Part shown: piece by piece, positions 1 through 64,000 of the stretch
How the letters are laid out: each line of letters begins with the position of its first letter
How positions within the stretch are numbered: the first letter of the stretch is position 1
Source: an uncultured Clostridium sp.
Lineage (GTDB): Bacteria > Bacillota > Clostridia > TANB77 > CAG-508
Length of the DNA: 64,000 nucleotides
Assembly (NCBI GenBank): GCA_964507565.1
Contig: CAZDPV010000002.1
Location: forward strand, 24,879 to 88,878
Direction: 5' to 3'
The notes under the pieces: generated by a model
The model's input: only the letters and a program-made list of their open reading frames with translations
Told to the model about the DNA's origin: nothing
Databases searched by the model: none
Made by a program: the position numbers and the translations under genes

Positions 1-3000
1 AAAAAAGAAATAAACGGATATGCAGAAATAGAATATGAAGATAATGAAATAGTAAATATCTATAATCAAGAAATAACTTATCAAACAATATCTTCAAAAG
101 CATATTTAGAAATTCCAAATGGAATAAAAATAAATTTATCAAATAAAGTTATTAGTCAAAACGGCGAAAATAAAATGAGTTTAAATAATATGGTAATAGA
201 TTCAGAAGATAATGTTACAATAACTGATTTAGAAGAGCTTCAGAAAAAAGAAAATACGATATCTGAAAATTCAACTAATGAAAACAACACATCTTTAGGA
301 ACAGGAAGTGTTACTCAAGGTCCTACAACAGTAATAAATAACCAAACATCAACTTCTATAACAGCAGGGAATGTAGGAGATTCAAAAACAGACTCAGAAG
401 AAACGGTAGATGAAACTAAAACTGTAATTGCTCCAACATATAAAGTAACAAAATTTGAAACAACATCAACTGGAATAAAAGCAACAATTGCGGTAAATGA
501 TGAAGAATCACTACTAACATCAGATAGCAAAATTAAAGTAATAGATGGTGAAACAGGAAAGTTAGTTTATGAAAATACGGAAAGCTTAGGAGTATATAGC
601 ATAGATGTTGACATATCTACACTTTCTCCAAATACAGAGTACACATTAGAAGTTGAATCAAGCTATACTGTTGATTCAATAAGCTATACAAAGAATTTTG
701 TATACAAGGTATTCAAAACTTTACCCATTGGATTAGGAATTACAAAAGATGTTTATACTTCTGATAGCTTAGGAATAAATGTAGTTTTTGAAAGTGAATC
801 AGATGTTAAAGAAGTAGAGGTTGCACTACTTAACAATAAAGGTGAAACAATAAAAACTCAAAAGGTTTATAATAAAGGTAAGACTGAAAACACAAGCAAC
901 GTGGAATTTACACAATTAGAATCAAATACAGAATACACAGTAGAATTACTTAATGCAATATATAATGGACAAGTTATATCAAATGGCTTCGACATAACTA
1001 AAAATTGCAAAACACTAAAGGAAAAACCACAAATTAGTAATCCTGAATTTGAAATAGACAAAAGAAATGGCAAATTTAACCTGGATTTAAAAAACTCAAT
1101 TGACAAAGATAGTGGAATTCAGGAATATAGATTTGAAGTATATGATACAAGACAATCTGCTGCAAAAACACCAATAATGTCATTATCAACAAATGGAACA
1201 CAAACAAGCTTAAAGGTTGATAACGATAAAATATTTAGAAATGTAGCATATATTTTCAAAGTTATTGCAATATTCAATGATAATGAAAAAATCCATGAAT
1301 ACGAAAGCGAATTTAGTGATATTATGCAATTAGATGGAACTGAATTTCCAACAATATCATTCGAAAAGAAAGAGGTTACGTACGAAAGAATCGAAGGGAC
1401 AATAATAGTTGAAGACAAAGGAAACGCAATCAGCCTAAAAAATGGAAATAAATTTACCGTAATCTATAATGACTCGGTTGGAGGAAAAAATGAGTCATTT
1501 ACATCAGAGGGAAGTCTTAAAATTCCAGTATCAGTAAATAATTTAAGAGCAAACGAGACTTACAAATTTTCAGTATATACAACAGTAGATTTACAAGATG
1601 GCAATGATCCAATTAAAGAATGCTTTATAGGTTCAGTAATTGTAAAAACAGAATTACCTAAAAATCTAGTAGCAAATTTTAAAACTAATAAACAAAATAC
1701 AAAAAGCACTTTTGATGTAACGTTTCAACTAGCAAAGGAAAATCAAAGCCAAACTGATTTAGAATCACAGACTCTTACAGGAGTTACATTTAGTATTTAT
1801 CCAGGACAAACAACTGATGGAAAATTGCCAACTGGAACTCCAAAGCGAACTGTTAAGATTGTGGATAGCGATGTTTCAGCATATTCAAGCGAAATAAAAA
1901 CAAATTATTATGACCAAAGTAAATCAATTAATCCAACGTTTTTTGGGTCACAAAACAATGATTTTAAGGACAAATATTATACACTTGTTGTTTCAAAGGC
2001 TTACGACTATACAGATTATCAAAATGCCTTACCAATAATAAATAATGTTTACACAATTGAAACAAATGGATATATGCCTGACCTACCAGGGGACGTTAAT
2101 GATGCACTGCAAGTCAACGTAATTAGAAACAGAGATTCTAGTTCAATAAGAGAAGAATTGGATGCAAGCACAATTGTGGGATATACCGTAAAAGCAAGTT
2201 ATGATAATTCCGATTACTATGCAAAAAAAATAATATATAAAGCGTATAATGCAATATCAAAAGCTTTAATATCAACTAAAGAAGTGAGCATGGACAAAAC
2301 ATTAGAAATTCCTAGTGTAACATTTGATGTAAAAGATGGAATAGATTCAGCTAGTACTGATGATGAAAATCTAACAAGAGGAAATACTTATTACTTTACT
2401 TATGAAGCAGAACTTGACTTAAATGGCGATGGAGAAGCAGAAACTCATTATCCATATAATAGCAACGGACAAGCAGTAACACTTAAATCAAAAGATGTTA
2501 TTCCAGAAAAGCAAGAGGCAAAAATAGAAATGTTTCCAATAATATCAACAAAAAACACATATTCATTTGGAATTAAAATAATAGATATTGACAAATCAAT
2601 AAATACAAATACAGCTAGTGCAAAGATAGATGATAAATTAGTAGATACAGAAGTATTAGACAAGACATCAAATCAATATGGACAAATAACATTTAAAAAC
2701 CTGTCAAAAGGAAATTTGGAAATATATATAACACAAAAAACAATCAATACTGAAGACTCAAAAAAAATATATTTAATTTATCAATACTTTGAAGGAATAA
2801 AAAGCATTAGTGATATTAAGTTTAAAAAGAGCTTAGAATCAAACAAATTACTTATAACATTGATAGATTCTGGAGAACAAATCAACAATATAATAGCGGT
2901 AAAAGTTACTCTTGAATCAACAGATGGAACGGTAAAAATAGAAAAAGATATGTTAAAACCAACAAATAATATTATAAGCATAAATTTAAATGACATTAGT

Positions 3001-4755
3001 GATTTACTCAATAAAGAAACTAAAGTATCAGTAAAAGCTTACTATGATAGTGGAATAACTGGATATAATTTAGAACAAAATCACTTTGTAACATATCAAA
3101 AACCATATCTGTCTGGGGAAACCGTATACTATTATAAGATAGATGGTAAAAAACAATTTGTTGATACTCCAGATATACTAGGAAATATATATATAAGTAC
3201 AAGAACAGAAAACTCTTTGCAAATAGTTAATGCTATGACAACAAGTTTAACAACAACAATAACACTTGATATTACAAAAAACGGATTCACATATAATGGA
3301 AATGTTATTCTACCAAAACAAGTAAATGAGCAGGAAATCGTTTCAGAGGATGGCGATAACATTATTAAATTCGATGTAATAATAACAGGAATAACTCTAA
3401 AAGATAATAAGGGAAATCTAACAATATCATCAGAGCTAGACAACGTTAGTTTTGAAGCATCTCTTTTAACAAAAGAATCTGTTAAGGATGATTTGATATA
3501 TATAGAGATATATCAAACTGACGAAAATGGAAAAACACAATACTTAACTAATACTATTTCAAAGTTAACAAGTGATTTTAACAGTAAAATTACAATAGAT
3601 GGTTTAAAACCAAAAACATATTATTTTCTTAAATTTAGAGCAAATTTTGACACATCAGATGGTGTTTCATCAAAATACTTATATGATATAGATTACGAGG
3701 TAGAGGGGAAGCAATATTATTTTTCAACGCTTGCAAATGTTGGAATAACAAATATAAGTGTAAAATATAATCCAGTTGATTATGATAACAAAACAATTGA
3801 CATAACATACAACCTTGATAAAATAATGGGATATAAGAAGATAGCATATAAGATAGAAAAATATAATGAAGTTACAAAATTATATGAAGAAACAGGAATA
3901 AAAATATCAAACGATGTACTATTTAAAAATGAAATGACTAAAAAAATAGTATGCAACCCAACTGGAGCAGATACAAAAATTATATTCGGAAAAAAATACA
4001 AAATTATAATTGCACCATTAACAGAATATACATATAATGGAACTACTACAACCTTAGATCTAGGCACAAAAGAATATGAATTTGAGCTTCAAGAACTTTC
4101 TAATCCAATTATTGCTTTAAAAGGTTCAAGATCGGGAGAAAGTAGTGCATATTTTAAAGTAACAATATATGATAATGATAAAATAATAGTTGGTGGAAAT
4201 TATTCTGTACAGATTTTTGAAAATGGTTCTATAGATATTACACCAGAGGAGTACGTAAATCAAAAATATTCAATAAATACATTTAATAAAACATTCTCTA
4301 TCTCAAACGTTAATAAAACAAGTAAATATAAAATACTAATAAAATGCAAAATAGATAAAAAGAACAATGGAAATGAAATAACAGACTTTGAAAAAAGTTA
4401 TGAATTACCATCTGTAAATGAATATGGAATTTCAGTAGGAAACGTTTCAACAGCAACAAACTTGAATGGTGGAATTTATAAAATTGATTTAATTTTTAAT
4501 AGTTCATACAAACTAAACGAAATAGACATGGTGAAATATTCAATTTATAATGTAAGCGGATATTCGCAAAGTAATGAGGAAAACTTTATACCAACTGAAA
4601 TAAATTCAGAAGATGGTGGTTTATACTATAAATTTACATTAAATAATAATATGAATGATTGTGATCAGGGAACTTATTATATTGAATTACAATTTTATAA
4701 AGATGGAAATTTAGTTGACGAAACAACAGTTGAACATGTTTATTTAAAAGAATAA
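1..4755 (+). CDS. Giant surface/secreted protein built from tandem FN3/Ig-like beta-sandwich modules (5' end lies outside the window)
   Basis: Frame 1 is open from nt 1, with no stop before the ATG at 175 used by the ORF track, so the gene is truncated by the window edge. It has at least 11 modules of about 90-110 aa, each with an FN3-like strand signature (SPNTEYTLEVES, ESNTEYTVELLN, RANETYKFSVYT, KPKTYYFLKFRA, KTSKYKILIKC). There is no C-terminal TM or LPXTG. The stop is TAA at 4753-4755. Confidence 0.8.
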   Translation, partial: KKEINGYAEIEYEDNEIVNIYNQEITYQTISSKAYLEIPNGIKINLSNKVISQNGENKMSLNNMVIDSEDNVTITDLEELQKKENTISENSTNENNTSLGTGSVTQGPTTVINNQTSTSITAGNVGDSKTDSEETVDETKTVIAPTYKVTKFETTSTGIKATIAVNDEESLLTSDSKIKVIDGETGKLVYENTESLGVYSIDVDISTLSPNTEYTLEVESSYTVDSISYTKNFVYKVFKTLPIGLGITKDVYTSDSLGINVVFESESDVKEVEVALLNNKGETIKTQKVYNKGKTENTSNVEFTQLESNTEYTVELLNAIYNGQVISNGFDITKNCKTLKEKPQISNPEFEIDKRNGKFNLDLKNSIDKDSGIQEYRFEVYDTRQSAAKTPIMSLSTNGTQTSLKVDNDKIFRNVAYIFKVIAIFNDNEKIHEYESEFSDIMQLDGTEFPTISFEKKEVTYERIEGTIIVEDKGNAISLKNGNKFTVIYNDSVGGKNESFTSEGSLKIPVSVNNLRANETYKFSVYTTVDLQDGNDPIKECFIGSVIVKTELPKNLVANFKTNKQNTKSTFDVTFQLAKENQSQTDLESQTLTGVTFSIYPGQTTDGKLPTGTPKRTVKIVDSDVSAYSSEIKTNYYDQSKSINPTFFGSQNNDFKDKYYTLVVSKAYDYTDYQNALPIINNVYTIETNGYMPDLPGDVNDALQVNVIRNRDSSSIREELDASTIVGYTVKASYDNSDYYAKKIIYKAYNAISKALISTKEVSMDKTLEIPSVTFDVKDGIDSASTDDENLTRGNTYYFTYEAELDLNGDGEAETHYPYNSNGQAVTLKSKDVIPEKQEAKIEMFPIISTKNTYSFGIKIIDIDKSINTNTASAKIDDKLVDTEVLDKTSNQYGQITFKNLSKGNLEIYITQKTINTEDSKKIYLIYQYFEGIKSISDIKFKKSLESNKLLITLIDSGEQINNIIAVKVTLESTDGTVKIEKDMLKPTNNIISINLNDISDLLNKETKVSVKAYYDSGITGYNLEQNHFVTYQKPYLSGETVYYYKIDGKKQFVDTPDILGNIYISTRTENSLQIVNAMTTSLTTTITLDITKNGFTYNGNVILPKQVNEQEIVSEDGDNIIKFDVIITGITLKDNKGNLTISSELDNVSFEASLLTKESVKDDLIYIEIYQTDENGKTQYLTNTISKLTSDFNSKITIDGLKPKTYYFLKFRANFDTSDGVSSKYLYDIDYEVEGKQYYFSTLANVGITNISVKYNPVDYDNKTIDITYNLDKIMGYKKIAYKIEKYNEVTKLYEETGIKISNDVLFKNEMTKKIVCNPTGADTKIIFGKKYKIIIAPLTEYTYNGTTTTLDLGTKEYEFELQELSNPIIALKGSRSGESSAYFKVTIYDNDKIIVGGNYSVQIFENGSIDITPEEYVNQKYSINTFNKTFSISNVNKTSKYKILIKCKIDKKNNGNEITDFEKSYELPSVNEYGISVGNVSTATNLNGGIYKIDLIFNSSYKLNEIDMVKYSIYNVSGYSQSNEENFIPTEINSEDGGLYYKFTLNNNMNDCDQGTYYIELQFYKDGNLVDETTVEHVYLKE

Positions 4756-4775
4756 AAATAAATTGGAGGTAAAAG

Positions 4776-6445
<1,670 letters not shown>

Positions 6446-6492
6446 ATAGATAAAATATAAAAAGTCTAATGCTATTTTACAGGAGAAAAAAT

Positions 6493-7320
6493 ATGATAAA
6501 ACTAATTATACCAGCAATAATAATGGAATTCTTAATGTTTGGATTTTCTATATATATTTTTGATAATCTCTCAAAAAGGATAAATAACAGAGTAAAAAAA
6601 TATTTTATAGACAAACTTCAAGATTATAATTATTTAATTGAAGAAAAAGCTAAAGAGCTTGAAAATTTGAGAAATTTGGTAGATAATGAAAATAATAAAA
6701 TAAAAAAACTTCAAGAAACGCCAGAAAGCACATTCTCAAAAACTATAGAGAGCAAGTTAAAGAAAATGAAGAAATTTAAAGAGGGAAAAATCAAACTAGT
6801 AGAAGAAGAAGATATAATTTATGATATACCAACTCCTGCATATAGGGAAGAGTCATTCTTTAAAAATTATAAAGAGCTAAAAAAGAACTTTAACGTGGAT
6901 ACACAAAATGTATTAGAGAAATTTGTTAAGGAACATAAGAATACAAAACAAGAAGATGAAGCATATAAAATTCTTACAGAATTCAGGTCTAAATTTAATC
7001 AAAATACAATTTATGATTGTTTAACATTAAATTCTAATAATCAATACAATTTAATGAAAGAAGTAATGTCCTCAAAAGAAAAAAACACAATTAACTTTGA
7101 GGAAAAATTTATGCAGGACAAGAAATTTACAATATTAAAATTATTAAATTATGTTGACGAGCTGATAAAAAAATACGATCCAACAATATATGTATATGTC
7201 GGATCAGACAGTGTTGATTATAATTATATTGAAAAGAACATCAAGACATATTTTTATAAAAACATGTCCGAAGGAATAATTATAAACTATAAAGGAAAAA
7301 TGTATGACTATAGTATATAG
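6493..7320 (+). CDS. Peripheral-stalk-like protein: b-subunit-like N-terminal TM plus coiled coil, with a delta/OSCP-like C-terminal end (candidate b-delta fusion)
   Basis: I prefer the ATG at 6493, 7 nt after AGGAG (6481-6485); the ORF track starts at 6469 in the same frame. It has one N-terminal TM (IIPAIIMEFLMFGFSIYIF) followed by a long K/E-rich helix. The C-terminus EGIIINYKGKMYDYSI resembles by eye the OSCP/delta C-terminal pattern (GG-x-x-[VI]-x-x-G-x-x-[IV]-x-D-x-S). It occupies the atpF/atpH position between c and alpha. Confidence 0.55.
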   Translation: MIKLIIPAIIMEFLMFGFSIYIFDNLSKRINNRVKKYFIDKLQDYNYLIEEKAKELENLRNLVDNENNKIKKLQETPESTFSKTIESKLKKMKKFKEGKIKLVEEEDIIYDIPTPAYREESFFKNYKELKKNFNVDTQNVLEKFVKEHKNTKQEDEAYKILTEFRSKFNQNTIYDCLTLNSNNQYNLMKEVMSSKEKNTINFEEKFMQDKKFTILKLLNYVDELIKKYDPTIYVYVGSDSVDYNYIEKNIKTYFYKNMSEGIIINYKGKMYDYSI

Positions 7321-7346
7321 AAAATAATTAAGAAAAGGAAGAAAAA

Positions 7347-8685
7347 ATGGGTACACATATTGAGGATTTATTAAATAAAAAAATAGAGCAAATTAAGACA
7401 GAAGAAAATGTTTTTGATTCTGGAAATGTTACAAAAATAAAAGACTATATAATTGAAGTTTCCGGATTGGAAAACGTTAGGTTTTTTGAAAAAGTAATAA
7501 TCCAAGGTAAGGGAATGGGATATGTAAATCAAATAAATGAAAATTCCGTAATAATTGCATTGGTAAAGCAATATGCCCCAATCCAAATTGGAGATATTGT
7601 AAATTCAACAGGAGAATTATTTAAAGCAATATTTGCAAAAGAAGCAATGGGAAGAATAACAGATTTATTTGGCGTCGATTTATTAACAGGAAGAGCTTTT
7701 GAAAACTTTGAATATATAAATATAGAAAACAAAACTACTCCAATAATGGACAGGCGAGAAGTAAACAGACCTCTTAAAACTGGAATATCAGGAATAGACT
7801 TAATATACCCAATAGGAAAAGGACAAAGACAGTTAATAATAGGCGATAAAAAAACTGGAAAAACGCAAATAGCTCTTGACATAATTGCAAATCAAGCAAA
7901 TGTAAGGCGAGAACAAGGAGACAATATAGTTTGCATATACATAGCGGTAGGAAAAACAAAAAAAGAGATTAAGAATATTTATAATGAACTACTTAGAAGA
8001 AATGCATTATCATATACAATGATTTGTGCTGCAACTAATGATGATAAGCCACCTGTATTAAGTCTTATTCCTTATGTAGGATTATCTATTGCAGAAGAAT
8101 ATATGAAAATGAAAAAGGATGTAATTGTAATAATAGATGATTTAAAAAAACATGCACAAGCATATAGAGAGATTAGCTTAATATCGAATAAAACACCAGG
8201 AAGAGACGCATATCCATCTGATATTTTCTATACGCATGCTCGTTTGTTAGAGAAAGGTTGCCAATATAAAGACGGAGGTTCAATTACAATTTTACCTATA
8301 ATGGAAACAAAAGGTGGAGATATAACAGATTATATATCAACCAATATTATTTCAATAACTGATGGACAGCTTGTATTATCAGAAAAAAACTTTAGCGCAG
8401 GATTTAAACCGGCAATTGACTATGGAGTATCAGTATCTAGATTAGGTGGAGCAGTTCAAGAGGAAAGTGTAAAGAAATTAGGAGCAACAGTAAGAAGAAA
8501 ATTCTTAAGCTACTTGGAAATGAAAGAAGTATATGAGCTTGCGAATATGGATGAAATGAGTCCAGAATTAAGACAAAAAATGAAAGAAGGAGAAGCTATA
8601 CAAGAAGCATTAAAACAAGATAAATTTTCTCCTCTGTCAAATGCGGAAATAATTGATAAATTTAATATGTTAGGTGAGGATGCAA

Positions 8686-8696
<11 letters not shown>
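7347..8696 (+). CDS. atpA: F1 ATPase alpha-subunit-like protein (449 aa, short C-terminal domain)
   Basis: Contains RPLKTGISGIDLIYPIGKGQRQLIIGDKKTGKT (alpha Walker A, GD-x-x-TGKT). Also has ITILPIMETKGGDITDYISTNIISITDGQ and FKPAIDYGVSVSRLGG, the region containing the alpha arginine finger. The N-terminal beta-barrel is present. It is about 50 aa shorter than typical alpha subunits of about 500 aa. Confidence 0.9.
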
Positions 8697-10828
<2,132 letters not shown>

Positions 10829-10865
10829 AATATACAAAACAAAATATTATATAGAGGTAAATTAG

Positions 10866-11159
<294 letters not shown>

Positions 11160-11174
11160 AAGAGGAGAGAATTT

Positions 11175-11744
11175 ATGATACAAACAATAATGTATAATGT
11201 TAGTAAAAGTGCAATTCCAATGTTAATATACTTAGGAATAATAGTATTTACTGGATTCCTCATAAATTTCTCAACAAAAAAATTTGATATTCATAAAAAA
11301 ACAGTTATGTTTGGAGGAATGTTAGTTAAACTTCATAGAAGGCAAATAATCTCAATAACTGCAGTTATGATAAGAACATTTCTAATAATATATGCATCTA
11401 TAAACTTTAAAGAAAATTTGGTATTGTACTTTACGATGATTATTATGGCAGATATAGTTTATATTTTTATGAATCCCAAAAAAATAGTATTTGAAATTAT
11501 AAATACTTCTGCACAGGGAATTTTAATATATATAATAAGTCTACTAAGCACATATCGAGTTGAAATTAGTGATGAACTATACGTAAAACTAATGCAAACA
11601 TTGCTTATTATTTTTATAATTGTGTATGCAATATACTTTTTATTTAAAAATTTTGAAGAAATAATATCAAAAAAATATAAAATAACAAAAAGAGAGAAAA
11701 AAGACCAAGAATTGAAGGGAGAATTAAATGAAAAAAATAGCTAA
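11175..11744 (+). CDS. Polytopic (about 5 TM) membrane protein of unknown family; speculative minimal stator or a-subunit substitute
   Basis: GAGGAG RBS. Hydrophobic segments include AIPMLIYLGIIVFTGFLINF, IISITAVMIRTFLIIYASI, LVLYFTMIIMADIVYIFM, AQGILIYIISLLSTY and LMQTLLIIFIIVYAIYFLF. There is a buried Arg in TM2 and an Asp in TM3. IRTFLIIYAS loosely resembles the a-subunit LRLFGNMYAG helix. The C-terminal tail is K/E-rich. Confidence 0.6.
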   Translation: MIQTIMYNVSKSAIPMLIYLGIIVFTGFLINFSTKKFDIHKKTVMFGGMLVKLHRRQIISITAVMIRTFLIIYASINFKENLVLYFTMIIMADIVYIFMNPKKIVFEIINTSAQGILIYIISLLSTYRVEISDELYVKLMQTLLIIFIIVYAIYFLFKNFEEIISKKYKITKREKKDQELKGELNEKNS

Positions 11745-12459
11745 TAAAACATCACAAAATGCTTTAATAAAAGATATTGTCATAAAAATAGTATTAGTAT
11801 TATTACTTCTAGATGTAATATTTATTGCAATATACTATATCAAACAGCTAAATACAACAGAAGTAGAAAATCATAGCTTCTATCAATACTTAGGTGGTCA
11901 AAAGCAAAGTTATGCAGGAAGTATTAAAATAAGCAAAAACGGTGATATAACAGAATTAAAATGTAACGATATTGAAATCGAATTAGACTCAACACCAGTG
12001 TATTATTCAGATATAGAAAATACCGCAATATTACCAGAACAAATGTCAATTATTTATCCAAAAGAAAATGGAAAAACATATAGAACAACAAGATTCTCTA
12101 TATGCTCAATAAAAGACAAATCTGTGTATATTGAAATGAGTAAAAGCGAAAAATTAGTGCAAAATGCAATTCTATATGATGGAGATAATTTGTATTTTTT
12201 TATAGAGCAAACAAAGCTAATGATTGGTAATAAAGAGTATGATATTTCACCATTATCTTATGTATATGCAAAATACAATGAATATGTAGAAATTTATGAT
12301 AAGAAAAGTGATACATTTCAAGTGGTAGAATGTGCAAAAAAGAATGTAACAGCAAGCAATGGCTCATATATAATAGACTTAAACACAGGCAGTTTAAAAA
12401 ATGGAGAAAAAGAACAGCTATTACTTAAAAAGTTTAATTCATTAGAAATTTTAAAATAG
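11728..12459 (+). CDS. Single-pass membrane protein, unknown function
   Basis: ATG follows AAGGGAG and overlaps the previous gene by 17 nt. The N-terminal TM is IVIKIVLVLLLLDVIFIAIYYI, followed by an extracytoplasmic domain of about 200 aa. Confidence 0.6.
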   Translation: MKKIANKTSQNALIKDIVIKIVLVLLLLDVIFIAIYYIKQLNTTEVENHSFYQYLGGQKQSYAGSIKISKNGDITELKCNDIEIELDSTPVYYSDIENTAILPEQMSIIYPKENGKTYRTTRFSICSIKDKSVYIEMSKSEKLVQNAILYDGDNLYFFIEQTKLMIGNKEYDISPLSYVYAKYNEYVEIYDKKSDTFQVVECAKKNVTASNGSYIIDLNTGSLKNGEKEQLLLKKFNSLEILK

Positions 12460-12505
12460 ATTTTAAAAATTGCGTATATGAAATTCTAAATCAGGAGAAC
12501 TAAAA

Positions 12506-15500
12506 ATGAATAAAAATGAAATAAAAGATAAACCAAAATTACATAAAAAAGGTAAAATAGCAAATCTAATAAGAAGCAATATACCAATGTTTCTAATAGT
12601 ATCAATTGGGCTACTAATAATATTATTAGTGGCACTTTATTATATATTTATGCACTTTGCTCCAGTATATGTAATCGAAAAAAGTGGATATGCAGTAAAG
12701 GATAAATTAATATATCAAGGATTACAGACATCAAATTTTAGTAGTGCAGAAAAACGAGTTAGCCTATTAGAAATTTCAGAAGAAGATACTCTATACAAAA
12801 AAATAAACAGTTATTATATTGGTGGAAATAGTAAAAAAGCTATAAACTTAAATTATCCAATATATTTAGAAGATTCAGCAATGCTAAATTTAAGTAAAGA
12901 AATGAATTTGATCACAAATTCTTTTGAAGAGGTAGGAGGATATCCAAATTTTACAATAATAGATGGAAAGATGTATAATGAAAAAGATTTAACAAGAGCA
13001 GATAGCAATGAATACATATTTCTTAAAAATAAAGAGAATTTGTTTGTAAATATTAAAGAAATATATATAAAGACTTCTACAAATGAATATAAAATACCAA
13101 TAAATAGTATTATAAATTTTAACAAAGAATTTGTTAGTTATTATAAATTACAAGACAAAGATAACTTAGAATATAGTGTAATACAAGATATAGACTTAAG
13201 TAGTATAATTACAATAAATAATGAAAGTGATAATTATGAAAATATATTAAAGAAACTTAAAATTATACAAGAAGAAAAGAAACAGGATGTAATTGTAAAT
13301 GAAATAGAAGAACCTGTTAAAAATGAAACACCCAAAAATGAAATAACGGAAAATAAAGAAGAAGAAAAAACGGACGATGAAGAAAAAAAATATATTGCTC
13401 CAGAAGTAAAATGTACAGACTTTACTGCAAATGTTTATACTGCAAAGACGAATTTATATATAAGTGACCCAAGCGGAACGATTCAAAAAGCAGTAGAATT
13501 TACAATATACAAAGATGGTAAGGTATATCAAAGAGCTCAAACTTTAGTAGGAGGAAACATTTTAATAAGTGGACTAATGCCAGATTCAAAATATTCAATA
13601 ACAGGAGAGTACACATACAAAAAAGAATCAGGAGAAAAAGTAATAAAAACATTTTATGAAGGTACGTTTAATACCAATAGATTAGAAACACTAGAAACTA
13701 TAAATTTGGAATTTGAGAATGGAGAAATATTTCCAACAAAGATTGAAATAAAAGATTTAAAAATAAATAATGATTTATATAATGACGAAGTTTTATATGG
13801 AATATCAAAAATAGTATTGGATACAGGAAAATCTAAATATAATTTAAGAGCTTCACAAATAAAAGAACTACTAAATGGAAATAAAATAACATATCAAACC
13901 GACCAAAATATAACAAGTAATAGTAATATAAAATATAAATTCCATATATATGATAAATTTGAAAATGAATTATCAGTCTCAAATAGTGAAGGGGAAACTA
14001 TAACTTCAAAAAGAGCTCCAACTTTAGTATTAAATGCAAAAAGTCAAAATATAACAGAAGTAAATGTAGGAATTAAAGTTAATAACAAGGATAACGTTAT
14101 AATAGAAAACTATAAATATGCTATATACGATGGGGAAGGGAAAGAAGTAGAAAGCCAAAACTTAAAATCATTACCAAGCGAAATTAAGATAAGAGATCTA
14201 GACCCTAATAAATTCTATGTAATAAAAATATTTGGAGATTATGATTTGGAAAACAATCAGGGAAAAACATATAATGTTGAACTGGGGGAAGCAAAATTTA
14301 CGACGTTACCAATATCTTCACTAGGATATGTATACATTGATGATAACTTAAAAGATATAAAAAGTAACCAAACAACAATTTCTATAAAAATAAATACTGA
14401 AAAAACTGATACTAGATTGGTAGAAATATTATCACAATTTAATATAAAAATAAAATCAAACAAAGATAATAAAGATACTCAAGACTATAACTTATCAAAC
14501 GAAGACCTTCTCAAAATAAAGCAGGGAAATGAATTTGAATACATATTCCAAAATCTAAATTCTAACACTAAATATTCTATTGAAGTAGAAACGAGGGCAA
14601 AACAAGGAGCTTCAACGGAAAAAGTAGGTGTAAATTTCGAGATAACGGACTTTATTACACTTAAGGAATCTGCTAGTGTACAAATTAAAAATCAATTTGT
14701 TACAGGAGAAATAATAGATTTTGATGCAAAAATAGTAGATAAAGATGAAGCTGTTTTAAATAATTCTGTACGTATGGAATTAAGGGACGAAATGGATAAG
14801 CTACTATCAATAGAAGATATGAAAACAAATGAAGAATATAAAAGAGAGACATTCAATAAATTGAGTAGTGGAAAAACATATAAAATATTATTTTACGCTG
14901 ATGAGTATAATGAGGGAAGTAAAGATGATACATACAAATCAAACTATCTTCTTAAAAAAATACAAGTTGTTACTGAGGAGGGGATAAGTGGAAATTTAAG
15001 ACTAAGTGAACTTAATAAAAAAGAAAACGGAAAAAATCTAATTGATATGGCTTCAGAAGTAAAATGGTATGTATATCCAAATTTTGACACAGGAGACTGG
15101 TATGGAAAAGAGTATAATGAAGTAACAGAAACATTGTCAATTGGAGGACATGGAAACAGTAGAAGATGTGTATATGACTTAACAGATTATTCAGGACAAA
15201 CTGTAACGATGTCTTTTAAGGCAAAGCGTATTACTAAGAACTCAAGCACTCTATATATTCAAAATGCAAGAACAGATAAAAATAGAACAATAGTTAGTGA
15301 CATAAATGAAACAGAATGGAAAAGTTATTCATATACCATAAAACTTGATGAAAGTGGATACCTTGGCTTTTATGTACAAGGTGGTGATGGAGTTCAAATA
15401 AAAGAATTACAGGTTGAACTGGGATCTAAGCAAACTCCATATCAAAAATATAAATATAATATGAGAACTAGATTACAAGTAAATTTAATTGACAAAAGAA

Positions 15501-18500
15501 ATGAAATAGAGTCGAACGAATATTTCATAAAAGAATATAAAAACAATGAGCTTATTGAAACTAAAAACTTTCAAGAAATAGATGAGAGCAACATAGTAAA
15601 AGATGTAATAAAAGAATTTTGGGTAGATGAAGAAGGAGAATACAAGTTTCAGTTAGTAATAAAGATAAGAAACAGAGAATATATACTAGATACACAAGAA
15701 ATTAAAACTGAAAAAGGAAAAGAAATAAAAGGAATTTATCAATATTCGGATTTTAAGTTGATCCAGCCAAATGGGAACTATACAGTATTTTGTGATTTAG
15801 ATTTTACAGTAGAAAGTAAACAATCATGTTCTTTTGGATATACATGGGACGAAAGATTTTCTTTTAATGGAAGCATAGATTTTAACGGACACAAAATTAT
15901 AAAAGATGCGTATGGAAATAATAGAAGTTGGCCTATATTCCCTAGAATAGGAAAAAACGGATATCTAAAAAATATAGTTATGGATGTAAGCCTAAGAAAT
16001 AATGTAGAAGTAAGAGAATTCTATGGATTATTTTATGTAAACTCTGGAACAATAGAAAATCTAGAAGTTAATTTATTAGAAAGTACAAAATATGGAAATA
16101 TACAAACTCATCTAATAGGTTTAACAAACTATGGAACAATAAATAAATTTGTTATAAATTCAAAGGTACCATACTATGGAAATTGTAGAGTAACACTGGG
16201 ATTGTATAACAATTATGGGACAATTAAAAATGGATACTTATATGGCAGTCCAATTGATGTATTTGGAGATATACCAGAAGAAATTGGATATAGATATGCA
16301 GCTGGACTGGTATTACAATCATATGGAAGTGGACAAATATCAAATGTTTATAGTTTAATAAATGTTAATGTGGAAGACCAAACTACTACTGGAAGAGAAA
16401 ATGTATCTAATATAGTAGAACATAATTACGCACACATAGATAATATTTACTCAGTAGGAACCGGAAATACAATTGAAATGTCACATGGACCATCAGTTGC
16501 ATATAATAATGGAAAAATAAATAATAACTATTACTTTGCAGATAAAGTATTTAATAACTCATATAATAATAAAACTACCAAACTTGCATTATTAGATGAA
16601 CAATTTCAAAATCAAATACTAAATAGTGAAGATGCATTTAATATAGATGATCTTATTTCAAGAGGATATTATCCACAAGTTGTTATGCCAGATTGTATGC
16701 CACGACAGGAATATATCAACCTACCTAAAGTAGATGATGCAGACTTACCAGATATAATTTCAACTAACATAATACAACAAGGCTCAGATACGGTAAAAGT
16801 TAGATTTAGTATAAATAATCCATCTGGAGAAAAAATTCAAAACATAAGTGTACAAAACCTACAAGTAAGAATAGAATCACAAAATTATGCAGATGGAAAA
16901 AGTGAAGTAATAGCAACACTACTAGAACCTACAAAGTATGTATCAACATATAATGTTCTAAGTATAACTACAAAAGGTGCATTCAATATACCATATACTA
17001 GAAAATATGCAAGCAATGAAAGAATAATAAATGTGGATTTATATAGGCAGATAAATTCTATATCAGATTGGAACAATATATCAAACCATACAGATGAAAA
17101 CTTTATGCTACTAACAGATTTAGATTTTAAAAATGAAGGAAGTTCTATATCAATAACTAAAACCTATTATGGAAAATTAGAAGGACAGGGTCACACCATT
17201 AAAAATATAAAGTCAAATAGAGGACTTCTTGCAACATTTACTGGACAAATAAATAATTTATTTATTGAAAATTATTATAATGAATCAGCATCAACAGACT
17301 ATACTGGAGTAATAGAATATTTAAATGGCGGAATAGTAAATAATGTACACATTAAAGGATTAGAGATAGACGTAAATCAAAAAAGAATAGGTGGAACAAT
17401 TACGTGTGGAGGCCTTGTTGGATATACTAATAGTGGCTCAGTAATAAAAAACAGCTCAATTGTAGATGCAACTATTATATCAAATGCAAAACTAGATAAT
17501 GCAAGATTTGGCGGATTAGTAGGATTATCAGACCAACTAGTAATAGATAACTGTTTTGCACAAAATGTAGATATTTCAGCTAATAAAAGTATTTATTATG
17601 AAGGAGTAGGAGGACTAATAGGAAGAGGAACTCCTTGTTACATAACTAATTGCTACTCGACAGGTAAAATTTTTTCAGATGGAGATAGATGTGGAGGAAT
17701 TATCGGAAACAGTAATACAAGCGGAACCCTAACAAATTGCTATAGCTTAGTAAATGTAGATAGTTATGGAGAATATATAGGAGGAATTATTGGATATAAT
17801 CTTACACCAACTTCATGCTTATCTATTGGAAATATTTATACTAGACAAGATACAAAAAACATATCTAGAACATCTGGATATCAAATAAGTAAAAAGATAA
17901 ACTATGCTTATGAGAATCAACTAATAAATGGATATATAAATGAAAATGAATTAGATTCAAATGTACTAAGTAGAGACGAAATATTTAAAAAATCCAATTA
18001 TTTAAGTGAGCTTAAATGGGATGATAATTACAATTATGATGGATTATCTAATTATATACTTCCAAAACTATATTACACAGATAAAAAAGAACTACTACCT
18101 AATCAAGAAGATAATACAATTTCAATAGACAGAGAAATAAAAGTAGAAGAGGTTCAAGCAGAGAAAACAGACGTTAATACTGTTGGTGTAAGAGTTGTAG
18201 TAAATAATCCAGGAAACAAACAAATTAAAAATGTAATAATTGATGACATGAATTCAATAATCTCAAAATCAATTTTTGATAATGGAAAAACTTATATAGA
18301 CTTAGTAACAACGCCTAAAAGATATTATGACAGCTATAAAATCTCAAGCATTGTATATGATGACAATGGAGAAGAAAAATCAAAAGAAACAGAAAATAGA
18401 ATTGATGTTAAATTTTATAAAGAAATATATAACTACAATGACTGGCAATCAATAGAAAAAGATACATTTCAAAATTATAAACTTATGAATGACATTGACT

Positions 18501-21500
18501 TTGAAGGAAAAAGTGAAGTAAATTATAATGTTACAATGGCTAGATTCGAAGCGGTAGGTGATAATAAAACATTAAAAAATATTACATTAGCAGAAATTGA
18601 GCAACAATCTGGACTAATAAACAAAATTTCCATAAATTTAGAAAATATAAATTTCGAAAATATTAACATTACATCTACTAAGTCTGGAAATGCAGTAGGA
18701 ATAATTAGAAAAGCAAGTGGAAATGTAACAAACATCAATTTTAAAGACATAACAATAACCGCAAAAAAAGTTTCTTATGTGGGATGCTTTGCTGTGGTAG
18801 ATTCCGTAACGAAAGATGTTGGACTAGAACACATTACATGCTATGGAATACACTACGTTGGTGGATATGCAGGTTCTGTCTCGAATTTAGGAAAAAATAT
18901 AAATGGAAACAACATCACGATTATTTCAACAGGAAATTATGTCGGTGGAATAGTTGGACTAAATGGTAATGGAATAGAGCCAAATCATTATAACATAAAT
19001 ATAAGTAATTCAAATGTTACAGGATATGATGTTGTTGGTGGACTTGCTGGACAATCTCCTAATATAATGGGTGCGAAAGCTACTTTTGTAACAGTAAATG
19101 GACATAGCAATGTTGGAGGAATGTATGGATATATATATGACTCTTGGGATGGATATAGCAATATTGTAACGGATTCAAATATAGCAGGTTCAGGTTCAAA
19201 TATTGGTGGATTAGCAGGACAATCAACAGACTGGTGGGGAGGAATTAGAACTGTTAAAAACAGTACTGTTACGGGTAAAAATTCAGGATCAAACAACGTG
19301 GGAGGAATCTTTGGATACTCAACAGGAGCATGTAATGCTATGAATACAATAGATGTAACTGTTACAACATTAGGAAGCAATGTAGGTGGAATTATAGGAA
19401 ACTGGAATAGATCGAATTCAACATCTGGATACTGGAGTACAGATAATGTAACGCTAACAGGATATTCAAATGTAGGAGGTTTGGTTGGTTATCATAAAGC
19501 AGGAAGAATAAATTATGCATATAGTAATGCAAAAGTAACAGCAACAGGGTATGCAGCAGGAGGAATATCTGGATATTTGGCCAATACTGGAATGACAGCA
19601 ATAACAAATGATACAGCAATAGTACAAGTTTATGTAGCTAAATCTACTGTAATTGCTCCAATAAATGCAGGAGGAATATTTGGAAAAGTTGAAACAGACT
19701 TTTATATGCCAGTATCTTTATATACTAAAATATTTGTAGAAGCCAACGTAAAATCAAATTATGACACGACATCTTCAATGATTGTGGGTTCAGACAAGAC
19801 AATGAATAGTCAATTATCAAAAATATACATCTACCAATACAGCAAGATAAATGAAAATTACATTACAAAATATAACGACAATATAGAAGCAAATAATTTC
19901 TTAAATGAAAGTAATTTAAAGCTAGCAAAAACATATTCTTCAACACTAGGATTTAATACAGGGGTATTTAATACGAATATGTTATCAAGTAATATTTATC
20001 CAACAATAAAATATGGTAGAGATGGAAATACAATGGAGCAAAGAGGAATTTCATTGCCAATGGATCCAGTAGACGTAGTTATAAATTTAGAAGAAATACA
20101 AACAATGGATTTGAAAGAAGATGAATATCCACTTATGGTAGCATCTAATTTCTTAATTAACTTAAATACTGAAAACGACCAAAAAGTGAATAACTTACCA
20201 ACGTATAGTGCATATCCAATAAGTGTAAATGAGTTTAATATAGATTTTAGTAAAATAGACGAAAATGCTTTCTTTGAATGCTATGTAAATGGTAGAAGTG
20301 CTGTAAAACAATATATAAAAAATAAAACATATACATTTAAATATGACTTTAAAACTAATATTGAAATCAATATAGGAAAAGATGATGTGGTAAAAACATT
20401 AACAATTATACCAAGTGATATAAATAAACGAACAAGTTTAAAGGGAGAAAGCATTGCATATATAAATGAAAATAAATTATATGTAAATAATGAGGAAAAA
20501 AGTGAACAATCTGTAAACTTATATGATTCCCAAGCTTTAACGAACAATGGAAAGATATACAACATATTAACTGGTGAGTATACAAATAGCAATGAAAAAA
20601 CAAATACTACAAGCATAGATGAAGAGAGCCAAAACAATAATGTTCAAAACACATTAGCATTAGAAGAAACTAAAGCGTTAGAAAAATACCAATATGATGG
20701 AAATAATATTGAAAGCTTTGGAACGTACAGCATAGTAAATGGCAATAGAAAGTCACAAATTTATATAGTAAAAAACAACAAGTTATCAGTGATAGATAGC
20801 TCATTAGATATCAAAATTTCAAACCAAGTAATTGATTTCTACAATGGAAAAGAATATCAATCAGTACTAAAAAAAGATGGAAAGATAAACAATTTAAAAG
20901 AAAGTCTAAAATATCCTAAAAATTTTAATAATAGTACAATAAAAGAAATAACAATGAATCAAGAAGAAGAAAGAAAAGAAGTAATGGTACTATATGAAAA
21001 CGGAAAGGTCATAGTATTCAATTACATGGATGGAAATGAAAAATACAATAATAATGTGAAAGAAGAAGTAAGTTTATTAGACTTTTTAAAAGAAAATTTG
21101 TTTAATGCAAATATGATATATGAAGACTTATCAGAAGAATATGAACAATGCAAACAAGTACAAGAAAAGCTAGAAGAAACTCCAATAAGTGAGCTAAACA
21201 TAAATTCGAGTTCAAATAATAGTTCATCTAATGCAACATCAAGTGGATCAAACAATAATAAAACAAATAAATACACTACAATGTACAATGCAACAAGCAA
21301 AAAATATGAAGTATATAATGAAAATGAACTATTAACAAGCAAAGAAGAGGTACCAGAATCAGAAACTACTAAGATTGAAAAAACAGAATTATTATCTAAA
21401 TATTATCTAAGTGGAATAAAAGAAAAATCAAATTCTAATAAAAATAATGGTACGGTTTGGATAATATCAACAATAATTGGAATTTTAATAATTCTCATAA

Positions 21501-21562
21501 TATTATACAAAGTAAACAACAGAAAAAGAATAGCAATTAAAAAAAATACAAATAAAAAATAA
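12506..21562 (+). CDS. Giant (3018 aa) envelope protein with TM helices at both termini, FN3-like repeats, a CBM-like jelly-roll and GLUG-motif beta-helix arrays
   Basis: CAGGAG RBS. N-terminal TM (IPMFLIVSIGLLIILLVALYYIF, about nt 12584-12652). FN3-like signatures include MPDSKYSITGEY, LDPNKFYVIKIFGDY, LNSNTKYSIEVETRA and SSGKTYKILFYA. A CBM-like segment spans about 15060-15450. F-x-G-x-(L/F)-x-G-x-G-H-x-I-x-N modules are present (FNGSIDFNGHKIIKD, YYGKLEGQGHTIKNI). About 10 consecutive x-V-G-G-(L/I)-x-G repeats span about 18850-19690. An S/N-rich linker precedes the C-terminal TM VWIISTIIGILIILIILY (21455-21508), which is followed by a basic tail. There is no LPXTG and no HEXXH. Confidence 0.85.
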   Translation: MNKNEIKDKPKLHKKGKIANLIRSNIPMFLIVSIGLLIILLVALYYIFMHFAPVYVIEKSGYAVKDKLIYQGLQTSNFSSAEKRVSLLEISEEDTLYKKINSYYIGGNSKKAINLNYPIYLEDSAMLNLSKEMNLITNSFEEVGGYPNFTIIDGKMYNEKDLTRADSNEYIFLKNKENLFVNIKEIYIKTSTNEYKIPINSIINFNKEFVSYYKLQDKDNLEYSVIQDIDLSSIITINNESDNYENILKKLKIIQEEKKQDVIVNEIEEPVKNETPKNEITENKEEEKTDDEEKKYIAPEVKCTDFTANVYTAKTNLYISDPSGTIQKAVEFTIYKDGKVYQRAQTLVGGNILISGLMPDSKYSITGEYTYKKESGEKVIKTFYEGTFNTNRLETLETINLEFENGEIFPTKIEIKDLKINNDLYNDEVLYGISKIVLDTGKSKYNLRASQIKELLNGNKITYQTDQNITSNSNIKYKFHIYDKFENELSVSNSEGETITSKRAPTLVLNAKSQNITEVNVGIKVNNKDNVIIENYKYAIYDGEGKEVESQNLKSLPSEIKIRDLDPNKFYVIKIFGDYDLENNQGKTYNVELGEAKFTTLPISSLGYVYIDDNLKDIKSNQTTISIKINTEKTDTRLVEILSQFNIKIKSNKDNKDTQDYNLSNEDLLKIKQGNEFEYIFQNLNSNTKYSIEVETRAKQGASTEKVGVNFEITDFITLKESASVQIKNQFVTGEIIDFDAKIVDKDEAVLNNSVRMELRDEMDKLLSIEDMKTNEEYKRETFNKLSSGKTYKILFYADEYNEGSKDDTYKSNYLLKKIQVVTEEGISGNLRLSELNKKENGKNLIDMASEVKWYVYPNFDTGDWYGKEYNEVTETLSIGGHGNSRRCVYDLTDYSGQTVTMSFKAKRITKNSSTLYIQNARTDKNRTIVSDINETEWKSYSYTIKLDESGYLGFYVQGGDGVQIKELQVELGSKQTPYQKYKYNMRTRLQVNLIDKRNEIESNEYFIKEYKNNELIETKNFQEIDESNIVKDVIKEFWVDEEGEYKFQLVIKIRNREYILDTQEIKTEKGKEIKGIYQYSDFKLIQPNGNYTVFCDLDFTVESKQSCSFGYTWDERFSFNGSIDFNGHKIIKDAYGNNRSWPIFPRIGKNGYLKNIVMDVSLRNNVEVREFYGLFYVNSGTIENLEVNLLESTKYGNIQTHLIGLTNYGTINKFVINSKVPYYGNCRVTLGLYNNYGTIKNGYLYGSPIDVFGDIPEEIGYRYAAGLVLQSYGSGQISNVYSLINVNVEDQTTTGRENVSNIVEHNYAHIDNIYSVGTGNTIEMSHGPSVAYNNGKINNNYYFADKVFNNSYNNKTTKLALLDEQFQNQILNSEDAFNIDDLISRGYYPQVVMPDCMPRQEYINLPKVDDADLPDIISTNIIQQGSDTVKVRFSINNPSGEKIQNISVQNLQVRIESQNYADGKSEVIATLLEPTKYVSTYNVLSITTKGAFNIPYTRKYASNERIINVDLYRQINSISDWNNISNHTDENFMLLTDLDFKNEGSSISITKTYYGKLEGQGHTIKNIKSNRGLLATFTGQINNLFIENYYNESASTDYTGVIEYLNGGIVNNVHIKGLEIDVNQKRIGGTITCGGLVGYTNSGSVIKNSSIVDATIISNAKLDNARFGGLVGLSDQLVIDNCFAQNVDISANKSIYYEGVGGLIGRGTPCYITNCYSTGKIFSDGDRCGGIIGNSNTSGTLTNCYSLVNVDSYGEYIGGIIGYNLTPTSCLSIGNIYTRQDTKNISRTSGYQISKKINYAYENQLINGYINENELDSNVLSRDEIFKKSNYLSELKWDDNYNYDGLSNYILPKLYYTDKKELLPNQEDNTISIDREIKVEEVQAEKTDVNTVGVRVVVNNPGNKQIKNVIIDDMNSIISKSIFDNGKTYIDLVTTPKRYYDSYKISSIVYDDNGEEKSKETENRIDVKFYKEIYNYNDWQSIEKDTFQNYKLMNDIDFEGKSEVNYNVTMARFEAVGDNKTLKNITLAEIEQQSGLINKISINLENINFENINITSTKSGNAVGIIRKASGNVTNINFKDITITAKKVSYVGCFAVVDSVTKDVGLEHITCYGIHYVGGYAGSVSNLGKNINGNNITIISTGNYVGGIVGLNGNGIEPNHYNINISNSNVTGYDVVGGLAGQSPNIMGAKATFVTVNGHSNVGGMYGYIYDSWDGYSNIVTDSNIAGSGSNIGGLAGQSTDWWGGIRTVKNSTVTGKNSGSNNVGGIFGYSTGACNAMNTIDVTVTTLGSNVGGIIGNWNRSNSTSGYWSTDNVTLTGYSNVGGLVGYHKAGRINYAYSNAKVTATGYAAGGISGYLANTGMTAITNDTAIVQVYVAKSTVIAPINAGGIFGKVETDFYMPVSLYTKIFVEANVKSNYDTTSSMIVGSDKTMNSQLSKIYIYQYSKINENYITKYNDNIEANNFLNESNLKLAKTYSSTLGFNTGVFNTNMLSSNIYPTIKYGRDGNTMEQRGISLPMDPVDVVINLEEIQTMDLKEDEYPLMVASNFLINLNTENDQKVNNLPTYSAYPISVNEFNIDFSKIDENAFFECYVNGRSAVKQYIKNKTYTFKYDFKTNIEINIGKDDVVKTLTIIPSDINKRTSLKGESIAYINENKLYVNNEEKSEQSVNLYDSQALTNNGKIYNILTGEYTNSNEKTNTTSIDEESQNNNVQNTLALEETKALEKYQYDGNNIESFGTYSIVNGNRKSQIYIVKNNKLSVIDSSLDIKISNQVIDFYNGKEYQSVLKKDGKINNLKESLKYPKNFNNSTIKEITMNQEEERKEVMVLYENGKVIVFNYMDGNEKYNNNVKEEVSLLDFLKENLFNANMIYEDLSEEYEQCKQVQEKLEETPISELNINSSSNNSSSNATSSGSNNNKTNKYTTMYNATSKKYEVYNENELLTSKEEVPESETTKIEKTELLSKYYLSGIKEKSNSNKNNGTVWIISTIIGILIILIILYKVNNRKRIAIKKNTNKK

Positions 21563-21579
21563 AGAATATATAAAAAACG

Positions 21580-21608
21580 TTGACATAAGCAACAAAAAAA
21601 TGTATAAT
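21580..21608 (+). promoter_or_regulatory. Sigma-A type promoter of the thrS leader
   Basis: TTGACA (21580-21585), a 17-nt spacer, then TATAAT (21603-21608). This is the first clear promoter after the long upstream gene array. Confidence 0.65.
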
Positions 21609-21614
21609 AAAAAT

Positions 21615-21856
21615 AGTTTAAGAAAGCTAATGGAAGGAAAAGTAAAGTAAAAGTTACTTATAAGAGAAAATTAGTCGTGGGCTGAAAGCTAATTTAAGCA
21701 AACATACTTGAAAAACTACCTTCAAAAAGTGCTAGTGAGTAAGCTAGACGTTTAAGCTACGTTATAAGCTATAAAAATAAGTGAAAAATCCGGGTGGAAC
21801 CGTACTAAATAAAGTACCCCAGAACATATCTTTTTAGATATGTTCTGTTTTTTATT
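21615..21856 (+). promoter_or_regulatory. T-box riboswitch leader (threonine specifier) with terminator/antiterminator
   Basis: Stem I elements are present (AGAGA box in taagagaaaa; gggctgaaag GNUGA-like). The specifier region gaaaaACUACCuuc contains Thr codons ACU/ACC. A T-box sequence aatccGGGTGGaACCGtac lies at about 21788-21806. An intrinsic terminator follows: agaacatatc (21821-21830) pairs with gatatgttct (21837-21846), then a T-run. Confidence 0.8.
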
Positions 21857-21898
21857 TTATAAAGACTATCTAGATTTGTAAGAAGAAAGGAAAATATT

Positions 21899-23824
21899 AT
21901 GATTAAAGTAACTTTAAAAGATGGCTCTTGTAGAGAAGCTCAAAATGGAATATCAGTATGTGATTTTGCTAAATCTATTAGTGAAGGATTAGCAAGAATG
22001 GCAACATGTGCAAGGATAGATGGAAAGGTTGTAGATTTAAGAACAAAAATAGAATCTGACTGCAAGCTAGAAGTATTAACTTTTGACTCAGATTTAGATG
22101 GACAAAAAGCTTATTGGCATACAACATCACACATTATGGCTCAAGCAGTTAAACATTTATTTCCAGATACAAAATTCGCAATTGGACCTGCTATTGATGA
22201 TGGAGGTTTTTACTACGATTTCGATACAACAGAAAATTTTACAGAAGATGATAAATTAAAAATAGAAGAAGAAATGAAAAAAATTATTAAGGAAGACTTG
22301 CCAATTGAAAGATTTGAACTACCAAAAGAAGAAGCTTTAAAACTTATGGAAGGGCAACAATATAAACAAGAACTTATAAATGACTTAGCAGATGATGTAA
22401 CTATTTCATTCTATAAACAGGGAGATTTTACAGACCTTTGCGCAGGACCACACTTAATGAGTACAGGAAAAGTTAAAGCAGTTAAATTACTATCTAATTC
22501 AGGAGCATATTGGAGAGGAAATGAGCATAACAAAATGCTACAAAGAATTTATGCAATATCATTCCCTAAACAAAGTGAACTTGATGAATATATGCAAAAA
22601 TTAGAAGATGCTAAAGAAAGAGATCACAGAAAAATAGGAAAAGATTTAAACTTATTTATGACACATAAATTAGTAGGCTCAGGATTTCCAATGTATTTAC
22701 CAGATGGAGCAACTATAAGAAGACTTTTAGAAAGATATATTCAAGATAAGGAAATTGCTTTAGGATATGAACATGTGTATACTCCATCTTTAGCAACTAC
22801 AGAATTATACAAAACAAGTGGACACTGGGACCATTATAAAGATGATATGTTCCCTATTATGAAAATGGACAATGAAGAATTGGTTTTAAGACCAATGAAC
22901 TGTCCTCATCATATGTTAATTTATAAAAACAGTTTACACTCATATAAGGATTTACCAATTAGAATTGGAGAACTAGCACATGATTTTAGATACGAAAATA
23001 GCGGAGCTGTTTGCGGTCTAGAAAGAGTTCGTGAAATGTGTCAAAATGATGCACATTTATTTGTAAGGCCAGACCAAATAAAATCAGAAGTTGGAAATGT
23101 AGTTAAATTGATTTTATCAGTTTACAAAGATTTTGGATTTAAAGATTACAAATTCAGATTATCATTAAGAGACAAAAAAGATAAAGTTAAATATATAGAC
23201 GATGATGAAATGTGGGAAACAGCAGAAAGTCAGCTAAGAGAAATATTAAATGAACTTGGACTAGACTTTTATGAAGCAGAAGGAGAAGCAGCATTCTATG
23301 GACCTAAATTAGATGTACAAATTAAATCTGCTTTAGGACATGATGTAACAGTTTCAACTTGTCAATTAGACTTTGCACTTCCTGAAAGATTTGAATTAAC
23401 ATATATAGGAGAAGATGGAAAAGAGCATAGACCAGTTGTAATTCATAGAGCTATCCTAGGAACACTTGACAGATTTATGGCATTTTTAATAGAAGAAACT
23501 AAGGGAGCATTACCACTATGGCTTGCACCACATCAAGTAAAAATACTTCCAGTTTCTGATAAGCATTTAGAATACGCTCAATTATTGAAAGAAAAAATGG
23601 TTAAAGAGAAAATTCGTGTTACAGTTGATGATAGAAACGAAAAAATAGGATATAAGATACGTGAAGCACAACTTTCAAAAGTACCATATATGCTAATAGT
23701 AGGAGACAAGGAAGCCCAATCTAATACAGTTTCTGTAAGAGATAGAAAGCAAGGAGATTTAGGACAAATGGCTTCAAGTGAGTTTATTGAAAAAATTACA
23801 AAAGAAATTAAAACAATAAATTAA
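21899..23824 (+). CDS. thrS: Threonine--tRNA ligase (full length: TGS, editing, class II core, anticodon-binding domains)
   Basis: 641 aa. Contains HTTSHIMAQAV (editing/second additional domain). Class II motifs include RPMNCPHHMLIY, FRYENSGAVCGLERVREMCQNDAHLF and VIHRAILGTLDRF. It is preceded by a Thr T-box. Confidence 0.97.
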   Translation: MIKVTLKDGSCREAQNGISVCDFAKSISEGLARMATCARIDGKVVDLRTKIESDCKLEVLTFDSDLDGQKAYWHTTSHIMAQAVKHLFPDTKFAIGPAIDDGGFYYDFDTTENFTEDDKLKIEEEMKKIIKEDLPIERFELPKEEALKLMEGQQYKQELINDLADDVTISFYKQGDFTDLCAGPHLMSTGKVKAVKLLSNSGAYWRGNEHNKMLQRIYAISFPKQSELDEYMQKLEDAKERDHRKIGKDLNLFMTHKLVGSGFPMYLPDGATIRRLLERYIQDKEIALGYEHVYTPSLATTELYKTSGHWDHYKDDMFPIMKMDNEELVLRPMNCPHHMLIYKNSLHSYKDLPIRIGELAHDFRYENSGAVCGLERVREMCQNDAHLFVRPDQIKSEVGNVVKLILSVYKDFGFKDYKFRLSLRDKKDKVKYIDDDEMWETAESQLREILNELGLDFYEAEGEAAFYGPKLDVQIKSALGHDVTVSTCQLDFALPERFELTYIGEDGKEHRPVVIHRAILGTLDRFMAFLIEETKGALPLWLAPHQVKILPVSDKHLEYAQLLKEKMVKEKIRVTVDDRNEKIGYKIREAQLSKVPYMLIVGDKEAQSNTVSVRDRKQGDLGQMASSEFIEKITKEIKTIN

Positions 23825-23850
23825 AACTGTAAGACAAAACATATTTATTA

Positions 23851-23890
23851 AAACAGTATTTTTAGAAAATACTGTTTTTTTTTATTTTTT
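23851..23890 (+). terminator. Intrinsic terminator after thrS
   Basis: aaacagtatt (23851-23860) pairs with aatactgttt (23868-23877), followed by a long T-run. Confidence 0.75.
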
Positions 23891-23931
23891 AATGATATAA
23901 TTTTATAAAATATAGGAAAAGGAATTGTATT

Positions 23932-25134
23932 ATGGAAACAACGGAAATAAATAAATTAGGAAAAGAACTAGAGCTATATAAAACAGTAGATTATATTGGA
24001 AAGGGATTCCCAATAATTTTGCCCAGAGGAGCTAAAATACTAAAAATAATTAAAGATTATGTTGAACAAGAAGAAGAAAAAGAAGGGTATAAAATTGTAC
24101 AAACTCCTAGCGTCTCAAATGCAGAAATATATATAATAGAAGACAGATTTGAAAATGAAAAAGATGAAATGTTTATAATAAAAAATAATGAATCAGATAA
24201 TGATTGCGATGAAAAGTCAACAAACCAAATAGTATTAAGACCATATGTACAACCGTTTCATTGTAGTATTTATAAATCAAAACAATATAGTTATAAAGAA
24301 TTACCAGTAAAGTTTAGTGAAACATCAACAGTATTTAGAAATGAAAGAGATATAAAAGGAATAACTAGAACAAGGCAGATAACTATGTCTGATGCAAGTA
24401 TATATTCTACACCTGAAAAAATAGAAAAAACTATTAGAGAAGCAATTATGATGCAACAAAGATTTATAAAGAAGCTAAATTTAGATGTAGAATATGTAAT
24501 AGAAACATGGAATGATACAAAAAAAGAAGAATATATTGGAAATATTGAAGAATGGGACTTTCTTACAGAAAGTATGAAATCTGCGTTAAATAGCTTAAAT
24601 ATAGAATATAAAGAAAAAGAAAATGCAAAAATGTATGGACCAACAATAAAAATATTATATAATAAAAAATACTTTTCAAGCTTACAAATTGACTTTGAAA
24701 TTACCCATAGATTTAATTTAAAATATATTAGCGAAAATAATGAGGAAAAATTCCCAGTATATATGCACTTAACATTTGTTGGAAGTTATGAAAATATGCT
24801 TGGCATTCTCTTAGAAAAATACAAGGGTACTTTTCCACTGTGGTTATCACCAACGCAAATTATGATAATAGACGAAGGTGAAGAATTTGATGACTATGCT
24901 GATAATCTGAAAAATGAATTTATAAAAAATGGATTAAGAGCAGAAACAGACAATTCAAGTAATAGCAGTCAAAACAAAATAGGAAAAGCGGTAGACTTTA
25001 AAATACCATATATAGTAACTATTGGAAAGAAAGAATTAAACCAAAATACAATAAAAATTCACGGAGTAGATAAACCATACAAAATAGAAGAATTTATAGA
25101 GGAGGTTCTAAATTGCAACAAGATTCAAAAGTAA
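23932..25134 (+). CDS. Truncated, degenerate ThrRS paralogue (class II core plus anticodon-binding domain only)
   Basis: 400 aa, collinear with thrS residues about 242-641. Conserved blocks include FPIILPRGAKI, LRPYVQPFHCSIY, FRNERDIKGITRTRQ and GTFPLWLSPTQI. The N-terminal TGS and editing domains are absent, and several catalytic and zinc positions are substituted (see finding). Confidence 0.8.
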   Translation: METTEINKLGKELELYKTVDYIGKGFPIILPRGAKILKIIKDYVEQEEEKEGYKIVQTPSVSNAEIYIIEDRFENEKDEMFIIKNNESDNDCDEKSTNQIVLRPYVQPFHCSIYKSKQYSYKELPVKFSETSTVFRNERDIKGITRTRQITMSDASIYSTPEKIEKTIREAIMMQQRFIKKLNLDVEYVIETWNDTKKEEYIGNIEEWDFLTESMKSALNSLNIEYKEKENAKMYGPTIKILYNKKYFSSLQIDFEITHRFNLKYISENNEEKFPVYMHLTFVGSYENMLGILLEKYKGTFPLWLSPTQIMIIDEGEEFDDYADNLKNEFIKNGLRAETDNSSNSSQNKIGKAVDFKIPYIVTIGKKELNQNTIKIHGVDKPYKIEEFIEEVLNCNKIQK

Positions 25135-27311
25135 TAGAAGAAAATAATTTTGAAGAAATATTAAATTACATTGGACTAAATATGAATGAAAATTATCAAG
25201 AAGATAATCAAAAGCCTGAATATAATATTGCAAAAGCCTATGACAATAATGTTTTATATAAAATCTATAAAAAAATAAATATAAATGATATAGTTATTTT
25301 AATAAGCAATACAGATAGAACAACAGATATAAAAGAAAGATATGAAACTGCTAAACCAATATTCACATATATAAAGGAAAACAAAAATGATTTTAAAAAT
25401 ATAGTAGAAAGAGCATCTATACAAGAAATAAAAAAATTGGAAAACATACAAGAAGAATTTAAAACAAAAATACCATATTTTATAAAATATGATAAAAACT
25501 ATTTATGGCAGATTTATTACTCAAAAGCAGATGATAAATATTTTATGCTATTTCCAGCAAAAGAAGGAGAAACATCAGTAGTACTATACTTACTAAAAGA
25601 ACAATTAAAAAAAGAAGATAATTATATATATATACCAATCTGCAAAGAAGAATATAGTGAAGAAATACTGTCTAAAAAGCAAATAAGTGATATGGAAAAT
25701 TATATTTGGCTATTTACTAACCAATTTCCAACCACTTATGAATATACAACTACTGATGGTAGCAAAACATTATTCTTAATTGGAGAAACTAATATTCAAG
25801 AAAATTTAAAAACAAAATATAAAATAGAAATAAAAAATAAAGATGAAGCGGAAAAACAATATGCACTATTTAAAGCATTATTTATATTAACAACAGAAAC
25901 TAACTATAATTACGAATTTGAACCAAGACTTGATGAAATGGGAAAATTAGTTTTAACATACAATGATAAAATAATCTCATTTGATAATCTCGAGCAATTT
26001 ATTAAAACGGAAAACTTGGAAAAGAGAACATTGGAAAAGAGTTTAAACACGAAAATTGGAAATGAAAAAAAGTATTTAGAAGAACTAAAACAACAAATAA
26101 AAGAACAAACAGATACTTATGCAAAACAAGAGAAGCAAATTGTTATGTTTTTAAACTGCAAAAAAAGTTTTTTCAAGAGGATAAAGTTTTTTTTCTCTGG
26201 AAATAAAAAACTAAAATTAAAAATAAAAAATGATGAAGAATTACCAAAAAAAGATACAGACTTTGTTTCTGAAGAAGTAAAACAAGAAGAAAATAATCAG
26301 GAAGAAATAGTAAGTAGAACATATTCAATAGCTGACTTAATAAAAATCTGCACAGAAGCTAAGAAAATAATAGAAGAAGAAAAAAACATAAGTGCAGATA
26401 TAAAAGCATTAGAGCTAAAAAAAGAAAATATGATTAGAAAAATAGAAAACGCACAAAATTATATTGAAGAAATAGAAAAACACAAGAAAAGTATCTTTGA
26501 CTTTTGGAAATTTACTAATAAGGATAATTTACCAGAACTATCGGTAGGAGAAAAAAAAGAAGTCGAAGCAAAAGTGAAAATTGGTTTTAATTTTGAAGAA
26601 GATTTACCAGAACTTATGATAAAGGCTGATGAATTGCAAAGAAGAAAACTTTCAATAGATGAATGTAACTCTATTTATTTATGCGATAAAATTTTGCCAG
26701 CAATAAATAGCTCAATTTGTAAATGTGATACATACAAAATTGGAGAGGAATATGAAAAATTAGTTAAAGAGTATTCGCCAATAAATAAAATATCTGAATT
26801 ATTTGGTGGAATTGAAGATGACTATACTAAAATAAAAACTTTGAATAATAGAAAGCATAGAGAAAACCAAAAGAATATTTATTCAATTTTAAAAATAAAT
26901 CAAACCACAAGCGTTGATGATTTTAAAAATATAATAAAAGAAAAATCAAGACTTGTGAATGAAGCATATCAAAAAATCACTTCAATTTGCAGTATGCCTA
27001 TTTATTATACAAATAAACAAAAAGGATTTACAATTGGAAATATAAATCCGTACAAATTATTTCAAGAATTGGAATGTAATAAAATATATAAAATGAATCT
27101 AAATGAAAATTCACATATTTTATATATGAGCAATATCATATTTTATGATAATTACAATAAAACTTTACCACTAGGAATGGATGAGTCAACTGAAGTAATA
27201 ATAAAAGTCGGAGAAAATAGAAAAATCTCGGAAAAAAATATAAATATCTTAATAGAAAAAGATTTATACAATGTTGAAATAAAGCAAATAAAACTAATAG
27301 AGGAACAGTAA
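25113..27311 (+). CDS. Hypothetical 732-aa protein with a central coiled-coil/K-E-rich region, translationally coupled to the ThrRS paralogue
   Basis: TTG start at 25113, 7 nt after GGAGG (25101-25105), overlapping the upstream stop by 22 nt. I recognise no motif. There are long predicted helical segments (EKKYLEELKQQIKEQTDTYAKQEKQ; IRKIENAQNYIEEIEKHKK). Confidence 0.7.
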   Translation: MQQDSKVIEENNFEEILNYIGLNMNENYQEDNQKPEYNIAKAYDNNVLYKIYKKININDIVILISNTDRTTDIKERYETAKPIFTYIKENKNDFKNIVERASIQEIKKLENIQEEFKTKIPYFIKYDKNYLWQIYYSKADDKYFMLFPAKEGETSVVLYLLKEQLKKEDNYIYIPICKEEYSEEILSKKQISDMENYIWLFTNQFPTTYEYTTTDGSKTLFLIGETNIQENLKTKYKIEIKNKDEAEKQYALFKALFILTTETNYNYEFEPRLDEMGKLVLTYNDKIISFDNLEQFIKTENLEKRTLEKSLNTKIGNEKKYLEELKQQIKEQTDTYAKQEKQIVMFLNCKKSFFKRIKFFFSGNKKLKLKIKNDEELPKKDTDFVSEEVKQEENNQEEIVSRTYSIADLIKICTEAKKIIEEEKNISADIKALELKKENMIRKIENAQNYIEEIEKHKKSIFDFWKFTNKDNLPELSVGEKKEVEAKVKIGFNFEEDLPELMIKADELQRRKLSIDECNSIYLCDKILPAINSSICKCDTYKIGEEYEKLVKEYSPINKISELFGGIEDDYTKIKTLNNRKHRENQKNIYSILKINQTTSVDDFKNIIKEKSRLVNEAYQKITSICSMPIYYTNKQKGFTIGNINPYKLFQELECNKIYKMNLNENSHILYMSNIIFYDNYNKTLPLGMDESTEVIIKVGENRKISEKNINILIEKDLYNVEIKQIKLIEEQ

Positions 27312-27343
27312 CACCATACATAATAAGAATGGATTATAAAATG

Positions 27344-27396
27344 AGGTTGTAAAATATGATGTGCTAATTATAAAAATAACACCATATTTACAACCT
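27344..27396. terminator. Imperfect long hairpin between convergent genes (candidate bidirectional terminator)
   Basis: aggttgtaaaatatgatgtg ... caccatatttacaacct forms an arm of about 17 bp with bulges. No strong T-run on either side, so confidence is low. Confidence 0.35.
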
Positions 27397-27443
27397 TAAT
27401 AGTTTCTAATAAATATATATCCAAGCTTAATAGGTAATGAGAA

Positions 27444-28925
27444 TTACAATATAATGCAAATCAATCCTCCAGAACCCTCATTTACAATACGCTCTAATGT
27501 CTGCTGTAATTTTACTTGAGCATCTTCAGGCATACATGCCAGTTTGTTTTGAAGACCTTCATTAACAAGCTCATGTAAACTTCTACCAAATATATTAGAC
27601 TCCCAAATTTTCTTGGGATCATTTTCAAACTGAGAAAGAAGATATTTTACTAAATCTTCAGATTGTTTTTCACTTCCAACAATAGGAGAAATTTCAGTTT
27701 CAACATCAGTTTTAATTAAATGAATTGAAGGTGCTTTTGCTTTTAACTTTACTCCAAATTTAGAACCTTGTTTAACCATTTCAGGTTCATCTAAAATTAA
27801 ATCTTCCATAGAAGGTGTAATAATTCCATATCCCTTAGCTTTAACTTCCTCTAATGCGGGTTCAATCTTATCATATTCTGTTTTAATTTTAGAAAATTTA
27901 TAAAATGTTGAAAACAGTTCAAATTCATTGGAAATTGTTTGACCTGACATTTCTGTAAGTACCTTATAGAACAAATCGGATTTTACATTCATAGTAACTG
28001 TAACATTTCCATTCCCAAGATTTATTTCATCGACTGAACTTGACGTTACAATGTTACTTTCAGGCATTGATGCAACTGTAGCACTTACTTGTTTTATAAT
28101 TCTTACGTTTTGAAAATCTGTTTTTATTTCTTTAAACATTTCTTTTCTTAACCAGTGATCAAACCCAAGGGCATCAATCCATTTAGGATAATTTATGTTA
28201 ATTCTCTGTGTTGGAAATTCATACAACATTTTACCGAATATTTCATTTACATTATCTATATTTAGATTTGCACAGTCCATTGAAATAACAGAAACTCCAT
28301 ACTTCTCCTGTAAGGAATTAGCTAAATCCTTTGAATAATCAGAGTTCGGGTCAACACTATTTAAAACAATTACGAATGGTTTATTTAGAGATTTTAATTC
28401 TTTTGCAACTCTTTCTTCTGCTAAAATGTAATCATCACGAGGAATTCCAGAAAAGCTTCCATCTGTTGTTACTAAAATGCCAACTGTTGAATGATCTTGA
28501 ATTACTTTTTTTGTGCCTATTTCAGCTGCTTCTTCAAAAGGAATTTCATCAGCAGACCACGGAGTTTTTACCATTCTTGGAATATCATTTTCTAAATATC
28601 CAATAGCATTACTAACCAAATATCCAACGCAATCAACAAATCTTGCTTTAAATTTCACATTTCCGTTAACAGTAATTGGAACAGCCTCATTAGGAATAAA
28701 TTTGGGTTCTGTAGTCATTATTGTTTTTCCAGAACCACTTTGAGGCATTTCATCTAAAGTTCTTTCTCTTTTATATTGATTGTCAATATTAGGAATTACA
28801 AGTAAATCCATAAAATTTTTAATAAACGTGGACTTACCAGTCCTTACTGGACCAACAACACCAACATAAATGTCACCATCTGTACGCTTTGCAATATCTT
28901 CATATAATTTTGAATTGTCCTCCAT
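27444..28925 (-). CDS. spoIVA: Stage IV sporulation protein A (spore coat morphogenetic ATPase)
   Basis: The N-terminus DIAKRTDGDIYVGVVGPVRTGKSTFIKNFM carries the Walker A motif. Overall collinearity with SpoIVA ends in GGLICIIL. An AAAGGAGG RBS sits upstream on the - strand. Confidence 0.95.
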   Translation of the reverse strand: MEDNSKLYEDIAKRTDGDIYVGVVGPVRTGKSTFIKNFMDLLVIPNIDNQYKRERTLDEMPQSGSGKTIMTTEPKFIPNEAVPITVNGNVKFKARFVDCVGYLVSNAIGYLENDIPRMVKTPWSADEIPFEEAAEIGTKKVIQDHSTVGILVTTDGSFSGIPRDDYILAEERVAKELKSLNKPFVIVLNSVDPNSDYSKDLANSLQEKYGVSVISMDCANLNIDNVNEIFGKMLYEFPTQRININYPKWIDALGFDHWLRKEMFKEIKTDFQNVRIIKQVSATVASMPESNIVTSSSVDEINLGNGNVTVTMNVKSDLFYKVLTEMSGQTISNEFELFSTFYKFSKIKTEYDKIEPALEEVKAKGYGIITPSMEDLILDEPEMVKQGSKFGVKLKAKAPSIHLIKTDVETEISPIVGSEKQSEDLVKYLLSQFENDPKKIWESNIFGRSLHELVNEGLQNKLACMPEDAQVKLQQTLERIVNEGSGGLICIIL

Positions 28926-28965
28926 TTTAAACCTCCTTTAGAGCGTTTGTACAAAACTTTATTAA

Positions 28966-28995
28966 AGTATATTAGACTTTTCAAAAAGTTATGAC
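28966..28995 (-). promoter_or_regulatory. Candidate sigma-E-like sporulation promoter for spoIVA
   Basis: The - strand reads GTCATAAC, then about 14 nt, then AATATACT. This loosely resembles sigma-E -35 (cATAtt-like) and -10 (CATACA-T) elements. It is a weak by-eye call. Confidence 0.25.
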
Positions 28996-29119
28996 TAATT
29001 TAACAAAGAAAAAAATATTGCATAATATATTGTAATGTGATAAAATGTGAAAAGTTATTTAACAACACGTGCAAAGCTAAGCAAAAAATGATTGAATACA
29101 GATAGAAAGGACTTTAATA

Positions 29120-30364
29120 ATGATGGAAAATTATAAGGAAAAGTTAGAAAAATATAAACAAACTCACTTACTAAAATACTTAGAAATGTGTAATAACAAC
29201 CAACAAAGTCAACTAATAGACGAAATTGAAAATTTAGATTTTGAAACATTAAACAGATTGTATGAAATAAGTAATAGAAATAATGATAAAGCTATTTCAA
29301 GTTGTATAATAGAACATACAAAATTTTCCGATAAATATAAAATGTCAGAAGGAGAATTTAAAGACTTAAAGAAAATAGGAGAAGACACAATAAAAAATAA
29401 TCAATATGCTGTTGTTACTATGGCTGGAGGGCAAGGAACCAGATTAGGCCATGATGGACCAAAAGGAACCTTTCTTTTAAATGTAGAACCAAAACCAAAG
29501 TATTTATTTGAAATTATTGCTGATGGTTTGAAAAAGGCTAACGAAAAATACAATGTTACTTTACAATGGTACATAATGACAAGTTCTGAAAACAATGAAA
29601 AAACAAAGAATTTTTTTGAAGAACATAATTATTTTGATTATCCAAAAGATAAGGTAATGTTCTTTAAACAAGGAAACCTACCTCTTTTAAGTCAAGAAGG
29701 AAAAGTACTTATTGATGAAAATTTTAATATAAAGTTAGCAGCAGATGGAAATGGTTGCATATATAAAGCAATGAAAAAAGATGGAGTACTTAACGATATG
29801 AAAAGTAAAGGAATTAAGTGGGTGTTCATTGGAGCCGTTGATAATGCGTTACTAAATATGGTTGACCCAATATTATTAGGTCTTACAATAAATGATTGCA
29901 ATGAAATAGGATCAAAATCAGTAGTTAAGGCAAATCCACATGAAAAAGTTGGAGTTTTCTGCAAGAAAAATAATGCACCAGCTGTTATTGAATATACTGA
30001 ACTACCAGAAGAAATGGCAGAAGAAACAGATGAGGATGGAGAATTATTATTTGGAGAATCACATATTATGTGTAATTTATATAGTCTTAAAGCACTAGAA
30101 AAGATTAGTAGCATGGAACTTCCATATCATAGTGCACATAAAAAAGCAAGCTATATGAAAGAAAATGGAGAAATGTTTATTGCAACAGAGCCTAACGCAT
30201 ATAAATATGAGGCATTCATATTTGATGGATTTAACTATTTTGATGATATTTCAATATTAAGAGGAAGAAGAGAAGAAGACTTTGCACCTATTAAAAATAA
30301 AGAAGGAAACGATAGTCCAAAAACAGCTGCAAAATTATATAATGAATATTGGGGCAGAAAATAA
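29120..30364 (+). CDS. UDP-sugar (UDP-N-acetylhexosamine) pyrophosphorylase, UDPGP/UAP1 family
   Basis: Contains VVTMAGGQGTRLGHDGPKGTF, the nucleotide-binding signature of the UDPGP family. DGNGCIYKAM and FIGAVDNAL blocks are also present. 414 aa. Confidence 0.85.
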   Translation: MMENYKEKLEKYKQTHLLKYLEMCNNNQQSQLIDEIENLDFETLNRLYEISNRNNDKAISSCIIEHTKFSDKYKMSEGEFKDLKKIGEDTIKNNQYAVVTMAGGQGTRLGHDGPKGTFLLNVEPKPKYLFEIIADGLKKANEKYNVTLQWYIMTSSENNEKTKNFFEEHNYFDYPKDKVMFFKQGNLPLLSQEGKVLIDENFNIKLAADGNGCIYKAMKKDGVLNDMKSKGIKWVFIGAVDNALLNMVDPILLGLTINDCNEIGSKSVVKANPHEKVGVFCKKNNAPAVIEYTELPEEMAEETDEDGELLFGESHIMCNLYSLKALEKISSMELPYHSAHKKASYMKENGEMFIATEPNAYKYEAFIFDGFNYFDDISILRGRREEDFAPIKNKEGNDSPKTAAKLYNEYWGRK

Positions 30365-30453
30365 TACAAACTAACAAGTTTTAAATAGCAAATATCAAAT
30401 AATTTTAAGAAATAGCTTCAGAATTGATTTTAAATAAATAGATTGGAGAAAAA

Positions 30454-31119
30454 ATGGAAGAGTGTAAAATTAAAAACCTTTATAATCTGGATGAAACAAT
30501 AGCAAAAGAGCTGTTAGAAGAATATGAATATCCATGGGAAGTATTACCTAACATTAGTGACTTTATTTTAAAACTTGGCAATAAACTACCTAAAGAAGAG
30601 TACAATAAAATAGGAGAAGATGTGTGGATACATAAAACAGCCAATGTATTTCCATCAGCATATATAAAAGGACCTGCTATAATTTGTGCTGGAGCTGAAA
30701 TAAGACATTGTGCTTTTATTAGGGGAAAAGCAATAGTAGGAGTTGGTGCGGTTGTTGGAAATTCTACAGAATTAAAAAATGTAATATTATTTAATAAGGT
30801 ACAAGTACCACATTACAACTATGTTGGAGATTCAATTTTGGGATACAAATCACATATGGGTGCAGGATCTATTACGTCTAATGTTAAATCAGACAAAAAG
30901 CTTGTAGTTATAAAAGGAAGTAAAGAAAAAATTGAAACTGGAATTAAAAAAATAGGAGCAATGATAGGCGATAATGTTGAAGTTGGATGTGGAAGCGTTT
31001 TAAATCCAGGAACAGTAATTGGTAGAAATACAAATATTTATCCTTTATCTTCAGTAAGAGGAGTAGTTCAACAAGATATGATTTACAAAAACAAAAACGA
31101 AATTGTGAAAAAAGCTTGA
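30454..31119 (+). CDS. Left-handed beta-helix (hexapeptide repeat) acyltransferase resembling the GlmU acetyltransferase domain
   Basis: PHYNYVGDSILGYKSHMGAGSITSNVKSDKK and IGDNVEVGCGSVLNPGTVIG match the GlmU C-terminal pattern (H-x-x-Y-[IV]-GD-x-x-[IL]-G, N-x-GAG-x-IT-x-N). Confidence 0.75.
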   Translation: MEECKIKNLYNLDETIAKELLEEYEYPWEVLPNISDFILKLGNKLPKEEYNKIGEDVWIHKTANVFPSAYIKGPAIICAGAEIRHCAFIRGKAIVGVGAVVGNSTELKNVILFNKVQVPHYNYVGDSILGYKSHMGAGSITSNVKSDKKLVVIKGSKEKIETGIKKIGAMIGDNVEVGCGSVLNPGTVIGRNTNIYPLSSVRGVVQQDMIYKNKNEIVKKA

Positions 31120-31258
31120 CAAATAGGGAAAAAATAAGTATAATTAAAACATACATAAGAGATAGCAAAGAGTGGAAACAAATTCCACTCTTTCATTTAT
31201 GCTAAAAGATAGAAAATTTTTAAATATTAAAATAAATGGAAGGAATAATATTAAGAAG

Positions 31259-31852
31259 ATGACAGGTATAGAAGTTAAAATAAGCGAGTGTATTCAGCCA
31301 ATTATAACAAATCTTGGATATGAATTATATGATGTTATCTATGAAAAGGAAGGCAGAGATAATTATTTAAGAATATACATAGACAGTTCGCAGGGAATTA
31401 GTTTAAATGATTGTGAGAATGTTAATAATAATATAACTGAAGTACTAGACGAGAAAGACTTTATAAAATCACAATATTTTTTGGAAGTATCATCAACAGG
31501 CGTTGAAAAGAGACTAAGAAGTGATGAACAACTAGAAAAAAACATTGGAAATAAAATAGAAGTACATACATATAAAGCAATAGAAAATATGAAGGTTCTA
31601 ATAGGAATATTAAGAAATAATTCTAGCCAAGATATAACTCTTGAACTTGTAGAAAATCAAACTGACAAAAGTAAAACAGAAAAATCAAAAGAAAAAAAGA
31701 AAAAGTCAAAAAGCAATGAGAATAATGTTCTACCACAAAATGAAGACAAATTATTGGTAAAAACAGATAACTCAGAAGTAACAAATATAATAAAAATAAA
31801 TAAAAGTAATATTTCAAATATGAAAACAGTTTTTAATTGGGAGGAAATGTAA
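31259..31852 (+). CDS. rimP: Ribosome maturation factor RimP (with K/S/E-rich insertion near the C-terminus)
   Basis: Contains LGYELYDVIYEKEGRDNYLRIYID...ISLNDCENV...YFLEVSSTGVEKRL. I prefer the ATG at 31259 (MTGIEVKI...) over the GTG at 31172 used by the ORF track. It is immediately followed by nusA. Confidence 0.8.
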   Translation: MTGIEVKISECIQPIITNLGYELYDVIYEKEGRDNYLRIYIDSSQGISLNDCENVNNNITEVLDEKDFIKSQYFLEVSSTGVEKRLRSDEQLEKNIGNKIEVHTYKAIENMKVLIGILRNNSSQDITLELVENQTDKSKTEKSKEKKKKSKSNENNVLPQNEDKLLVKTDNSEVTNIIKINKSNISNMKTVFNWEEM

Positions 31853-31853
31853 A

Positions 31854-33047
31854 ATGAAAAAGAAAGAAGTAAAAATAGTTAACAAAGGTATAGATATGAC
31901 AGAGCTAATGTCTGCAATGAATGAATTAGAAAAGAATAATGGAATAAAGAAAGAATTTCTAATGGAATCAATTGAAACTGCATTATTAGTAGCATATAAA
32001 AGAAATTTTGATTCTGCAGATGAAAATATCAAGGTAATAATAGATAAAATAGATGGACAAATGCACGTATATCAAGAAAAAGATATTGTAGAAAATGTTG
32101 AAGATGATAAAAAAGAGATTTCATTAGAAGATGCAAATAAAAAAGGTAATAAATACGAATTAGGAGATAAATTCGAAATTGAGCTTATGCCTAAAGAATT
32201 TGGAAGAATTGCCGCACAAACAGCAAGACAAGTGATAACTCAAAAAATAAGAGAAGCTTCAAGAGATGTTATATTTAAGGAGTTTGAAAATAAAAAAGGC
32301 GAAATAATGACAGGGTTAGTTCAAAAAGCAGATGGAGGAGCCATTGTTCTTGATTTAGGAAGAATAGAAGGAATAATGCCAAGAAAAGAACAAATACCAA
32401 CTGAAAGATATTCTGTAAATGATAAAATTAAAGCATGTATAATAAGTGTTGAAAAGGGAGTTAAGGGTTCTACTCAAATACTACTATCAAGAGCAAGTAT
32501 TGAATTTGTTAGAAAATTATTTGAAATAGAAATTCCTGAAATATATGAAGGCCTTATAGAAATAAAGAGCATTTCAAGAGAAGCAGGAGCAAGAAGCAAA
32601 ATTGCTGTATACTCTCCAAACCCCAATATTGATCCAGTTGGCTCTTGTGTTGGACAAAAGGGAATACGTATTCAAAATATAATAAATGAATTAAATGGAG
32701 AAAAAATAGACGTAATCGAATGGAATGAAGATCCATCAATATTTATATCTACTGCATTATTACCTGCGAAAGTATTAGCTGTTGACATAAAAGAAGAAGA
32801 CAAATTTGCACAAGTAATTGTACCAGATGATCAATTATCTTTAGCAATAGGTAAAGGTGGTCAGAATGCTAAATTAGCTGCAAGACTTACTAATTGGAAA
32901 ATTGATATAAAGAGCGAATCTCAATTTAGAAAAATGATAGAAGATAGCCAAGAGGAACAAAATCAAGTAGAAACTGTCGATGAAAATATATTAGAAGATG
33001 ACGAAATACCTGATAATGAAAATCAATCAGAAAAAGAAGAAGAATAG
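31854..33047 (+). CDS. nusA: Transcription termination/antitermination factor NusA
   Basis: Has the N-terminal domain (FLMESIETALLVAYKR), an S1 domain (GEIMTGLVQKADGGAIVLDLG) and two KH domains (VGSCVGQKGIRIQNI; LAIGKGGQNAKLAARL). The tail is acidic. Confidence 0.96.
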   Translation: MKKKEVKIVNKGIDMTELMSAMNELEKNNGIKKEFLMESIETALLVAYKRNFDSADENIKVIIDKIDGQMHVYQEKDIVENVEDDKKEISLEDANKKGNKYELGDKFEIELMPKEFGRIAAQTARQVITQKIREASRDVIFKEFENKKGEIMTGLVQKADGGAIVLDLGRIEGIMPRKEQIPTERYSVNDKIKACIISVEKGVKGSTQILLSRASIEFVRKLFEIEIPEIYEGLIEIKSISREAGARSKIAVYSPNPNIDPVGSCVGQKGIRIQNIINELNGEKIDVIEWNEDPSIFISTALLPAKVLAVDIKEEDKFAQVIVPDDQLSLAIGKGGQNAKLAARLTNWKIDIKSESQFRKMIEDSQEEQNQVETVDENILEDDEIPDNENQSEKEEE

Positions 33048-33179
33048 AAGTAAAACTAATTAAAAGGAATAATATTCAAATGTTTTATATAAAATATAAG
33101 GAAAATGTAAGAGGTGTAATATTGAGAAAGTTTAATAAAGGGACAAATCAAAATAAAAAAATGGGAGGTGAAGAATAAT

Positions 33180-36100
33180 ATGAGTAAAACAAAAATATAT
33201 GAATTAGCAAAAGAATTAAATGTAGAAAATAAGAAACTAGTAGAAATGGCTCAAAAATTGGGGATAAAAGCAACAAGTCATTTAAGTGGAATAGAAGATA
33301 GTGATGTAGAAAAAATAAAAAATAATATATCAAAAAATACATCATCTGAAAAAGAAGCAAAGAAACAAACAATCCAAAGCCCTTCTAGTAAAGATAAAAA
33401 AGTCGAAGCAAAAAAAATTAACTCTTCAAAAAATAATAAAAAGAAAAGTTCTTCAAACAAAAGCAATGAAGTAATGAATGAAAAAAGTAAAGAAGAGCAA
33501 AAGGGAGAACAGGTTAAAAAGACAGAATCGATAAATGTAAAAAAAGAAAGCAAAGATAGTTCAAAAAAAGAAGAAATAAAAACAACGGGTCATGTTATTA
33601 TAAGAAGAGAAGTAATTGTTGAAGAAGAAAAGAAAAATTCAAAACCAGTAAGAGAAAATAAAAATGGTATTGGATTTACTGAAAGACGCAACAAGGATTT
33701 TAATATTGTTTACAGAGAAAAGCCTGTAAAACCAATGACAGTAAATGAATTATTTGGAATAAAACCTAAAATAGCACCTAAAAAAGAAGAGCCTATTGCT
33801 TCTAATGAAGAACCAAAACAAATTGCTGAAAAAGAATTAAAATCTGTTGACCAAAATCAAAAAACATTAGATGATAAAAAAGTTATAATTAAAGAAGAAT
33901 CAGCTAAAAATGAAAATCAAGAAGAAAACAAACAGTCAAACGATAGAAACAATAAAAATGATTTTCAAAGAAATAATACTGTAAATAGAAATAATAGAAC
34001 TGAAAATGGTTTTAATAATAAAGATATGAATGGCTATAATAGAGATAATAGAAATAACAGAGAGTCTGGTTCATATAATAGAGACAATAGAAATTATAGA
34101 GATTCAAAAGATTCAGCAACATATAATAGAGATTCTGGCAATCCAAACAGAGAGTATAGAAATAACAATTATAACAACAGAAATAATAATTTCAACAATA
34201 ACAGAAGTAATTTCGGAAGAGATAATAGCAACAATAGAGATAATAACTTTGGAAGAAATAATTATAACAATAATAGAAGTAATTTTGGAAGAGATAATTA
34301 CAATAACAGAGATAACAACTCTTTCCAAAGAAATGTACAAAACAATCAAGACAGAGGATATTCAAGACAAAATGACAATGATTCTAGCAATACATTTAGA
34401 CATAATGATAGATTTGGAAATAGAAATCCAAATAGCAATTTTAATAGAAGTAATAACTCTGGATTTAATAATCATGTTGGAAACGGAACAAATTTTGCCA
34501 ATAGAGGAAATGGAACATTCCAAAGAAATAACAACAATGGATTTAAAAAGGATTTCAGAAAGCCTGGCATGGGACATTCTACAATTGATAAAGATATTAA
34601 GGATATTGTTTCAGTTGATTTTGGAGAAAAAGATAATCAAAGAGATTATAGTACAAAAATAATAGACAAACAAAAGGCAAATAGAAATTTTGATGACAAG
34701 AAAAAGACATCAAAAAGTAGAAGAAATGATGGTGAAGAGAATTTTGATGAAGACAAATTAAGAAACCTTAAACAAGTTGATAAACTTTCTAACATGTTTG
34801 AAGATCAAGAAGGTGGAATGTTAGATTATTATGATTTAACAACCGAAAGAGGAAAGAAAAATAAGAGAAAGATTAAGAGAAATGAAGATAGAAATAAGCA
34901 AAAAATCTTTGAACTAAAATCTATTCTAATTCCTGAAACTATTTCTGTAAAAGATTTGGCAGCAGAACTTAAAAAAACAAGTACAGAAGTTATAAAAAAA
35001 TTATTTGACTTGGGAATAATGGCATCAATAAATCAATCTTTAGATTTTGATACAGCATATCTTGTAGCGGATGGATTTGGTGTATATGCAACTAAAAAAG
35101 AAGTTGTAAAGGATGAAGACATACTATTTGATGACACAGACGATAAAGAGCAAGACTTACAAGACCGTCCACCAGTAGTAGTAGTTATGGGTCACGTTGA
35201 TCATGGAAAAACTTCTTTACTTGATGCAATTAGAAAAACAAATGTAATTGAAGGAGAAGCTGGAGGAATTACACAACATATTGGTGCGTATAAGGTAAAT
35301 GTTAATGGAAGAGAAATAACATTCTTAGATACTCCAGGTCACGAAGCATTTACAAGTATGCGTGCAAGAGGAGCACAAATAACAGATATTGCAATATTAG
35401 TAGTTGCAGCAGATGATGGTGTTATGCCTCAAACAATCGAAGCTATTAACCATGCTAAATCAGCTGGAATTCCAATAATTGTTGCTGTAAATAAAATTGA
35501 TTTACCAGGAGCAAATGTTGAAAAAGTAAAACAAGAGTTAATGAAATATGAGCTAGTTCCAGAAGAGTGGGGAGGAGATACAATTTTTGTACCAATCTCA
35601 GCTAAAAACAATATAAACATAGACAATTTACTAGAAATGGTATTATTAGTTGCAGATATGCAAAACCTTAAAGCTGATCCGAATAGACAATCTAAAGGTA
35701 CTGTTATTGAAGCTAGACTAGATAAGGCACAAGGACCAATAGCATCTGTATTAGTACAAAGAGGAACATTAAATGTTGGTGATACAATTATTCTTGGAAG
35801 TTCAATTGGAAAAATTAGAACAATGAAGAATGATAAAGGTAAGAATGTTAAAGAAGCAGGACCATCTACACCAGTTGAAATAACAGGATTGCATGATGTA
35901 CCAGAAGCAGGAGACACATTCTACGAAGTAAAAAATGAAAAGGTTGCTAAACATTTAATAGAACAAAGAAAACTTGAAAATCGTGAAAAGGCAATAGAAA
36001 ATACAGACACAGTAACATTAGACAATTTATTTGAGAAGATGGAAAGTGAAGAACTAAAACAATTAAGTATTATTTTAAAGACAGATGTTCAAGGAACAGC

Positions 36101-36662
36101 AGAAGCTTTGAAAACATCACTAGAAAAATTATCAAATGATGAAGTAAGAGTAAAAGTAATTCATTCAAATGCAGGAGGGGTTACTGAATCTGATGTTGAG
36201 CTTGCAAAAGCAGCGCATGCAATAATTATAGCATTTAATGTACGCCCTGTTGGTGCAACTAAAAAATTAGCTGAAAAAGAGGGTGTTGAAATAAAGCAAT
36301 ACTCAATTATTTATCAAGCATTAGAGGATGTTGAAGATGCTATGAAGGGAATGCTTGCACCAGTTTATAAAGAAGTTAATATTGGAAATGCAGAAGTTAG
36401 ACAAACATTTAAGATTTCAAATGTCGGAACTATTGCAGGATGTTTCGTACTAGATGGTAAACTTGCTAGAAATGCAGGAGTCAGAGTAATTCGTGATAGC
36501 GTTGTCATTCATGAAGGAAAGTTAATTTCATTAAAGAGATTTAAAGATGACGCAAAAGAAGTTTCAAAGGGATTTGAATGTGGACTTCAAATAGAAAGTT
36601 TTGATGATCTAAAAGAAGGAGACACAATAGAAGCCTTTATAAATGAGGAAGTTAAAAGATAA
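33180..36662 (+). CDS. infB: Translation initiation factor IF-2, unusually long (about 1160 aa) owing to an N/R/K-rich low-complexity insert
   Basis: Has the IF2_N domain ([29 protein letters not shown]). The G domain carries [20 protein letters not shown] and NKID, followed by C-terminal domains. I prefer the ATG at 33180, 11 nt after GGAGG (33164-33168); the ORF track starts at the in-frame GTG at 33168. Confidence 0.95.
34194..34337 (+). repeat. Tandem 72-nt (24-codon) duplication inside the infB low-complexity region
   Basis: Unit 1 starts at 34194 (aacaataacagaagtaatttcggaagagataat...). Unit 2 starts at 34266 (aacaataatagaagtaattttggaagagataat...). They encode [24 protein letters not shown] and [24 protein letters not shown]. 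Confidence 0.8.
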
Positions 36663-36688
36663 ATAAACTTTTTGGAAAGGATAAAATA

Positions 36689-37042
36689 ATGGCTAAAAAT
36701 ACAAATAGACTTGGAAGGGTTAATGAGGAATTAAAAAAAGAAATAAGCCAAGTTATAAATTATGAATTAAAAAATCCCAACGTAAGTGGAATGGTCAGTG
36801 TAACTAGAGTAAACATAACACCTGATTTCAGATACGCAAAAGTTTACATTAGTTTGCTAAATTCAAAAAGTATAAAAGGAACCATAGAAGGGCTTAAAGA
36901 ATCGGCAGGATTTATAAGAAGCAGAGTTGCAAATACAATAAATTTAAGAATTACTCCACAATTAGTATTTGAATATGATGATTCTGAACTTCAAGGAGAA
37001 AAAATTGATGCCATATTAAGAGGGCTGAAAGAAAAGGAGTAA
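36689..37042 (+). CDS. rbfA: Ribosome-binding factor A
   Basis: 117 aa, with RLGRVNEELKKEISQVINYELKNP...VSVTRVNITPDFRYAKVYIS. It sits in the conserved position after infB. Confidence 0.92.
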   Translation: MAKNTNRLGRVNEELKKEISQVINYELKNPNVSGMVSVTRVNITPDFRYAKVYISLLNSKSIKGTIEGLKESAGFIRSRVANTINLRITPQLVFEYDDSELQGEKIDAILRGLKEKE

Positions 37043-37044
37043 AA

Positions 37045-37998
37045 ATGTCTACTTTAGATGAAATATTAAAAGAAATAAATAAAGCAAATAACATTATAAT
37101 ACTTACACATGAAAATCCAGATGGAGATGCTATAGGTTCAAGCCTTGCAGTATATAATATGTTAAAAAAACAGGGAAAGAATGTAGAAGTAGTAATACCA
37201 ACATATTCAAGGATATTCTCAAAATTACCTGGAATGAAAGATGCTAAAACAGAAGGAAAACTAAAACAATATGATTTAGCTATATCATTAGATTGTGCGA
37301 CAATAAAATTATTAAATGGATGGTCAAATTATTTTGAAGATGCATCACAAAGAATTGTAATAGATCATCATAGTACAAATGACATGTTTGGAGACTTAAA
37401 TTATGTAGATTTAAGTGCTCCAGCATGTGCACAGGTTTTATATACAATATTCAAATCTTATGGCTGGCAAATAGACCAAGATATTGGAACATGTCTAATG
37501 ACAGGGATTATTACAGATACAGGAGGATTTCAGTATTCTGGGGTATCAAAAGAAACATTTGAAATAGCATCAAATTTATTATCATTAGGAGTAAATATTT
37601 CTAAAATATATAAACAAGTTATGGAAACACATACTAAGGCTAGTATGGAACTAATGAAAATAGCATTAAATAGAATGGAATTTATACATGATAGTAAAAT
37701 AACATTTACATATATAACTAAAGAAGATGAAGAAAAAGTTGGAGCTGAAACTGGAGACTATGAAGGGATTGTAAATGAAGGAAGAAACATTGAAGGTGTT
37801 GAGGTTTCAATATTCTTACATGAAATGAATGATTGCTATAAGGCCTCTCTAAGGGCAAATGAATATGTAAATGTTTCTGATGTATGCTTAATGTTTGGAG
37901 GCGGTGGACATATCAAGGCAGCAGGTGCAAAAATGATTGGAACTCCAGAACAAATTAAAGAAAAATTAGTAAAAGAAGTGGAAAGACAGCTTAAATAA
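37045..37998 (+). CDS. nrnA: DHH/DHHA1 phosphoesterase, NrnA-type nanoRNase/pAp phosphatase
   Basis: Contains HENPDGDAIGS, LDCA, VIDHHSTN (DHH) and FGGGGHIKAAGA (DHHA1 GGGH). It sits between rbfA and truB, as is typical in Firmicutes. Confidence 0.85.
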   Translation: MSTLDEILKEINKANNIIILTHENPDGDAIGSSLAVYNMLKKQGKNVEVVIPTYSRIFSKLPGMKDAKTEGKLKQYDLAISLDCATIKLLNGWSNYFEDASQRIVIDHHSTNDMFGDLNYVDLSAPACAQVLYTIFKSYGWQIDQDIGTCLMTGIITDTGGFQYSGVSKETFEIASNLLSLGVNISKIYKQVMETHTKASMELMKIALNRMEFIHDSKITFTYITKEDEEKVGAETGDYEGIVNEGRNIEGVEVSIFLHEMNDCYKASLRANEYVNVSDVCLMFGGGGHIKAAGAKMIGTPEQIKEKLVKEVERQLK

Positions 37999-38039
37999 AT
38001 TTTAAAAGAATATTTTACATAATAATTGGAGAAAATAAA

Positions 38040-38867
38040 ATGAACGGATTAGTAATAGTTGATAAACCAATAGGAGTTACATCTTTTGATGTAATTAGGA
38101 ATATTAGAAAAGAATATAATATAAAAAAAGTTGGACATATTGGAACTCTTGATCCAATGGCAACGGGAGTATTACCAGTACTTATAGGCGAAGCAACTAA
38201 ACTATCTGATTATTTAATGGAACATGATAAAGAATATATAGCTGTATTAAAACTAGGAGAAAAAAGAGATACAGGGGACAGCGAAGGAAGTATTATTGAA
38301 GAAGATAACCTTTCAAACTGCATATTATCAAAAGATAATATTTTAAAAAATCTTAAATATTTTGAAGGTGAAAGCATGCAAATTCCACCAATGTATTCGG
38401 CTATTAAAGTAAATGGAAAAAAACTATATGAACTTGCTAGAAAAGGAGAAACAATACAAAGAACTCCCAGAAAAATTCATATAAGCAATATTATGTTAAA
38501 TAAAATAGACAACGAAAATAATGAAATAGAGTATGGTGTTACTTGTTCAAAAGGAACGTATATTAGAGTATTGTGTGAAGATATAGCAAAAAAACTTAAT
38601 ACGGTTGGCTATATGAAGTCTTTAAGAAGAATTAAAGTAGGCAATTTTAAAATTTCAGAAGCTGGAAAGTTTATAGAAATGGAAAAAATATTAGATAGTA
38701 ATAAAAAAATAGAGATAATACATGATGATGATATCAAAAAGCTTTTAAATGGAGTTTCTATAAATATCGCAAATGCAAATGACTTATATAATTTATACTA
38801 TAATAATAAATACTTAGGAATTGGAGAAGTTAAAAACCAAATTTTAAGAAGAAAAATTATTATATAA
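38040..38867 (+). CDS. truB: tRNA pseudouridine(55) synthase TruB
   Basis: Contains GLVIVDKPIGVTSFDV...KKVGHIGTLDPMATGVLPV (catalytic Asp motif) and IPPMYSAIKVNGKKLYELAR. Confidence 0.94.
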   Translation: MNGLVIVDKPIGVTSFDVIRNIRKEYNIKKVGHIGTLDPMATGVLPVLIGEATKLSDYLMEHDKEYIAVLKLGEKRDTGDSEGSIIEEDNLSNCILSKDNILKNLKYFEGESMQIPPMYSAIKVNGKKLYELARKGETIQRTPRKIHISNIMLNKIDNENNEIEYGVTCSKGTYIRVLCEDIAKKLNTVGYMKSLRRIKVGNFKISEAGKFIEMEKILDSNKKIEIIHDDDIKKLLNGVSINIANANDLYNLYYNNKYLGIGEVKNQILRRKIII

Positions 38868-38960
38868 TATATAAAAATTATGGAAAAAACATACAAATTA
38901 TTATACAATCTTAATAGTAAATTTTTCTAAAAAAAATTTTTGGAAAATGCAAAAAAAGTA

Positions 38961-38989
38961 TTGCAATTTTTTTAAATATATGGTATTGT
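38961..38989 (+). promoter_or_regulatory. Candidate promoter of the 6S-like RNA
   Basis: TTGCAA (38961-38966), a 17-nt spacer, then TATTGT (38984-38989), preceded by TG at 38981-38982 (extended -10 geometry). Confidence 0.5.
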
Positions 38990-38997
38990 ATAAATGT

Positions 38998-39190
38998 AAA
39001 GTGAATTCATTCCTGCCTGGTTCGTGCAAATTAGGATTTTAGAACCAACAAATAGATTAAAGGGAGTCCGCCTTTGAATGTGGCGTGTATGCTTAACATA
39101 ACGTTATGAAACCCAGAAGCATTCGACAAGACACCCACCTGTGTAAACAGGCTCTTAAAATTCTTAATTAACGGCCGAGGCGGGCCTTTT
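38998..39190 (+). ncRNA. ssrS: 6S RNA (RNA-polymerase-binding regulatory RNA); ends uncertain by about 10 nt
   Basis: A GC-rich island of about 190 nt in AT-rich DNA with no ORF. cctgcctggttcgt (39012-39025) pairs with acggccgaggcggg (39171-39184). aattaggattttagaacc pairs with ggctcttaaaattcttaatt, giving the long irregular helix. The central region TTTGAATGTGGCGTGTATGCT ... CAGAAGCATTCGACAAGACACCCACCT resembles, from memory, the conserved bubble-flanking sequence of E. coli 6S (GAAUGUGGCG ... GAGAAGCC...CGACGACACAUUCACCU) and B. subtilis 6S-1. It ends in a T9 run (39187-39195). Confidence 0.7.
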
Positions 39191-39301
39191 TTTTTGCCAA
39201 AAAAACAGTTAATTTATTTATAGCTAAAACACTTTAATTATTGTTGAAAAATGGAACTTAATGTGATAAAATGATAAAAAATATATTATGGAGATGCAGT
39301 T

Positions 39302-40144
39302 ATGAGAAAAGAAACTACTGTAATAGTAAATGGAAACGATAATTATAAAATAAAGAGAAAATTACTAATTACTATAATACTTTTAATTTGTGCAATAATA
39401 ATAAGTGCTTACTCTATAAATACATATATTACATCTAAAAAATTTGCAAATGAGGTAAATGAATTTGCAAAGTTGAATTCCAAAACAGTATTCAGTATAG
39501 ACAAAATATATTTATATAGTTCAGCAAATGCGATAAATAACGAAGAAAAAAGACCAATATGGAACGTTAATATTTATCAATATACAGATATAGCACTTTA
39601 CATAAATAATAAATCTACAGAAAAATTAAACTATGAAAATTCAATAAAGCAATTATATATAGACAATGTAAAGTTCTCTGGCTTAAATACTGGAAATCCG
39701 AGCCTATATTATAAAAATATAAATGATTTTGCAAAATTTAAAATTGAAAAAGAAAATCAAATTACAGATAAATTGGAATACAAAGTATTAAATGATGGCG
39801 ATTTAGACTACTCAAAACCGGAAATTTATGCAGACACATCAACTCCTATTACTCTCGAATATATAAATAGTAATATAAAAGAAAATACAATACTTTCAGA
39901 TATAACAACTGATTTAAAATATGACGGAACAATACTAAGAAAAAGTGCGGTAATATTAGGTGATATTAAGTGCACGATGTCTTTTAATATAACAATAATA
40001 AATTATTACAATCAAAAATTTATTGCAACTGCCTATATTGAAGTTCCACTAGAAGATTCAGTAACAGGCGAAACAATATATAATGGTAAAATTGTTAAAA
40101 AGGTAGAAAATGCAAATACAATAAGATTTTTTAGAATGGAATAG
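39302..40144 (+). CDS. Single-pass membrane protein, unknown function
   Basis: GGAGA RBS. N-terminal TM is LLITIILLICAIIISAYSI, followed by an extracytoplasmic domain of about 240 aa with no recognised motif. Confidence 0.6.
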   Translation: MRKETTVIVNGNDNYKIKRKLLITIILLICAIIISAYSINTYITSKKFANEVNEFAKLNSKTVFSIDKIYLYSSANAINNEEKRPIWNVNIYQYTDIALYINNKSTEKLNYENSIKQLYIDNVKFSGLNTGNPSLYYKNINDFAKFKIEKENQITDKLEYKVLNDGDLDYSKPEIYADTSTPITLEYINSNIKENTILSDITTDLKYDGTILRKSAVILGDIKCTMSFNITIINYYNQKFIATAYIEVPLEDSVTGETIYNGKIVKKVENANTIRFFRME

Positions 40145-40255
40145 GATGAATTAAATCTTTTGCTATAAAACTTTTAAAAATAGCATAATTTTAATTTTAG
40201 AAACAATATAGTATTATACAAAAGAATAAAAAAGCAGAGAGGAAATAAAAAATAA

Positions 40256-41092
40256 ATGACAATAAAAGAAGCAATAAACTTGGGAAGTAAAATAATAAAT
40301 ATAATTGATGCAAAGTCACTATTAAAATATGCATTAAATGTAGATAATCAATATTTAATAATAAATTATGAAAAAGAATTAACTAATGATAATATAAACA
40401 AATATTTTAAGCAAATAGATTTAATCAAAAATGGAAAACCTTTGCAGTACATAACAAATAAACAAGAATTTATGGGACTTAATTTTTATGTAAATGAAGA
40501 TGTTCTAATACCACAGCCAGATACGGAAATTCTTGTAGAAGAAACATTAAAAATAGTAGAAAAAATAAAAAATGAACAGTCAAGAAAAATTAGAATATTA
40601 GATCTTTGCACAGGAAGTGGAGCCATAGGAATCTCAATAAAGAAAATGGCTCAAAATAGTGATATTGAGATGTGGGCATCAGACATAAGTCCCAAAGCAC
40701 TGGAAGTTGCAAAAATGAATACTAAAAACATTCTAAATGATGAGAATAATATTAAATTTATACAATCAGACTTATTTGATAATATCCACTCTTTAAAGAA
40801 ATTTGATATAATTATTTCAAATCCACCGTACATAAAAACAGAAATGATTAAAACATTAGACAAAGATGTGCAAAACGAACCTATATTAGCATTAGATGGA
40901 GGAATAGATGGTTGCGATTTTTATAGAAAAATTCGATCAAATATTGTAAACTATGTTGACGGGTATGTTCTACTTGAAATTGGATATGACCTAAAAGAAG
41001 AAGTAATAAATATTTTTGAAGGAGCTACTTGCAAAAAGGATTATGCAGGTAACGATAGGGTAATAATATGGAATCATTTTCTGCAAAGATAA
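40256..41092 (+). CDS. prmC: Peptide chain release factor N5-glutamine methyltransferase (PrmC/HemK)
   Basis: Contains PLQYITNKQEFMGLNFYVNEDVLIPQPDTE, the SAM motif ILDLCTGSGAIG, and the catalytic motif IISNPPYI. Confidence 0.9.
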   Translation: MTIKEAINLGSKIINIIDAKSLLKYALNVDNQYLIINYEKELTNDNINKYFKQIDLIKNGKPLQYITNKQEFMGLNFYVNEDVLIPQPDTEILVEETLKIVEKIKNEQSRKIRILDLCTGSGAIGISIKKMAQNSDIEMWASDISPKALEVAKMNTKNILNDENNIKFIQSDLFDNIHSLKKFDIIISNPPYIKTEMIKTLDKDVQNEPILALDGGIDGCDFYRKIRSNIVNYVDGYVLLEIGYDLKEEVINIFEGATCKKDYAGNDRVIIWNHFLQR

Positions 41093-41898
41093 AAGAAGAA
41101 CTAAGCAAACTAAATAATTTATCAAATAAAGATTTAGTAAAAGCTGAATTAGAAGGATACTTGAGTGTAAATTCATCTAATCAGTTTGTAACAGAAAATC
41201 AATATAATATAAATAGATTTGGAAAACTTTTAAATAATATAGGACAAAATAGCTACTCTATTGAAATACAGGGAAAAAAATTTTGCATTAAAACAAAGAA
41301 AAAAATAAAAATAAATGAAGAAATAAAAACAAATGAACAAATTAGGGCTTTTGTAAGAGGTTGCTTTTTAGCATCTGGTTCAGTAAGTAATCCGAGAAAT
41401 CTTTATCATTTAGAAATAATATTTGAAAACGAGGAAAATGCATTAAATATTAAATATTTTTTATCAGAAAATGAAATAAACTCAAAAATTATTACAAGAG
41501 AAGATAAGTACATTATATATATAAAAGAAGGAGATAGCATATCTAAATTTTTAGCATTTATTGGAGCAAGCAAAGCAGTGCTGGATTTTGAAGATATGAG
41601 AGTAATAAAATCTGTAAGGAATAATGTTAATAGGCTAGTAAATTGCGAAACGGCAAATCTTAATAAAACAATTTCTGCGTCCGTAAAACAAATTGAATAT
41701 ATAAAACTAATAAAGGAAAAACATAAATTTGATAAACTTTCGGAAAAAGAAAAAGAACTGGCAAATTTAAGATTAGAAAACGAGGACTTAACTCTTGAAG
41801 AATTGGGAAAATTACTAGAGCCAAGCATAAGTAAATCTGGTGTAAATCATAGAATGTCAAATATACTAAAATTTGCAGAAGAATTAAAAAATAAATAG
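41068..41898 (+). CDS. whiA: DNA-binding protein WhiA
   Basis: Contains MESFSAKIKEELS..., RAFVRGCFLASGSVSNPRNLYHLEI (degenerate LAGLIDADG fold) and the C-terminal HTH LTLEELGKLLEPSISKSGVNHRMSNI. It overlaps the end of prmC by 25 nt. Confidence 0.9.
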   Translation: MESFSAKIKEELSKLNNLSNKDLVKAELEGYLSVNSSNQFVTENQYNINRFGKLLNNIGQNSYSIEIQGKKFCIKTKKKIKINEEIKTNEQIRAFVRGCFLASGSVSNPRNLYHLEIIFENEENALNIKYFLSENEINSKIITREDKYIIYIKEGDSISKFLAFIGASKAVLDFEDMRVIKSVRNNVNRLVNCETANLNKTISASVKQIEYIKLIKEKHKFDKLSEKEKELANLRLENEDLTLEELGKLLEPSISKSGVNHRMSNILKFAEELKNK

Positions 41899-41913
41899 AA
41901 AGAAAGGCATGGA

Positions 41914-43047
41914 ATGAAAGATATTGGAATATATGTGCATATACCATTTTGCAAAAGTAAATGCAATTATTGCGACTTTACATCTTTTCAAAATAAAGAC
42001 AATAAAATAAGTGAATATATTGCATGCTTAAAAAAAGAAATAGAGAGTAAATCGGATGATGAGTATTTTGTAAAGACAATATATATAGGTGGAGGAACGC
42101 CTTCATATATAAATTCACAATATATTGAAGAAATATTACAGACAATTGAAACCAGCTTTAAAGTGTATGAAAAATGTGAGATTTCAATAGAAGTAAATCC
42201 AGGAAGTGCAGACGAAAAAAAACTAGAGGAATACTTTAATTCAGGAATCAATAGATTAAGTATAGGAATGCAGTCAGGTAATGATAATATTCTAAAAACA
42301 ATAGGTAGAATTCATACATATAGTGATTTCAAAACAACGGTTATAAATGCAAAAAAAGTTGGTTTTACTAACTTAAATGCAGATATAATAATTGGACTGC
42401 CAAATCAAACAATTTATGATGTTGAAAATACGATAGATAGCTTACTAGAGTTAGATTTAAAGCATATTTCAGTATATTCACTCATAGTTGAAGAAAATAC
42501 TAAACTAGAAAAAATGCTGAATAACAAAGAATTAAAACTGCCAGATGAAGAAATTGAAAGATATATGTACTGGTTTGCTAAAAGAAAATTGGAAGGTAAG
42601 GGTTATAATCATTATGAAATATCAAATTTTGCAAAACCAGGATATTGCTCTAAGCATAATTTAGACTGCTGGAATCAAAAAGAGTATTTAGGGTTTGGAG
42701 TATCTGCATCTTCATATGAAAATGCAGTAAGATATACTAATACAAATTGCATAGAAACATATATTAGAAACATATTAGAAAATAATAATTATAAAAACAT
42801 TAAAATAGAGGAAAAACAAGATAAACAGGCAAAAATGAATGAATATATGATGTTAGGACTAAGAAAGATAAGTGGAGTTAGCATAAATGAGTTTAGAACA
42901 AAATTTGACAGAAATCCGATACAACTATATAAGGAAATATTAACCAAATTACTACAAGAGAATCTTATTATAGTGGATACAAATTGCATAAAATTAAGCA
43001 AGAAAGGAATAGATTTAGCAAATTTGGTATGGGAAGAATTTGTCTGA
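41914..43047 (+). CDS. hemW: Radical SAM family heme chaperone HemW (HemN-like)
   Basis: Contains YVHIPFCKSKCNYCDF (CxxxCxxC), IYIGGGTPS, GINRLSIGMQS and a C-terminal HemN_C-like region. Confidence 0.87.
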   Translation: MKDIGIYVHIPFCKSKCNYCDFTSFQNKDNKISEYIACLKKEIESKSDDEYFVKTIYIGGGTPSYINSQYIEEILQTIETSFKVYEKCEISIEVNPGSADEKKLEEYFNSGINRLSIGMQSGNDNILKTIGRIHTYSDFKTTVINAKKVGFTNLNADIIIGLPNQTIYDVENTIDSLLELDLKHISVYSLIVEENTKLEKMLNNKELKLPDEEIERYMYWFAKRKLEGKGYNHYEISNFAKPGYCSKHNLDCWNQKEYLGFGVSASSYENAVRYTNTNCIETYIRNILENNNYKNIKIEEKQDKQAKMNEYMMLGLRKISGVSINEFRTKFDRNPIQLYKEILTKLLQENLIIVDTNCIKLSKKGIDLANLVWEEFV

Positions 43048-43117
43048 AATCATTGACTTTAAACATTGCAAATGCTAAAATAACTTATATGAAAATAATA
43101 TGCTAAGGAGAATAATA

Positions 43118-43288
43118 ATGTCAAAAAATAAAACTGAATTAGATAATGAAATACGAGATAATAAAGTAAAAATAAAAAAACATCATAATCCCGCTCGTGG
43201 AGCAGTTAGGATAATAGCACTACTTTTAGCTTTAATTATGCTATTTGCATCTGCAGGTACCCTAATATTTTATCTAATGTTAAAATAA
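43118..43288 (+). CDS. Small C-terminally anchored membrane protein (56 aa), unknown function
   Basis: ATG at 43118 lies 7 nt after AAGGAG; the ORF track starts at 43100 in the same frame. A basic N-terminal half is followed by the TM IIALLLALIMLFASAGTLIFYLML. Confidence 0.45.
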   Translation: MSKNKTELDNEIRDNKVKIKKHHNPARGAVRIIALLLALIMLFASAGTLIFYLMLK

Positions 43289-43320
43289 AAAAATAAAACT
43301 ATGTAACAGGAGGATAAATT

Positions 43321-44274
43321 ATGTTTGAAGAATTAAATAAGCAAATGTCCATTGATTTCCCAGCATATATAAAAGAATTGCAAACGAGTCCTTGGGAGAT
43401 ATTTACTCTCATATTGGACTTGATAGTTGTAGGATTTCTAGTATATGGATTTGTGAAAATTGCAAAGAAGTCAAGAGTATGGCAATTACTAAAAGGAATA
43501 GCGTTCTTAATAATAATAACTGTGCTTAGTGGTTTATTAAAATTACGTATTCTTAATTTTATTTTAACTTCATTTATGACGTATGGAGTAATAGCACTTC
43601 TTGTTATCTTTCAGCCAGAACTTAGAAGAGCACTAGAGCAATTAGGTTCTAACACATTTTCAAAAATGTTTGGAATGGATAAAAGCCTAATGGATAAAAC
43701 AAAAGAAGATATTTACAAAATAGTAATAGCAATAGAGGAACTTGCTAAAACTAGGACTGGAGCGTTAATTGTTTTTGAAAGAGAAATTAAATTGCAAGAT
43801 ATTGTTGAAACTGGAGTAGAAATGGATTCAATAATTTCTCCTCAAATTTTAGTAAATATATTTGTGCCTAATACACCATTGCATGATGGGGCGGTTATAA
43901 TTAGTAATAATAAAATTATTTCTGCAGCATGCATTTTACCTCTTGCAGATGATAAAGATATTGCAAAGGAGCTTGGAACAAGACACAGAGCCGCAATTGG
44001 AATATCAAAAGATTCTGATGCGATTGCAGTCGTTGTGTCGGAGGAAACTGGCAAGGTTTCTATTGCAAAAGATGGAACATTAATTGCTGATGTAAAAGAA
44101 GATGCATTAAAAAGAATTTTAATAAAGCATTTAGTAACTGCTAGATTTGGAACAGAGGAACAAGTTGATAGAGTCACTAAAATAAAAGAAAAAATAAAAA
44201 ACAAAAAAGCTGAAATACAAGAAAAAAGAAAAAATAGACAATCAAAAAAAGAAGAAAATAAAGAGGCAAAATGA
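43321..44274 (+). CDS. cdaA: Diadenylate cyclase CdaA (membrane-bound c-di-AMP synthase) with K-rich C-terminal tail
   Basis: Three N-terminal TMs. The DAC domain contains TGALIVFERE, PLHDGAVII (DGA), GTRHRAAIG (RHR) and AVVVSEETG. Confidence 0.92.
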   Translation: MFEELNKQMSIDFPAYIKELQTSPWEIFTLILDLIVVGFLVYGFVKIAKKSRVWQLLKGIAFLIIITVLSGLLKLRILNFILTSFMTYGVIALLVIFQPELRRALEQLGSNTFSKMFGMDKSLMDKTKEDIYKIVIAIEELAKTRTGALIVFEREIKLQDIVETGVEMDSIISPQILVNIFVPNTPLHDGAVIISNNKIISAACILPLADDKDIAKELGTRHRAAIGISKDSDAIAVVVSEETGKVSIAKDGTLIADVKEDALKRILIKHLVTARFGTEEQVDRVTKIKEKIKNKKAEIQEKRKNRQSKKEENKEAK

Positions 44275-45026
44275 GAAATATAAAATTAACAATCGAATAT
44301 GATGGAAAAGACTTTAATGGATGGCAAAAACAACAAAATAAATTAAACATTCAAGGAGAAATAGAACGAGCAATAGAAGTTGTTACAGGTGAGAGGGTAA
44401 ATCTAATTGCTTCTGGAAGGACAGATGCTGGTGTTCATGCTATTGGGCAAGTTGCAAATTTTAAAATTGAAAAAGACATCCCAATTCAAAAGATACCGTA
44501 TGCCCTAAATTCACAGCTTAAAAAATCAATTAGAATAAAATCTGCCCAAGAGGTTGATGAACAATTTCATAGTAGATATACTTGTAAAAGAAAAACATAC
44601 AGATATGTTATAAATAATTCAGAACAAGGTAGTGCAATATACAGAAATATGCAATATCATTTTCCAAATAAGCTAAATGCAGATAAAATGAACAGAGCAG
44701 TAAAGTATTTAATAGGAGAACATGATTTTAAATCTTTTAAAGCAAGCGGAACAAGTAGTAAAAGTAGCGTAAGAACAATTTTTGATGCAAAAGTATATAG
44801 AGATAAAGAAGATAATGAAATTATTAAGATAGAGCTAACGGGAAACGGATTTTTATACAATATGGTAAGAATCATTGCGGGAACATTACTTGATGTGGGA
44901 GAAGAAAAGATAGAACCAGAAAAAGTAAAGGAAATATTAGAAGCAAAAAACAGATTAGAGGCAGGAAAAACGCTTCCTGCAACAGGATTATTTTTAATAA
45001 ATGTAGAATATGAAAATATAGATTAA
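44271..45026 (+). CDS. truA: tRNA pseudouridine(38-40) synthase TruA
   Basis: Contains IEYDGKDFNGWQKQ, ASGRTDAGVHAIGQV (catalytic Asp) and FLYNMVRIIAGTL. A 4-nt ATGA overlap joins it to cdaA. Confidence 0.94.
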   Translation: MRNIKLTIEYDGKDFNGWQKQQNKLNIQGEIERAIEVVTGERVNLIASGRTDAGVHAIGQVANFKIEKDIPIQKIPYALNSQLKKSIRIKSAQEVDEQFHSRYTCKRKTYRYVINNSEQGSAIYRNMQYHFPNKLNADKMNRAVKYLIGEHDFKSFKASGTSSKSSVRTIFDAKVYRDKEDNEIIKIELTGNGFLYNMVRIIAGTLLDVGEEKIEPEKVKEILEAKNRLEAGKTLPATGLFLINVEYENID

Positions 45027-45071
45027 CATAATTTAATAGTTAACATATAATATAGTAGGAAAGGAGCACAA

Positions 45072-45431
45072 ATGGATCCAATCTTACTATATTTTGTATT
45101 TCCACTTGTAACAATAATATTTGCAATAGCACTAGAAAAAATATTCAACAACCCATTATTAGTTGCAGCAATAATATTTGCTGTATTCTTAATTGTAACA
45201 TTTGCAGCATTTACCGTAGATTTTCTAATCTATGCAATAGCATATACAATAATTGCATTTGTTACCGCATATTTAACGAGTGTTATATCAGGACTTATTG
45301 AAAGACTGAATAATTCTAATAATAATTCTAACAACAATGATAATGATAACAACAATCGTGATCCTAATACAACTGCTTGCAGAGTATGCCAATGTCAAAG
45401 ACAATATTGCAGATGCCTACGTGGAAGATAA
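45072..45431 (+). CDS. Small 3-TM membrane protein with N-rich linker and Cys/Arg-rich C-terminal tail
   Basis: AAAGGAG RBS. Three hydrophobic helices are followed by NNSNNNSNNNDNDNNN and the terminal CRVCQCQRQYCRCLRGR. Confidence 0.55.
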   Translation: MDPILLYFVFPLVTIIFAIALEKIFNNPLLVAAIIFAVFLIVTFAAFTVDFLIYAIAYTIIAFVTAYLTSVISGLIERLNNSNNNSNNNDNDNNNRDPNTTACRVCQCQRQYCRCLRGR

Positions 45432-45439
45432 AAAAATAA

Positions 45440-45488
45440 AAAACTGTAAAACCTCGATTTTAAGGGGTTTTTACAGTTTTATTTTTTT
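45440..45488. terminator. Bidirectional intrinsic terminator between convergent genes
   Basis: aaaactgtaaaacc (45440-45453) pairs with ggtttttacagtttt (45466-45480). T-runs are present on both strands. Confidence 0.75.
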
Positions 45489-45554
45489 ACTTATGAACAC
45501 TTTTTATTGTTAATAAATTATAAATAAAGAAAAAATAGCTTTAACATTTTATAT

Positions 45555-47741
45555 TTATTTTAAGTTAACAATAGTTACTCCGTAGTCACCCTCACCAAAT
45601 CCAGCAATACTATATGAATCAACATACTTACAATTTTTTAAATATGAATGAATACCTTGACGAAGTTTTCCAGTTCCTTTTCCATGTACAATCCTTACTT
45701 GACGCAAATGGGCCATACAACAGCTATCTAAATATTTATCTAAAATATCAACGGCACTTGCAACAGTTTCTCCAATCAAATTTATTTCTGTAGAAGTTGT
45801 TAATGCTTTATTATTTCCAATATGAACTGAACCAGTGCTTAAATTATTTTTGCTCTTCAGGTCAACTTTTTTTGTTTTATTATTTATATTTGGATTAACA
45901 TTTTTATGTTTTGAGTTTTCATCATATTTAGAATTTAAATTCAACAAAACGCTTAAATCTAACTCATTTGCACCAAATTTTGATACTGAATTATTCAAAT
46001 TATTTCTAAGATTATTTGCTTTTTTCATATCAGGTTCATTCATTTTAGAAAGTTCACTAATTATACTATCAGCTTCTTCTTTAGCATCTATAAGTATTTG
46101 TTTAGCCTCTTTTTTAGCTTCCTCTATTTTTTCTTTTTCATGAAATAACTTATCAGAGCAATCATGCTCCAAAGATTTTCTAAGAAGGGAAACTTGATTT
46201 AGATTTTTAGCAATCTCAAGTTTATCAGCTTCAATTTTAGCTTTGTTATCGTATATTTCTTTAAGCAAAGACTCAATATCTGTATCAGGCTTACTAATTA
46301 AGCTAGAAGCTCTATCTAAAATATCTTGAGATATACCTAACTTTTTACTAATGGCAAAAGCATTACTTTTACCAGGAATACCTATTAAGAGATGATAGGT
46401 AGGTTTTAAATTCTTAATATCAAATTCACAACTTGCGTTTTCAAAGCCTTCATGAGTTATTGCATAATTTTTAATTTCATGATAATGAGTGGTAGCTATA
46501 GTAAATGCACAAGTTTCATGAAATTTTTCTAGCAGACTAATAGCTAGATTAGCACCCTCAATGGGATCAGTTCCAGAACCAAGCTCGTCTACTAATATTA
46601 AACTATTTTTAGTAAAAGTATTTAATATTTGAACAATATTAGTTATATGTGAAGAAAAAGTACTTAAAGACTCTTCAATACTTTGCTCATCACCAATATC
46701 AGCAAAAATATTATCAAAGATTCTTATTGAGCTTCCATCTTGAACTGGTATATGAAGACCAGATTGAGCCATACAACATAATAAGCCAACGGTCTTTAAT
46801 GTAACTGTTTTTCCGCCTGTATTTGGACCTGTAATTACTAAGGTAGTAAAAGTCTTGTCAACTGCACCAACCAAATTTGGCATTCCAATAAAAACATTAA
46901 CAGGAATAACTTTAGATTTATCTATTAAAGGGTGTCTTGCATTTTTAAAATTAACAAAAGAAGTTATATTAGGGCATGAACAGTTATCATCAATAGAAAG
47001 CTTTGCTTTTGCTGATATAAAATCCAATTTACCAATTATGTTAATATCTTGCTTTAAAAGACCAGTAATAGAAAATAAAAGACCAGACAAATTCTCCAAA
47101 ATTCTTTCAATTTCTCTATTTTCCTCAACAAGTAAATTCCCAATAGTATTATTCATGTCAAATACAGCCATTGGCTCAATATAAACCGTAGAACCGCTAC
47201 TTGAGGTATCGTGAATAAACCCTTTAATATTATTTCTATATTCTTCTTTAACAGGAACAACATACCTTCCATTACGAATTGTTACGACCTGATCCATGAT
47301 ATATTTTGAATATGTATTTGAATGTATAATTCCGTTTAATTTATTTTTTATCTCTAATTCAAGATTCTTTCTATTTCGTCTAATTGATGCAAGCTTAGAA
47401 GAAGCCTCATCTGCAATAGCATCTTCTGATAAGATACTTGAAAAAATCTTTTTCTCTATATCTTGATTAAAATAAAGGTCGTCAAAATATTTTGACAAAC
47501 AAGTTAGCGGCAATTCATAACTTTTATAATATGCTGATAATTCTCTGGATGTTTTTAAACAATAGGCCATATCTAATAGATTTCTAGCAGACAAACTAAT
47601 ACAACTTTCTATTTTTTTAATAGGCAAAGAAAGGTCTGAAATTTCAGAAATAGGGAAAGAACCTAATGAATGCACTAAATTACATCCTTCAGTAGTTTCC
47701 TTAAGCATATTTCCAACCTTTTCTTGGTTATCAGAAGGCAT
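45555..47741 (-). CDS. mutS2: Endonuclease MutS2 (MutS domain plus C-terminal Smr); N-terminal about 35 codons are in another frame (see finding)
   Basis: Has Walker A ITGPNTGGKTV, then LVDELGSGTDP, a long coiled coil, and the Smr domain VRIVHGKGTGKLRQGIHSYL. Confidence 0.9.
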   Translation of the reverse strand: MPSDNQEKVGNMLKETTEGCNLVHSLGSFPISEISDLSLPIKKIESCISLSARNLLDMAYCLKTSRELSAYYKSYELPLTCLSKYFDDLYFNQDIEKKIFSSILSEDAIADEASSKLASIRRNRKNLELEIKNKLNGIIHSNTYSKYIMDQVVTIRNGRYVVPVKEEYRNNIKGFIHDTSSSGSTVYIEPMAVFDMNNTIGNLLVEENREIERILENLSGLLFSITGLLKQDINIIGKLDFISAKAKLSIDDNCSCPNITSFVNFKNARHPLIDKSKVIPVNVFIGMPNLVGAVDKTFTTLVITGPNTGGKTVTLKTVGLLCCMAQSGLHIPVQDGSSIRIFDNIFADIGDEQSIEESLSTFSSHITNIVQILNTFTKNSLILVDELGSGTDPIEGANLAISLLEKFHETCAFTIATTHYHEIKNYAITHEGFENASCEFDIKNLKPTYHLLIGIPGKSNAFAISKKLGISQDILDRASSLISKPDTDIESLLKEIYDNKAKIEADKLEIAKNLNQVSLLRKSLEHDCSDKLFHEKEKIEEAKKEAKQILIDAKEEADSIISELSKMNEPDMKKANNLRNNLNNSVSKFGANELDLSVLLNLNSKYDENSKHKNVNPNINNKTKKVDLKSKNNLSTGSVHIGNNKALTTSTEINLIGETVASAVDILDKYLDSCCMAHLRQVRIVHGKGTGKLRQGIHSYLKNCKYVDSYSIAGFGEGDYGVTIVNLK

Positions 47742-47844
47742 TAAGCCCTGAGAAATAGATTTTCCTATATAAGTTTGACACTTCCCGAGTTAACTTGTCT
47801 ATTATAATATTATATTCTAATTTATCTAAATATTTTTCTATCAT
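47731..47844 (-). other. mutS2: Out-of-frame N-terminal fragment of mutS2 (37 codons)
   Basis: ATG at 47844 follows GTGAGG. MIEKYLDKLEYNIIIDKLT... matches the MutS2 N-terminal pattern (LEF-x-KI). The main frame continues upstream as ...GKCQTYIGKSISQGLMPS. The two frames can be joined by removing one G from the GGG run (47784-47786). Confidence 0.75.
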
Positions 47845-47997
47845 TTTTACCTCACAATAACTTAATTATAGCGCAAAAACAATATTTTTTCAATTCTAAT
47901 TTAAATATTATTTGAGCGTACATAACTTATATTACTAAAATAATCCTAATAATTCCAAAATTAGATTAAATTACCCTATTTTTTTTTTCAAATATAC

Positions 47998-48026
47998 TTG
48001 AAAATCTACAAAATTATTGATATGAT
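47998..48026 (+). promoter_or_regulatory. Candidate sigma-A promoter for ftsEX
   Basis: TTGAAA (47998-48003), a 17-nt spacer, then TATGAT (48021-48026). Confidence 0.45.
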
Positions 48027-48062
48027 AATGTAAATATTTTATATTTGTAAAGGATGATTAAA

Positions 48063-48746
48063 ATGATAGAATTTAGAAATGTTTGTAAAACCTATGATAC
48101 AGGCACAGAAGCAGTACATAATGCAAACTTTAAAATAGAAAAAGGTGAATTTGCTTTTTTAGTTGGTAGTTCAGGTTCTGGAAAATCTACATTAATTAAG
48201 CTGATTTTAAAAGAAGAAGAACCAACTTCAGGTAACATAATTATAAATGGGAAGGATACTACTTTTTTAAAACCAAGTAGAGTACCATTTTTAAGAAGAA
48301 GTATGGGAATAGTTTTTCAGGATTTTAGATTGTTACCAGACAAAACCGTATATGAAAATGTTGCATTTGCAATGTATGTAGTTAAAGCAACACCAAAGCA
48401 TATAAGGAGACAAGTACCAATGGTACTTTCACTTGTAGGGTTGAGTAACAAGGCAAAAGTATATCCTAATGAATTATCTGGTGGTGAACAACAAAGAGTT
48501 GCACTAGCACGAGCAATAGTAAATAATCCTTCAATGCTAATAGCGGATGAGCCTACAGGAAACTTAGATCCAAATACTGCATGGGATATAATGGAACTAT
48601 TAAATGATATAAATTTAAGGGGAACAACTGTAGTTGTTGCAACACACGCAAAAGATATAGTAGACAGAATGAAAAAGAGAGTTATCCGTGTAGACCATGG
48701 AAATATTGTAAGAGATGAAAAAGGTGGGTATGACGGTGAGATATAA
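48063..48746 (+). CDS. ftsE: Cell division ATP-binding protein FtsE
   Basis: Starts MIEFRNVCKTY, with Walker A GSSGSGKST, signature LSGGEQQR and Walker B LIADEPTG. I prefer the ATG at 48063, 9 nt after AAAGGA; the ORF track starts at 48054. Confidence 0.93.
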   Translation: MIEFRNVCKTYDTGTEAVHNANFKIEKGEFAFLVGSSGSGKSTLIKLILKEEEPTSGNIIINGKDTTFLKPSRVPFLRRSMGIVFQDFRLLPDKTVYENVAFAMYVVKATPKHIRRQVPMVLSLVGLSNKAKVYPNELSGGEQQRVALARAIVNNPSMLIADEPTGNLDPNTAWDIMELLNDINLRGTTVVVATHAKDIVDRMKKRVIRVDHGNIVRDEKGGYDGEI

Positions 48747-49635
48747 TGTTATAGGATATATAATATCCGAGGGATTTAAAAGTGTAATTAAACAGAAAAA
48801 GATGACGAGTGCATCTATCGTAATAATGTGTGCAACTATGTTTATGTTTGGTATGTTTTTCTTAATTGGAGAAAATATAAACTTTATAATGAAACAAGTT
48901 GAAAGCCAACAAGGTATGAAAGTAGTTATAAAAGAAGATTTAAGTGAAGATAAAATAGAAGAATTAGGAAACAAAATAAGACAAGTAGATGGAGTAAATA
49001 AAGCAACTTTTAATTCTAAAGAAGATGCCTTAGCAACTGTTAAAACTTGGCTCGGAACACATCAAGACTTAATTACTGGATACGATGAGGACAATCCATT
49101 TCCAGCATCTTATTTTGTAACACTAACGGATTTAACTAAAAATAAAGATGTACAAGATCAAATTAAAAGTCTTGATGGGGTAGAAGAAATTACAAGTAAC
49201 AATGATACTATTTCAAATCTAGCAAGTGTAGCCAATGGAATTCAAATTGTTACAATAATACTACTACTATTACTTGTAATTATTTCAATATTTATTATTT
49301 CTTATACAATAAAGCTAACTGTGTATGCGAGAAGAAGAGAAATATCAATTATGAAGTATGTTGGTGCAACTAATGGATTTATTAGAGGACCATTTGTAGT
49401 AGAAGGTATTATAATTGGGGTTATATCAGCATTTATAACCTTAGGTGTAGTTGGACTTGTATATAATACAACAATTTCTAAAGTTCTAACATCAAATGTA
49501 ATACAAAGAATGTCAATATCATTATATAGCTTTTCAGATTTATTTATTAAAGTACTATTTGTATATTTAGTATTAGGAATAGGCATAGGAATATTAGGAA
49601 GTATAATTTCAATGAGAAAGTACTTAAAAGTTTAA
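48715..49635 (+). CDS. ftsX: Cell division permease-like protein FtsX
   Basis: Begins with IISEGFKSVIKQKKMTSASIVIM (TM1). A large extracellular domain is followed by three C-terminal TMs containing ISIMKYVGATNGFIRGPF. The start is ambiguous (in-frame ATG 48715, ATG 48730 or GTG 48736). Confidence 0.88.
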   Translation: MKKVGMTVRYNVIGYIISEGFKSVIKQKKMTSASIVIMCATMFMFGMFFLIGENINFIMKQVESQQGMKVVIKEDLSEDKIEELGNKIRQVDGVNKATFNSKEDALATVKTWLGTHQDLITGYDEDNPFPASYFVTLTDLTKNKDVQDQIKSLDGVEEITSNNDTISNLASVANGIQIVTIILLLLLVIISIFIISYTIKLTVYARRREISIMKYVGATNGFIRGPFVVEGIIIGVISAFITLGVVGLVYNTTISKVLTSNVIQRMSISLYSFSDLFIKVLFVYLVLGIGIGILGSIISMRKYLKV

Positions 49636-49674
49636 ATTTATAATTTATTCAAAGTTATAAATTAAGGAGGAACA

Positions 49675-50874
49675 ATGAGAAGAAAATTATTAGGAATAAT
49701 AGTAATAGTTATATTATTTTTTACATATACTTTAAATGCTTACGCAGAAAGTGAAGCAGATTTAAAAAGCGAAAAAGATGATATTAAAAATAAACAAAAT
49801 AAGGTTAATGAAACACTAAACCAAATTACCAGCCAAAAAGCTGAAGAAAAAACAGCACTTGATACAATAAATGATCAAGTAACTAGCTTAAATAATGAAA
49901 TTTTGTCTCTACAGTCTCAATTAGAGGAATTAAATTCTTCTATTGAAACAAAACAAAATGAAATAAATCAGAAAGAAAAAGAAATTAAAGAAAAATCAGA
50001 ACTACTAAAGAAAAGATTAGTAGCAATGTATAAAAACGGAGGAACTTCATATTTGGATGTGCTACTTGGTTCAGGTAGTTACTTAGATATGCTCTCAAGT
50101 TTCGATGTTGTAGAAAAGATAGCAAATGCTGATACACAGCTTATAAATCAAATAACAGATCAAAAATCCGAAATAGAAAAGGGAAAAAAAGAATTAGAAG
50201 AGAAAAAAGCTGAAATAGATACAATAAAATCAGAAAAAGACGCTAAAAGTCAAACTCTAAAAGCTAAAAAAGTTGAAAAGCAAAAACAAATAGAAAAATT
50301 ATCAGAAGAACAAAAAAGTGCCCAAGCAGAAATAGAAAAATATAATGATGCAATGGAAAGAGTAAACCAAAAATTAGAAGAAATTGCCAAAAAGGCAGAA
50401 GAACAAATAAAAGATCACAACGGTGGAGCAGGATTAAAATTTGACGGAACATTTATCTGGCCATGCAATAATAAAATAGTTACTTCAAGGATGAAGTGGA
50501 GATGGGGAAGGCAGCATAAAGGAATTGACATTGGAGCAAACTATGAGTCAGTATATGCAACAGCATCTGGATATGCATATAATGCATATGATGCAAATGG
50601 ATATGGATATTACATAATGATATTTCATGGCGATAATTATATTTCTTTATATGGACACTTATCACAAAGAAAAGTCTCTGATGGTCAATTTGTTAAACAA
50701 GGGCAAATAATTGCAACATCTGGCGGAAGAGCAGGAGCAGCAGGAAGTGGTTCAAGCCAAGGACCTCATTTACACTTTGAATTACGACGTGCATCATCGG
50801 TATACGAATTCTTTAATAAATCACCTTTAGATCCATTGGATTATCTTCCAGGTGGATATACTATTAGCGAATAG
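49675..50874 (+). CDS. Secreted coiled-coil plus M23 (LytM) peptidoglycan metalloendopeptidase, EnvC/PcsB-like
   Basis: AAGGAGG RBS and a signal peptide (LLGIIVIVILFFTYTLNAYA). A coiled coil of about 230 aa is followed by the M23 motifs HKGIDIGA, YGHLS and GPHLHFE. Confidence 0.87.
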   Translation: MRRKLLGIIVIVILFFTYTLNAYAESEADLKSEKDDIKNKQNKVNETLNQITSQKAEEKTALDTINDQVTSLNNEILSLQSQLEELNSSIETKQNEINQKEKEIKEKSELLKKRLVAMYKNGGTSYLDVLLGSGSYLDMLSSFDVVEKIANADTQLINQITDQKSEIEKGKKELEEKKAEIDTIKSEKDAKSQTLKAKKVEKQKQIEKLSEEQKSAQAEIEKYNDAMERVNQKLEEIAKKAEEQIKDHNGGAGLKFDGTFIWPCNNKIVTSRMKWRWGRQHKGIDIGANYESVYATASGYAYNAYDANGYGYYIMIFHGDNYISLYGHLSQRKVSDGQFVKQGQIIATSGGRAGAAGSGSSQGPHLHFELRRASSVYEFFNKSPLDPLDYLPGGYTISE

Positions 50875-50980
50875 CAAAAAAATGAAATTAAGGAGGCACA
50901 GTATGTTATTTTTGATGATATAAAATATCAACTAAAATAAAAGCCATATACTTGTGCCTTATTTAATGGAAAGGGGTAAG

Positions 50981-52189
50981 ATGAAAAATAAAAGTATTAA
51001 GTATAAAATATTTATAATTATATTAGTTTTATTGACTATTTTTACCCTTTTTTATGTTGTTTTTGCAGATGAAAATGCAAACAATGTAGTAAATACTACA
51101 AATAGAACATTATCACTCCAAGAACAACAAAATCAAGTAAATGAACAACTAGCAAACGCACACAATCAGCTACTATATGTAGAAAGTGAACTATCAGCCT
51201 CTCTAGTGCAAATTCAAAAACTTGAAGATAAAATATCTGAGTATCAAAAAAAAGTAGATGAAGTGAATGCGAAATATCAAGAATTACAAAGTAAGGTTAC
51301 TACTTATGAAAAACAATTATCAAATATTCAAGCTCAATATGACAAAAAAGACAAACTGCTAAAAGACAGATTAGTTCAAATGTATAAAAGAGGGACAACT
51401 AGTTATTTAGATGTATTACTAAGCTCAAGAGATATAATAGAATTTATATCTAATTATTTCATAATTCAGCAGGTTGTAGAATATGACTCTAAGACATTAA
51501 AAGAAATAGAAGAAAAAAAGCAGGAATCTGAGAAGATAACTAATGAATTAAAGGAAGCAAAGGCAAATATGAAATTAACAAAAGTTGAAGCAGAAAAACA
51601 AACTATTATTTTATCAAACACTAAAACTATACTTGAAAATCAAAAAACAAGTTTAACAGAAAGTGAGCAAAAGATATCAGCAGAAATAGACTCATATAAA
51701 AAACAACAAGAGGAACTAGAAAATTTAATAAACTATGCAATAAATGGTTCAAATTACGAATTACAATATTCAGGTGGGGTTATGATATGGCCAACACTAA
51801 ATTCATCATACATAACATCTCCATTTGGAACAAGGTTGCATCCAATTCAAGGAATTATTAAAAATCATGACGGAATTGACATAGGAGGTTCAATAGGAAA
51901 TCCTGTATATGCATCGGCAGACGGACTAATAATATATTCTAATTACAATACAGGGGGATATGGAAACATGGTTATGATTGACCATGGAACAAATGCAGAA
52001 GGAATAAAAATTGTTACACTATACGGACATGGAAACAAACTGCTGAAAAATGTAGGAGATGTTGTAAAACAAGGAGATTTAATAATGGAAATGGGATCTA
52101 CAGGGAATTCAACAGGACCTCATGTACATTTTGAAGTTAGAGAAAATGGAATTCCAACTGATCCAAAAAAATATTTATCATCAAATTAA
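50981..52189 (+). CDS. Second coiled-coil plus M23 (LytM) metalloendopeptidase paralogue
   Basis: I prefer the ATG at 50981, after AAGGGG; the ORF track starts at 50954. It has a signal/anchor helix, a coiled coil, and M23 motifs HDGIDIGG, YGHGN and GPHVHFE. Both paralogues share the block MYK(N/R)G(G/T)TSYLDVLL. Confidence 0.85.
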   Translation: MKNKSIKYKIFIIILVLLTIFTLFYVVFADENANNVVNTTNRTLSLQEQQNQVNEQLANAHNQLLYVESELSASLVQIQKLEDKISEYQKKVDEVNAKYQELQSKVTTYEKQLSNIQAQYDKKDKLLKDRLVQMYKRGTTSYLDVLLSSRDIIEFISNYFIIQQVVEYDSKTLKEIEEKKQESEKITNELKEAKANMKLTKVEAEKQTIILSNTKTILENQKTSLTESEQKISAEIDSYKKQQEELENLINYAINGSNYELQYSGGVMIWPTLNSSYITSPFGTRLHPIQGIIKNHDGIDIGGSIGNPVYASADGLIIYSNYNTGGYGNMVMIDHGTNAEGIKIVTLYGHGNKLLKNVGDVVKQGDLIMEMGSTGNSTGPHVHFEVRENGIPTDPKKYLSSN

Positions 52190-52249
52190 AAGTGGTTTAT
52201 GGGTAAAGACCAATAAAAACCTAAATTAGTAATGTAAGGAAAAATTAAA

Positions 52250-53449
52250 ATGAAAAAAAATACAATAATGAGAACAATGATGACTATCATCATAACATCA
52301 ATTATTACTTTCACTGTAACATATTTATGGTTATATGGAAGTAAAGGAAGAACAATAGCATCTGAATCTTTAATTGGAAACGCTTTAGCAACAGACACAT
52401 TAACATCTAAATTAAAAATTATTAAGGACAAAATAAATGAAGTGTATCTTGGAGATATAGATGAAAATAACTTAAAAGAATATACAATTAAAGGATATGT
52501 TGCAGGGTTAAAAGATAAATATAGTGGATATTTAACTTCAGACGAAATGTCAGAATATACAACAGATACTTTAGGAGAATATGTTGGAATTGGAGTATAC
52601 ATAACTAAAGACGAAACTAACAATCAGATTTTAATATATAGCACGATTAAAGACTCTTCAGCTGAAAAAGCAGGTTTACTAGCCGGAGATGTAATAACAG
52701 AAGTAGATGGTACAAAGTGCAATGGAGATGATTACGAAACAATTACCAATAGGATAAAAGGAAAAGAAGGTACAAAAGTTAACATAAAGATACTTAGAAA
52801 TAAAGAAGAAAAAACATTTGAGATTGAAAGAAAAAAGGTTACTCAGATTAGAGTTAATTCACAAATGCTAGAAAACAATATAGGATATATATATATTTCA
52901 AGTTTTGATGGAAATATTGCAAAACAGTTTAAAGAACAATATGATGAACTTGAAAATAATGGTGCCACATCGCTAATAGTAGACGTTCGTAATAATGGTG
53001 GTGGAATGATTGATGAAGCAACTGGTATTGGCGACTTATTTACGGATAAAGATTCAGTTCTACTAATTGAAAAAGATAAAAATGGAAAAGAAACTACAAC
53101 TAAGGCAAAAAGTGATAAAAAAATAACAATGAAAACAGTATTATTAGTAAATAAAGATTCAGCAAGTGCATCTGAAATTTTAGCCGGAATATTCCAAGAC
53201 AGTATAGAAAACTCGAAAATTATTGGCACAAAAACTTATGGAAAAGGTGTAATACAAACAGTATTCCAGCTATCAGATGGAAGTGGGTTAAAACTTACAA
53301 CTAATGAATACTTTACACCAAAACACAATAAAATAAACAAAATAGGAGTTACTCCTGATATTGTAGTAGATGATTATCAATATACAGGGATCCTTGAAAC
53401 AGAAAAAGATACACAACTAAAAAAAGCAATAGAAGAACTAAAAAAATAA
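52250..53449 (+). CDS. Carboxy-terminal processing protease (S41 family, CtpA/CtpB-like) with PDZ domain
   Basis: N-terminal anchor. The PDZ domain contains SSAEKAGLLAGDVITEVDG. The S41 core contains LIVDVRNNGGG, VLLVNKDSASASEILAG and GTKTYGKGVIQ. Confidence 0.9.
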   Translation: MKKNTIMRTMMTIIITSIITFTVTYLWLYGSKGRTIASESLIGNALATDTLTSKLKIIKDKINEVYLGDIDENNLKEYTIKGYVAGLKDKYSGYLTSDEMSEYTTDTLGEYVGIGVYITKDETNNQILIYSTIKDSSAEKAGLLAGDVITEVDGTKCNGDDYETITNRIKGKEGTKVNIKILRNKEEKTFEIERKKVTQIRVNSQMLENNIGYIYISSFDGNIAKQFKEQYDELENNGATSLIVDVRNNGGGMIDEATGIGDLFTDKDSVLLIEKDKNGKETTTKAKSDKKITMKTVLLVNKDSASASEILAGIFQDSIENSKIIGTKTYGKGVIQTVFQLSDGSGLKLTTNEYFTPKHNKINKIGVTPDIVVDDYQYTGILETEKDTQLKKAIEELKK

Positions 53450-53694
53450 TTTTAATTATAACTTGAGTAATTATAGCTTGAGTGAAAGGCACATAAATTG
53501 AATTACTCATTACTGAAAAGTACAATGAGGTGACATGAGAGAGGAGAAATTCATTAAGAATTATCCTCTACTCAATTAACTAAAAAACACATTTAAAAAG
53601 TAAAAGGCATTTATAGACAAAGATATATTTACTAGCAAAAGATTATTTTTAAAATTAAAAAACTCAAAAATTTTTAAAAATTTCAAAAAAAACA

Positions 53695-53723
53695 TTGACA
53701 TTATACAAATAATTTAGTATACT
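53695..53723 (+). promoter_or_regulatory. Sigma-A promoter of the tRNA cluster
   Basis: TTGACA (53695-53700), a 17-nt spacer, then TATACT (53718-53723), about 20 nt upstream of tRNA-Val. Confidence 0.65.
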
Positions 53724-53744
53724 AAGAAAGTCAGATAAACAAAT

Positions 53745-53820
53745 GGTCGCTTAGCTCAGCTGGGAGAGCATCTGCCTTACAAGCAGAGGGTCATAGGTTC
53801 GAGCCCTATAGCGACCACCA
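53745..53820 (+). tRNA. tRNA-Val (anticodon TAC)
   Basis: Manual cloverleaf: ggtcgct|ta|gctc|agctggga|gagc|a|tctgc|ctTACaa|gcaga|gggtc|atagg|ttcgagc|cctat|agcgacc|a|cca. CCA is encoded. Confidence 0.95.
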
Positions 53821-53826
53821 TTTAAT

Positions 53827-53904
53827 GGCCCGGTAGTTCAGTTGGTTTAGAACGCTAGCCTGTCACGCTAGAGGTCGACGGTTCGAGCCCGTTCCGGGTC
53901 GCCA
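53827..53904 (+). tRNA. tRNA-Asp (anticodon GTC)
   Basis: Manual cloverleaf: ggcccgg|ta|gttc|agttggttta|gaac|g|ctagc|ctGTCac|gctag|aggtc|gacgg|ttcgagc|ccgtt|ccgggtc|g|cca. CCA is encoded. Confidence 0.95.
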
Positions 53905-54014
53905 TTTTTTTATTAGAGATAATAAAGATGGTGACTTTTGTTATATTACTAAGAAATATAAATTCTTGTTATTTAAGTAATATAAAATTAAATAAACTTT
54001 CAATTAAGCAAAAC

Positions 54015-54090
54015 GCCTCGATAGCTCAGTCGGTAGAGCAAGGGACTGAAAATCCCTGTGTCAGTGGTTCGATTCCACTTCGAGGCACCA
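54015..54090 (+). tRNA. tRNA-Phe (anticodon GAA)
   Basis: Manual cloverleaf: gcctcga|ta|gctc|agtcggta|gagc|a|aggga|ctGAAaa|tccct|gtgtc|agtgg|ttcgatt|ccact|tcgaggc|a|cca. CCA is encoded. Confidence 0.95.
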
Positions 54091-54097
54091 TACACAA

Positions 54098-54137
54098 AAA
54101 AGAAATCTTAGAGAAATCTAAGATTTCTTTTTTTTTG
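54098..54137 (+). terminator. Intrinsic terminator after the tRNA cluster
   Basis: agaaatcttag (54101-54111) pairs with ctaagatttct (54118-54128), followed by T9. Confidence 0.78.
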
Positions 54138-54357
54138 TGTAAATATTAAATTATATTTGTTTGTAATTAGTTCTTTTATAGGGTTATTTAATAATTATAG
54201 TAAATTTGAATAGATGTGATGTAAACTTAGCAGATGAAATCAACATAATTGAAATTTTAGGCATAGTATATTATGAGGCAGAATTACTTTAAAAAATAGC
54301 AGATTTAATTAAAGTATCAACTGCACTTAATAATAAAATCAAAAAGGAGGAATAAAT

Positions 54358-55407
54358 ATGAAATACGGTATAGATATTTCAGGTTGGCAAAAAAATATTG
54401 ATTATGAAACTTTATCGCAGAATATTGGATTTGCAATTGTTCGTATAGGATATGGAGTTCAATATTTACCAAATAAACAAAAAGATAGTGAATTAGAAAA
54501 TCATTATTATGGATTAATTGATAAGGTTCCAGTCGGAGGATACTATTATCAATATGCTAATGAAGAGGGAGAAGGAATTAAAGAAGCACAGAATTGTTTA
54601 TTGTATATTGAAAATAAACAATTTAACTTACCAATTTATTATGATATAGAAGATAAAAGTGTTTTAGGATTAGATAAAGATATTTTAACTAATATTGCAT
54701 TAGAATTTTGCGAAACTATTGAGGCAAATGGATATAAAGCCGGAATTTATGCAAGTAAATCAGTTTTAGAAGATAAACTTGATACAGATAGAATTTCTAA
54801 ATATTCAATATGGTGTGCAAGTTACGGGAAAAACGATAGTTCAAAATACGAATGGGCAAAATATAATGGAAAACATGAAATTTGGCAATATACTTCTAGA
54901 GGAGAAATAAATGGAATTAATGGATATGTAGATATGAATATTATGTATGAAGATGATTTACCATCTAATGCTAATAATTCTCCTTCTCAAGGTGCCAGTG
55001 AGCCAACAATATATTCAGGAGATGATTCAATTAGAACTATTCAACAATGGTTACAAAACAATTATGGATATAGTCTAAGAATTGATGGATACTTTGGAAA
55101 TGAGACAAAAAAATATTTAACAATGGCTTTGCAACATGAATTAAATACGCAATTTAATGCTAGCCTTGTTGAAGATGGAATATTTGGCAAGAACACATTT
55201 AATGCTTGTATAAACGTAAGAAAAGGAGCAAATGGCAATATTACTTGGCTAATTCAAGCAATGCTAGTTTGTAATAAATTTGATATTGCAGTAGATGGAG
55301 ACTTTGGAAATAATACAGAAAATGCAGTAAGAAAGTTCCAATTAAGAAACGGACTCTCAGCAGATGGAATAGTAGGCAAGAACACATTTAATAAATTATT
55401 TAGATAA
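54358..55407 (+). CDS. GH25 muramidase (lysozyme) with C-terminal PG_binding_1 repeats; no signal peptide
   Basis: AAAGGAGG RBS. The N-terminus MKYGIDISGWQKNIDY is followed by FAIVRIGYG and HEIWQYTSRGEINGI (GH25 signatures). The C-terminal repeats are DGYFGNETKKYL, DGIFGKNTFNA and DGDFGNNTENAVRKFQLRNGLSADGIVGKNTF. Confidence 0.87.
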   Translation: MKYGIDISGWQKNIDYETLSQNIGFAIVRIGYGVQYLPNKQKDSELENHYYGLIDKVPVGGYYYQYANEEGEGIKEAQNCLLYIENKQFNLPIYYDIEDKSVLGLDKDILTNIALEFCETIEANGYKAGIYASKSVLEDKLDTDRISKYSIWCASYGKNDSSKYEWAKYNGKHEIWQYTSRGEINGINGYVDMNIMYEDDLPSNANNSPSQGASEPTIYSGDDSIRTIQQWLQNNYGYSLRIDGYFGNETKKYLTMALQHELNTQFNASLVEDGIFGKNTFNACINVRKGANGNITWLIQAMLVCNKFDIAVDGDFGNNTENAVRKFQLRNGLSADGIVGKNTFNKLFR

Positions 55408-55412
55408 AAATT

Positions 55413-55447
55413 AGGTAGCTTTAATCAGCTACCTTTAATTTTTTTGC
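55413..55447 (+). terminator. Intrinsic terminator after the GH25 gene
   Basis: aggtagct (55413-55420) pairs with agctacct (55427-55434), followed by ttaattttttt. Confidence 0.6.
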
Positions 55448-55730
55448 CAACCAAATATAATTCTTACTAAAAATAAAACAACAAATGTATACCAAAAATA
55501 TAAATGGACTTAAAATGAATTGTCACTAAAATTCACTAAAACATGAAATAAAGCTAGCTCTAAGAATATAGAAAACTAATTCATAATATATTTTTTAAAA
55601 TATATCCAAATTTAATAAAAGTGTAATATCATTAAAATTTAAAATAAAATATCTAATAACACTTGAATAAATCACTACTTTTGTGATAATATGTAATACA
55701 AGTAAATTTAATTTATGCAAAAGGAAGAAA

Positions 55731-55967
55731 ATGAATATGACAAATGAAAAAGGTATAACAATTTTATCATTAGTTGTAACAATGATTGTTATGATTATAT
55801 TAGCAGGTGTAACCATAAGCATTATAGGAAATGATAAGGGATCAACAAATGAAATAATATCACAGGTGCAAAATCATGTTTCTAATCAATCTCAGATGAT
55901 TGACAAGGAAAATGATAAAATGAATCAAACACTTAAAAATCAAGAAGAAGATTGGGGCATAACATAG
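55731..55967 (+). CDS. Small protein with prepilin-type (type IV pilin-like) N-terminal segment, atypical +5 residue
   Basis: ATG at 55731 follows AAGGAAG; the ORF track starts at 55683. MNMTNEKG|ITILSLVVTMIVMIILAGVTISI resembles the class III signal (K/R)G-(F/I)T-L-x-E plus a hydrophobic helix, but Ser replaces the usual Glu at +5. No pilus genes are nearby. Confidence 0.4.
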   Translation: MNMTNEKGITILSLVVTMIVMIILAGVTISIIGNDKGSTNEIISQVQNHVSNQSQMIDKENDKMNQTLKNQEEDWGIT

Positions 55968-55970
55968 AAG

Positions 55971-56699
55971 ATGTATAATTTTTTTGTAGAAAACAACCAA
56001 ATTGAAAACGAAAACGTATATATAATGGGTAAAGATGTTAATCATATTACAAATGTTCTAAGAATGACAATCGGACAAAAAATTTTTGTGTGCAACAATG
56101 AAAAAGCAGAGAGTTTTCTAGCAGAGATTATAGAAATAGAAAAAGAAATTGTAAAATGTAAAATAATTCAAAAAAACAATTCAACTGAATTACCAGTAAA
56201 GGTTACACTATACCAGGGACTACCTAAATTTGATAAAATGGAATATATTATTCAAAAATCTGTTGAACTAGGTGTTTCTAAAATAGTACCAGTTGATATG
56301 AAATATTGCGTTGCAAAGATGAAAGATGATGGCAAAAAAATAACAAGATGGCAAGCAATTTCAGAGTCGGCAGCTAAACAAAGTAAAAGAAATTTAATAC
56401 CAAAAGTTGAAAATATTATTAGTTTTACAAAATTATGTAATGAAATAAGTAAATACGATTGCACGATAATTGCATATGAAGATGAGAAAAAAACCTCTTT
56501 AAAGCAGATTCTTAAAGAAAATAAAAATTGTAACAATATTGCAATAATTGTTGGTCCAGAGGGTGGAATTAGCACTGATGAAGTTAAAGTACTTAGCGAA
56601 AATGGAGCCAAAAAAGCTACCTTAGGAAATAGAATTTTAAGAACTGAAACGGCACCTATTGCTATGCTTAGTATGATTGCTTATGAATATGAATTGTAA
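55971..56699 (+). CDS. rsmE: 16S rRNA (uracil1498-N3)-methyltransferase RsmE
   Basis: Has the N-terminal PUA-like part (FFVENNQ...GKDVNHITNVLRM), a KFDKMEYIIQKSVELGV block and IVGPEGGISTDE at the SPOUT C-terminus. Confidence 0.88.
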   Translation: MYNFFVENNQIENENVYIMGKDVNHITNVLRMTIGQKIFVCNNEKAESFLAEIIEIEKEIVKCKIIQKNNSTELPVKVTLYQGLPKFDKMEYIIQKSVELGVSKIVPVDMKYCVAKMKDDGKKITRWQAISESAAKQSKRNLIPKVENIISFTKLCNEISKYDCTIIAYEDEKKTSLKQILKENKNCNNIAIIVGPEGGISTDEVKVLSENGAKKATLGNRILRTETAPIAMLSMIAYEYEL

Positions 56700-56732
56700 A
56701 TATAATAGATAATAGATTGGTTGGAGGAAAAA

Positions 56733-57920
56733 ATGAAAGAAAAAAGTTTAAATTCTGATGATGAAATCATGGAGGACATAAAGAGAAACAGCAAAAACAT
56801 TAATGCCAAAGAAGACGATAATAAAAAAAATAAAGGAAAACAAAAAGCATTAAGAGAGTCTAAAGTTAAAACTGCCAAAAGTGAAAATACAGAGTCAAAA
56901 GCTAAAGCTACCAAAAGTGAAAAGAAAGAGAAAAAAGCTAAAACTACAAAAGGTGAAAAGTCGGAATTAAAAGTTAAAACTGTAAAAAAAGAAACTCAAA
57001 ATACAAAAATACGAGTTAACTTAGAAAAGTTAGATAGTTCAGAAGATTTGGAAGACAAAGAAAAAAAGAAAACGAAAGAAGAAACTTTTAAGAATCAAGA
57101 AAATAAAAAACAAGAAACAGATAAAAAAAATAATAAGCAAAAAAATTCTTATAAAAACGAAAAAAGTCAGGAAAAAGAAAAAACATCAAAAGTGGGAAAA
57201 AATGTAGCAGATGACAGCAAAAATCAAAATAACAAGAAAAAAGAAGAAAATAAATTAAACAATAAAAAGAAAAAAACATTTAACAATAAAGAAAAAAACA
57301 ATGATAAACAAAAAGATGTTAAGAATGCAAAAATAAATGAAAAGAATGACAAAAAAACGAAACAACCTTTAAAAAGAAAGAAAAATGTTGATGAAGAATT
57401 AACTGTTGCACTAGTAGAAAATGCTGGAGATGAAGAATTAGAAAACAATAAAAACAATGCAATAACAGAAATTGATGAAAACAAAATTGAACAAATTGAA
57501 AAAGAAATTAAGGCAAACAAAAAGAACAAGAAACAAAATGAATCAAGAATAAAAAAATATAAAGAAATAATAAAGAATGTTTTAATTGCAATTATAGCTA
57601 CAATATATTTTGCTTTACTAATATTAGGACAAAAAAATATACCAACAATAGAGTATATCATAGATTTAAAAACATTCTCTATTTTTGAATTGATAATATC
57701 TATAATCCTTATGGAAATTGCCTATAAAAAGGATAGCGGAGTAATAGGATTACATTCAGTAGAAATGATAGGAATTGCAAGCGAAACAATAGTACTATTA
57801 AGCTTATACAGCAGACAAAGTGAAAAAATAAATTTAGCTTTACAAATAATGATTATATCAACAGATTTGTATTATTTAATAAAATCAATAGTAATAGCAC
57901 TAAAAAAGGAAAAACATTGA
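56733..57920 (+). CDS. Lysine-rich low-complexity protein with C-terminal polytopic membrane domain, unknown function
   Basis: ATG at 56733 lies 5 nt after GGAGG (56723-56727); the ORF track starts at the TTG at 56721. About 270 aa of K/E/N-rich sequence are followed by about 4 TM helices ([72 protein letters not shown]). Confidence 0.6.
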
Positions 57921-57970
57921 CTTATAAGAAAGAAAGTAGTAAAATAATGGTTATAAGTTTAGGAGGATTT

Positions 57971-58231
57971 ATGCAACTCATAAATATAGGATTTGGAAAT
58001 ATTATTTCTGCTGAAAGAGTTATAGCAATAGTTAGCCCAGAATCTGCACCAATAAAAAGAATGATACAAGAAGGAAAAGACAATGGAAAAGTTATTGATG
58101 CAACATGTGGGAGAAAAACTAGAGCAGTTATAATTATGGATTCTGGTAATAATATTTTATCAGCAATTCAACCAGAAACAATAGCAGGTAGACTATCTGC
58201 AGATAATAGTATAATAGAAGATAAGGAGTGA
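57971..58231 (+). CDS. remA: Extracellular matrix/biofilm regulator RemA (YlzA, DUF370)
   Basis: [75 protein letters not shown] is near-collinear with RemA. ATG at 57971 lies 4 nt after AGGAGG (57961-57966); the ORF track starts upstream at 57917. Confidence 0.9.
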
Positions 58232-58236
58232 TAAAT

Positions 58237-58707
58237 ATGTTAGTTAAACCTACAGTAGTAGAATTATTAAACAAGGCTGAAAATAGATACAGATTAGTAG
58301 TAGCTACAGCCAAAAGAGCAAGACAAATTTCACAAGGAAGTATACCTATGACGGAAGAAGACGATATTTCTCCTGTTTCACTAGCAGCAGATGAGATTGA
58401 AGAAGGGAAACTAGAAATTTTCAATGAAAAACAATGGGAAAGCTTTAAGACTGAACAGGAAAAGACAAACAGTGAAAATAATTCAAATAATGATGCCGTC
58501 GAAAATGTTGAAAAAATAGATACTGATGATTCAGAAGGAAAAGTAGAAAACAAGGAAGATTCAGAAAAAAAGATATCTAAAAAATCAGATAAAGAAGATA
58601 CTTCTAATGGTGCAACTGTAAACAAAGAAGATAAGATTTCTGGAAAGACAAAGAAAACATCTAAAAAAACATCAAAAAAAGTTTCAAAGAAATTGGATAA
58701 TGAGTAA
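58237..58707 (+). CDS. rpoZ: DNA-directed RNA polymerase subunit omega with a long acidic/lysine-rich C-terminal extension
   Basis: MLVKPTVVELLNKAENRYRLVVATAKRARQI is the omega core. ATG at 58237 lies 8 nt after AAGGAG; the ORF track uses the GTG at 58228. At about 156 aa it is much longer than the usual roughly 70 aa in Firmicutes. Confidence 0.85.
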   Translation: MLVKPTVVELLNKAENRYRLVVATAKRARQISQGSIPMTEEDDISPVSLAADEIEEGKLEIFNEKQWESFKTEQEKTNSENNSNNDAVENVEKIDTDDSEGKVENKEDSEKKISKKSDKEDTSNGATVNKEDKISGKTKKTSKKTSKKVSKKLDNE

Positions 58708-58731
58708 AATAAAATTAACCGGAGAAAATGT

Positions 58732-59292
58732 ATGAATAAAAGACATATAATATCAATAGCAGGTGACTTAGCTAGTGGAAAAGGTGAAACCTCAAAATTA
58801 CTTATTGACAAACTAAACTATGGAATATACAGAAATGGTGAGTATTTCAGAAGTCTAGCTAAAAACATGAATATGAGTGTTACAGAATTTAATATTTATG
58901 TAAAGGATCATCCTGAAATTGATAAGAAGATAGAAAATAGTGCGGCAGAATATGCCAAAACACACGACCACTTTATAATAGATGCTAGACTTGGATGGTA
59001 TGCTGTTCCAGAATCTTTTAAGGTGTATTTAAAAGTAGACATAGATATTGCAGCAAAAAGAGCATTTCTAGACGAAAATAGAAAAGACACAGAATCTTTT
59101 GAAACTATTGAAGATCAAAAACAGGATATGCTAGTAAGATACGAGCTTGAAAATAAACGATATTTTGAATTATATAATGTACATAAAGAGGATATGTCAA
59201 ATTATGATTTAGTAGTAGATACCACTAAAATAACGCCAATTCAAGTTGCAACTCAAATAATAGAAGAATATGAAAAATGGTTAAAAAATTAA
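58732..59292 (+). CDS. Cytidylate kinase-like (archaeal/short CMK-type) nucleotide kinase family protein with variant P-loop
   Basis: IISIAGDLASGKGETSKLL has P-loop geometry, with GKG in place of GK[ST]. GEYFRSLAKNMNMSVTEFN, DHPEIDKKIE, IIDARLGWY and YDLVVDTT are collinear, from memory, with short CMP kinases. Confidence 0.65.
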   Translation: MNKRHIISIAGDLASGKGETSKLLIDKLNYGIYRNGEYFRSLAKNMNMSVTEFNIYVKDHPEIDKKIENSAAEYAKTHDHFIIDARLGWYAVPESFKVYLKVDIDIAAKRAFLDENRKDTESFETIEDQKQDMLVRYELENKRYFELYNVHKEDMSNYDLVVDTTKITPIQVATQIIEEYEKWLKN

Positions 59293-59307
59293 AATAAAAA
59301 TACTAAA

Positions 59308-59345
59308 AAACGGACTAATTATAAAATAATTAGCCCGTTTTTGCA
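59308..59345 (+). terminator. Intrinsic terminator
   Basis: aacggactaatt (59309-59320) pairs with aattagcccgtt (59328-59339) with one mismatch, followed by a short T-run (tttt, 59339-59342). Confidence 0.55.
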
Positions 59346-59360
59346 AAGGAGGAAATTTAC

Positions 59361-60051
59361 ATAAATACTATAACTGAAAATAAAAAAAATATATTTAATA
59401 AAGAAACAATAACAATAAACCAAGGTGATTTAGATTATCCTTTTCTTTTATCACAAATTTATAATAAACCTAAAAAAATATATGTCCTTGGAAATAAAGA
59501 AATTTTAAGAGAAGAATGCATATCAATAGTAGGATGCAGACAATGTAGCAATTATGGAAAAGAATGTGCACAAAAAATAGCTTTTCTCTTAGCAAAACAA
59601 GGAAAAATAATTGTTAGTGGTCTAGCAATTGGAATAGATTCTTATGCACATATAGGAGCAATTCAAGCAAAGGGCAGAACCATAGCTGTTATGGCTACAC
59701 GGATTAGATAAAATTTACCCTCCATCTAATTACAATTTAGCAAAAGAAATATTAGACAATGGAGGAGCAATAGTAACCGAATATGACATAGAAAGTAAAT
59801 TAGAAAAGACCAACTTCCCTGAAAGAAACAGAATAATAAGCGGATTATCAACAAGTACAATTATAGTTGAAGCTAAGGAAAAAAGCGGGGCGCTAATAAC
59901 CGCAAACTTTGCCATTGAACAAGGCAGAAATTTATATGCTGTTCCAGGAAGTATATTTAATGAAAATTCAATTGGCACAAATGAACTTATAAAATACGGT
60001 GCAGAAATAATAACTAATATTGATAAAATTTCCGGAAATAAAAAAATATAA
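59361..60051 (+). pseudogene. dprA: DNA processing protein DprA/Smf, disrupted: no canonical start codon and a +1 frameshift at about 59697-59701
   Basis: Frame A reads ...IYVLGNKEILREECISIVGCRQCSNYGKECAQKIAFLLAKQGKIIVSGLAIGIDSYAHIGAIQAKGRTIAVMAT, then TAA at 59709-59711. Frame B (from 59701) reads GLDKIYPPSNYNLAKEILDNGGAIVTEY...FPERNRIISGLSTSTIIVEAKEKSGALITANFAIEQGRNLYAVPGSIF. Deleting one nt in acac/gg restores AVMATGLDKIYP. A perfect AAAGGAGG (59345-59352) sits 8 nt before an ATA codon (59361). There is no in-frame ATG, GTG or TTG until 59691. Confidence 0.8.
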
Positions 60052-60135
60052 TTATTTACAAAAATATGTAATGAATGTTGTAATTATGTATTTTTTGTAA
60101 TATAATATACCTATCAATACCTATAGGAGGCATAT

Positions 60136-62769
60136 ATGGAAAGAAAAAACAAACATATAAGAGAAGATAAAGCAATAAAGAAAGAAGAAAAAATCATAAA
60201 CAAAAAAGACAAAAAGATGAAAAAAAAGCATCCTAAATTGAGACTAGCAATAAAAATAATTCTAATATTATTCTTAGTAACAATAATAGCTGGAATAGCT
60301 ACAGTAGTGGCAATATTTAAAACAGATAAATGGGCAATTACAAAAGAACAACTTTTAAATGAGGCAGGAGCAACCATTTATGATATTAACGGAAACGAAA
60401 TAGCAACACTTACTGGAGACGAAATAAACAAAAAAATAGCATTAACAGAAATGGGAAAGGTACCAGAAGCGTTTATTTCAATAGAGGATGAAAGGTTTTA
60501 TGAGCATAATGGAATTGATCTTACAAGAACACTTCATGCAATTGTAAAATACATATTAAGCGCTGGAAAGACATCATTTGGTGGAAGCACAATAACACAG
60601 CAACTTGTAAAAATAACAATGAAAGATGACAGTAGGTCAGGTATTGCAGGAGTTGAAAGAAAAATAAGAGAATGGTCAAGAGCAGTACAAGTAGAAAAAA
60701 TGCTTACCAAGGATCAAATAATTGAAAGATATTTAAATAGGATTTATCTAGGATCTTCATCGGGACTTGAAGTTAGGGGTGTAGAGGCAGCAGCAAATTA
60801 TTACTTCAACAAAGTTGCCAAAGACTTAAGCATTGCACAATCAGCATTTATTGCTGGAATAAACCATTCACCTGCATATTATAATCCATTTACATCTACA
60901 AAAGACATATCAGAAAAGATAAAAGATAGAACATTAACAGTACTTGGAAAAATGCATGAATTAAAGAAAATATCAGATGATGAATATAATCAAGCAGTTG
61001 AAGAAACAAAAAATGGATTAAAATTTGAGCAAGGCAAAGTATCAAATGGTAAAGGAGATTTATCATACCATACTGCAGCAGCAATAAACCAAATTGCAAA
61101 CGAATTATCTGACAAAAATGATATTTCTTATAATGAAGCAAGAGAATTACTTGTAAACAGTGGATACAAAATTCATACAACAGTGGATAATAATGTTCAA
61201 AAGAATATGGAAACAACTTTTCAAAATGATAAATACATATACAAAGGAAGTTATGCTAAAGATCCAAATGATAGATATGGTCAATCAGCAATGGTAATAA
61301 TAGATCCTAGTACAGGATACGTTGTTGGAGAAGTTGGAGGATTAGGCTCAGATCAAAATACATTGGGATTAAATAGAGGAATTTCAAAAAGACAAGGTGG
61401 ATCAGCATTTAAACCTTTAGTAACAATAGCACCGGGACTTGAAAACAAAGTCATTACAGCCTCAACACTGTTTTATGATGTTAAGACTACATTTGGAAGC
61501 AACTATACTGTTTCTAATGATGGGAATTCTTATTATGGAATTGCAAATATGAGAACTATATTAACTCATTCGTGCAATGTTCCAGAAATAAAACTACTAT
61601 CAATAATGGGAACAAATAAAGCACAAGATTTCTTATCACAAATAAATATAAAAATGGATGCTGCATCAGCAGGATTAAGTATGGCACTTGGCACAGTTGA
61701 TATAAGCCCAGTACAAATGGCAGCTGGTTATGCAATGCTTGCAAACGGTGGAACATATATTACTCCAACATTCTATACAAAAGTAGAAGACAAAGATGGG
61801 AATACAATAATTGAATCTAAACAAGATAAAAAGAGAGTAATGTCCGAAGCTAATGCATATATAGAAGCATCATTGCTACAAGGACCAGTTAAAAGTGGAA
61901 CAGCATCATCATTTAGAAATTATCTAGGAAGCATGGATGTAGCAGGAAAAACAGGAACGACAGATGGAGCAATAGACAGATGGTTTTGCGGATTTACTCC
62001 ATATTATGCTGCAGCTTGTTGGTATGGAAATGATAACAACAACGCATCATTCTATAATTCGAATTCTGGAGGAAACAATCCAGCAGGAACATTATGGTTT
62101 AACACAATGAAATTAGTACACAGCGAATTAGAGGTTAAAAAATTTGCAAGACCAGATGATATAGTAGAAGTTACAGTTTGCAAGGCTTCTGGTAAAAAGG
62201 CAACAGATAAATGCACAGATACATATACTGAAATATTTGCTAAGGATAATATTCCTGGAGATTGTGACGCACATACATCTACAGTTAAGGTTTGTAAAGA
62301 ATCGGGAAAGTTGGCAACTGAATTCTGTACAGATACTGAGGAAAGAAATGTAGGATATGTAATTGAAACAGAAAAAAATGCATCATGGAGTCCAAGACAA
62401 GACGAATCATCAGTACCTACTGAAAAATGTAACATTCATACACAAGCACAAAAATTTGATGTGCCAAATGTAATTGGAAAGTCACAAGCATCAGCAACTA
62501 AGGCTTTAGAAGATGCAGGATTTAAAGTTAAAATAGAAAAAGATAATGATAAGACAAAAGCTAAAGGCGTTGTGCTAAAACAAAGCGAAACAAAAGCACC
62601 TAAAGGTGCAGAAATTATTATAAGCATAAATCAATATGACGGTTCATCAAATACAACAGATGATGACCCAAAAAACAACACTACTGGAAATACGAATACA
62701 ACAGAACCACCCGCAAAAAATGAAACAACAGGAAATAAAACGGAAGAGAATAAAACAGCAGGAGAATAA
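60136..62769 (+). CDS. Class A penicillin-binding protein (bifunctional GT51 transglycosylase/transpeptidase, PBP1A-type) with Cys-rich modules and a PASTA domain
   Basis: AGGAGG RBS and an N-terminal anchor. The GT51 motifs are EDERFYEHNGID, GGSTITQQLVK and RKIREW. The TP motifs are SAFKP (SxxK), SCN (SxN) and KTGTT. The C-terminal part has two C-K-x-SGK-x-AT-x-x-C modules and the PASTA-like FDVPNVIGKSQASATKALEDAGFKVKIE. Confidence 0.93.
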   Translation: MERKNKHIREDKAIKKEEKIINKKDKKMKKKHPKLRLAIKIILILFLVTIIAGIATVVAIFKTDKWAITKEQLLNEAGATIYDINGNEIATLTGDEINKKIALTEMGKVPEAFISIEDERFYEHNGIDLTRTLHAIVKYILSAGKTSFGGSTITQQLVKITMKDDSRSGIAGVERKIREWSRAVQVEKMLTKDQIIERYLNRIYLGSSSGLEVRGVEAAANYYFNKVAKDLSIAQSAFIAGINHSPAYYNPFTSTKDISEKIKDRTLTVLGKMHELKKISDDEYNQAVEETKNGLKFEQGKVSNGKGDLSYHTAAAINQIANELSDKNDISYNEARELLVNSGYKIHTTVDNNVQKNMETTFQNDKYIYKGSYAKDPNDRYGQSAMVIIDPSTGYVVGEVGGLGSDQNTLGLNRGISKRQGGSAFKPLVTIAPGLENKVITASTLFYDVKTTFGSNYTVSNDGNSYYGIANMRTILTHSCNVPEIKLLSIMGTNKAQDFLSQINIKMDAASAGLSMALGTVDISPVQMAAGYAMLANGGTYITPTFYTKVEDKDGNTIIESKQDKKRVMSEANAYIEASLLQGPVKSGTASSFRNYLGSMDVAGKTGTTDGAIDRWFCGFTPYYAAACWYGNDNNNASFYNSNSGGNNPAGTLWFNTMKLVHSELEVKKFARPDDIVEVTVCKASGKKATDKCTDTYTEIFAKDNIPGDCDAHTSTVKVCKESGKLATEFCTDTEERNVGYVIETEKNASWSPRQDESSVPTEKCNIHTQAQKFDVPNVIGKSQASATKALEDAGFKVKIEKDNDKTKAKGVVLKQSETKAPKGAEIIISINQYDGSSNTTDDDPKNNTTGNTNTTEPPAKNETTGNKTEENKTAGE

Positions 62770-62800
62770 TATAAAATTAGAATCATAAGTGGAGGATTAA

Positions 62801-64000
62801 ATGCAAATAAAACTATATAATACATTAACACATAAAAAAGAAGAATTTATTCCTATAAAACAAAAAGAAGTTAGCATTTATAGCTGTGGACCAACAGTCT
62901 ACAGCTATGCCCATATAGGCAATTTCAGAACATATATATTTGTTGATAGCCTTAGGAGAATGTTTAAATATAATGGATATAAATTAAATCATGTTATGAA
63001 TATTACAGATGTTGGACACTTAACATCTGATGCAGATACGGGCGAAGACAAAATGGAAAAGGCTGCAAAAAAAGAAGGAAAAAATCCTTATGAAATTGCA
63101 CAATTCTATACTGATGCATTTATGAAAGACATAGCAAGTCTTAATATAGATAGTCCAAACATCATAACAAAAGCAACTGACAACATAAATCAGATGGAAG
63201 AAATGGTAAAAGAAATAATCAAAAATGGTTATGCGTATGAAACAAGTAAAGGAATATACTTTGATGTTTCAAAGCTAGATAAATATCCTGTACTTTCTAA
63301 CAATGATGTATCAGGGCAAGAAGCAGGGGCAAGAATAGAAGTAGACAAAGAAAAAAGAAATCCATACGATTTTGCAATTTGGATAAAAGCACCTGAAAAT
63401 CATATAATGAAATGGGATAGCCCATGGGGAAAAGCTTATCCTGGCTGGCATATAGAGTGCTCTACCATGGGGAGAAGATTTTTAGGAGAACATTTTGATA
63501 TACATACAGGAGGAGTAGACCATATTCCAGTACATCATGAAAATGAAATAGCACAGTGCAAAGGAGCTTTTGGACATAACCCAGCTAATTTTTGGATGCA
63601 TTGCGAATTTCTACTAGTAGACAATGGGAAAATGTCAAAATCACTCGGAAATGTATACACCCTTACACAGCTAAGTGAAAAAGGATTAGAACCTTTAGCA
63701 TATAAACTATTTTGCTTTAGCTCTCATTACAGAAATAAGCTTAATTTCACATTTGAGGGAATTGCCTCGAGCCAAAAAGCATTAAATAGATTAAGAGAAG
63801 GATTTCTTAAAAACAAAAATGGAAGTGATTGTATTTCGGAAAATACAATAAAGGAATATGAAAACAGATTTCACGAAGCTATAAATGATGACTTAAATAT
63901 GCCTCTAGCGATAGGAGTTATTTGGGATGTTATTAGAAATGAAAAAAAATCAAAACAATTCGCAGATCTTATTCTTAAATTTGATGAAGTGTTAGGACTA
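62801..64000 (+). CDS. cysS: Cysteine--tRNA ligase (3' end outside window)
   Basis: ATG at 62801 lies 5 nt after GGAGG (62791-62795). MQIKLYNTLTHKKEEFIP...YSCGPTVYSYAHIGNFR carries the HIGH motif as HIGN. WPGWHIECS and GKMSKSLGN (KMSKS) are present. The frame is open to the window end. It is missing from the ORF track because no stop is reached. Confidence 0.93.
   Translation, partial: MQIKLYNTLTHKKEEFIPIKQKEVSIYSCGPTVYSYAHIGNFRTYIFVDSLRRMFKYNGYKLNHVMNITDVGHLTSDADTGEDKMEKAAKKEGKNPYEIAQFYTDAFMKDIASLNIDSPNIITKATDNINQMEEMVKEIIKNGYAYETSKGIYFDVSKLDKYPVLSNNDVSGQEAGARIEVDKEKRNPYDFAIWIKAPENHIMKWDSPWGKAYPGWHIECSTMGRRFLGEHFDIHTGGVDHIPVHHENEIAQCKGAFGHNPANFWMHCEFLLVDNGKMSKSLGNVYTLTQLSEKGLEPLAYKLFCFSSHYRNKLNFTFEGIASSQKALNRLREGFLKNKNGSDCISENTIKEYENRFHEAINDDLNMPLAIGVIWDVIRNEKKSKQFADLILKFDEVLGL

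Follow-up and report, generated by a model that had tools for sequence, protein, structure and literature searches.

What does a set of F-type ATPase genes do in the midst of genes for giant surface proteins? The question arises from a locus of an uncultured Clostridium sp. (contig CAZDPV010000002.1), of which a stretch of 64,000 nucleotides, here called the window, was analysed. Re-deriving the ORFs bore out the array of 11 co-directional, tightly packed ORFs described in the original prediction, which runs on the forward strand up to nt 21562, and reproduced ten of its ten junction lengths: 20, 14, 23 or 47, 26, -11, -8, 37, 15, -17 and 46 nt (the -11 nt junction presumes a gamma start at 8686, the position chosen by gene callers). 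The claim that no hairpin plus T-run lies within the array agrees with the junctions, none of which has a terminator-like site; a single weak one (12610-12633) falls inside the second giant gene, a number within chance expectation. The promoter noted beyond the array (TTGACA-17-TATAAT at 21580) is real, and leads into the T-box leader of thrS. At its other end the array is preceded by pgi, with 258 nt between pgi and the start of the first giant gene on the organism's own contig (L085).

Chance falls far short of explaining this layout, given that 80 other species-level genomes have it too, with intact ORFs in 80 species. Four gene orders occur among the loci, junction medians over all loci are short (-20 to 25 nt), and two full copies of the array are found in single MAGs (L023 with L077; L047 with L052). 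Linkage to giants in relatives, which had been put forward as a check, is the rule: a giant gene adjoins the ATPase set in 39 of the 46 loci having enough flank, with giants on both sides in 24 of these testable 46, while in the seven of arrangement D a giant gene is absent within 7-8 kb. The downstream adjoining giant is present in 37 of 63 testable loci. In two loci (L021 and L034) the c gene is placed upstream of the first giant gene, so that this gene and that of its 468-aa neighbor are embedded between ATPase genes. Carriers include many reduced-genome gut lineages, and their loci range in GC from 22 to 59%.

The catalytic core is recognizably that of an F1 ATPase. The alpha-like subunit (7347..8696, +; PF00006, E 5.5e-71) is 34% identical to its E. 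coli counterpart, shows the conserved motifs GDKKTGKT and SVSRLGG, and retains Walker A, the Arg finger and the N-terminal helix, which is the binding site for canonical delta; its C-terminus is short by about 55-70 residues. The beta-like catalytic subunit (9470..10828, +; PF00006, E 7.9e-69) is 40% identical to E. coli beta, its catalytic motifs intact including DELSEQD. With all alpha and beta catalytic motifs kept, the ATPase appears, judged by sequence, to be a working one. Between the two genes lies that of a gamma-like central shaft of 263 aa (8686..9477, +; PF00231, E 1.3e-27), with an alternative GTG start at 8674 (8686 is called on the organism's own contigs). After beta, in 80 of 81 loci, comes a gene for a small protein, here of 97 aa and predicted all-beta (10866..11159, +), whose motif LLIMxDYxPxIGEIxG aligns, without significance, with the canonical GILPGHAPLLT. 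Only one of 45 family members matched PF02823 (E 0.004), and a single-sequence AF2 model was unusable (pLDDT 43). Going by position, size and motif, this protein is probably the epsilon N-terminal domain minus the C-terminal helices.

The membrane part departs further from the canonical pattern. The c-like proteolipid (6197..6445, +; PF00137, E 4.8e-8) is a hairpin of two helices joined by a cytoplasmic loop in which RNPE is conserved, and the protein is almost invariant in sequence across orthologues, yet none of 68 orthologues has D or E inside TM2, the counterpart of E. coli D61 being T54 or A60. The next gene encodes a fused b-delta-like peripheral stalk (6469..7320, +; likely start 6493, giving 275 aa, or 283 aa in the longer form), laid out as a TM helix, a helix of ~70 residues, a linker and a two-part delta/OSCP-like domain. 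The assignment is a fold-level one: the best 31 Foldseek PDB matches of this domain are all ATP synthase delta/OSCP, and among the matches is 7njn_d, from the b-delta fusion that mycobacteria also have. No a subunit or ATP-synt_A match is encoded within the locus. Instead, wherever a locus extends far enough (73 of 73), the gene right after the epsilon-position one encodes a protein of 164-213 aa with 4-6 TM segments, a universal core component; in the window this is, by its hydrophobic segments, a 4-5-TM protein of 189 aa (11175..11744, +). It had zero matches to ATP-synt_A, ATP-synt_I and PDB, and its family has no conserved Arg; we consider it a candidate membrane stator partner.

Homology links the surface proteins to one another. 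G1, the first giant, is partial in the window (1..4755, +; frame open from nt 1) and complete at 4716-9980 of L085, where it has 1754 aa, an N-terminal TM anchor at residues 6-24 and a start that precedes the window by about 530 nt. G2 (12506..21562, +; 3018 aa) is anchored at both ends, as the original prediction had it, by a TM segment near each terminus (residues 26-44 and 2982-3000); double anchoring recurs in the complete orthologues of two other loci (L020 and L030), and G2 contains GLUG motifs (E 2.5e-8). The two giants are paralogous (BLASTP E 5.6e-17 over about 1000 aa). The FN3 label given in the original prediction stood in part: a G1 orthologue (L007) exceeds the Pfam FN3 cutoff, but the copies in the window are weak (E 3.5e-4 and 0.059). 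A 243-aa bitopic protein (11728..12459, +; TM residues 17-35), present in 66 of 81 loci and with zero matches in Pfam and PDB, aligned by hhalign with the N-termini of G2 (E 4.6e-7) and G1 (E 5.8e-6), against 0.003-0.011 for controls. These alignments indicate that G1, G2 and the 243-aa protein have in common a homologous base module, in which a TM anchor is followed by some 200 aa of ectodomain; the 243-aa protein consists of this module alone. A 468-aa bitopic protein (4776..6182, +; N-terminal TM at residues 12-30, then an ectodomain), present in 54 of 81 loci, matched no Pfam or NCBIfam family and has a domain in common with the G1 N-terminal region (hhalign E 2.7e-9).

Could the ATPase genes simply encode a divergent housekeeping F1Fo ATPase or ATP synthase, with its a subunit encoded elsewhere and the giants as unrelated neighbors? 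The genes follow the order of canonical bacterial F1Fo (c, b/delta, alpha, gamma, beta, epsilon), and the catalytic motifs, gamma shaft and RxPE-looped c hairpin are likewise shared with it; beta barely clears the TIGR01039 cutoff (476.9 vs. 462.85), and seven loci have no adjoining giant. Nonetheless, alpha (399.8 against TIGR00962, cutoff 484), gamma (67 against TIGR01146, cutoff 194) and c (under every NCBIfam c cutoff) miss the equivalog cutoffs, and the array differs from canonical F1Fo also in the missing a subunit and c carboxylate, the truncated alpha, the lack of C-terminal helices at the epsilon position and the embedding of its genes among those of giant surface proteins, which adjoin in most testable loci and in L021 and L034 intrude among the ATPase genes. 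The beta family is discrete, at least 59% identical within and at most 49% to any beta outside, and was monophyletic in 89 of 100 NJ bootstraps. It scored 387-395 bits against canonical betas in PDB and 326 against that of the M. mobile G1-ATPase. Moreover, in the ProAD census genomes of TANB77, CAG-508 and UBA660 have no complete rotary set (alpha-beta-gamma-a-c), even when dispersed clusters are combined; the census is tied to array carriers by the name correspondence of one locus, L053, whose record is named Clostridium sp. CAG:914, the genus CAG-914 sitting in UBA660. Given this census and the 68 of 68 c-like proteins without a carboxylate, it is unlikely that the array would be a sole ATPase served by an ordinary atpB elsewhere, and we give the housekeeping explanation as a whole very little weight. 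The array shares with N-ATPases, the alternate F1Fo (atpDCQRBEFAG), the standing of a divergent F-type lineage, and N-ATPases sometimes carry a fused b-delta (ProAD), but they keep a, a Na+/H+-binding c and AtpQ/AtpR in another gene order, and their models TIGR03305 and TIGR03324 scored 425 and 356, where about 750 would be required. Still less credible is a currently functionless, decaying remnant of an ATP synthase. The reduced genomes of many gut carriers and the loss of the a subunit, c carboxylate and alpha C-terminus would suit decay; against it stand the ORFs intact in 80 species, beta identities of 61-78% across carrier genomes despite the spread of locus GC, the nearly invariant c-like sequence, the intact catalytic motifs, and the two full copies in single MAGs.

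FliI-FliJ-FliH, an F1 relative with stalk-like partners, performs an envelope task other than ion pumping, energizing type III export, and by the same logic the array might encode an export, insertion or assembly ATPase dedicated to G1 and G2, its F1-like hexamer energizing their translocation and not acting on the finished proteins. Loss of ion coupling would fit, as would the strict linkage of the ATPase genes to those of very large proteins that are secreted or anchored. However, export ATPases are homohexamers, and that of FliI-FliJ-FliH has no c-ring, whereas the array keeps a complete set of rotor and stator parts (genes for an alpha-beta heterohexamer, gamma, c-like ring and b-delta stalk); FliI/SctN models scored 157-231 bits, far below the about 400-477 of F1 models; and the sole polytopic protein, with its 4-5 TM segments, is not export-gate-like. 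The N-termini of both giants are ordinary signal-anchor-like helices, which fit Sec/SRP, and therefore their export strictly needs no special machine. We regard an export role as unlikely on these grounds.

Other parallels come from motors that act on surface proteins. In Bacteroidetes gliding, the rotary membrane motor GldLM moves the giant adhesin SprB; the array may resemble it by analogy only, in coupling a rotary membrane motor to giant surface adhesins, since GldLM uses proton-motive force, unrelated proteins and a Gram-negative envelope. Mycoplasmas provide precedents in which an F1-like ATPase works on surface proteins (PMC11864180, PMC12994834). The gliding motor of M. mobile, the Type 2 G1-ATPase (MMOB1610-1670, with Gli123/349/521), is thought to send force across the membrane to giants (PMC11864180, PMC12994834); like it, the array would use an F1-derived alpha/beta/gamma(/epsilon) ATPase for a task other than ion transport, and it too has no a subunit (within the locus). 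In contrast to the array, Type 2 has no c, b or delta, its beta has an N-terminal dimerization domain, its gene order is different, and its giants are not in the ATPase operon. The Type 3 'F1-like X0' (MIB-MIP) is likewise an atypical F-type ATPase sharing an operon with surface proteins, and is needed for action on them, its Walker A lysine being essential (PMC12994834), but it has no c, b, delta or alpha N-terminal helix, all four of which the array has, whereas the array has no MIB/MIP and no 12-TM protein. MSC_0618 and MSC_0619 models scored under the canonical models and under their own cutoffs, and no homology to Type 2/3 accessory proteins was detectable. Of the original prediction that the cluster is analogous or related to the mycoplasma ATPases, the analogy is supported; as to kinship, beta grouped with Type 2 in 0 of 100 NJ bootstraps and with Type-3-like sequences in 27, a weak hint of affinity to Type 3.

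On balance we favor, as somewhat better than an even bet, an F-type-derived ATPase without ion coupling in one conserved operon, as read from the gene sequences, with the surface proteins that it serves. That a non-canonical F-type ATPase is functionally tied to the giants, as originally proposed, is supported by the linkage in 39 of 46 loci and the carboxylate found in 0 of 68 c-like proteins. We infer that the ATPase would work mechanically on the surface proteins: ATP hydrolysis by beta would turn gamma, the epsilon-like protein and the c-ring, with alpha3beta3 and b-delta as stator. As such a c-ring would be unable to carry ions, its torque or conformational work would be received, within the membrane, by the 4-5-TM protein and by the TM anchors or base modules of the surface proteins, and giant ectodomains would be moved, tensioned or reset; adhesion, surface translocation or gliding, and ligand release are candidate uses. 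Such a machine would be functionally akin, by analogy, to the F1-like ATPases of Types 2 and 3 in mycoplasmas, but with a distinct architecture keeping a c-ring and peripheral stalk. We found no published description of such a machine in the literature searched. The carriers of the array are many uncultured gut Firmicutes, and for these our findings suggest a new ATP-driven cell-surface machine.

Eleven co-directional open reading frames run through nt 21562 of the window, and ORF calling returned both this array and the ten junctions listed in the original prediction (20, 14, 23 or 47, 26, –11, –8, 37, 15, –17 and 46 nt). The order of products is a giant surface protein (G1), a 468-aa protein, a c-like protein, a b-delta-like stalk, alpha, gamma, beta, a 97-aa protein in the epsilon position, a 189-aa protein with 4–5 transmembrane (TM) segments, a 243-aa protein and a second giant of 3018 aa (G2). 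Window nt 1 lies inside a long open frame whose first stop comes no earlier than nt 175; on the organism's own metagenomic contig, G1 is 1754 aa long and starts 258 nt 3' of pgi, with an extended –10 promoter-like site preceding its start. The claim that no hairpin with a T-run interrupts the array stood for all junctions; the sole terminator-like site of the array, in G2 (12610–12633, an AT-rich hairpin then a T-rich tail, ~100 nt into the gene), is weak and not above chance expectation. The TTGACA-17-TATAAT promoter noted at 21580 was found again (21580–21608) and marks the downstream end of the array. Since downstream of it come a match to the T-box leader over its full length (21621–21824; 55.9 bits, E 1e–11), a terminator hairpin just 5' of thrS (21820–21847) and thrS itself, we assign it to thrS. 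The leader match falls short of the Rfam gathering score for T-boxes, 93; it is an AT-rich T-box missed by that curated threshold. A promoter scan at 27% GC found 138 sites vs. 128 expected, and is thus uninformative.

Beyond thrS, the window carries a second class II aaRS-like gene (23932–25134) and, downstream of it, a TTG-initiated ORF of 732 aa without a Pfam match (25113–27311). A complete SpoIVA gene on the minus strand (27444–28925; three Pfam domains, the ATPase domain at E 5e–113) supports the window organism as an endospore former. A 6S RNA gene (39007–39190; 90.7 bits) and a cluster of three tRNA genes (53745–54087) were also identified.

Four of the ATPase genes are recognizable by Pfam: c-like (PF00137), alpha and beta (PF00006) and gamma (PF00231). 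Alignment to the E. coli proteins showed that beta keeps a 15-residue motif, Walker B and DELSEQD, and that alpha retains GDKKTGKT, the Arg finger and the N-terminal helix while missing ~55–70 C-terminal residues; the alpha/beta catalytic set (Walker A/B, catalytic Glu, Arg finger) and the gamma shaft are therefore all there. In the c-like alignment, by comparison, none of 68 orthologues has D or E within TM2: the equivalent of E. coli D61 is T54 or A60, and the only acidic residues lie beside the strongly conserved cytoplasmic RNPE loop. Scores for alpha (399.8 vs. a cutoff of 484), gamma (67 vs. 194) and c (35.7 vs. 71) failed the NCBIfam equivalog models, and only beta cleared its cutoff, narrowly (476.9 vs. 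462.85). Depending on the relative, either alpha or beta bears a long low-complexity C-terminal tail that is Pro/Thr/Glu/Lys-rich or acidic (e.g. L069:3660–7910, L016:6681–9218 and the 702-aa beta homologue P0114); the alpha at locus L069 reaches 1416 aa, with a tail of ~970 aa, and several beta homologues span 547–773 aa.

For the stalk (275/283 aa), scans with Pfam, NCBIfam, PDB-sequence profiles and individual family members, and hhalign against E. coli delta and canonical profiles, were negative or marginal. Its AlphaFold2 model (61 homologues, pLDDT 82.5) has a TM helix running into a ~70-residue helix, and beyond a linker come a helical domain and a four-stranded sheet; the best 31 Foldseek matches in the PDB were all ATP synthase delta/OSCP, mycobacterial b-delta fusions among them (probability up to 0.97, E ~0.013). 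The earlier b-delta-like assignment thus held at the level of fold and not in the sequence-level tests; with moderate confidence, the modelled fold points to a b-delta fusion. The 97-aa protein sits 3' of beta in 80 of 81 loci and one of its motifs can be aligned to GILPGHAPLLT of canonical epsilon, though no test gave significance; PF02823 matched 1 of 45 members (E 0.004), a single-sequence AlphaFold2 model was unusable (pLDDT 43), and by its length the protein is too short for the epsilon C-terminal helices. In hhalign comparisons with E. coli delta, epsilon and a, and with small canonical delta/epsilon profiles built from loci L087, L091 and L094, the expected motifs were found and significance was not reached.

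The 189-aa protein, with its 4–5 TM segments, is the sole polytopic protein of the locus, and in all 73 loci with room the epsilon-position gene is followed by an ORF of 164–213 aa with 4–6 TM segments. We rejected the 189-aa protein as a divergent form of a or of AtpI, since it has neither a conserved Arg nor a profile match: no similarity to E. coli a was seen, ATP-synt_A or ATP-synt_I matched none of 45 members, and Pfam found no ATP-synt_A among the ORFs of the locus. More broadly, Pfam OSCP, ATP-synt_B, ATP-synt_A and ATP-synt_I matched no family member, profiles of the stalk, epsilon-like, 4–5-TM and 243-aa families found nothing meaningful among PDB sequences, and a homologue search with concatenated epsilon and 4–5-TM sequences brought back only the query itself.

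The surface proteins flanking this core are related to one another. G2 has TM helices at its N- and C-terminus, as had been proposed; G1 is anchored at its N-terminus, and a single N-terminal TM is present in the 468-aa protein and likewise in the 243-aa protein. The FN3 repeats originally read in G1 are weak in the window copy, although one orthologue passes the cutoff; G2 has GLUG motifs, known domains are otherwise sparse, and neither giant showed internal repeats when compared with itself by BLASTP. Paralogy between the two giants spans ~1000 residues. The 243-aa profile matched the N-termini of G2 (E 4.6e–7) and G1 (E 5.8e–6), and the 468-aa profile matched G1 (E 2.7e–9), with unrelated controls at E 0.003–0.011. 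These links indicate that the machine has several copies of one base module, which by sequence comparison is a predicted TM anchor plus a ~200-aa ectodomain, two copies having been extended into giants. A few residues past the N-terminal anchors of G1 and G2 we noticed a (D/E/S)GY(I/V) motif, with a related ESGTFIY in the 468-aa protein (window 4776–4900 and 12506–12700, L085:4716–4850 on the organism's own contig, and L020, L030 and other loci); motifs of this type may be docking or recognition elements.

With each species represented by a single genome, the scan for relatives yielded 80 loci, at 22 to 59% GC, whose record titles name uncultured Clostridia, Bacilli, Mycoplasmatota/Tenericutes, Erysipelotrichaceae and Lachnospiraceae. 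Mapping with phmmer distinguished four gene arrangements: A, the order in the window; B, with G1, 468-aa, 243-aa, c, stalk, alpha, beta, epsilon-like, 4–5-TM and gamma; C, with c, G1, 468-aa, stalk and alpha onward, so that surface-protein genes lie between ATPase genes; and D, an ATPase core with no giants nearby. As a giant we counted any neighbouring co-directional ORF of 900 aa or more. Of the 46 loci with 3 kb or more of sequence on either flank, 39 had such a neighbour (24 of them on both sides) and the other 7, which belong to arrangement D, had none; median junctions across loci were –20 to 25 nt. The genetic association of the ATPase with surface proteins, predicted from the window, therefore holds among relatives.

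Several features of the survey fall outside this count. Arrangements B and D encode a cytoplasmic, probably coiled-coil protein directly 3' of gamma, of ~285 aa (L036:12875–13741, L044:12886–13734) or ~615–640 aa (L053:12912–14795, L071:12942–14789); the two size classes are separate sequence families, and neither was detected in arrangement A. Two MAGs hold two module copies each (L023 and L077 in JAHABX01; L047 and L052 in JAWXVA01), every copy with a downstream giant of its own; L023, L047 and L077 have a further giant upstream, where L052 is cut off; unless binning is at fault, these are paralogous machines in one genome. Six loci (L020, L030, L049, L062, L067 and L079) lie in MAGs whose labels read Muribaculaceae, Ignavibacteriales or Alistipes communis, more likely as mis-binned contigs than through real transfer.

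The literature searched contained no description of this cluster, and public annotation no names for its proteins. Beta scores ~390 bits against bacterial canonical betas, vs. ~370–380 for mitochondrial betas and 326 for M. mobile G1-beta. Among 1.84 billion cluster representatives searched, the beta family comprised four full-length clusters at 59–74% identity, then a gap to at most 49%, and the family formed a clade in 89 of 100 neighbor-joining bootstraps. The original prediction had pointed to the mycoplasma F1-like ATPases as possible relatives. The window cluster would work like Type 2 (gliding) and Type 3 (MIB-MIP) but belongs to neither (PMC11864180, PMC12994834, PMC3369863): Type 3 is without c, b and delta and its alpha without the N-terminal helix (PMC12994834), whereas the window cluster has c-like and b-delta-like proteins and that helix, and gene content and order differ too. 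Neighbor-joining resolved no sister group, giving 0% support for Type 2, a specific relationship we reject, and 27% for Type-3-like sequences. NCBIfam models for MSC_0618/0619 and MMOB1660/1670 likewise failed (412 vs. 570, 302 vs. 520, 380 vs. 600, 387 vs. 850), and hhalign of the accessory families against Type 2/Type-3-like accessory proteins gave E of at least 0.009, the same as controls. Membership in the N-ATPases was ruled out by gene order (atpDCQRBEFAG with AtpQ/AtpR in that group) and by the TIGR03305/03324 scores (425 vs. 752, 356 vs. 750).

If the cluster were a housekeeping ATP synthase, its a subunit would be encoded elsewhere. It resembles canonical F1Fo in its alpha3beta3 catalytic genes and gamma and, at the fold level, in its b and delta/OSCP stalk, but it differs in both of the defining ion-translocation features; canonical a provides the ion half-channels with its conserved Arg, and the window locus encodes no a. 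The ProAD census, which counted a set only if alpha, beta, gamma, a and c were all found, and which pooled scattered gene clusters when it could, places o__TANB77, f__CAG-508 and f__UBA660 among gut lineages apparently without rotary ATPases; it also records 20 F/N-type sets whose c has no carboxylate. Locus L053 comes from 'Clostridium sp. CAG:914', and the GTDB genus CAG-914 belongs to RF39/UBA660, a name match that, with the census, indirectly supports there being no atpB to serve the cluster in at least some carriers. We considered and rejected the housekeeping explanation as very improbable, and gave still less credence to a decaying relic, also rejected. The gene comparisons show what looks to be a complete stator-like set of alpha, beta and b-delta with catalytic chemistry intact and no ion route, beside a likewise complete, putative rotor-like set of gamma, the small epsilon-position protein and a c-like hairpin with its coupling loop.

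A dedicated ATPase for export or assembly of the giants would also sit beside their genes, and we regard this as unlikely, though the strongest of the three alternatives. Flagellar and T3SS export ATPases are single FliI/SctN-type homohexamers, whereas the window cluster has separate alpha-type and beta-type genes; a T3SS ATPase was ruled out, FliI/SctN models scoring far under the F1 models and under their own cutoffs.

Comparative genomics, as far as it reaches, supports the link first drawn between this ATPase and giant surface proteins; the cluster would be a repurposed F-type ATPase serving them. In the mechanism that we envisage, ATP hydrolysis would turn the ring against the stator, the work would be taken up in the membrane by the 4–5-TM protein and by the surface proteins through their anchors or base modules, and the giant ectodomains would thereby change position, tension or conformation. 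Having a central as well as a peripheral stalk speaks for relative rotation and not for a static anchor; candidate outputs are adhesion cycling, surface translocation or gliding, and ligand release. The boldest, still tentative reading, to which we give a little under even chances, is a previously undescribed fourth kind of F-type machine, an ATP-driven rotary motor in which a carboxylate-free, ion-less c-ring transmits torque in the membrane and so drives a paralogous set of anchored surface proteins, giants of 1750 and 3000 aa among them. Such a motor would be widespread in abundant uncultured gut Firmicutes apparently without any other rotary ATPase, namely TANB77/CAG-508-like Clostridia, RF39/UBA660 Bacilli and some Lachnospiraceae-like MAGs. 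With a gone and c and b-delta still there, it could also be the missing evolutionary step linking F1Fo with the F1-like X0 motors of mycoplasmas.

Because the c-ring and peripheral stalk are retained, rotation, and the exit of torque without ions, are directly testable in such a machine. Since beta clears the atpD cutoff, pipelines would probably call it ordinary ATP synthase, and such labelling would inflate the bioenergetic capacity inferred in MAG studies. If this rotary reading is true, it would explain alpha/beta genes in the lineages that ProAD catalogues as without rotary ATPases (TANB77, CAG-508 and UBA660), the first of which has been linked to immunotherapy response (PMC11680825). 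It would also extend the principle of the repurposed F-type ATPase to spore-forming Clostridia and a wide range of uncultured gut Firmicutes, and suggests that bacteria prevalent in the guts of humans and animals have a new apparatus for adhesion, motility or remodelling of the surface.

Follow-up and report, generated by a model that had tools for sequence, protein, structure and literature searches.

The stalk slot of canonical F1Fo operons, between the genes for subunits c and alpha, holds AtpF (PF00430) and AtpH (PF00213), which are two separate chains. AtpF brings an N-out transmembrane (TM) helix followed by a charged helix, whereas AtpH combines a helical bundle with a sheet carrying a G-[VI]-x-[VI]-x-x-G-x-x-[IY]-D-x-S-[VI] hairpin and meets a docking helix on alpha. 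The nearest architectural precedent for a single-chain stalk is the mycobacterial b-delta fusion (bioRxiv 10.1101/2020.08.06.225375). This protein (AtpH, about 445 aa; PDB 7jg5_d, 7njk_d) has an N-terminal anchor and a C-terminal delta domain; its b part is long and helical, it contains an additional linker domain, and it works with b', subunit a and a carboxylate-bearing c subunit in a proton-translocating enzyme.

Other relatives have left energy conversion. The F1-like X0 systems of Mycoplasma drive gliding (Type 2) or MIB-MIP antibody cleavage (Type 3) (Beven 2012, PMC3369863; PMC11864180; PMC12994834). Their alpha subunits have lost the N-terminal helix and their clusters are without a peripheral stalk (PMC11864180; PMC12994834). 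Neither a c-like gene nor a TM-anchored stalk is encoded in these clusters, whose X0 proteins include a 12-TM and an 87-kDa protein. To our knowledge, non-bioenergetic F1-like ATPases are known only from mycoplasmas.

Here we describe a gene from an uncultured Clostridium sp., found in a 64,000-nucleotide stretch of DNA (hereafter, the window). The DNA of the window is chromosomal, has a low GC content (about 27%) and comes from a walled, spore-forming Firmicute, with SpoIVA, a class A PBP with PASTA domains, FtsEX-PcsB, IF2, NusA and tRNA synthetases as host markers. The product of the gene ("b-delta-like", hereafter the stalk protein) has the same polarity as the mycobacterial fusion. Unlike that fusion, which is about 170 aa longer, it has a short, variable linker and a trimmed delta domain, and its cluster lacks b', subunit a and a ring carboxylate; nothing suggests a common descent of the two fusions. 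Compared with AtpF and AtpH, the stalk protein is one chain in the same slot, its similarity to b profiles is nil and no partner for a b dimer is encoded.

The cluster shares several features with the Mycoplasma F1-like X0 systems: a divergent alpha/beta/gamma/epsilon-like set, a seven-gene core, adjoining surface-protein genes, reduced-genome Firmicute relatives and a role that is likely non-bioenergetic. However, it keeps far more of the F1Fo parts, including a c-like gene, a delta-like stalk and an alpha subunit with its N-terminal helix; its membrane proteins are unrelated to the X0 proteins, and its stalk is TM-anchored whereas Mycoplasma mobile GliD has no TM segment. In NCBIfam scans, the alpha and beta subunits matched the models for MSC_0618/0619 and MMOB1660/1670 with lower scores than those for canonical AtpA/AtpD. 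Membership in Type 2 or Type 3 was rejected, with 302 and 412, and 380 and 387 bits, against cutoffs of 520, 570, 600 and 850. FliH/YscL of type III secretion ATPase complexes also differs: FliH lacks a TM helix, its ATPase partner is a homohexamer and it is part of an export apparatus; no sequence signal for it was found here.

The gene cluster, its F1 subunits and its ring

Positions 175-21562 of the window form one co-directional, tightly spaced gene string (Table 1). Adjacent genes overlap or are separated by short gaps, which fits an operon. Within this string, Pfam and NCBIfam recognised only c, alpha, gamma and beta, and Pfam scans of the remaining window genes returned housekeeping functions only. 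The stalk gene lies 47 nt downstream of the c-like gene and 26 nt upstream of alpha. Its enclosing ORF spans 6469-7320 on the plus strand and the correct start is the ATG at 6493, preceded by a Shine-Dalgarno sequence. A public database protein (P0001) has the same length of 275 aa and is 100% identical. The initial annotation had placed a single gene between c and alpha at these coordinates and had read the end of its product as NMSEGIIINYKGKMYDYSI; both points were borne out, by the ORF, the AGGAG, the matching database model and the translation. This terminal stretch is the most conserved part of the stalk family alignment.

Table 1. Features of the stalk gene and of the surrounding gene string, in window coordinates.
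Feature	Coordinates	Strand	Length, evidence or remark
Giant surface protein, upstream	175..4755	+	1754 aa in the full contig; start beyond the window
Single-pass protein, N-in/C-out	4776..6182	+	468 aa; co-conserved with the cluster
c-like subunit	6197..6445	+	82 aa; Pfam ATP-synt_C 4.8e-8; RNPE loop kept
Shine-Dalgarno AGGAG	6482..6486	+	6 nt 5' of the ATG at 6493
Stalk gene (b-delta-like)	6493..7320	+	275 aa plus stop
Predicted N-terminal TM helix, residues 1-24, N-out/C-in	6493..6564	+	Kyte-Doolittle scan; KRINNRVKK after the helix
Predicted charged cytoplasmic helix, residues 25-74	6565..6714	+	AF2; conservation in the family alignment
Variable low-confidence linker, residues 75-118	6715..6846	+	AF2 pLDDT 49-72; gap-rich in the family alignment
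Predicted helical bundle of the delta/OSCP-like domain, residues 119-228	6847..7176	+	AF2 pLDDT 88; Foldseek
Predicted four-strand C-terminal part, residues 229-275	7177..7317	+	AF2; no helix past the last hairpin
Delta-type terminal strand-hairpin motif, residues 247-275 (EKNIKTYFYKNMSEGIIINYKGKMYDYSI)	7231..7317	+	hhalign
Alpha subunit, shortened C-terminal domain	7347..8696	+	449 aa; Pfam, NCBIfam
Alpha N-terminal helix region, residues 3-24, expected delta-like docking site	7353..7418	+	Alignment to canonical alphas
Gamma subunit	8674..9477	+	267 aa; Pfam ATP-synt 1.3e-27
Beta subunit	9470..10828	+	452 aa; DELSEQD present; TIGR01039 476.9 bits, above cutoff
Epsilon-like protein	10866..11159	+	97 aa; position only; conserved in the cluster
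m189, membrane protein with 4-5 TM segments	11175..11744	+	189 aa; no Pfam match, no conserved Arg
Single-pass protein, N-in/C-out	11728..12459	+	243 aa; co-conserved with the cluster
Giant surface protein	12506..21562	+	3018 aa; GLUG and fn3-like repeats; TM anchors at both ends

The same arrangement recurs in related genomes. An initial search gave more than 100 members of the stalk family, which forms 323 clusters at 50% identity; none of these proteins is named in public sources. Stalk loci were found at 76 places in species-representative genomes, all of them MAGs of uncultured gut bacteria with the labels Clostridia, Clostridium sp. CAG:354 or CAG:302, Bacilli, "Tenericutes", or Candidatus Merdicola or Faecimonas. 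The stalk gene adjoins alpha in every locus that has both genes, and the c-like gene precedes it wherever the upstream side is covered. This holds for both gene orders: the Clostridia-type order is big1-p468-c-stalk-alpha-gamma-beta-eps-m189-p243-big2, and the Bacilli-type order is c-stalk-alpha-beta-eps-m189-gamma, with upstream ORFs of roughly 220-300 aa and 370-950 aa. In one Bacilli-type locus (L061), two ORFs upstream of c matched p468 and p243.

Alpha, beta and gamma, with the catalytic motifs, were identified by Pfam, NCBIfam and inspection of the translations. Beta carries a P-loop, the catalytic GERxxEG and a DELSEED-like motif, and alpha carries GDKKTGKT and the SVSR arginine (SVSRLGG). 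Judging from these translations, F1 looks catalytically competent. Alpha is divergent, scoring 430 bits against an NCBIfam cutoff of 554, and the NCBIfam alpha models match it from model position 6. Its N-terminal extension of 20-25 residues aligned with the delta-binding helix of canonical alphas (whose sequences were entered by hand) and was kept in all loci. Because alpha retains this helix, a tether from the stalk protein to the F1 head is plausible. The assignment of the 97-aa protein as epsilon was not established (no Pfam match; hhalign P 0.15).

The membrane part departs from an ion-translocating enzyme. The c-like protein aligned well with Na+-type c subunits and has an Ala opposite the ion-binding Glu of A. 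woodii c2. An Ala occupied the carboxylate position in all 56 c-like orthologues (56/56), and TM2 was without an acidic residue in each of them. No subunit a is encoded in the cluster, where m189 is the sole other polytopic protein. A reading of m189 as a divergent subunit a was rejected as regards functional equivalence, since it has no conserved Arg; it is a possible membrane partner of the stalk. The products of the neighbouring genes are membrane proteins whose extracellular portions are large. The cluster thus contains neither the Glu/Asp of c nor the Arg of subunit a that mark an ion-translocating F1Fo. Since the c-like ring has no carboxylate and the cluster no subunit a, the complex is probably an ATP-hydrolysing motor and not an ion-coupled synthase. 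The initial annotation had inferred a real rotor/stator architecture from the fused stalk: the tether to the F1 head is a plausible part of that claim, but the ring and the missing subunit a are not those of a normal F1Fo.

We propose that 6493-7320 probably encodes the sole protein of the peripheral stalk in a divergent F-type ATPase, with a delta/OSCP-homologous domain capping the head.

Anchor, charged helix and linker of the stalk protein

The stalk protein has one hydrophobic segment (residues 1-24), and the KRINNRVKK that follows it agrees with the positive-inside rule. A TM helix was found in 205 of the 221 full-length family members. The predicted topology, a single N-out/C-in TM helix followed by a charged helix, is that of b subunits. 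In the AlphaFold2 (AF2) model of the full-length protein, residues 2-74 form a helix with pLDDT 82-93. The family alignment is conserved along the charged helix (K-R-I-N...Y-F-I-x-K-L-Q-E-Y-N-Y-L-I-x-E-K-E), and the charged fraction of residues 26-118 is 0.42.

Beyond residue 74, the linker is variable and, as modelled, partly disordered, in contrast to a long rigid coiled coil. The part preceding the delta-like domain ranges from 83 to 215 aa across the family (median 104), and some members have low-complexity inserts in the linker. The continuous helix of more than 100 residues that makes the dimeric rod of b subunits was therefore not found, as the helix stops at residue 74. Similarity to AtpF was likewise absent. 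An hhalign comparison of the N-terminal half with E. coli and B. subtilis b sequences (entered by hand) gave P 0.15, a value that the reversed control equalled, and homology to AtpF was rejected. ATP-synt_B and AtpF were missing from the Pfam and NCBIfam matches of the window protein and from the 25 most-matched families of 54 relatives. The b half of the proposed fusion therefore holds in part: the N-terminal TM and the charged helix are there, but the long b-type helix and the homology to AtpF are not, and the N-terminal half is b-like in architecture only.

The shortest family members have about 59 residues between the TM helix and the domain, equivalent to ~90 Å as a helix. In canonical F1Fo the distance from the membrane to the crown is greater than this. 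The stalk therefore is not a classical rigid rod in all members; in the shortest ones, either the chain is partly extended or F1 is seated lower. The stalk protein would behave like a tether.

These properties bear on an alternative in which the domain is genuinely derived from delta, and the protein is not a torque-bearing stator. It could instead be a flexible tether, a factor for assembly or positioning, or, like GliD of the Mycoplasma mobile twin motor, a bridge from one F1 head to another or to the machinery of the surface proteins. The variable, partly disordered and sometimes low-complexity linker fits this reading, as does the cluster having no second b-like gene whose product could complete a coiled coil. 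The classical Fo torque would also be absent, because the ring has no carboxylate, and GliD, which bridges F1-like dimers, is hypothesised to have arisen from a b-delta fusion itself (PMC11864180). However, the TM anchor present in most of the family sets these proteins apart from GliD, which was not among the matches of the Foldseek or PDB sequence searches described below. Alpha keeps its H1-equivalent helix, and even a slack tether, once taut, would halt continuous co-rotation of the head. We therefore regard this alternative as rather unlikely and retain the reading of a peripheral stalk.

The C-terminal delta/OSCP-like domain

We modelled residues 112-275 with AF2 from an alignment of family members only, without templates (pLDDT 88, pTM 0.75). 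The model is a compact domain of ~160 residues (119-275) with about seven helices and four strands. It follows the delta/OSCP plan as predicted, with a helical bundle of ~105 residues and, after it, a small C-terminal domain that contains beta strands. A Foldseek search with this model against 350,542 PDB chains returned delta/OSCP chains at all of ranks 1-33, with a best probability of 0.98 (E 0.0097) and alignments spanning 140-170 columns. The matches came from chloroplast, E. coli, Pseudomonas, Acinetobacter, Bacillus PS3 and several mitochondria, and included the mycobacterial b-delta; the first unrelated protein was at rank 34. TM-scores to the delta/OSCP chains were 0.35-0.44, and the hinge between the two sub-domains of delta may be one possible cause of these low values.

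Profile comparisons pointed in the same direction for the end of the domain. We compared a 208-sequence family profile, drawn from an exhaustive representative search for the stalk family, with a delta alignment by hhalign. The delta alignment was narrow, made of Bacillaceae proteins and three proteobacterial deltas read from PDB alignments; the Bacillaceae proteins had been collected with a hand-entered AtpH query of B. subtilis, which was 99% identical to P0101. Residues 247-275 paired with delta 137-165 over 29 columns (score 35.3, P 3.4e-5, probability 72%). The highest score among 80 column-shuffled delta profiles was 14.7, so that 0/80 reached 35.3, and a reversed profile scored 16.0. 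A narrower family profile of 29 sequences found the hairpin at a probability of 6.9% and P 0.005 only. The stalk protein carries the delta hairpin signature ..LIGG-V/I-x-V/I-x-I-G-x-x-I/V-Y/I-D-G-S-V. The resemblance to the C-terminal strand of OSCP/delta had been noted by eye in the initial annotation; as the hhalign score lies far above the shuffles and the reversed control, this motif is real and the resemblance goes beyond chance.

Under relaxed settings the hhalign alignment was collinear over the whole domain (query 8-164, template 3-165), with low per-column confidence and the same narrow delta profile, and paired PTIYVYV of the stalk protein with AIVYSV of delta strand 1. Direct family searches were negative. 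The window protein had no OSCP/AtpH match at E up to 1 in Pfam or up to 0.1 in NCBIfam, and OSCP/AtpH was not among the 25 most-matched families when 54 relatives were scanned with Pfam and NCBIfam at E up to 10. A sequence-profile search of the PDB at E up to 10 returned no delta or b chain, only coiled-coil noise. The expected likeness of the C-terminal half to OSCP was thus recovered by structure (Foldseek) and by the hairpin match.

The model also shows what the domain has lost. A loop takes the place of the helix between strands 1 and 2, and the hairpin is the last element of the chain, which ends exactly there in 145 of 205 family members, and within 7 residues of it in the remainder. 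C-terminal helices that would clasp the end of subunit b were found neither in the model nor in the family. In canonical enzymes, the C-terminal domain of delta holds the end of b, so these clasping helices may have become dispensable through covalent fusion. As modelled, the domain is a trimmed delta in its length, its order of elements and its fold.

A convergent origin, in which a generic helical bundle and hairpin merely resemble delta in a lineage-specific membrane protein (for example, one handling surface proteins), has to be weighed against these matches. No other fold family preceded rank 34 in the Foldseek list, and the motif matched at the equivalent position of a collinear domain of equal length. 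The gene also sits exactly in the atpH slot, beside an alpha that retains the partner helix. We consider convergence quite improbable and keep to a delta-derived domain.

The search for separate stalk genes and the proposed motor

We searched six-frame ORFs of the window and of 79 related loci (10 kb on each side) with a delta HMM (--max), and found no significant separate delta; the weak top matches were mostly the stalk ORFs themselves. The earlier statement that no separate delta gene is present thus stands for the cluster, for the window and for 10 kb around 76 related loci. It is very improbable that canonical b and delta encoded elsewhere in the genome serve this F1, with the 275-aa protein as an accessory subunit: although the DNA covered was the 64 kb window and, in relatives, 10 kb either side of the gene, no delta lay near any of the 79 loci, the cluster is self-contained, with synteny kept between MAGs of the Clostridia and Bacilli types, and a housekeeping delta would need to fit an alpha well below its family cutoff.

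Collectively, the Foldseek ranking, the hairpin match, the missing delta gene and the retained alpha helix support the reading of a fused anchor and delta-like tether. Because an anchor, a charged helix and a trimmed delta/OSCP-type domain are combined in one chain, the product of the stalk gene is probably an F-type ATPase tether.

In the arrangement that we propose, the N-terminal TM helix would anchor the protein in the membrane, and the charged helix and variable linker would run up the side of F1. The C-terminal delta-like domain, from which the final helix and the one between strands 1 and 2 appear to have been lost, would cap the head through the N-terminal helices of alpha. With an anchor, a charged helix and linker, and a delta-like cap, a single chain would thus do the jobs of AtpF and AtpH. 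The stalk would keep alpha3beta3 tied to the membrane during the rotation of gamma, the epsilon-like protein and the c-like ring, and this ion-blind ring would turn against m189 and the stalk anchor. Binding to alpha, the stoichiometry and the torque borne by the linker are parts of this arrangement that we infer. The output of the motor probably goes to the co-encoded membrane and surface proteins.

Full-text literature searches turned up no account of a cluster of this kind outside mycoplasmas. Tentatively, the operon could represent an undescribed class of F-type-derived rotary ATPase, present in uncultured gut Clostridia and RF39-like Bacilli, that does mechanical work on surface proteins and is intermediate between F1Fo and the Mycoplasma F1-like X0 systems. 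Such a class would combine a catalytically intact F1 with an ion-blind c-ring, would tether the head through one TM-anchored, delta-like chain, and would have a novel partner with 4-5 TM segments where subunit a is otherwise found. Its work on the single-pass and giant surface proteins might be movement, extension, shedding or export, not ion transport.

The present analysis provides an annotation for a gene that is nameless in public sources, and places its fused, trimmed stalk in a family that is widespread (323 clusters, 76 loci) among uncultured gut Firmicutes. The operon keeps a rotor ring and a stator contact, and has lost everything for ion coupling. If the stalk does hold F1 over an ion-blind ring, this would be an F-type motor rewired away from ATP synthesis and ion pumping, and it would sit in walled, spore-forming bacteria. 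It would then offer a testable route from F1Fo to the gliding and antibody-cleavage motors of Mycoplasma.

Gene order and flanking proteins of the ATPase cluster

The ATPase core has a giant protein and a single-pass N-in/C-out protein on each side, the latter being of 468 amino acids upstream (p468) and 243 downstream (p243), and this arrangement is syntenic in approximately 45 loci of the Clostridia type. The downstream giant contains GLUG and fn3-like repeats, with TM anchors at both ends. A second gene order was found in MAGs labelled Bacilli, Tenericutes or Erysipelotrichaceae (loci L045-L079, e.g. L049, L056, L061 and L065), where the set of seven core genes is identical and reordered as c-stalk-alpha-beta-epsilon-m189-gamma, m189 being a 189-residue membrane protein. 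The stalk proteins encoded at these loci are 25-31% identical to that of the window. Two ORFs upstream of c matched p468 and p243 in L061; ORFs of similar size found upstream of c in L049, L056 and L065 did not match either protein.

Window features (all coordinates within the window)
Feature	Coordinates	Strand	Description
Upstream giant protein	175-4755	+	1754 aa in full contig
p468	4776-6182	+	single-pass, N-in/C-out
c-like subunit	6197-6445	+	Ala where ion-binding Glu/Asp expected
Alpha	7347-8696	+	449 aa
Epsilon-slot protein	10866-11159	+	97 aa
m189	11175-11744	+	4-5 TM segments
p243	11728-12459	+	single-pass, N-in/C-out
Downstream giant protein	12506-21562	+	3018 aa
ORF	25113-27311	+	732 aa, no Pfam match
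ORF	39302-40144	+	280 aa, no Pfam match
PcsB-like, first of tandem pair	49675-50874	+	coiled coil plus M23 peptidase
PcsB-like, second of tandem pair	50954-52189	+	coiled coil plus M23 peptidase
ORF	56721-57920	+	399 aa, no Pfam match

Elsewhere in the window, FtsE/FtsX is immediately followed by the tandem PcsB-like pair, which looks like an ordinary cell-division module in duplicate. Pfam searches at E up to 0.01 returned nothing for the three sizeable ORFs.

A shortened alpha, the epsilon-slot protein and a variable stalk linker

Canonical alpha models matched the window alpha only up to approximately position 436 of 503-507, so that its C-terminal helical domain lacks the final ~65 residues; across the family, alpha is 446-482 amino acids long. 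The protein in the epsilon slot had no Pfam match. Its hhalign comparison with two epsilon sequences aligned the expected region, but with a P of only 0.15; if this protein is epsilon, it comprises only the beta-sandwich domain and lacks the C-terminal helices.

In the stalk, the length of the linker that joins the juxtamembrane helix to the delta-like domain differs approximately 3-fold among members (proteins of 357 and 369 amino acids for P0232 and P0358, against 242 for P0236), and in the long ones this linker is a low-complexity Ser/Asn/Gly-rich sequence. Some database entries of the family (162-211 amino acids) lack the TM part and may be fragments or split genes.

The c-like subunit and its possible membrane partner

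Alignment to A. woodii c2 (4bem_A) placed the Ala of the c-like subunit at the ion-binding Glu/Asp position, and none of 56 orthologues has an acidic residue in TM helix 2. An RNPE loop and a C-terminal FYNPL are near-invariant among these orthologues. The cluster lacks a subunit-a gene, and m189 is its sole polytopic protein. This protein had no Pfam or NCBIfam match and contains no conserved arginine. It is kept in nearly all loci, and may represent a substitute for subunit a, partnering the stalk and the ring in the membrane.

Follow-up and report, generated by a model that had tools for sequence, protein, structure and literature searches.

Within a 64-kb stretch of DNA (the window), a gene cluster for an F1-like ATPase encodes a 189-aa membrane protein with five helices (hereafter 5TM) that, judged by its sequence, founds a new protein family unrelated to subunit a of ATP synthase. 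The ATPase of this cluster seems to have lost ion coupling, since the carboxylate of its c-like subunit is gone and no a-subunit accompanies it. Our tentative proposal, to which we give slightly less than an even chance, is that 5TM is a lineage-specific subunit of this non-canonical ATPase that conducts no ions and serves in the membrane as scaffold or stator; its membership of the complex, its ring-side position and its stator role are what we infer. The earlier note on this DNA, which had reported that subunit a was missing and had suggested an a-like character for 5TM, is thus supported in part: the absence stood and the a-like reading did not.

The F1-like ATPase gene cluster

The 5TM gene starts with ATG, runs for 189 codons and lies in a compact operon (Table 1). 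As had been described, it encodes a 189-aa protein with about five helices, confirmed by reading of the ORF and by AlphaFold2, and its start follows the stop of the 97-aa ORF by exactly 15 nt. The stop region overlaps the start of the ORF for the 243-aa protein by 17 nt, an overlap implying that the two genes are probably translationally coupled; overlap or tight spacing between 5TM and the corresponding ~245-aa gene is seen again in relatives. The two peptides quoted in the earlier note are present exactly as given, namely IRTFLIIYAS (residues 66-75), which places an Arg (R67) in TM2, and IIMADIVYIF (residues 89-98), which places an Asp (D93) in TM3.

Table 1 Coordinates of the gene cluster in the window and of features within the 5TM gene.
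Feature	Position	Strand	Basis or remark
Giant repeat protein, at least 1526 aa, sub-threshold FN3-like matches	175..4755	+	1754-aa gene call in relative L001
468-aa bitopic protein, weakly FN3-like extracellular part, directly 5' of the c-like gene	4776..6182	+	fn3 E = 0.059
c-like subunit, 82 aa	6197..6445	+	PF00137 E = 4.8e-8, above threshold
b-like candidate peripheral stalk, 283 aa	6469..7320	+	Architecture, without profile match
F1 alpha-like, 449 aa	7347..8696	+	PF00006 E = 5.5e-71; atpA models 400-430 bits, under curated cut-offs
F1 gamma-like, 267 aa	8674..9477	+	PF00231 E = 1.3e-27
F1 beta-like, 452 aa	9470..10828	+	TIGR01039 476.9 bits, exceeding the cut-off of 462.85
97-aa ORF at the epsilon position, in every cluster	10866..11159	+	Conserved synteny
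Shine-Dalgarno-like AAGAGGAGAG, containing GGAG, 5 nt 5' of the 5TM ATG	11160..11169	+	Sequence read directly
5TM protein, 189 aa, five helices, founder of an uncharacterised family	11175..11744	+	ORF and translation
R67 codon, mid-TM2; family R 53%, K 23%, else Q/Y/N	11373..11375	+	Family alignment
D93 codon, TM3; acidic (about 12% D/E) in a subclade only, elsewhere S/T/G	11451..11453	+	Family alignment
TM4 and its outer end, polar stripe E107, N110, Q114, position 122, Y127, E130	11484..11564	+	Family conservation
TM5, strongest conserved helical face: M140, L143/L144, F147, Y151, Y154, K158	11583..11648	+	Conservation moment
243-aa bitopic protein, N-in TM helix and ~200-aa extracellular domain	11728..12459	+	Translation
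Giant 3018-aa protein, TM helices at N- and C-terminus, GLUG motifs, sub-threshold FN3	12506..21562	+	Glug E = 2.5e-8

The translation of the beta-like gene contains a Walker A motif (GGAGVGKT), GERSREG and a DELSEQD loop. The 283-aa b-like protein has an N-terminal TM helix (N-out) followed by a charged helical region, its conserved C-terminal domain closes with YDYSI, and we label it a putative b or b-delta stalk from its position and architecture. The epsilon assignment that the 97-aa ORF had been given is weakly verified: no match to this ORF was found among Pfam, NCBIfam and PDB profiles or by hhalign, and the name 'epsilon' is positional only. When the small post-beta ORF, the b-like protein and the 243-aa protein were compared with PDB profiles the best E value was about 0.1, and when hhalign set the same three families against individual E. 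coli sequences (b, delta, epsilon, gamma and c) the probabilities stayed at or below 2.8%. The description of the upstream ORFs as FN3 proteins is likewise weakly verified: fn3 matches exist but lie below the Pfam threshold (E of 0.059, 3.5e-4 and 1.2e-4). The only polytopic membrane proteins of the cluster are 5TM and c; the b-like, 243-aa, 468-aa and giant proteins carry terminal TM helices only.

The rest of the window holds chromosomal housekeeping genes (ThrRS, SpoIVA, nusA-infB-rbfA-truB, FtsEX with M23 peptidases, tRNAs and a class A PBP), and no further ATPase genes were found in its 64 kb outside the cluster. The GC content is about 27% and the genetic code is standard. A non-standard code of the Mollicutes type, which the low GC content had suggested, was rejected because ORFs of 1526 and 3018 codons are open in table 11 and SpoIVA is present.

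Absence of subunit a and of the c-ring carboxylate

Scans with Pfam and NCBIfam models did not find PF00119 in the cluster ORFs or in the other large ORFs of the window. We also searched with an HMM that represents 11 a-subunits of wide phylogenetic spread (E. coli, Neisseria, Paenibacillus, Enterococcus, Fusobacterium, Rubrobacter, Subdoligranulum, Paracoccus, Acaryochloris, Cereibacter and Legionella). The homologues of E. coli AtpB were at least 79% identical and too close for a profile, and ten diverse atpB loci were taken instead by tblastn on plasmids and chromids; the Cereibacter and Legionella genes came from operons with an N-ATPase-like gene order. Run with --max on the six-frame translations of the 64-kb window and 26 related loci, this HMM returned only noise at E ≥ 0.13, nearly all of it antisense. 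In a leave-one-out control a Clostridia a-subunit was recovered at E = 1.7e-46. The reported lack of atpB is thereby upheld, with nothing a-like in the window or the 26 related loci, the stretches of DNA to which this statement applies.

The c-like subunit was aligned with the c subunits of E. coli, Enterococcus and N-ATPases as references. At the position of E. coli cD61 there is Ala or Thr in all 15 clusters aligned (Ala in the window), which bears out the previous description of a c-ring without a carboxylate. The GxGxGxG motif, the RNPE loop and the C-terminal NPL motif are nearly invariant across the same 15 clusters, and by homology we assume that the c-like protein forms a rotating ring.

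Comparison of 5TM with subunit a

The idea that 5TM is a highly reduced but true homologue of subunit a, with R67 acting on the c-ring in the manner of aR210, had rested on the Arg inside TM2 and on a short echo of the a-subunit sequence LRLFGNMYAG; we now regard it as barely credible. The window protein has no match to PF00119 at E ≤ 1, and none of 127 family members has one at E ≤ 10. A profile search against all PDB sequences gave 0 matches at E ≤ 10. Aligned by hhalign with the 11 a-subunits, the 5TM family profile reached a probability of 0.27%, over 21 columns of TM1 only, leaving the Arg helix untouched, so that the profile similarity implied by an a-like reading was not found.

The residues around the Arg are no closer. 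In the 11 a-subunits the signature is R in 11/11, G at +3 in 10/11, N at +4 in 11/11 and G at +8 in 10/11, corresponding to R210, G213, N214 and G218 of subunit a, with +2 and +6 variable. The echo thus shares residues (F at +2 and Y at +6) that vary in a-subunits and misses those that do not: in the 5TM family +3 is F or L, +4 is I, V or L and never Asn, and +8 is A, L or V. A basic residue does recur at position 67, but it is semi-conserved only (R in 67, K in 29, Q in 9 and others in 22 of 127 members; R or K in 76%), with the Arg replaced in 47% of members and by Lys in 23%; the expectation of a conserved Arg therefore held in part. That of a conserved Asp failed, position 93 being D in 12 of 129 members (about 10%) and otherwise S, T or G. 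Where position 93 is acidic, position 67 is always basic (15/15, vs 81/112 for the remainder; Fisher p = 0.02, uncorrected for phylogeny), and we read R67 and D93 as a probable local pair within the protein, in the subclade of the window.

The model of the fold, described below, points the same way. TM2 and TM3 are 18-22 residues long and are not the long tilted hairpins of an a-subunit, and Foldseek with the 5TM model gave no match below E = 2, with a TM-score of 0.19 to a bacterial a-subunit. A transfer arginine would also find no partner in this cluster, since the c-like protein lacks the carboxylate. On the hhalign, residue signature and Foldseek results we reject homology of 5TM with subunit a.

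Size, relatives and gene context of the 5TM family

A direct search with 5TM returned only eight relatives, at 39-45% identity. By profile search of 1.84 billion representative proteins (clustered at 50% identity) the family grew to 183 representatives at E ≤ 1e-3, most of them 165-200 aa long and aligned end to end; shorter matches appear fragmentary. When the 127-member alignment was searched against a set of 5.8 billion proteins, 10 proteins were among the matches listed, two of them new (P0297, P0298). No Pfam or NCBIfam model represents the family, and the 127 members scanned singly at E ≤ 10 yielded no recurrent family. Two of the 127 members matched V_ATPase_I (best E 0.0043), roughly the number expected by chance (127 x 0.0043 = 0.5), and these matches were dismissed; those to HemY_N, DUF2070 and OAD_gamma arise from a TM helix followed by a Lys-rich tail. 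The window protein has the features by which we define the family: a length of ~165-200 aa, five helices, an N-out/C-in orientation, the TM5 stripe L144/F147/Y151/Y154 and the conserved synteny.

Every member with a readable gene context lies 3' of beta and the small ORF and 5' of a ~245-aa bitopic protein. The complete cluster reads giant surface protein, ~470-690-aa bitopic protein, c-like, b-like, alpha, gamma, beta, small ORF, 5TM, ~245-aa bitopic protein and giant protein, and giant surface proteins stand on both sides of every full cluster. This 11-gene order was found in eleven loci from MAGs of uncultured Clostridia or Clostridium (taxonomy of MAG contigs is given here as deposited), one of them on a closed chromosome of 1.70 Mb (OZ006978.1), and in two metagenomic contigs of 49-50% GC (L030 and L037). 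In L036, a further contig (8.5 kb, 59% GC) with the deposited label of a Coriobacteriales MAG, the genes from c-like through the ~245-aa protein stand in this order; its length leaves no room for the giants on either side, and its c-like gene is called with a shorter N-terminus, at 66 aa. The DNA carrying these clusters ranges from 28 to 59% GC.

Between the window and L030, the most distant complete cluster, identity is 72% for c-like, 66% for beta, 56% for alpha and 45% for gamma, and then 35% for the small post-beta ORF, 27% for both the 468-aa and the 243-aa proteins, 24% for 5TM and 21% for the b-like protein.

Fold, topology and conserved positions of 5TM

AlphaFold2 with the 127-sequence alignment modelled 5TM at a pLDDT of 93.6 and a pTM of 0.84; an earlier run with 7 sequences had been mediocre (pLDDT 70). 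The modelled helices span residues 2-35, 41-51, 55-76, 82-99, 101-130 and 135-188, of which 41-51 is short and interfacial and sits in the first cytoplasmic loop, and TM5 runs on as a Lys/Glu-rich charged cytoplasmic helix to residue 188. A Kyte-Doolittle scan found four strongly hydrophobic spans, with TM4 (104-126) more polar and the least hydrophobic. Across the family the count of Lys and Arg is 5.0 in loop 1, 1.6 in loop 3 and 6.7 in the C-terminal tail, against at most 0.6 each in the N-terminus, loop 2 and loop 4, and from these counts an N-out/C-in topology is predicted.

There is no invariant residue in the family. The most conserved positions are Y127 and F147 (>90%), followed by G48, Y151, Y154 and L144, and conservation is concentrated on one face of TM5, in the cytoplasmic interfacial helix (G48, L50, L53) and at the outer end of TM4 (Y127, E130). 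The conservation moment is 1.82 for TM5 and at most 0.44 for the other TM helices. This pattern seems to exceed the needs of simple core packing. Most likely R67 and D93 join E107/N110 and Y151/Y154 in a polar cluster within the bundle, in the membrane's cytoplasmic half, and R67 would then not be a proton-transfer Arg.

The polar face of TM4 raises the question of an ion or solute pathway. In such a reading the TM4 stripe and R/K67 would line a small conduit and the complex would be another kind of pump, with the c-ring as rotor only. A semi-conserved stripe does run along the whole of TM4 (E/D107, N110, Q114, N122, Y127, E/D130), and a basic residue in TM2 and S, T or D in TM3 lie at similar depth. 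However, none of the stripe positions is invariant: 130 is E or D in 79% and Y127 exceeds 90%, but Gln at 114 is found in only 28% and Asn at 122 in 45%. Neither family scans nor the fold search matched 5TM to channel, transporter or secretion families or folds, and no mechanism would link rotation of a ring without carboxylates to gating. We consider a pathway of this kind quite improbable.

Y127 and E130, an aromatic and an acidic residue conserved where TM4 reaches the outer face, could instead point outwards to the surface proteins. Together with the 243-aa protein, 5TM might serve as an anchor, receptor or export helper for the giants and make no contact with the c-ring; the overlap with the 243-aa gene and the giant double-anchored protein that follows in every full cluster would agree with this. 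Yet most of the conserved features are cytoplasmic (G48/L50/L53, E107/N110, Y151/Y154/K158 and the juxtamembrane tail), the 5TM gene immediately adjoins the beta and small-ORF genes, and the transporter and secretion families gave no match. Such a service to the surface proteins strikes us as unlikely, if still worth weighing.

Proposed role of 5TM

Judged by Walker A, a DELSEED-like loop and the RNPE loop, both F1 and c appear functional and of canonical type, so that a membrane anchor for the peripheral stalk is to be expected. Because the F1 part and the c loop are canonical-looking, gamma and the small ORF product very probably engage the c-ring. A stalk needs a membrane partner by the ring, and 5TM, as the only polytopic candidate, is the candidate for that place. 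It is this position as the sole polytopic protein besides c, along with the coupling to the next bitopic protein, that leads us to a stator or scaffold. The 'otherwise novel membrane stator' that the earlier note had offered as its second option is plausible as the most economical role for 5TM.

We envisage a complex that would keep alpha, beta, gamma and the c-ring, with 5TM forming a compact up-down helical bundle beside the ring. As the polytopic core of the membrane stator, 5TM would dock two TM helices, the only one of the 283-aa b-like stalk and that of the 243-aa protein, and the ATP-driven movement of gamma and the c-ring would either be referenced to the cluster's extracellular proteins or be transmitted to them. 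A more specific version of this scheme, which we hold to be doubtful, makes 5TM the membrane stator of a rotary machine that runs on ATP without moving ions. The c-ring would then be a pure transmembrane rotor or shaft bearing, 5TM and the b-like stator would provide the reference, and the bitopic proteins and the giant FN3/GLUG proteins at the surface would receive torque or cyclic strain. Walled bacteria, of at least two lineages by deposited MAG labels, would in that case possess a counterpart of the mycoplasma gliding and MIB-MIP motors.

Strict synteny, a tight operon and a confident autonomous fold all speak for the stator or scaffold reading of 5TM, for which the lineage-specific membrane proteins of the mycoplasma F1-like X0 ATPases, discussed below, offer a precedent. 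Its constant presence, its coupling to the 243-aa protein, conservation on one face and at the interface, and an evolutionary rate as fast as that of the b-like protein would fit a stoichiometric structural subunit, and a divergence rate like that of the b-like and bitopic proteins would fit a structural and not a catalytic one. Against a stator, the fast evolution and the lack of invariant residues may equally fit an accessory or assembly factor, and the synteny of 5TM is as tight to the downstream 243-aa and giant proteins as it is to the ATPase.

The assembly factor deserves separate consideration. As an analogue of AtpI/UncI, 5TM would be a chaperone of the c-like ring or of the complex and would stay outside the mature machine. 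F- and N-type operons often include genes for small hydrophobic accessory proteins, the accessory genes of N-ATPase operons lie directly 3' of atpC (annotation of L024 and L029), and a fast-evolving protein without an invariant residue would suit such a part. On the other hand, hhalign against E. coli AtpI, subunit I of Cereibacter and Acaryochloris, and Legionella AtpZ/AtpI gave probabilities of at most 0.3%, and PF03899, PF09527 and PF12966 are not among the families most often matched by the 127 members. Genes of the AtpI type are often dispensable and patchy, whereas the 5TM gene is present in every cluster examined. A structural part in fixed stoichiometry is also suggested by the long cytoplasmic helix, which is conserved, and by the coupling to a bitopic protein. 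We therefore regard a chaperone function as distinctly unlikely and keep to the stator or scaffold as our working proposal.

Significance and comparison with known systems

To our knowledge, in every rotary ATPase characterised so far the c-ring is coupled to ion flow via an a-type subunit. In the clusters studied here F1 looks catalytically intact and the c-ring is highly conserved, and both seem to be under strong selection despite the loss of the carboxylate and of subunit a, a view based on the 72% (c) and 66% (beta) identity retained across DNA of 28% to 49% GC, and an orphan five-helix protein is always found at the place where a stator is needed. Since beta scores above the cut-off by which NCBI rules name it atpD, these clusters are likely to be mistaken for incomplete ATP synthase operons. 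If 5TM is indeed the stator, the cluster would specify an ATP-driven mechanical device across the membrane in gut Clostridia and relatives (it apparently occurs beyond the Clostridia), and would offer a tractable system for a c-ring that works without ions. The 'F1-like X0' concept, so far confined to mycoplasmas, would be widened.

5TM resembles subunit a (AtpB, PF00119) in being polytopic, in sharing an operon with c, alpha, gamma and beta, in its mid-TM basic residue and in being the only candidate for a membrane-embedded partner of both the ring and the peripheral stalk. It differs in lacking the R-x-x-G-N...G signature, in an Arg that is not invariant, and in showing no sequence, profile or specific fold similarity; its gene follows the epsilon position, whereas that of subunit a precedes c, and its partner c carries no carboxylate, which makes ion transfer impossible.

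With AtpI/UncI, AtpZ, AtpQ and AtpR, 5TM shares small size, hydrophobicity, poor conservation and co-transcription with ATPase genes, and accessories of the AtpI type directly follow the epsilon gene in N-ATPase operons as 5TM follows the small ORF. These proteins have 2-4 TM helices in roughly 90-130 aa, whereas 5TM is larger, with five TM helices and a long cytoplasmic helix.

The nearest systems in concept are the F1-like X0 ATPases of mycoplasmas (Type 2 and Type 3), in which orphan lineage-specific membrane proteins replace the Fo partners of an F1-like alpha/beta/gamma/epsilon module and the ATPase is tied to a surface system, either the gliding machinery (legs) or MIB-MIP (PMC3369863, PMC12994834). 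The mycoplasma X0 clusters have seven genes, including those for a 12-TM protein and a protein with two C-terminal TM helices (PMC3369863, PMC12994834). The present cluster is like them in its F1-like alpha, beta and gamma, its lack of subunit a, its orphan membrane proteins and its linkage to surface proteins. Only alpha and beta match the MSC_0618/0619 and MMOB1660/1670 models, all below the cut-offs, and apart from models for alpha and beta no NCBIfam model matched the cluster. A search of full-text literature returned no description of such a cluster outside the mycoplasmas. Unlike the mycoplasma clusters, which have neither, the cluster described here retains a c subunit and a b-like stalk. 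Its genes run in another order than theirs (c, b-like, alpha, gamma, beta, small ORF, 5TM), and its hosts, deposited as Clostridia and Coriobacteriales MAGs, are walled bacteria, spore formers among them, that use the standard code.

Conservation and spread of the cluster

The gene order from the c-like subunit to the bitopic protein of about 245 aa that follows the five-helix membrane protein (5TM) is identical across DNA of widely differing composition, with a GC content of 28% in the window, 49-50% in the related loci L030 and L037, both of which carry the full 11-gene cluster, and 59% in L036, deposited as a Coriobacteriales MAG. Going by the deposited MAG labels, this order is found in more than one phylum, which, together with the differing GC content, suggests that the module is either old or horizontally mobile.

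The ATPase genes are flanked by genes for giant proteins. The 3018-aa downstream protein has a TM helix at each terminus and contains GLUG motifs (E=2.5e-8); its FN3 matches fell below threshold. Among relatives, lengths of over 4000 aa occur, and some give weak collagen-repeat matches. On the near-identical metagenomic contig L001 (1-3581), the gene call for the upstream giant gives 1754 aa, as against 1526 aa for the window ORF, which begins at 175. The discrepancy would mean either that the gene really starts, in another reading, before the first base of the window, or that the gene calls differ.

Elsewhere in the window, the FtsE-FtsX genes and their neighbours form a compact cell-wall remodelling block. 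Two further ORFs, of 732 and 399 aa, sit amid housekeeping genes and had no Pfam match at E<=1e-4.

Features of the cluster and of the surrounding DNA (window positions)
Feature	Position	Description
Upstream giant	175-4755	1526 aa
c-like subunit	6197-6445	
b-like protein	6469-7320	283 aa
Alpha-like subunit	7347-8696	
'Epsilon' ORF	10866-11159	97 aa
5TM protein	11175-11744	189 aa
Downstream giant	12506-21562	3018 aa
ORF	25113-27311	732 aa
Cell-wall block	48054-53449	FtsE-FtsX pair, then two PcsB-like coiled-coil/M23 peptidase paralogues and an S41 protease resembling CtpB
ORF	56721-57920	399 aa

Individual proteins of the cluster

The alpha-like subunit scored below the atpA cut-offs, whereas beta scored above that for atpD. 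The alpha-like subunit lacks most of its C-terminal domain, because its match is confined to positions 13-436 of the 507-position model; canonical alpha is longer by about 55-60 residues. The b-like protein has a TM helix at its N terminus and a charged helical region, and its C-terminal domain, which is strongly conserved, ends in YDYSI. It is possibly a b-delta fusion analogue, but it matched no known family.

The ORF named 'epsilon' by position is kept in every cluster (85-147 aa in relatives), with a 210-aa ORF occupying its place in the variant cluster L035. Comparison with Pfam, NCBIfam, PDB profiles and hhalign targets gave no match for it, and a 14-residue segment recalls the epsilon beta-sandwich only loosely. 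The cytoplasmic tail of the 5TM protein varies in length, since the 280-aa orthologue P0006 (L005, 10001-10843) bears a Lys/Glu-rich C-terminal extension of about 100 residues.

The c-like subunit was compared across 15 aligned clusters (the window and loci from L005-L017, L030, L036 and L037). With 72-86% identity it is better conserved than any other protein in the cluster, despite loss of the ion-binding carboxylate, the position of which is Ala or Thr in all 15. The RNPETK loop is invariant among the aligned clusters, and the C-terminal end carries an [FY]NPL motif. A similar ending, ANPF/RNPL, is seen in the c subunits of the operons used for comparison, those of Cereibacter, Acaryochloris and Legionella.

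What the first reader, a model, noticed from the sequence alone, without database searches (positions are those of the whole stretch)
12506..21562. A 3018-aa protein is anchored by TM helices at both ends and carries FN3, CBM-like and long GLUG beta-helix arrays
Seen: the layout runs as follows.
- A basic cytoplasmic N-terminus and TM helix (about nt 12584-12652).
- A region of about 250 aa of unknown fold.
- Several FN3-like modules.
- A jelly-roll/CBM-like segment (about 15060-15450; WYVYPNFDTGDWYGKEYNE...GFYVQGGDGVQIKELQVELG).
- Three modules of the F-x-G-x-x-x-G-x-G-H-x-I-x-N type.
- About ten consecutive x-VGG(L/I)xG repeats (about 18850-19690), typical of the GLUG motif found in large streptococcal surface proteases and adhesins.
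- An S/N-rich linker, a second TM (21455-21508) and a basic tail (KVNNRKRIAIKKNTNKK).
I found no LPXTG and no HEXXH.
Inference: with both termini in the cytoplasm, about 2900 aa would form a huge extracellular loop. That topology is well suited to being pulled or rotated from inside, and is unusual for Gram-positive adhesins.
Basis: partly seen in the sequence, partly recalled or inferred. Interest (0 to 1): 0.7.

Follow-up and report, generated by a model that had tools for sequence, protein, structure and literature searches.

The report
Giant double-anchored adhesin beside rotary ATPase
This is a real 3018-residue surface protein of an uncultured gut Clostridia bacterium, predicted to be held in the membrane at both ends, and in most related lineages its gene sits at the end of a cluster for an odd ATP-synthase-like motor that has lost its ion-binding site, hinting at an ATP-driven surface machine so far described only in wall-less mycoplasmas.

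Summary
ORF 12506-21562 encodes a 3018-aa protein. It has one N-terminal and one C-terminal hydrophobic helix, five to six FN3-like modules, a weakly CBM4-like module and three homologous GLUG beta-helix modules. There is no HEXXH and no LPXTG. 112 of 113 full-length homologues from uncultured gut Clostridia keep both helices.

The N helix looks like an uncleaved anchor. Its basic tail is 9-55 aa, a Pro is conserved just after it, and a confidently modelled beta domain with no PDB fold match starts within three residues.

New here: the gene closes a conserved 11-gene block. The block holds two other surface proteins, a c-like subunit, a b-like stalk protein, F1 alpha, gamma and beta, a putative epsilon, a small multi-helix membrane protein and a 243-aa anchored protein. 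The c-like subunit lacks the ion-binding carboxylate in all 32 variants seen. A giant-family gene follows the ATPase in 19 of 23 lineages, down to 26% identity. Other paralogues lie elsewhere.

Best reading: a binding protein that serves as effector or client of a non-pumping F1-like motor, analogous to mycoplasma Type 2/3 systems. Coupling through the cytoplasmic tails is unlikely because they are short and unconserved. The function is inferred, not shown.

The parts
12506..21562 (+). Giant surface protein gene, 3018 aa
12506..12583 (+). Basic N-terminal tail (aa 1-26), predicted cytoplasmic. In the family it is 9-55 aa long and not conserved.
12584..12661 (+). N-terminal membrane helix (aa 27-52). 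Its outer half, IYYxFLxYxP, is conserved. Predicted to be an uncleaved signal-anchor.
12653..13273 (+). [not shown]
13274..13390 (+). E/K-rich linker of variable length (aa 257-295)
13391..14974 (+). Five FN3-like modules (aa 296-823), of two alternating types
14981..15424 (+). CBM4-like jelly-roll candidate (aa 826-973). Weak support only.
15425..15715 (+). FN3/Ig-like module (aa 974-1070), assigned by position and length. It scored below 50% against every other module in the profile comparison.
15728..16705 (+). Beta-helix module 1 (aa 1075-1400), without canonical GLUG turns
16727..17044 (+). Ig-like spacer I1 (aa 1408-1513)
17045..18085 (+). Beta-helix module 2 (aa 1514-1860) with 5 GLUG turns. 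Homologous to the N-terminal beta-helix of S. pneumoniae IgA1 protease (E 4e-19).
18107..18421 (+). Ig-like spacer I2 (aa 1868-1972)
18422..19945 (+). Beta-helix module 3 (aa 1973-2480) with 9-10 GLUG turns
20189..21061 (+). [not shown]
21191..21430 (+). S/N-rich linker, then a conserved juxtamembrane segment of about 50 aa (invariant Y2923, Y2927, Y2937, E2953, I2957)
21449..21508 (+). C-terminal membrane helix (aa 2982-3001)
21509..21559 (+). Basic C-terminal tail (aa 3002-3018), predicted cytoplasmic
1..4755 (+). g1: a 1754-aa FN3-rich surface protein. Homologues have an N-terminal helix and no C-terminal helix. The 5' end lies outside the window. First gene of the conserved block.
4776..6182 (+). 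g2: a 468-aa N-anchored protein. Its N-domain is related to that of g1 (hhalign 93%).
6197..6445 (+). c-like subunit (82 aa, ATP-synt_C). The ion-binding Glu is replaced by Ala.
6469..7320 (+). b283: N-terminal helix, coiled coil and a C-terminal domain. Candidate peripheral stalk; no detectable homology to subunits b or delta.
7347..8696 (+). F1 alpha-like subunit, below the curated cut-offs for canonical alpha
8674..9477 (+). F1 gamma-like subunit, far below the curated cut-off
9470..10828 (+). F1 beta-like subunit. Walker [16 protein letters not shown] and DELSEQD are present.
10866..11159 (+). 97-aa protein in the epsilon position. Not verified by sequence search.
11175..11744 (+). tm189: a membrane protein of 4-5 helices with a conserved R/K in helix 2. 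Candidate stator; no detectable similarity to subunit a.
11728..12459 (+). x243: an N-anchored protein with an ectodomain of about 190 aa. In the block it always lies just upstream of the giant's position.

Best explanation
Shown.
- The ORF is a real gene for a giant cell-surface protein of an uncultured, walled, spore-forming gut Clostridia lineage.
- It has one hydrophobic helix at each end. Positive charge sits on the terminal side of both helices, so about 2900 residues are predicted to lie outside as one loop.
- Reading outward from the N helix: a membrane-hugging beta domain with no PDB fold match, an acidic linker, a stalk of five FN3-like modules, a weakly CBM4-like module, then three tandem GLUG beta-helix modules separated by Ig-like spacers. 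The chain returns through an FN3-like plus propeller-like region, an S/N-rich linker and a conserved juxtamembrane segment to the C helix.
- The beta-helix modules are homologous to the N-terminal beta-helix of streptococcal IgA1 protease, but no protease domain or zinc motif is present.
- The gene is the last of a conserved 11-gene block: g1, g2, c-like, b-like, alpha, gamma, beta, epsilon-position, tm189, x243, giant. The c-like subunit of this block has lost the ion-binding carboxylate in every variant seen.

Inferred.
- The protein is a ligand-binding (adhesive) protein, not an enzyme.
- The F1-like head hydrolyses ATP and turns a c-ring that cannot carry ions. The output is therefore mechanical.
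- That output is passed, within the membrane or through the membrane-proximal ectodomains of x243, g2 and g1, to the giant protein and its scattered paralogues. They would act as effectors or clients, for example by changing conformation, releasing ligand or moving.
- This parallels the way mycoplasma Type 2 and Type 3 F1-like ATPases serve the gliding legs and the MIB-MIP antibody-cleaving pair.
For: Gene and architecture.

Family-wide double anchor and charge bias.

Uncleaved N anchor.
- Tail up to 55 aa and conserved Y[A/S]P after the helix.
- N-domain model pLDDT 92, with its first strand at model residues 3-7, about three residues after the helix.
- The N-domain always lies directly after the helix, in 388 clusters.

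No LPXTG or HEXXH. No known C-terminal sorting model matches.

Walled sporeformer: PBP, PcsB-like and GH25 genes, SpoIVA, Mur ligase and Ddl next to paralogues.

ATPase block.

Loss of the carboxylate.
- The Glu of the A. woodii c subunit aligns to Ala.
- 32 distinct c sequences from about 75 loci have no acidic residue in the membrane core of helix 2.

Conserved linkage.
- 27 of 34 loci with enough sequence carry a giant-family gene after x243.
- That is 19 of 23 lineages at 85% gamma identity, down to 43% gamma and 26% giant identity.
- No terminator-like site lies between the ATPase genes and the giant. A perfect promoter appears only after its stop codon.

Mycoplasma precedent: F1-like ATPase clusters lie next to surface effector genes, with scattered paralogues.
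Against: - Six of eight sampled family members lie among housekeeping genes with no ATPase nearby, often as tandem pairs or trios.
- One clade and two other lineages keep the ATPase block without a downstream giant.
- Both cytoplasmic tails are unconserved, so no obvious docking site exists.
- No physical interaction, ATPase activity or rotation has been tested.
- tm189, b283 and the 97-aa protein have no detectable homology to subunits a, b/delta or epsilon. The rotary architecture is therefore assumed, not shown.
- Topology rests on hydrophobicity and charge rules, not on a dedicated predictor or experiment.
- Whether genomes that hold only scattered paralogues also hold the ATPase block could not be checked.
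Confidence: 0.5

Rival explanations
1. Ordinary multi-copy adhesin. The protein is a self-sufficient, membrane-anchored binding protein used for attachment in the gut. Its position next to the ATPase genes reflects shared regulation or history, not a mechanical or functional coupling.
For: - The architecture (FN3, CBM-like, GLUG beta-helix) is typical of bacterial adhesins.
- The family is multi-copy. Most sampled copies lie away from the ATPase, next to AbiE or PDDEXK-type mobile genes, which suggests a variable surface repertoire.
- Some lineages keep the ATPase without a downstream giant.
- The tails are unconserved.
Against: Adjacency survives from 71% down to 43% gamma identity and 26% giant identity, in 19 of 23 lineages. 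That is hard to explain without selection. The block holds three further anchored surface proteins and an ATPase that cannot pump ions. Such an ATPase needs some non-bioenergetic output.
Confidence: 0.28
2. Dedicated export or assembly motor. The F1-like ATPase and its membrane partners insert, translocate or fold the very large ectodomains of g1 and the giant family, much as the F1-related FliI/FliJ ATPase serves type III export. The giant would be cargo rather than a mechanical effector.
For: - The giants and g1 lack typical cleavable signal peptides, and their ectodomains are 1700-4300 aa.
- Alpha and beta score strongly against FliI/SctN models, as all F1 subunits do.
- Scattered paralogues would be further cargo.
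Against: No export gate or channel homologue is seen in the block. A c-like ring together with gamma points to rotation rather than threading. A signal-anchor plus the Sec system can in principle handle such proteins.
Confidence: 0.12
3. Not double-anchored in the mature form. Either the N helix is a long signal peptide removed after export, or the C-terminal helix plus basic tail is a sorting signal cut by an unrecognised sortase-like enzyme. The result would be a singly anchored or wall-bound adhesin.
For: - A C-terminal helix plus basic tail is the generic shape of sorting signals.
- A small residue (usually G) is semi-conserved just before the C helix.
- An invariant G-Y-A at aa 61-63 could formally fit a -3/-1 cleavage rule.
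Against: - No LPXTG-like motif. No NCBIfam C-terminal sorting model matches at E up to 1.
- G-Y-A lies inside a strand of the confidently folded N-domain.
- Pro is conserved directly after the helix. The N tail reaches 55 aa and the hydrophobic stretch is about 25 aa.
- A conserved folded-looking segment, not a wall spacer, precedes the C helix.
Confidence: 0.12

Closest known systems
Mycoplasma Type 3 F1-like X0 ATPase with MIB-MIP (PMC3369863, PMC12994834)
   Same: - Extra F1-type alpha, beta, gamma and epsilon genes are clustered with membrane proteins of unknown function.
- They lie directly next to genes for surface ligand-binding proteins, whose paralogues are often scattered elsewhere. 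Adjacency is seen in about 85% of species there and about 83% of lineages here.
- The proposed role is ATP-driven conformational work across the membrane.
   Different: - The host here is a walled, spore-forming Clostridia lineage, not a Mollicute.
- Gene order is c, b-like, alpha, gamma, beta, epsilon-position, as in true F1Fo operons.
- A c-like 2-helix subunit is kept, without its carboxylate, in place of the 12-helix Protein 1. There is no homologue of Protein 5.
- Alpha and beta score below the MSC_0619 and MSC_0618 cut-offs and closer to canonical F1.
- The surface partners are unrelated giant FN3/GLUG proteins.
Mycoplasma mobile gliding machinery (Type 2 / G1-ATPase with Gli349, Gli521, Gli123; PMC8406192, PMC11864180)
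   Same: An F1-like ATPase is thought to drive very large membrane-anchored surface proteins (leg and crank). The surface proteins are in the 1000-4700 aa class, each with a terminal membrane helix (size and anchoring from my own knowledge).
   Different: No sequence relation between the surface proteins. The Gli genes are not next to the ATPase. The beta subunit here lacks the extra N-terminal dimerisation domain (452 aa). There is no evidence of motility in this lineage.
Streptococcal M26 IgA1 metalloprotease (ZmpA family; PDB 6xja, 6xjb, 7jgj, 7uvl; PMC7695701)
   Same: The GLUG beta-helix modules are homologous to the protease's N-terminal beta-helix domain (E 4e-19). Both are large Gram-positive surface proteins.
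   Different: No HEXXH, and no match to the middle or C-terminal catalytic domains. Three beta-helix modules instead of one. A different anchoring mode.
Giant C-terminally membrane-anchored staphylococcal proteins Ebh/Embp (from my own knowledge, not tested)
   Same: A very large repetitive wall-spanning surface protein, retained by a C-terminal membrane helix and charged tail rather than by LPXTG.
   Different: Those proteins have a cleaved signal peptide and unrelated repeat types. They have no N-terminal anchor and no ATPase neighbourhood.
Canonical bacterial F1Fo ATP synthase
   Same: The alpha-gamma-beta-epsilon gene order, the c-like hairpin with its GRNPE loop, and the catalytic motifs in beta.
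   Different: - The c subunit lacks the essential carboxylate.
- No recognisable a, b or delta subunit.
- Alpha, gamma and c fall below the curated cut-offs.
- Four anchored surface-protein genes are embedded in the block.

Membership tests
GLUG-motif beta-helix proteins (Pfam PF07581) | Repeated GLUG turns scoring above the Pfam gathering threshold | tested here: met
   34.2 bits for the whole protein and 41.2 bits for module 2, against a cut-off of 20.5. 14-15 xGG[LI]xG turns. 8 of 16 homologues also hit.
M26 IgA1 metalloprotease | HEXXH zinc site and the middle and C-terminal catalytic domains | tested here: not met
   No HEXXH. The family profile aligns only to chain residues 115-361, the N-terminal beta-helix.
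M26 IgA1 metalloprotease | N-terminal beta-helix domain | tested here: met
   E 4.2e-19 to 6xja, 6xjb and 7jgj; E 4.9e-17 to 7uvl. The three modules are homologous to each other.
Sortase-anchored LPXTG surface proteins | LPXTG-type motif before the C-terminal helix and basic tail | tested here: not met
   No [LSNIVPA]PxT[GNAS] anywhere in the protein. No sorting-domain model hits the last 100 aa at E up to 1. Helix plus basic tail are present.
Sortase-anchored LPXTG surface proteins | Cleavable N-terminal signal peptide | tested here: inconclusive
   The heuristics argue against cleavage: long basic tail, helix of about 25 aa, conserved Pro after it, and a folded domain starting at once. No SignalP or DeepTMHMM run and no proteomics were available.
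Fibronectin type III domain | Pfam fn3 at or above the gathering score | tested here: inconclusive
   [not shown]
Carbohydrate-binding module (CBM4/9-like jelly roll) | Significant match to a CBM family profile or structure | tested here: inconclusive
   Only 1gui (the CBM4 module of T. maritima laminarinase 16A) at E 0.009 over about 50 residues. No Pfam CBM in 16 members. No structure model was made.
Mycoplasma Type 2/3 F1-like X0 ATPase clusters | Extra alpha-, beta-, gamma- and epsilon-like genes clustered with novel membrane proteins | tested here: met
   The epsilon assignment is by position only.
Mycoplasma Type 2/3 F1-like X0 ATPase clusters | Seven-gene set with 12-helix Protein 1 and Protein 5 (signal peptide plus two C-terminal helices), in the order 1-2-gamma-epsilon-5-alpha-beta | tested here: not met
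   The order here is c, b-like, alpha, gamma, beta, epsilon-position, tm189, x243. There is no 12-helix protein (definition).
Mycoplasma Type 2/3 F1-like X0 ATPase clusters | Alpha and beta reach the NCBIfam cut-offs of the MSC_0619/MSC_0618 or MMOB1660/MMOB1670 families | tested here: not met
   Alpha scores 302 against a cut-off of 520, and 380 against 600. Beta scores 412 against 570, and 387 against 850.
Canonical F1Fo ATP synthase | c subunit with a conserved membrane-embedded Asp/Glu | tested here: not met
   Ala stands at the aligned position. No acidic residue occurs in the membrane core of helix 2 in 32 distinct homologues. The c score is 35.7 against a cut-off of 71.
Canonical F1Fo ATP synthase | Subunits a, b and delta present | tested here: not met
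   No Pfam, NCBIfam or PDB-profile match for tm189 or b283.

The most novel reading that the evidence does not exclude
Walled gut Clostridia carry a rotary F1-like motor whose c-ring no longer binds ions. The motor would spend ATP to move or reset giant, doubly membrane-anchored GLUG/FN3 surface proteins. This would be a new class of ATP-driven cell-surface machine outside the Mollicutes. It arose independently from a true F1Fo operon. Its possible uses include surface motility, regulated adhesion and release, or shedding of host ligands such as secretory IgA; the beta-helix modules are homologous to those of IgA1 proteases.
Probability: 0.3. Interest if true: 0.9.

Novelty: new variant of a known kind. 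Interest (0 to 1): 0.75.

Why it matters
F1-like ATPases that do mechanical work on surface proteins are so far known only from mycoplasmas. [quoted passage not shown] How they pass force across the membrane is still unsolved.

This window shows an independently derived version in abundant but uncultured gut Clostridia. It keeps a c-type ring, has provably lost the ion site, and stays linked to giant surface proteins whose two membrane anchors offer a concrete handle for force transmission.

That gives a second, simpler system for asking how a rotary motor can drive extracellular proteins. It also assigns a testable role to a family of roughly 400 clusters of unannotated 3000-4000-aa proteins in human and animal gut metagenomes.

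Even if the coupling proves false, the N-in/C-in loop topology and the membrane-proximal domain with no PDB fold match are unusual for Gram-positive adhesins.

Tried and rejected
- Single-sequence search of the giant against PDB sequences found nothing. Only the family profile worked.
- Pfam on the excised N-domain, the CBM-like segment, beta-helix module 1 and the C-terminal region gave only noise. Pfam on 16 homologues added nothing beyond Glug and fn3.
- The afdb50 fold library was not available.
- Profiles of tm189, the 97-aa protein and b283 against PDB gave no subunit a, epsilon, b or delta match.
- Homology of the giant's N-domain to x243 or g2 is weak (hhalign 36-37%), so I do not claim it. 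g1 to g2 is 93%.
- I tried to test genome-level co-occurrence by matching contig lengths between giant and gamma hits. It worked for 5 contigs (91902, 187616, 27406, 24445, 55777), but only the best 120 gamma hits are listed, so absence could not be assessed.
- NCBIfam on the last 100 aa gave only a sub-threshold EssA hit. I rejected it as composition-driven.
- Rfam found no T-box before thrS at the gathering score.
- The terminator-like hairpin at 12610-12633 lies inside the helix-coding region. I dismissed it as chance; the number of terminator-like sites found equals the shuffle expectation.
- Source names gave no organism beyond 'Clostridia bacterium' or 'Clostridium sp.' MAGs.
- Literature searches found no description of this system outside mycoplasmas.

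Full report

The window is about 27% GC, with nearly all genes on the + strand. ORF 12506-21562 encodes 3018 aa. The identical protein is called on 7-8 independent metagenome and MAG contigs.

A hydrophobicity scan finds exactly two membrane-type segments, at aa 26-44 and aa 2982-3000. The first follows a 26-aa basic tail. The second precedes KVNNRKRIAIKKNTNKK.

- Pfam confirms Glug above its threshold, and fn3 at threshold.
- There are five xGG[LI]xG turns in aa 1634-1763 and nine to ten in aa 2119-2393.
- There is no HEXXH and no LPXTG-like motif.
- Profile-profile comparison of excised modules shows three homologous beta-helix modules: 99.9%, 97.7% and 89%.
- It also shows two homologous Ig-like spacers (96.7%) and an FN3-like array of two alternating types (95.5%, 94%, 87%).
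- The strict F-x-G-x-x-x-G-x-G-H-x-I-x-N motif is met once, at aa 1554. The other two modules carry looser versions.
- The CBM-like call is the weakest part. The only support is E 0.009 to the CBM4 of Thermotoga laminarinase 16A, over about 50 residues. No Pfam CBM model hits in 16 homologues.

**2. What the protein is**

More than 200 homologues score E <= 1e-5, and the best 120 listed (mostly 2800-3200 aa, 36-48% identical) all come from gut metagenomes or MAGs labelled only Clostridia or Clostridium sp.. Of 113 full-length members, 112 have both terminal helices. The N tail is 9-55 aa with a median net charge of +5 (minimum +2). The C tail is short and basic.

A profile of 26 members matches the N-terminal beta-helix of Streptococcus pneumoniae IgA1 protease at E 4e-19 (6xja, 6xjb, 7jgj). 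It also matches 7uvl and 3n6z, and nothing else in those enzymes. The domain definition comes from PMC7695701. The protein therefore shares a binding or gating module with M26 proteases but is not a protease.

**3. Topology**

Four points argue that the N helix is an uncleaved signal-anchor:
- The tail is long and variable.
- The hydrophobic stretch is about 25 aa.
- A Y-[A/S]-P lies immediately after it. Pro at +1 blocks type I signal peptidase; this is established knowledge, not tested here.
- The first strand of the N-domain begins about three residues after the helix and is confidently modelled.

At the C end no sortase-type motif exists. No NCBIfam sorting-domain model matches.

The organism is walled. 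A class A PBP with PASTA, PcsB-like M23 peptidases and a GH25 muramidase lie in the window. SpoIVA is present. Mur ligase and Ddl lie beside paralogues.

The N-in/C-in loop is therefore the best-supported topology. It still rests on rules, not on a dedicated predictor or an experiment.

**4. Surroundings**

Upstream, on the same strand with short gaps, lie:
- g1: 1754 aa, FN3-rich, with an N-terminal helix in homologues.
- g2: 468 aa, N-anchored. Its N-domain is related to that of g1 at 93%.
- An 82-aa ATP-synt_C protein.
- A 283-aa protein with an N-terminal helix and a coiled coil.
- F1 alpha, gamma and beta.
- A 97-aa protein in the epsilon position.
- A 189-aa protein with 4-5 helices.
- A 243-aa N-anchored protein.

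Against NCBI's curated models, alpha (430 against a cut-off of 554), gamma (67 against 194) and c (35.7 against 71) fall below the canonical cut-offs. Beta is just above (477 against 463). The mycoplasma F1-like and gliding families score lower than canonical F1 and below their own cut-offs.

The c-like protein aligns best to Acetobacterium woodii c subunits, with Ala at the position of the ion-binding Glu. Across about 75 loci and 32 distinct sequences, no acidic residue ever occurs in the membrane core of helix 2. The protein is nonetheless 62-88% conserved.

Beta keeps the Walker A motif, GERSREG and DELSEQD. tm189 has a conserved Arg/Lys in its second helix but no detectable similarity to subunit a. 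b283 and the 97-aa protein are likewise unassignable by sequence.

The simplest reading is an ATP-hydrolysing F1 head on a ring that cannot translocate ions.

**5. Is the giant part of that system?**

Scans of genome and metagenome collections with gamma profiles returned 95 related loci. The order g1, g2, c, b-like, alpha, gamma, beta, epsilon-position, tm189, x243 recurs in the loci long enough to show it. tm189 falls below detection in the most divergent loci.

Of 34 loci with at least 3 kb after x243, 27 carry a giant-family gene downstream, 17 of them within 300 nt. De-replicated at 85% gamma identity this is 19 of 23 lineages, with 3 lacking it and 1 mixed. It reaches down to 43% gamma and 26% giant identity.

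Where there is a gap, it holds a PD-(D/E)XK transposase-like gene. No terminator-like site separates the ATPase genes from the giant. A perfect TTGACA-17-TATAAT promoter appears only after its stop codon, ahead of thrS.

Against an exclusive link, six of eight sampled family members sit among housekeeping genes. They are often tandem pairs or trios, separated by AbiE-type genes.

This pattern is one linked copy plus scattered paralogues. It is the same pattern reported for MIB-MIP next to the mycoplasma Type 3 F1-like ATPase, where adjacency holds in 85% of species and scattering is frequent.

**6. Mechanism**

Shown:
- the domain architecture;
- the conserved double anchor;
- homology to the IgA1-protease beta-helix without a catalytic domain;
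- the conserved gene block;
- the loss of the c carboxylate.

Inferred:
- The protein binds a ligand; the CBM-like and beta-helix modules would sit at the apex of the loop.
- The F1-like enzyme turns its ring at the expense of ATP without moving ions.
- That motion acts on the membrane-embedded or membrane-proximal parts of the giant, x243, g1 and g2.

Both cytoplasmic tails are unconserved. The outer half of the N helix (IYYxFLxYxP), the N-domain and the C-terminal juxtamembrane segment are conserved. Any coupling is therefore more likely within or just outside the membrane than 'from inside' through the tails.

Rivals are an independent adhesin, a dedicated export or assembly ATPase, and processing that removes one anchor. 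They are weighed in the rival section.

**7. Comparison and novelty**

The system works like the mycoplasma Type 2 and Type 3 F1-like ATPase systems but is not a member of them. The gene set and order differ, a c-type subunit is kept, and the family cut-offs are not met. It is not a canonical F1Fo synthase, an M26 protease or an LPXTG adhesin.

Searches of the held literature found no description of such a cluster outside Mollicutes. Béven et al. state explicitly that there is none known.

I rate it a new variant of a known kind. Interest is high because it offers an independent, ring-bearing model for force transmission by F1-like motors. It also gives a first functional context to a large unannotated protein family of the gut microbiome.

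Noticed in passing
window 6197-6445 (+), and about 75 related loci (L003-L103): The ATP-synt_C-like 82-aa protein has Ala where the ion-binding Glu/Asp of c subunits sits. All 32 distinct homologues lack any acidic residue in the membrane core of helix 2, yet the protein is 62-88% conserved. This is an F-type rotor that cannot carry H+ or Na+.
   Followed up: yes
window 11175-11744 (+): The 189-aa protein of 4-5 helices (tm189) keeps an Arg or Lys inside its second helix in all 10 aligned homologues. This recalls the stator Arg of subunit a, but there is no detectable sequence similarity to any solved protein.
   Followed up: partly
window 1-4755 (+): A second giant surface protein (1754 aa; its start lies about 510 nt before the window) opens the block. 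It is FN3-rich, has an N-terminal helix only, and is found upstream of the ATPase genes in nearly all loci with enough upstream sequence. Its linkage looks at least as consistent as that of the GLUG giant, though I did not count it.
   Followed up: partly
L001, L002, L104, L105 (paralogue loci); L011, L012, L015: Giant-family paralogues occur as tandem pairs or trios, separated by AbiEi/AbiEii-type genes. PD-(D/E)XK transposase-like genes sit between x243 and the giant, or replace the giant, in some lineages. This suggests recombination and turnover of the surface repertoire.
   Followed up: partly
window 21580-21608 and 21820-21847 (+): A perfect sigma-70 consensus promoter (TTGACA-17-TATAAT) lies directly after the giant's stop codon. 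A 12-bp hairpin with a T-run lies just before thrS (21899). This looks like an attenuator leader, but Rfam's T-box model did not reach its gathering score.
   Followed up: partly
window 39007-39190 (+); 53745-54087 (+): A 6S RNA gene (90.7 bits) and a cluster of three tRNA genes.
   Followed up: no
window 49675-50874 and 50954-52189 (+): Two adjacent PcsB-like genes (coiled coil plus M23 peptidase). Two more 399-aa ORFs follow, at 52250-53449 and 56721-57920; the second of these has no Pfam match. They are possible paralogous cell-division hydrolases.
   Followed up: no
window 25113-27311 (+): A 732-aa ORF with no Pfam match at E up to 0.001. It is conserved at the same position in the sister contigs L006 and L007.
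   Followed up: no
L018 6677-13828: In a MAG labelled Erysipelotrichaceae, the ATPase block (gamma 51% identical) is followed by an N-anchored protein of more than 2383 aa that is only 25-30% identical to the giant. The association therefore extends to very divergent surface proteins.
   Followed up: partly
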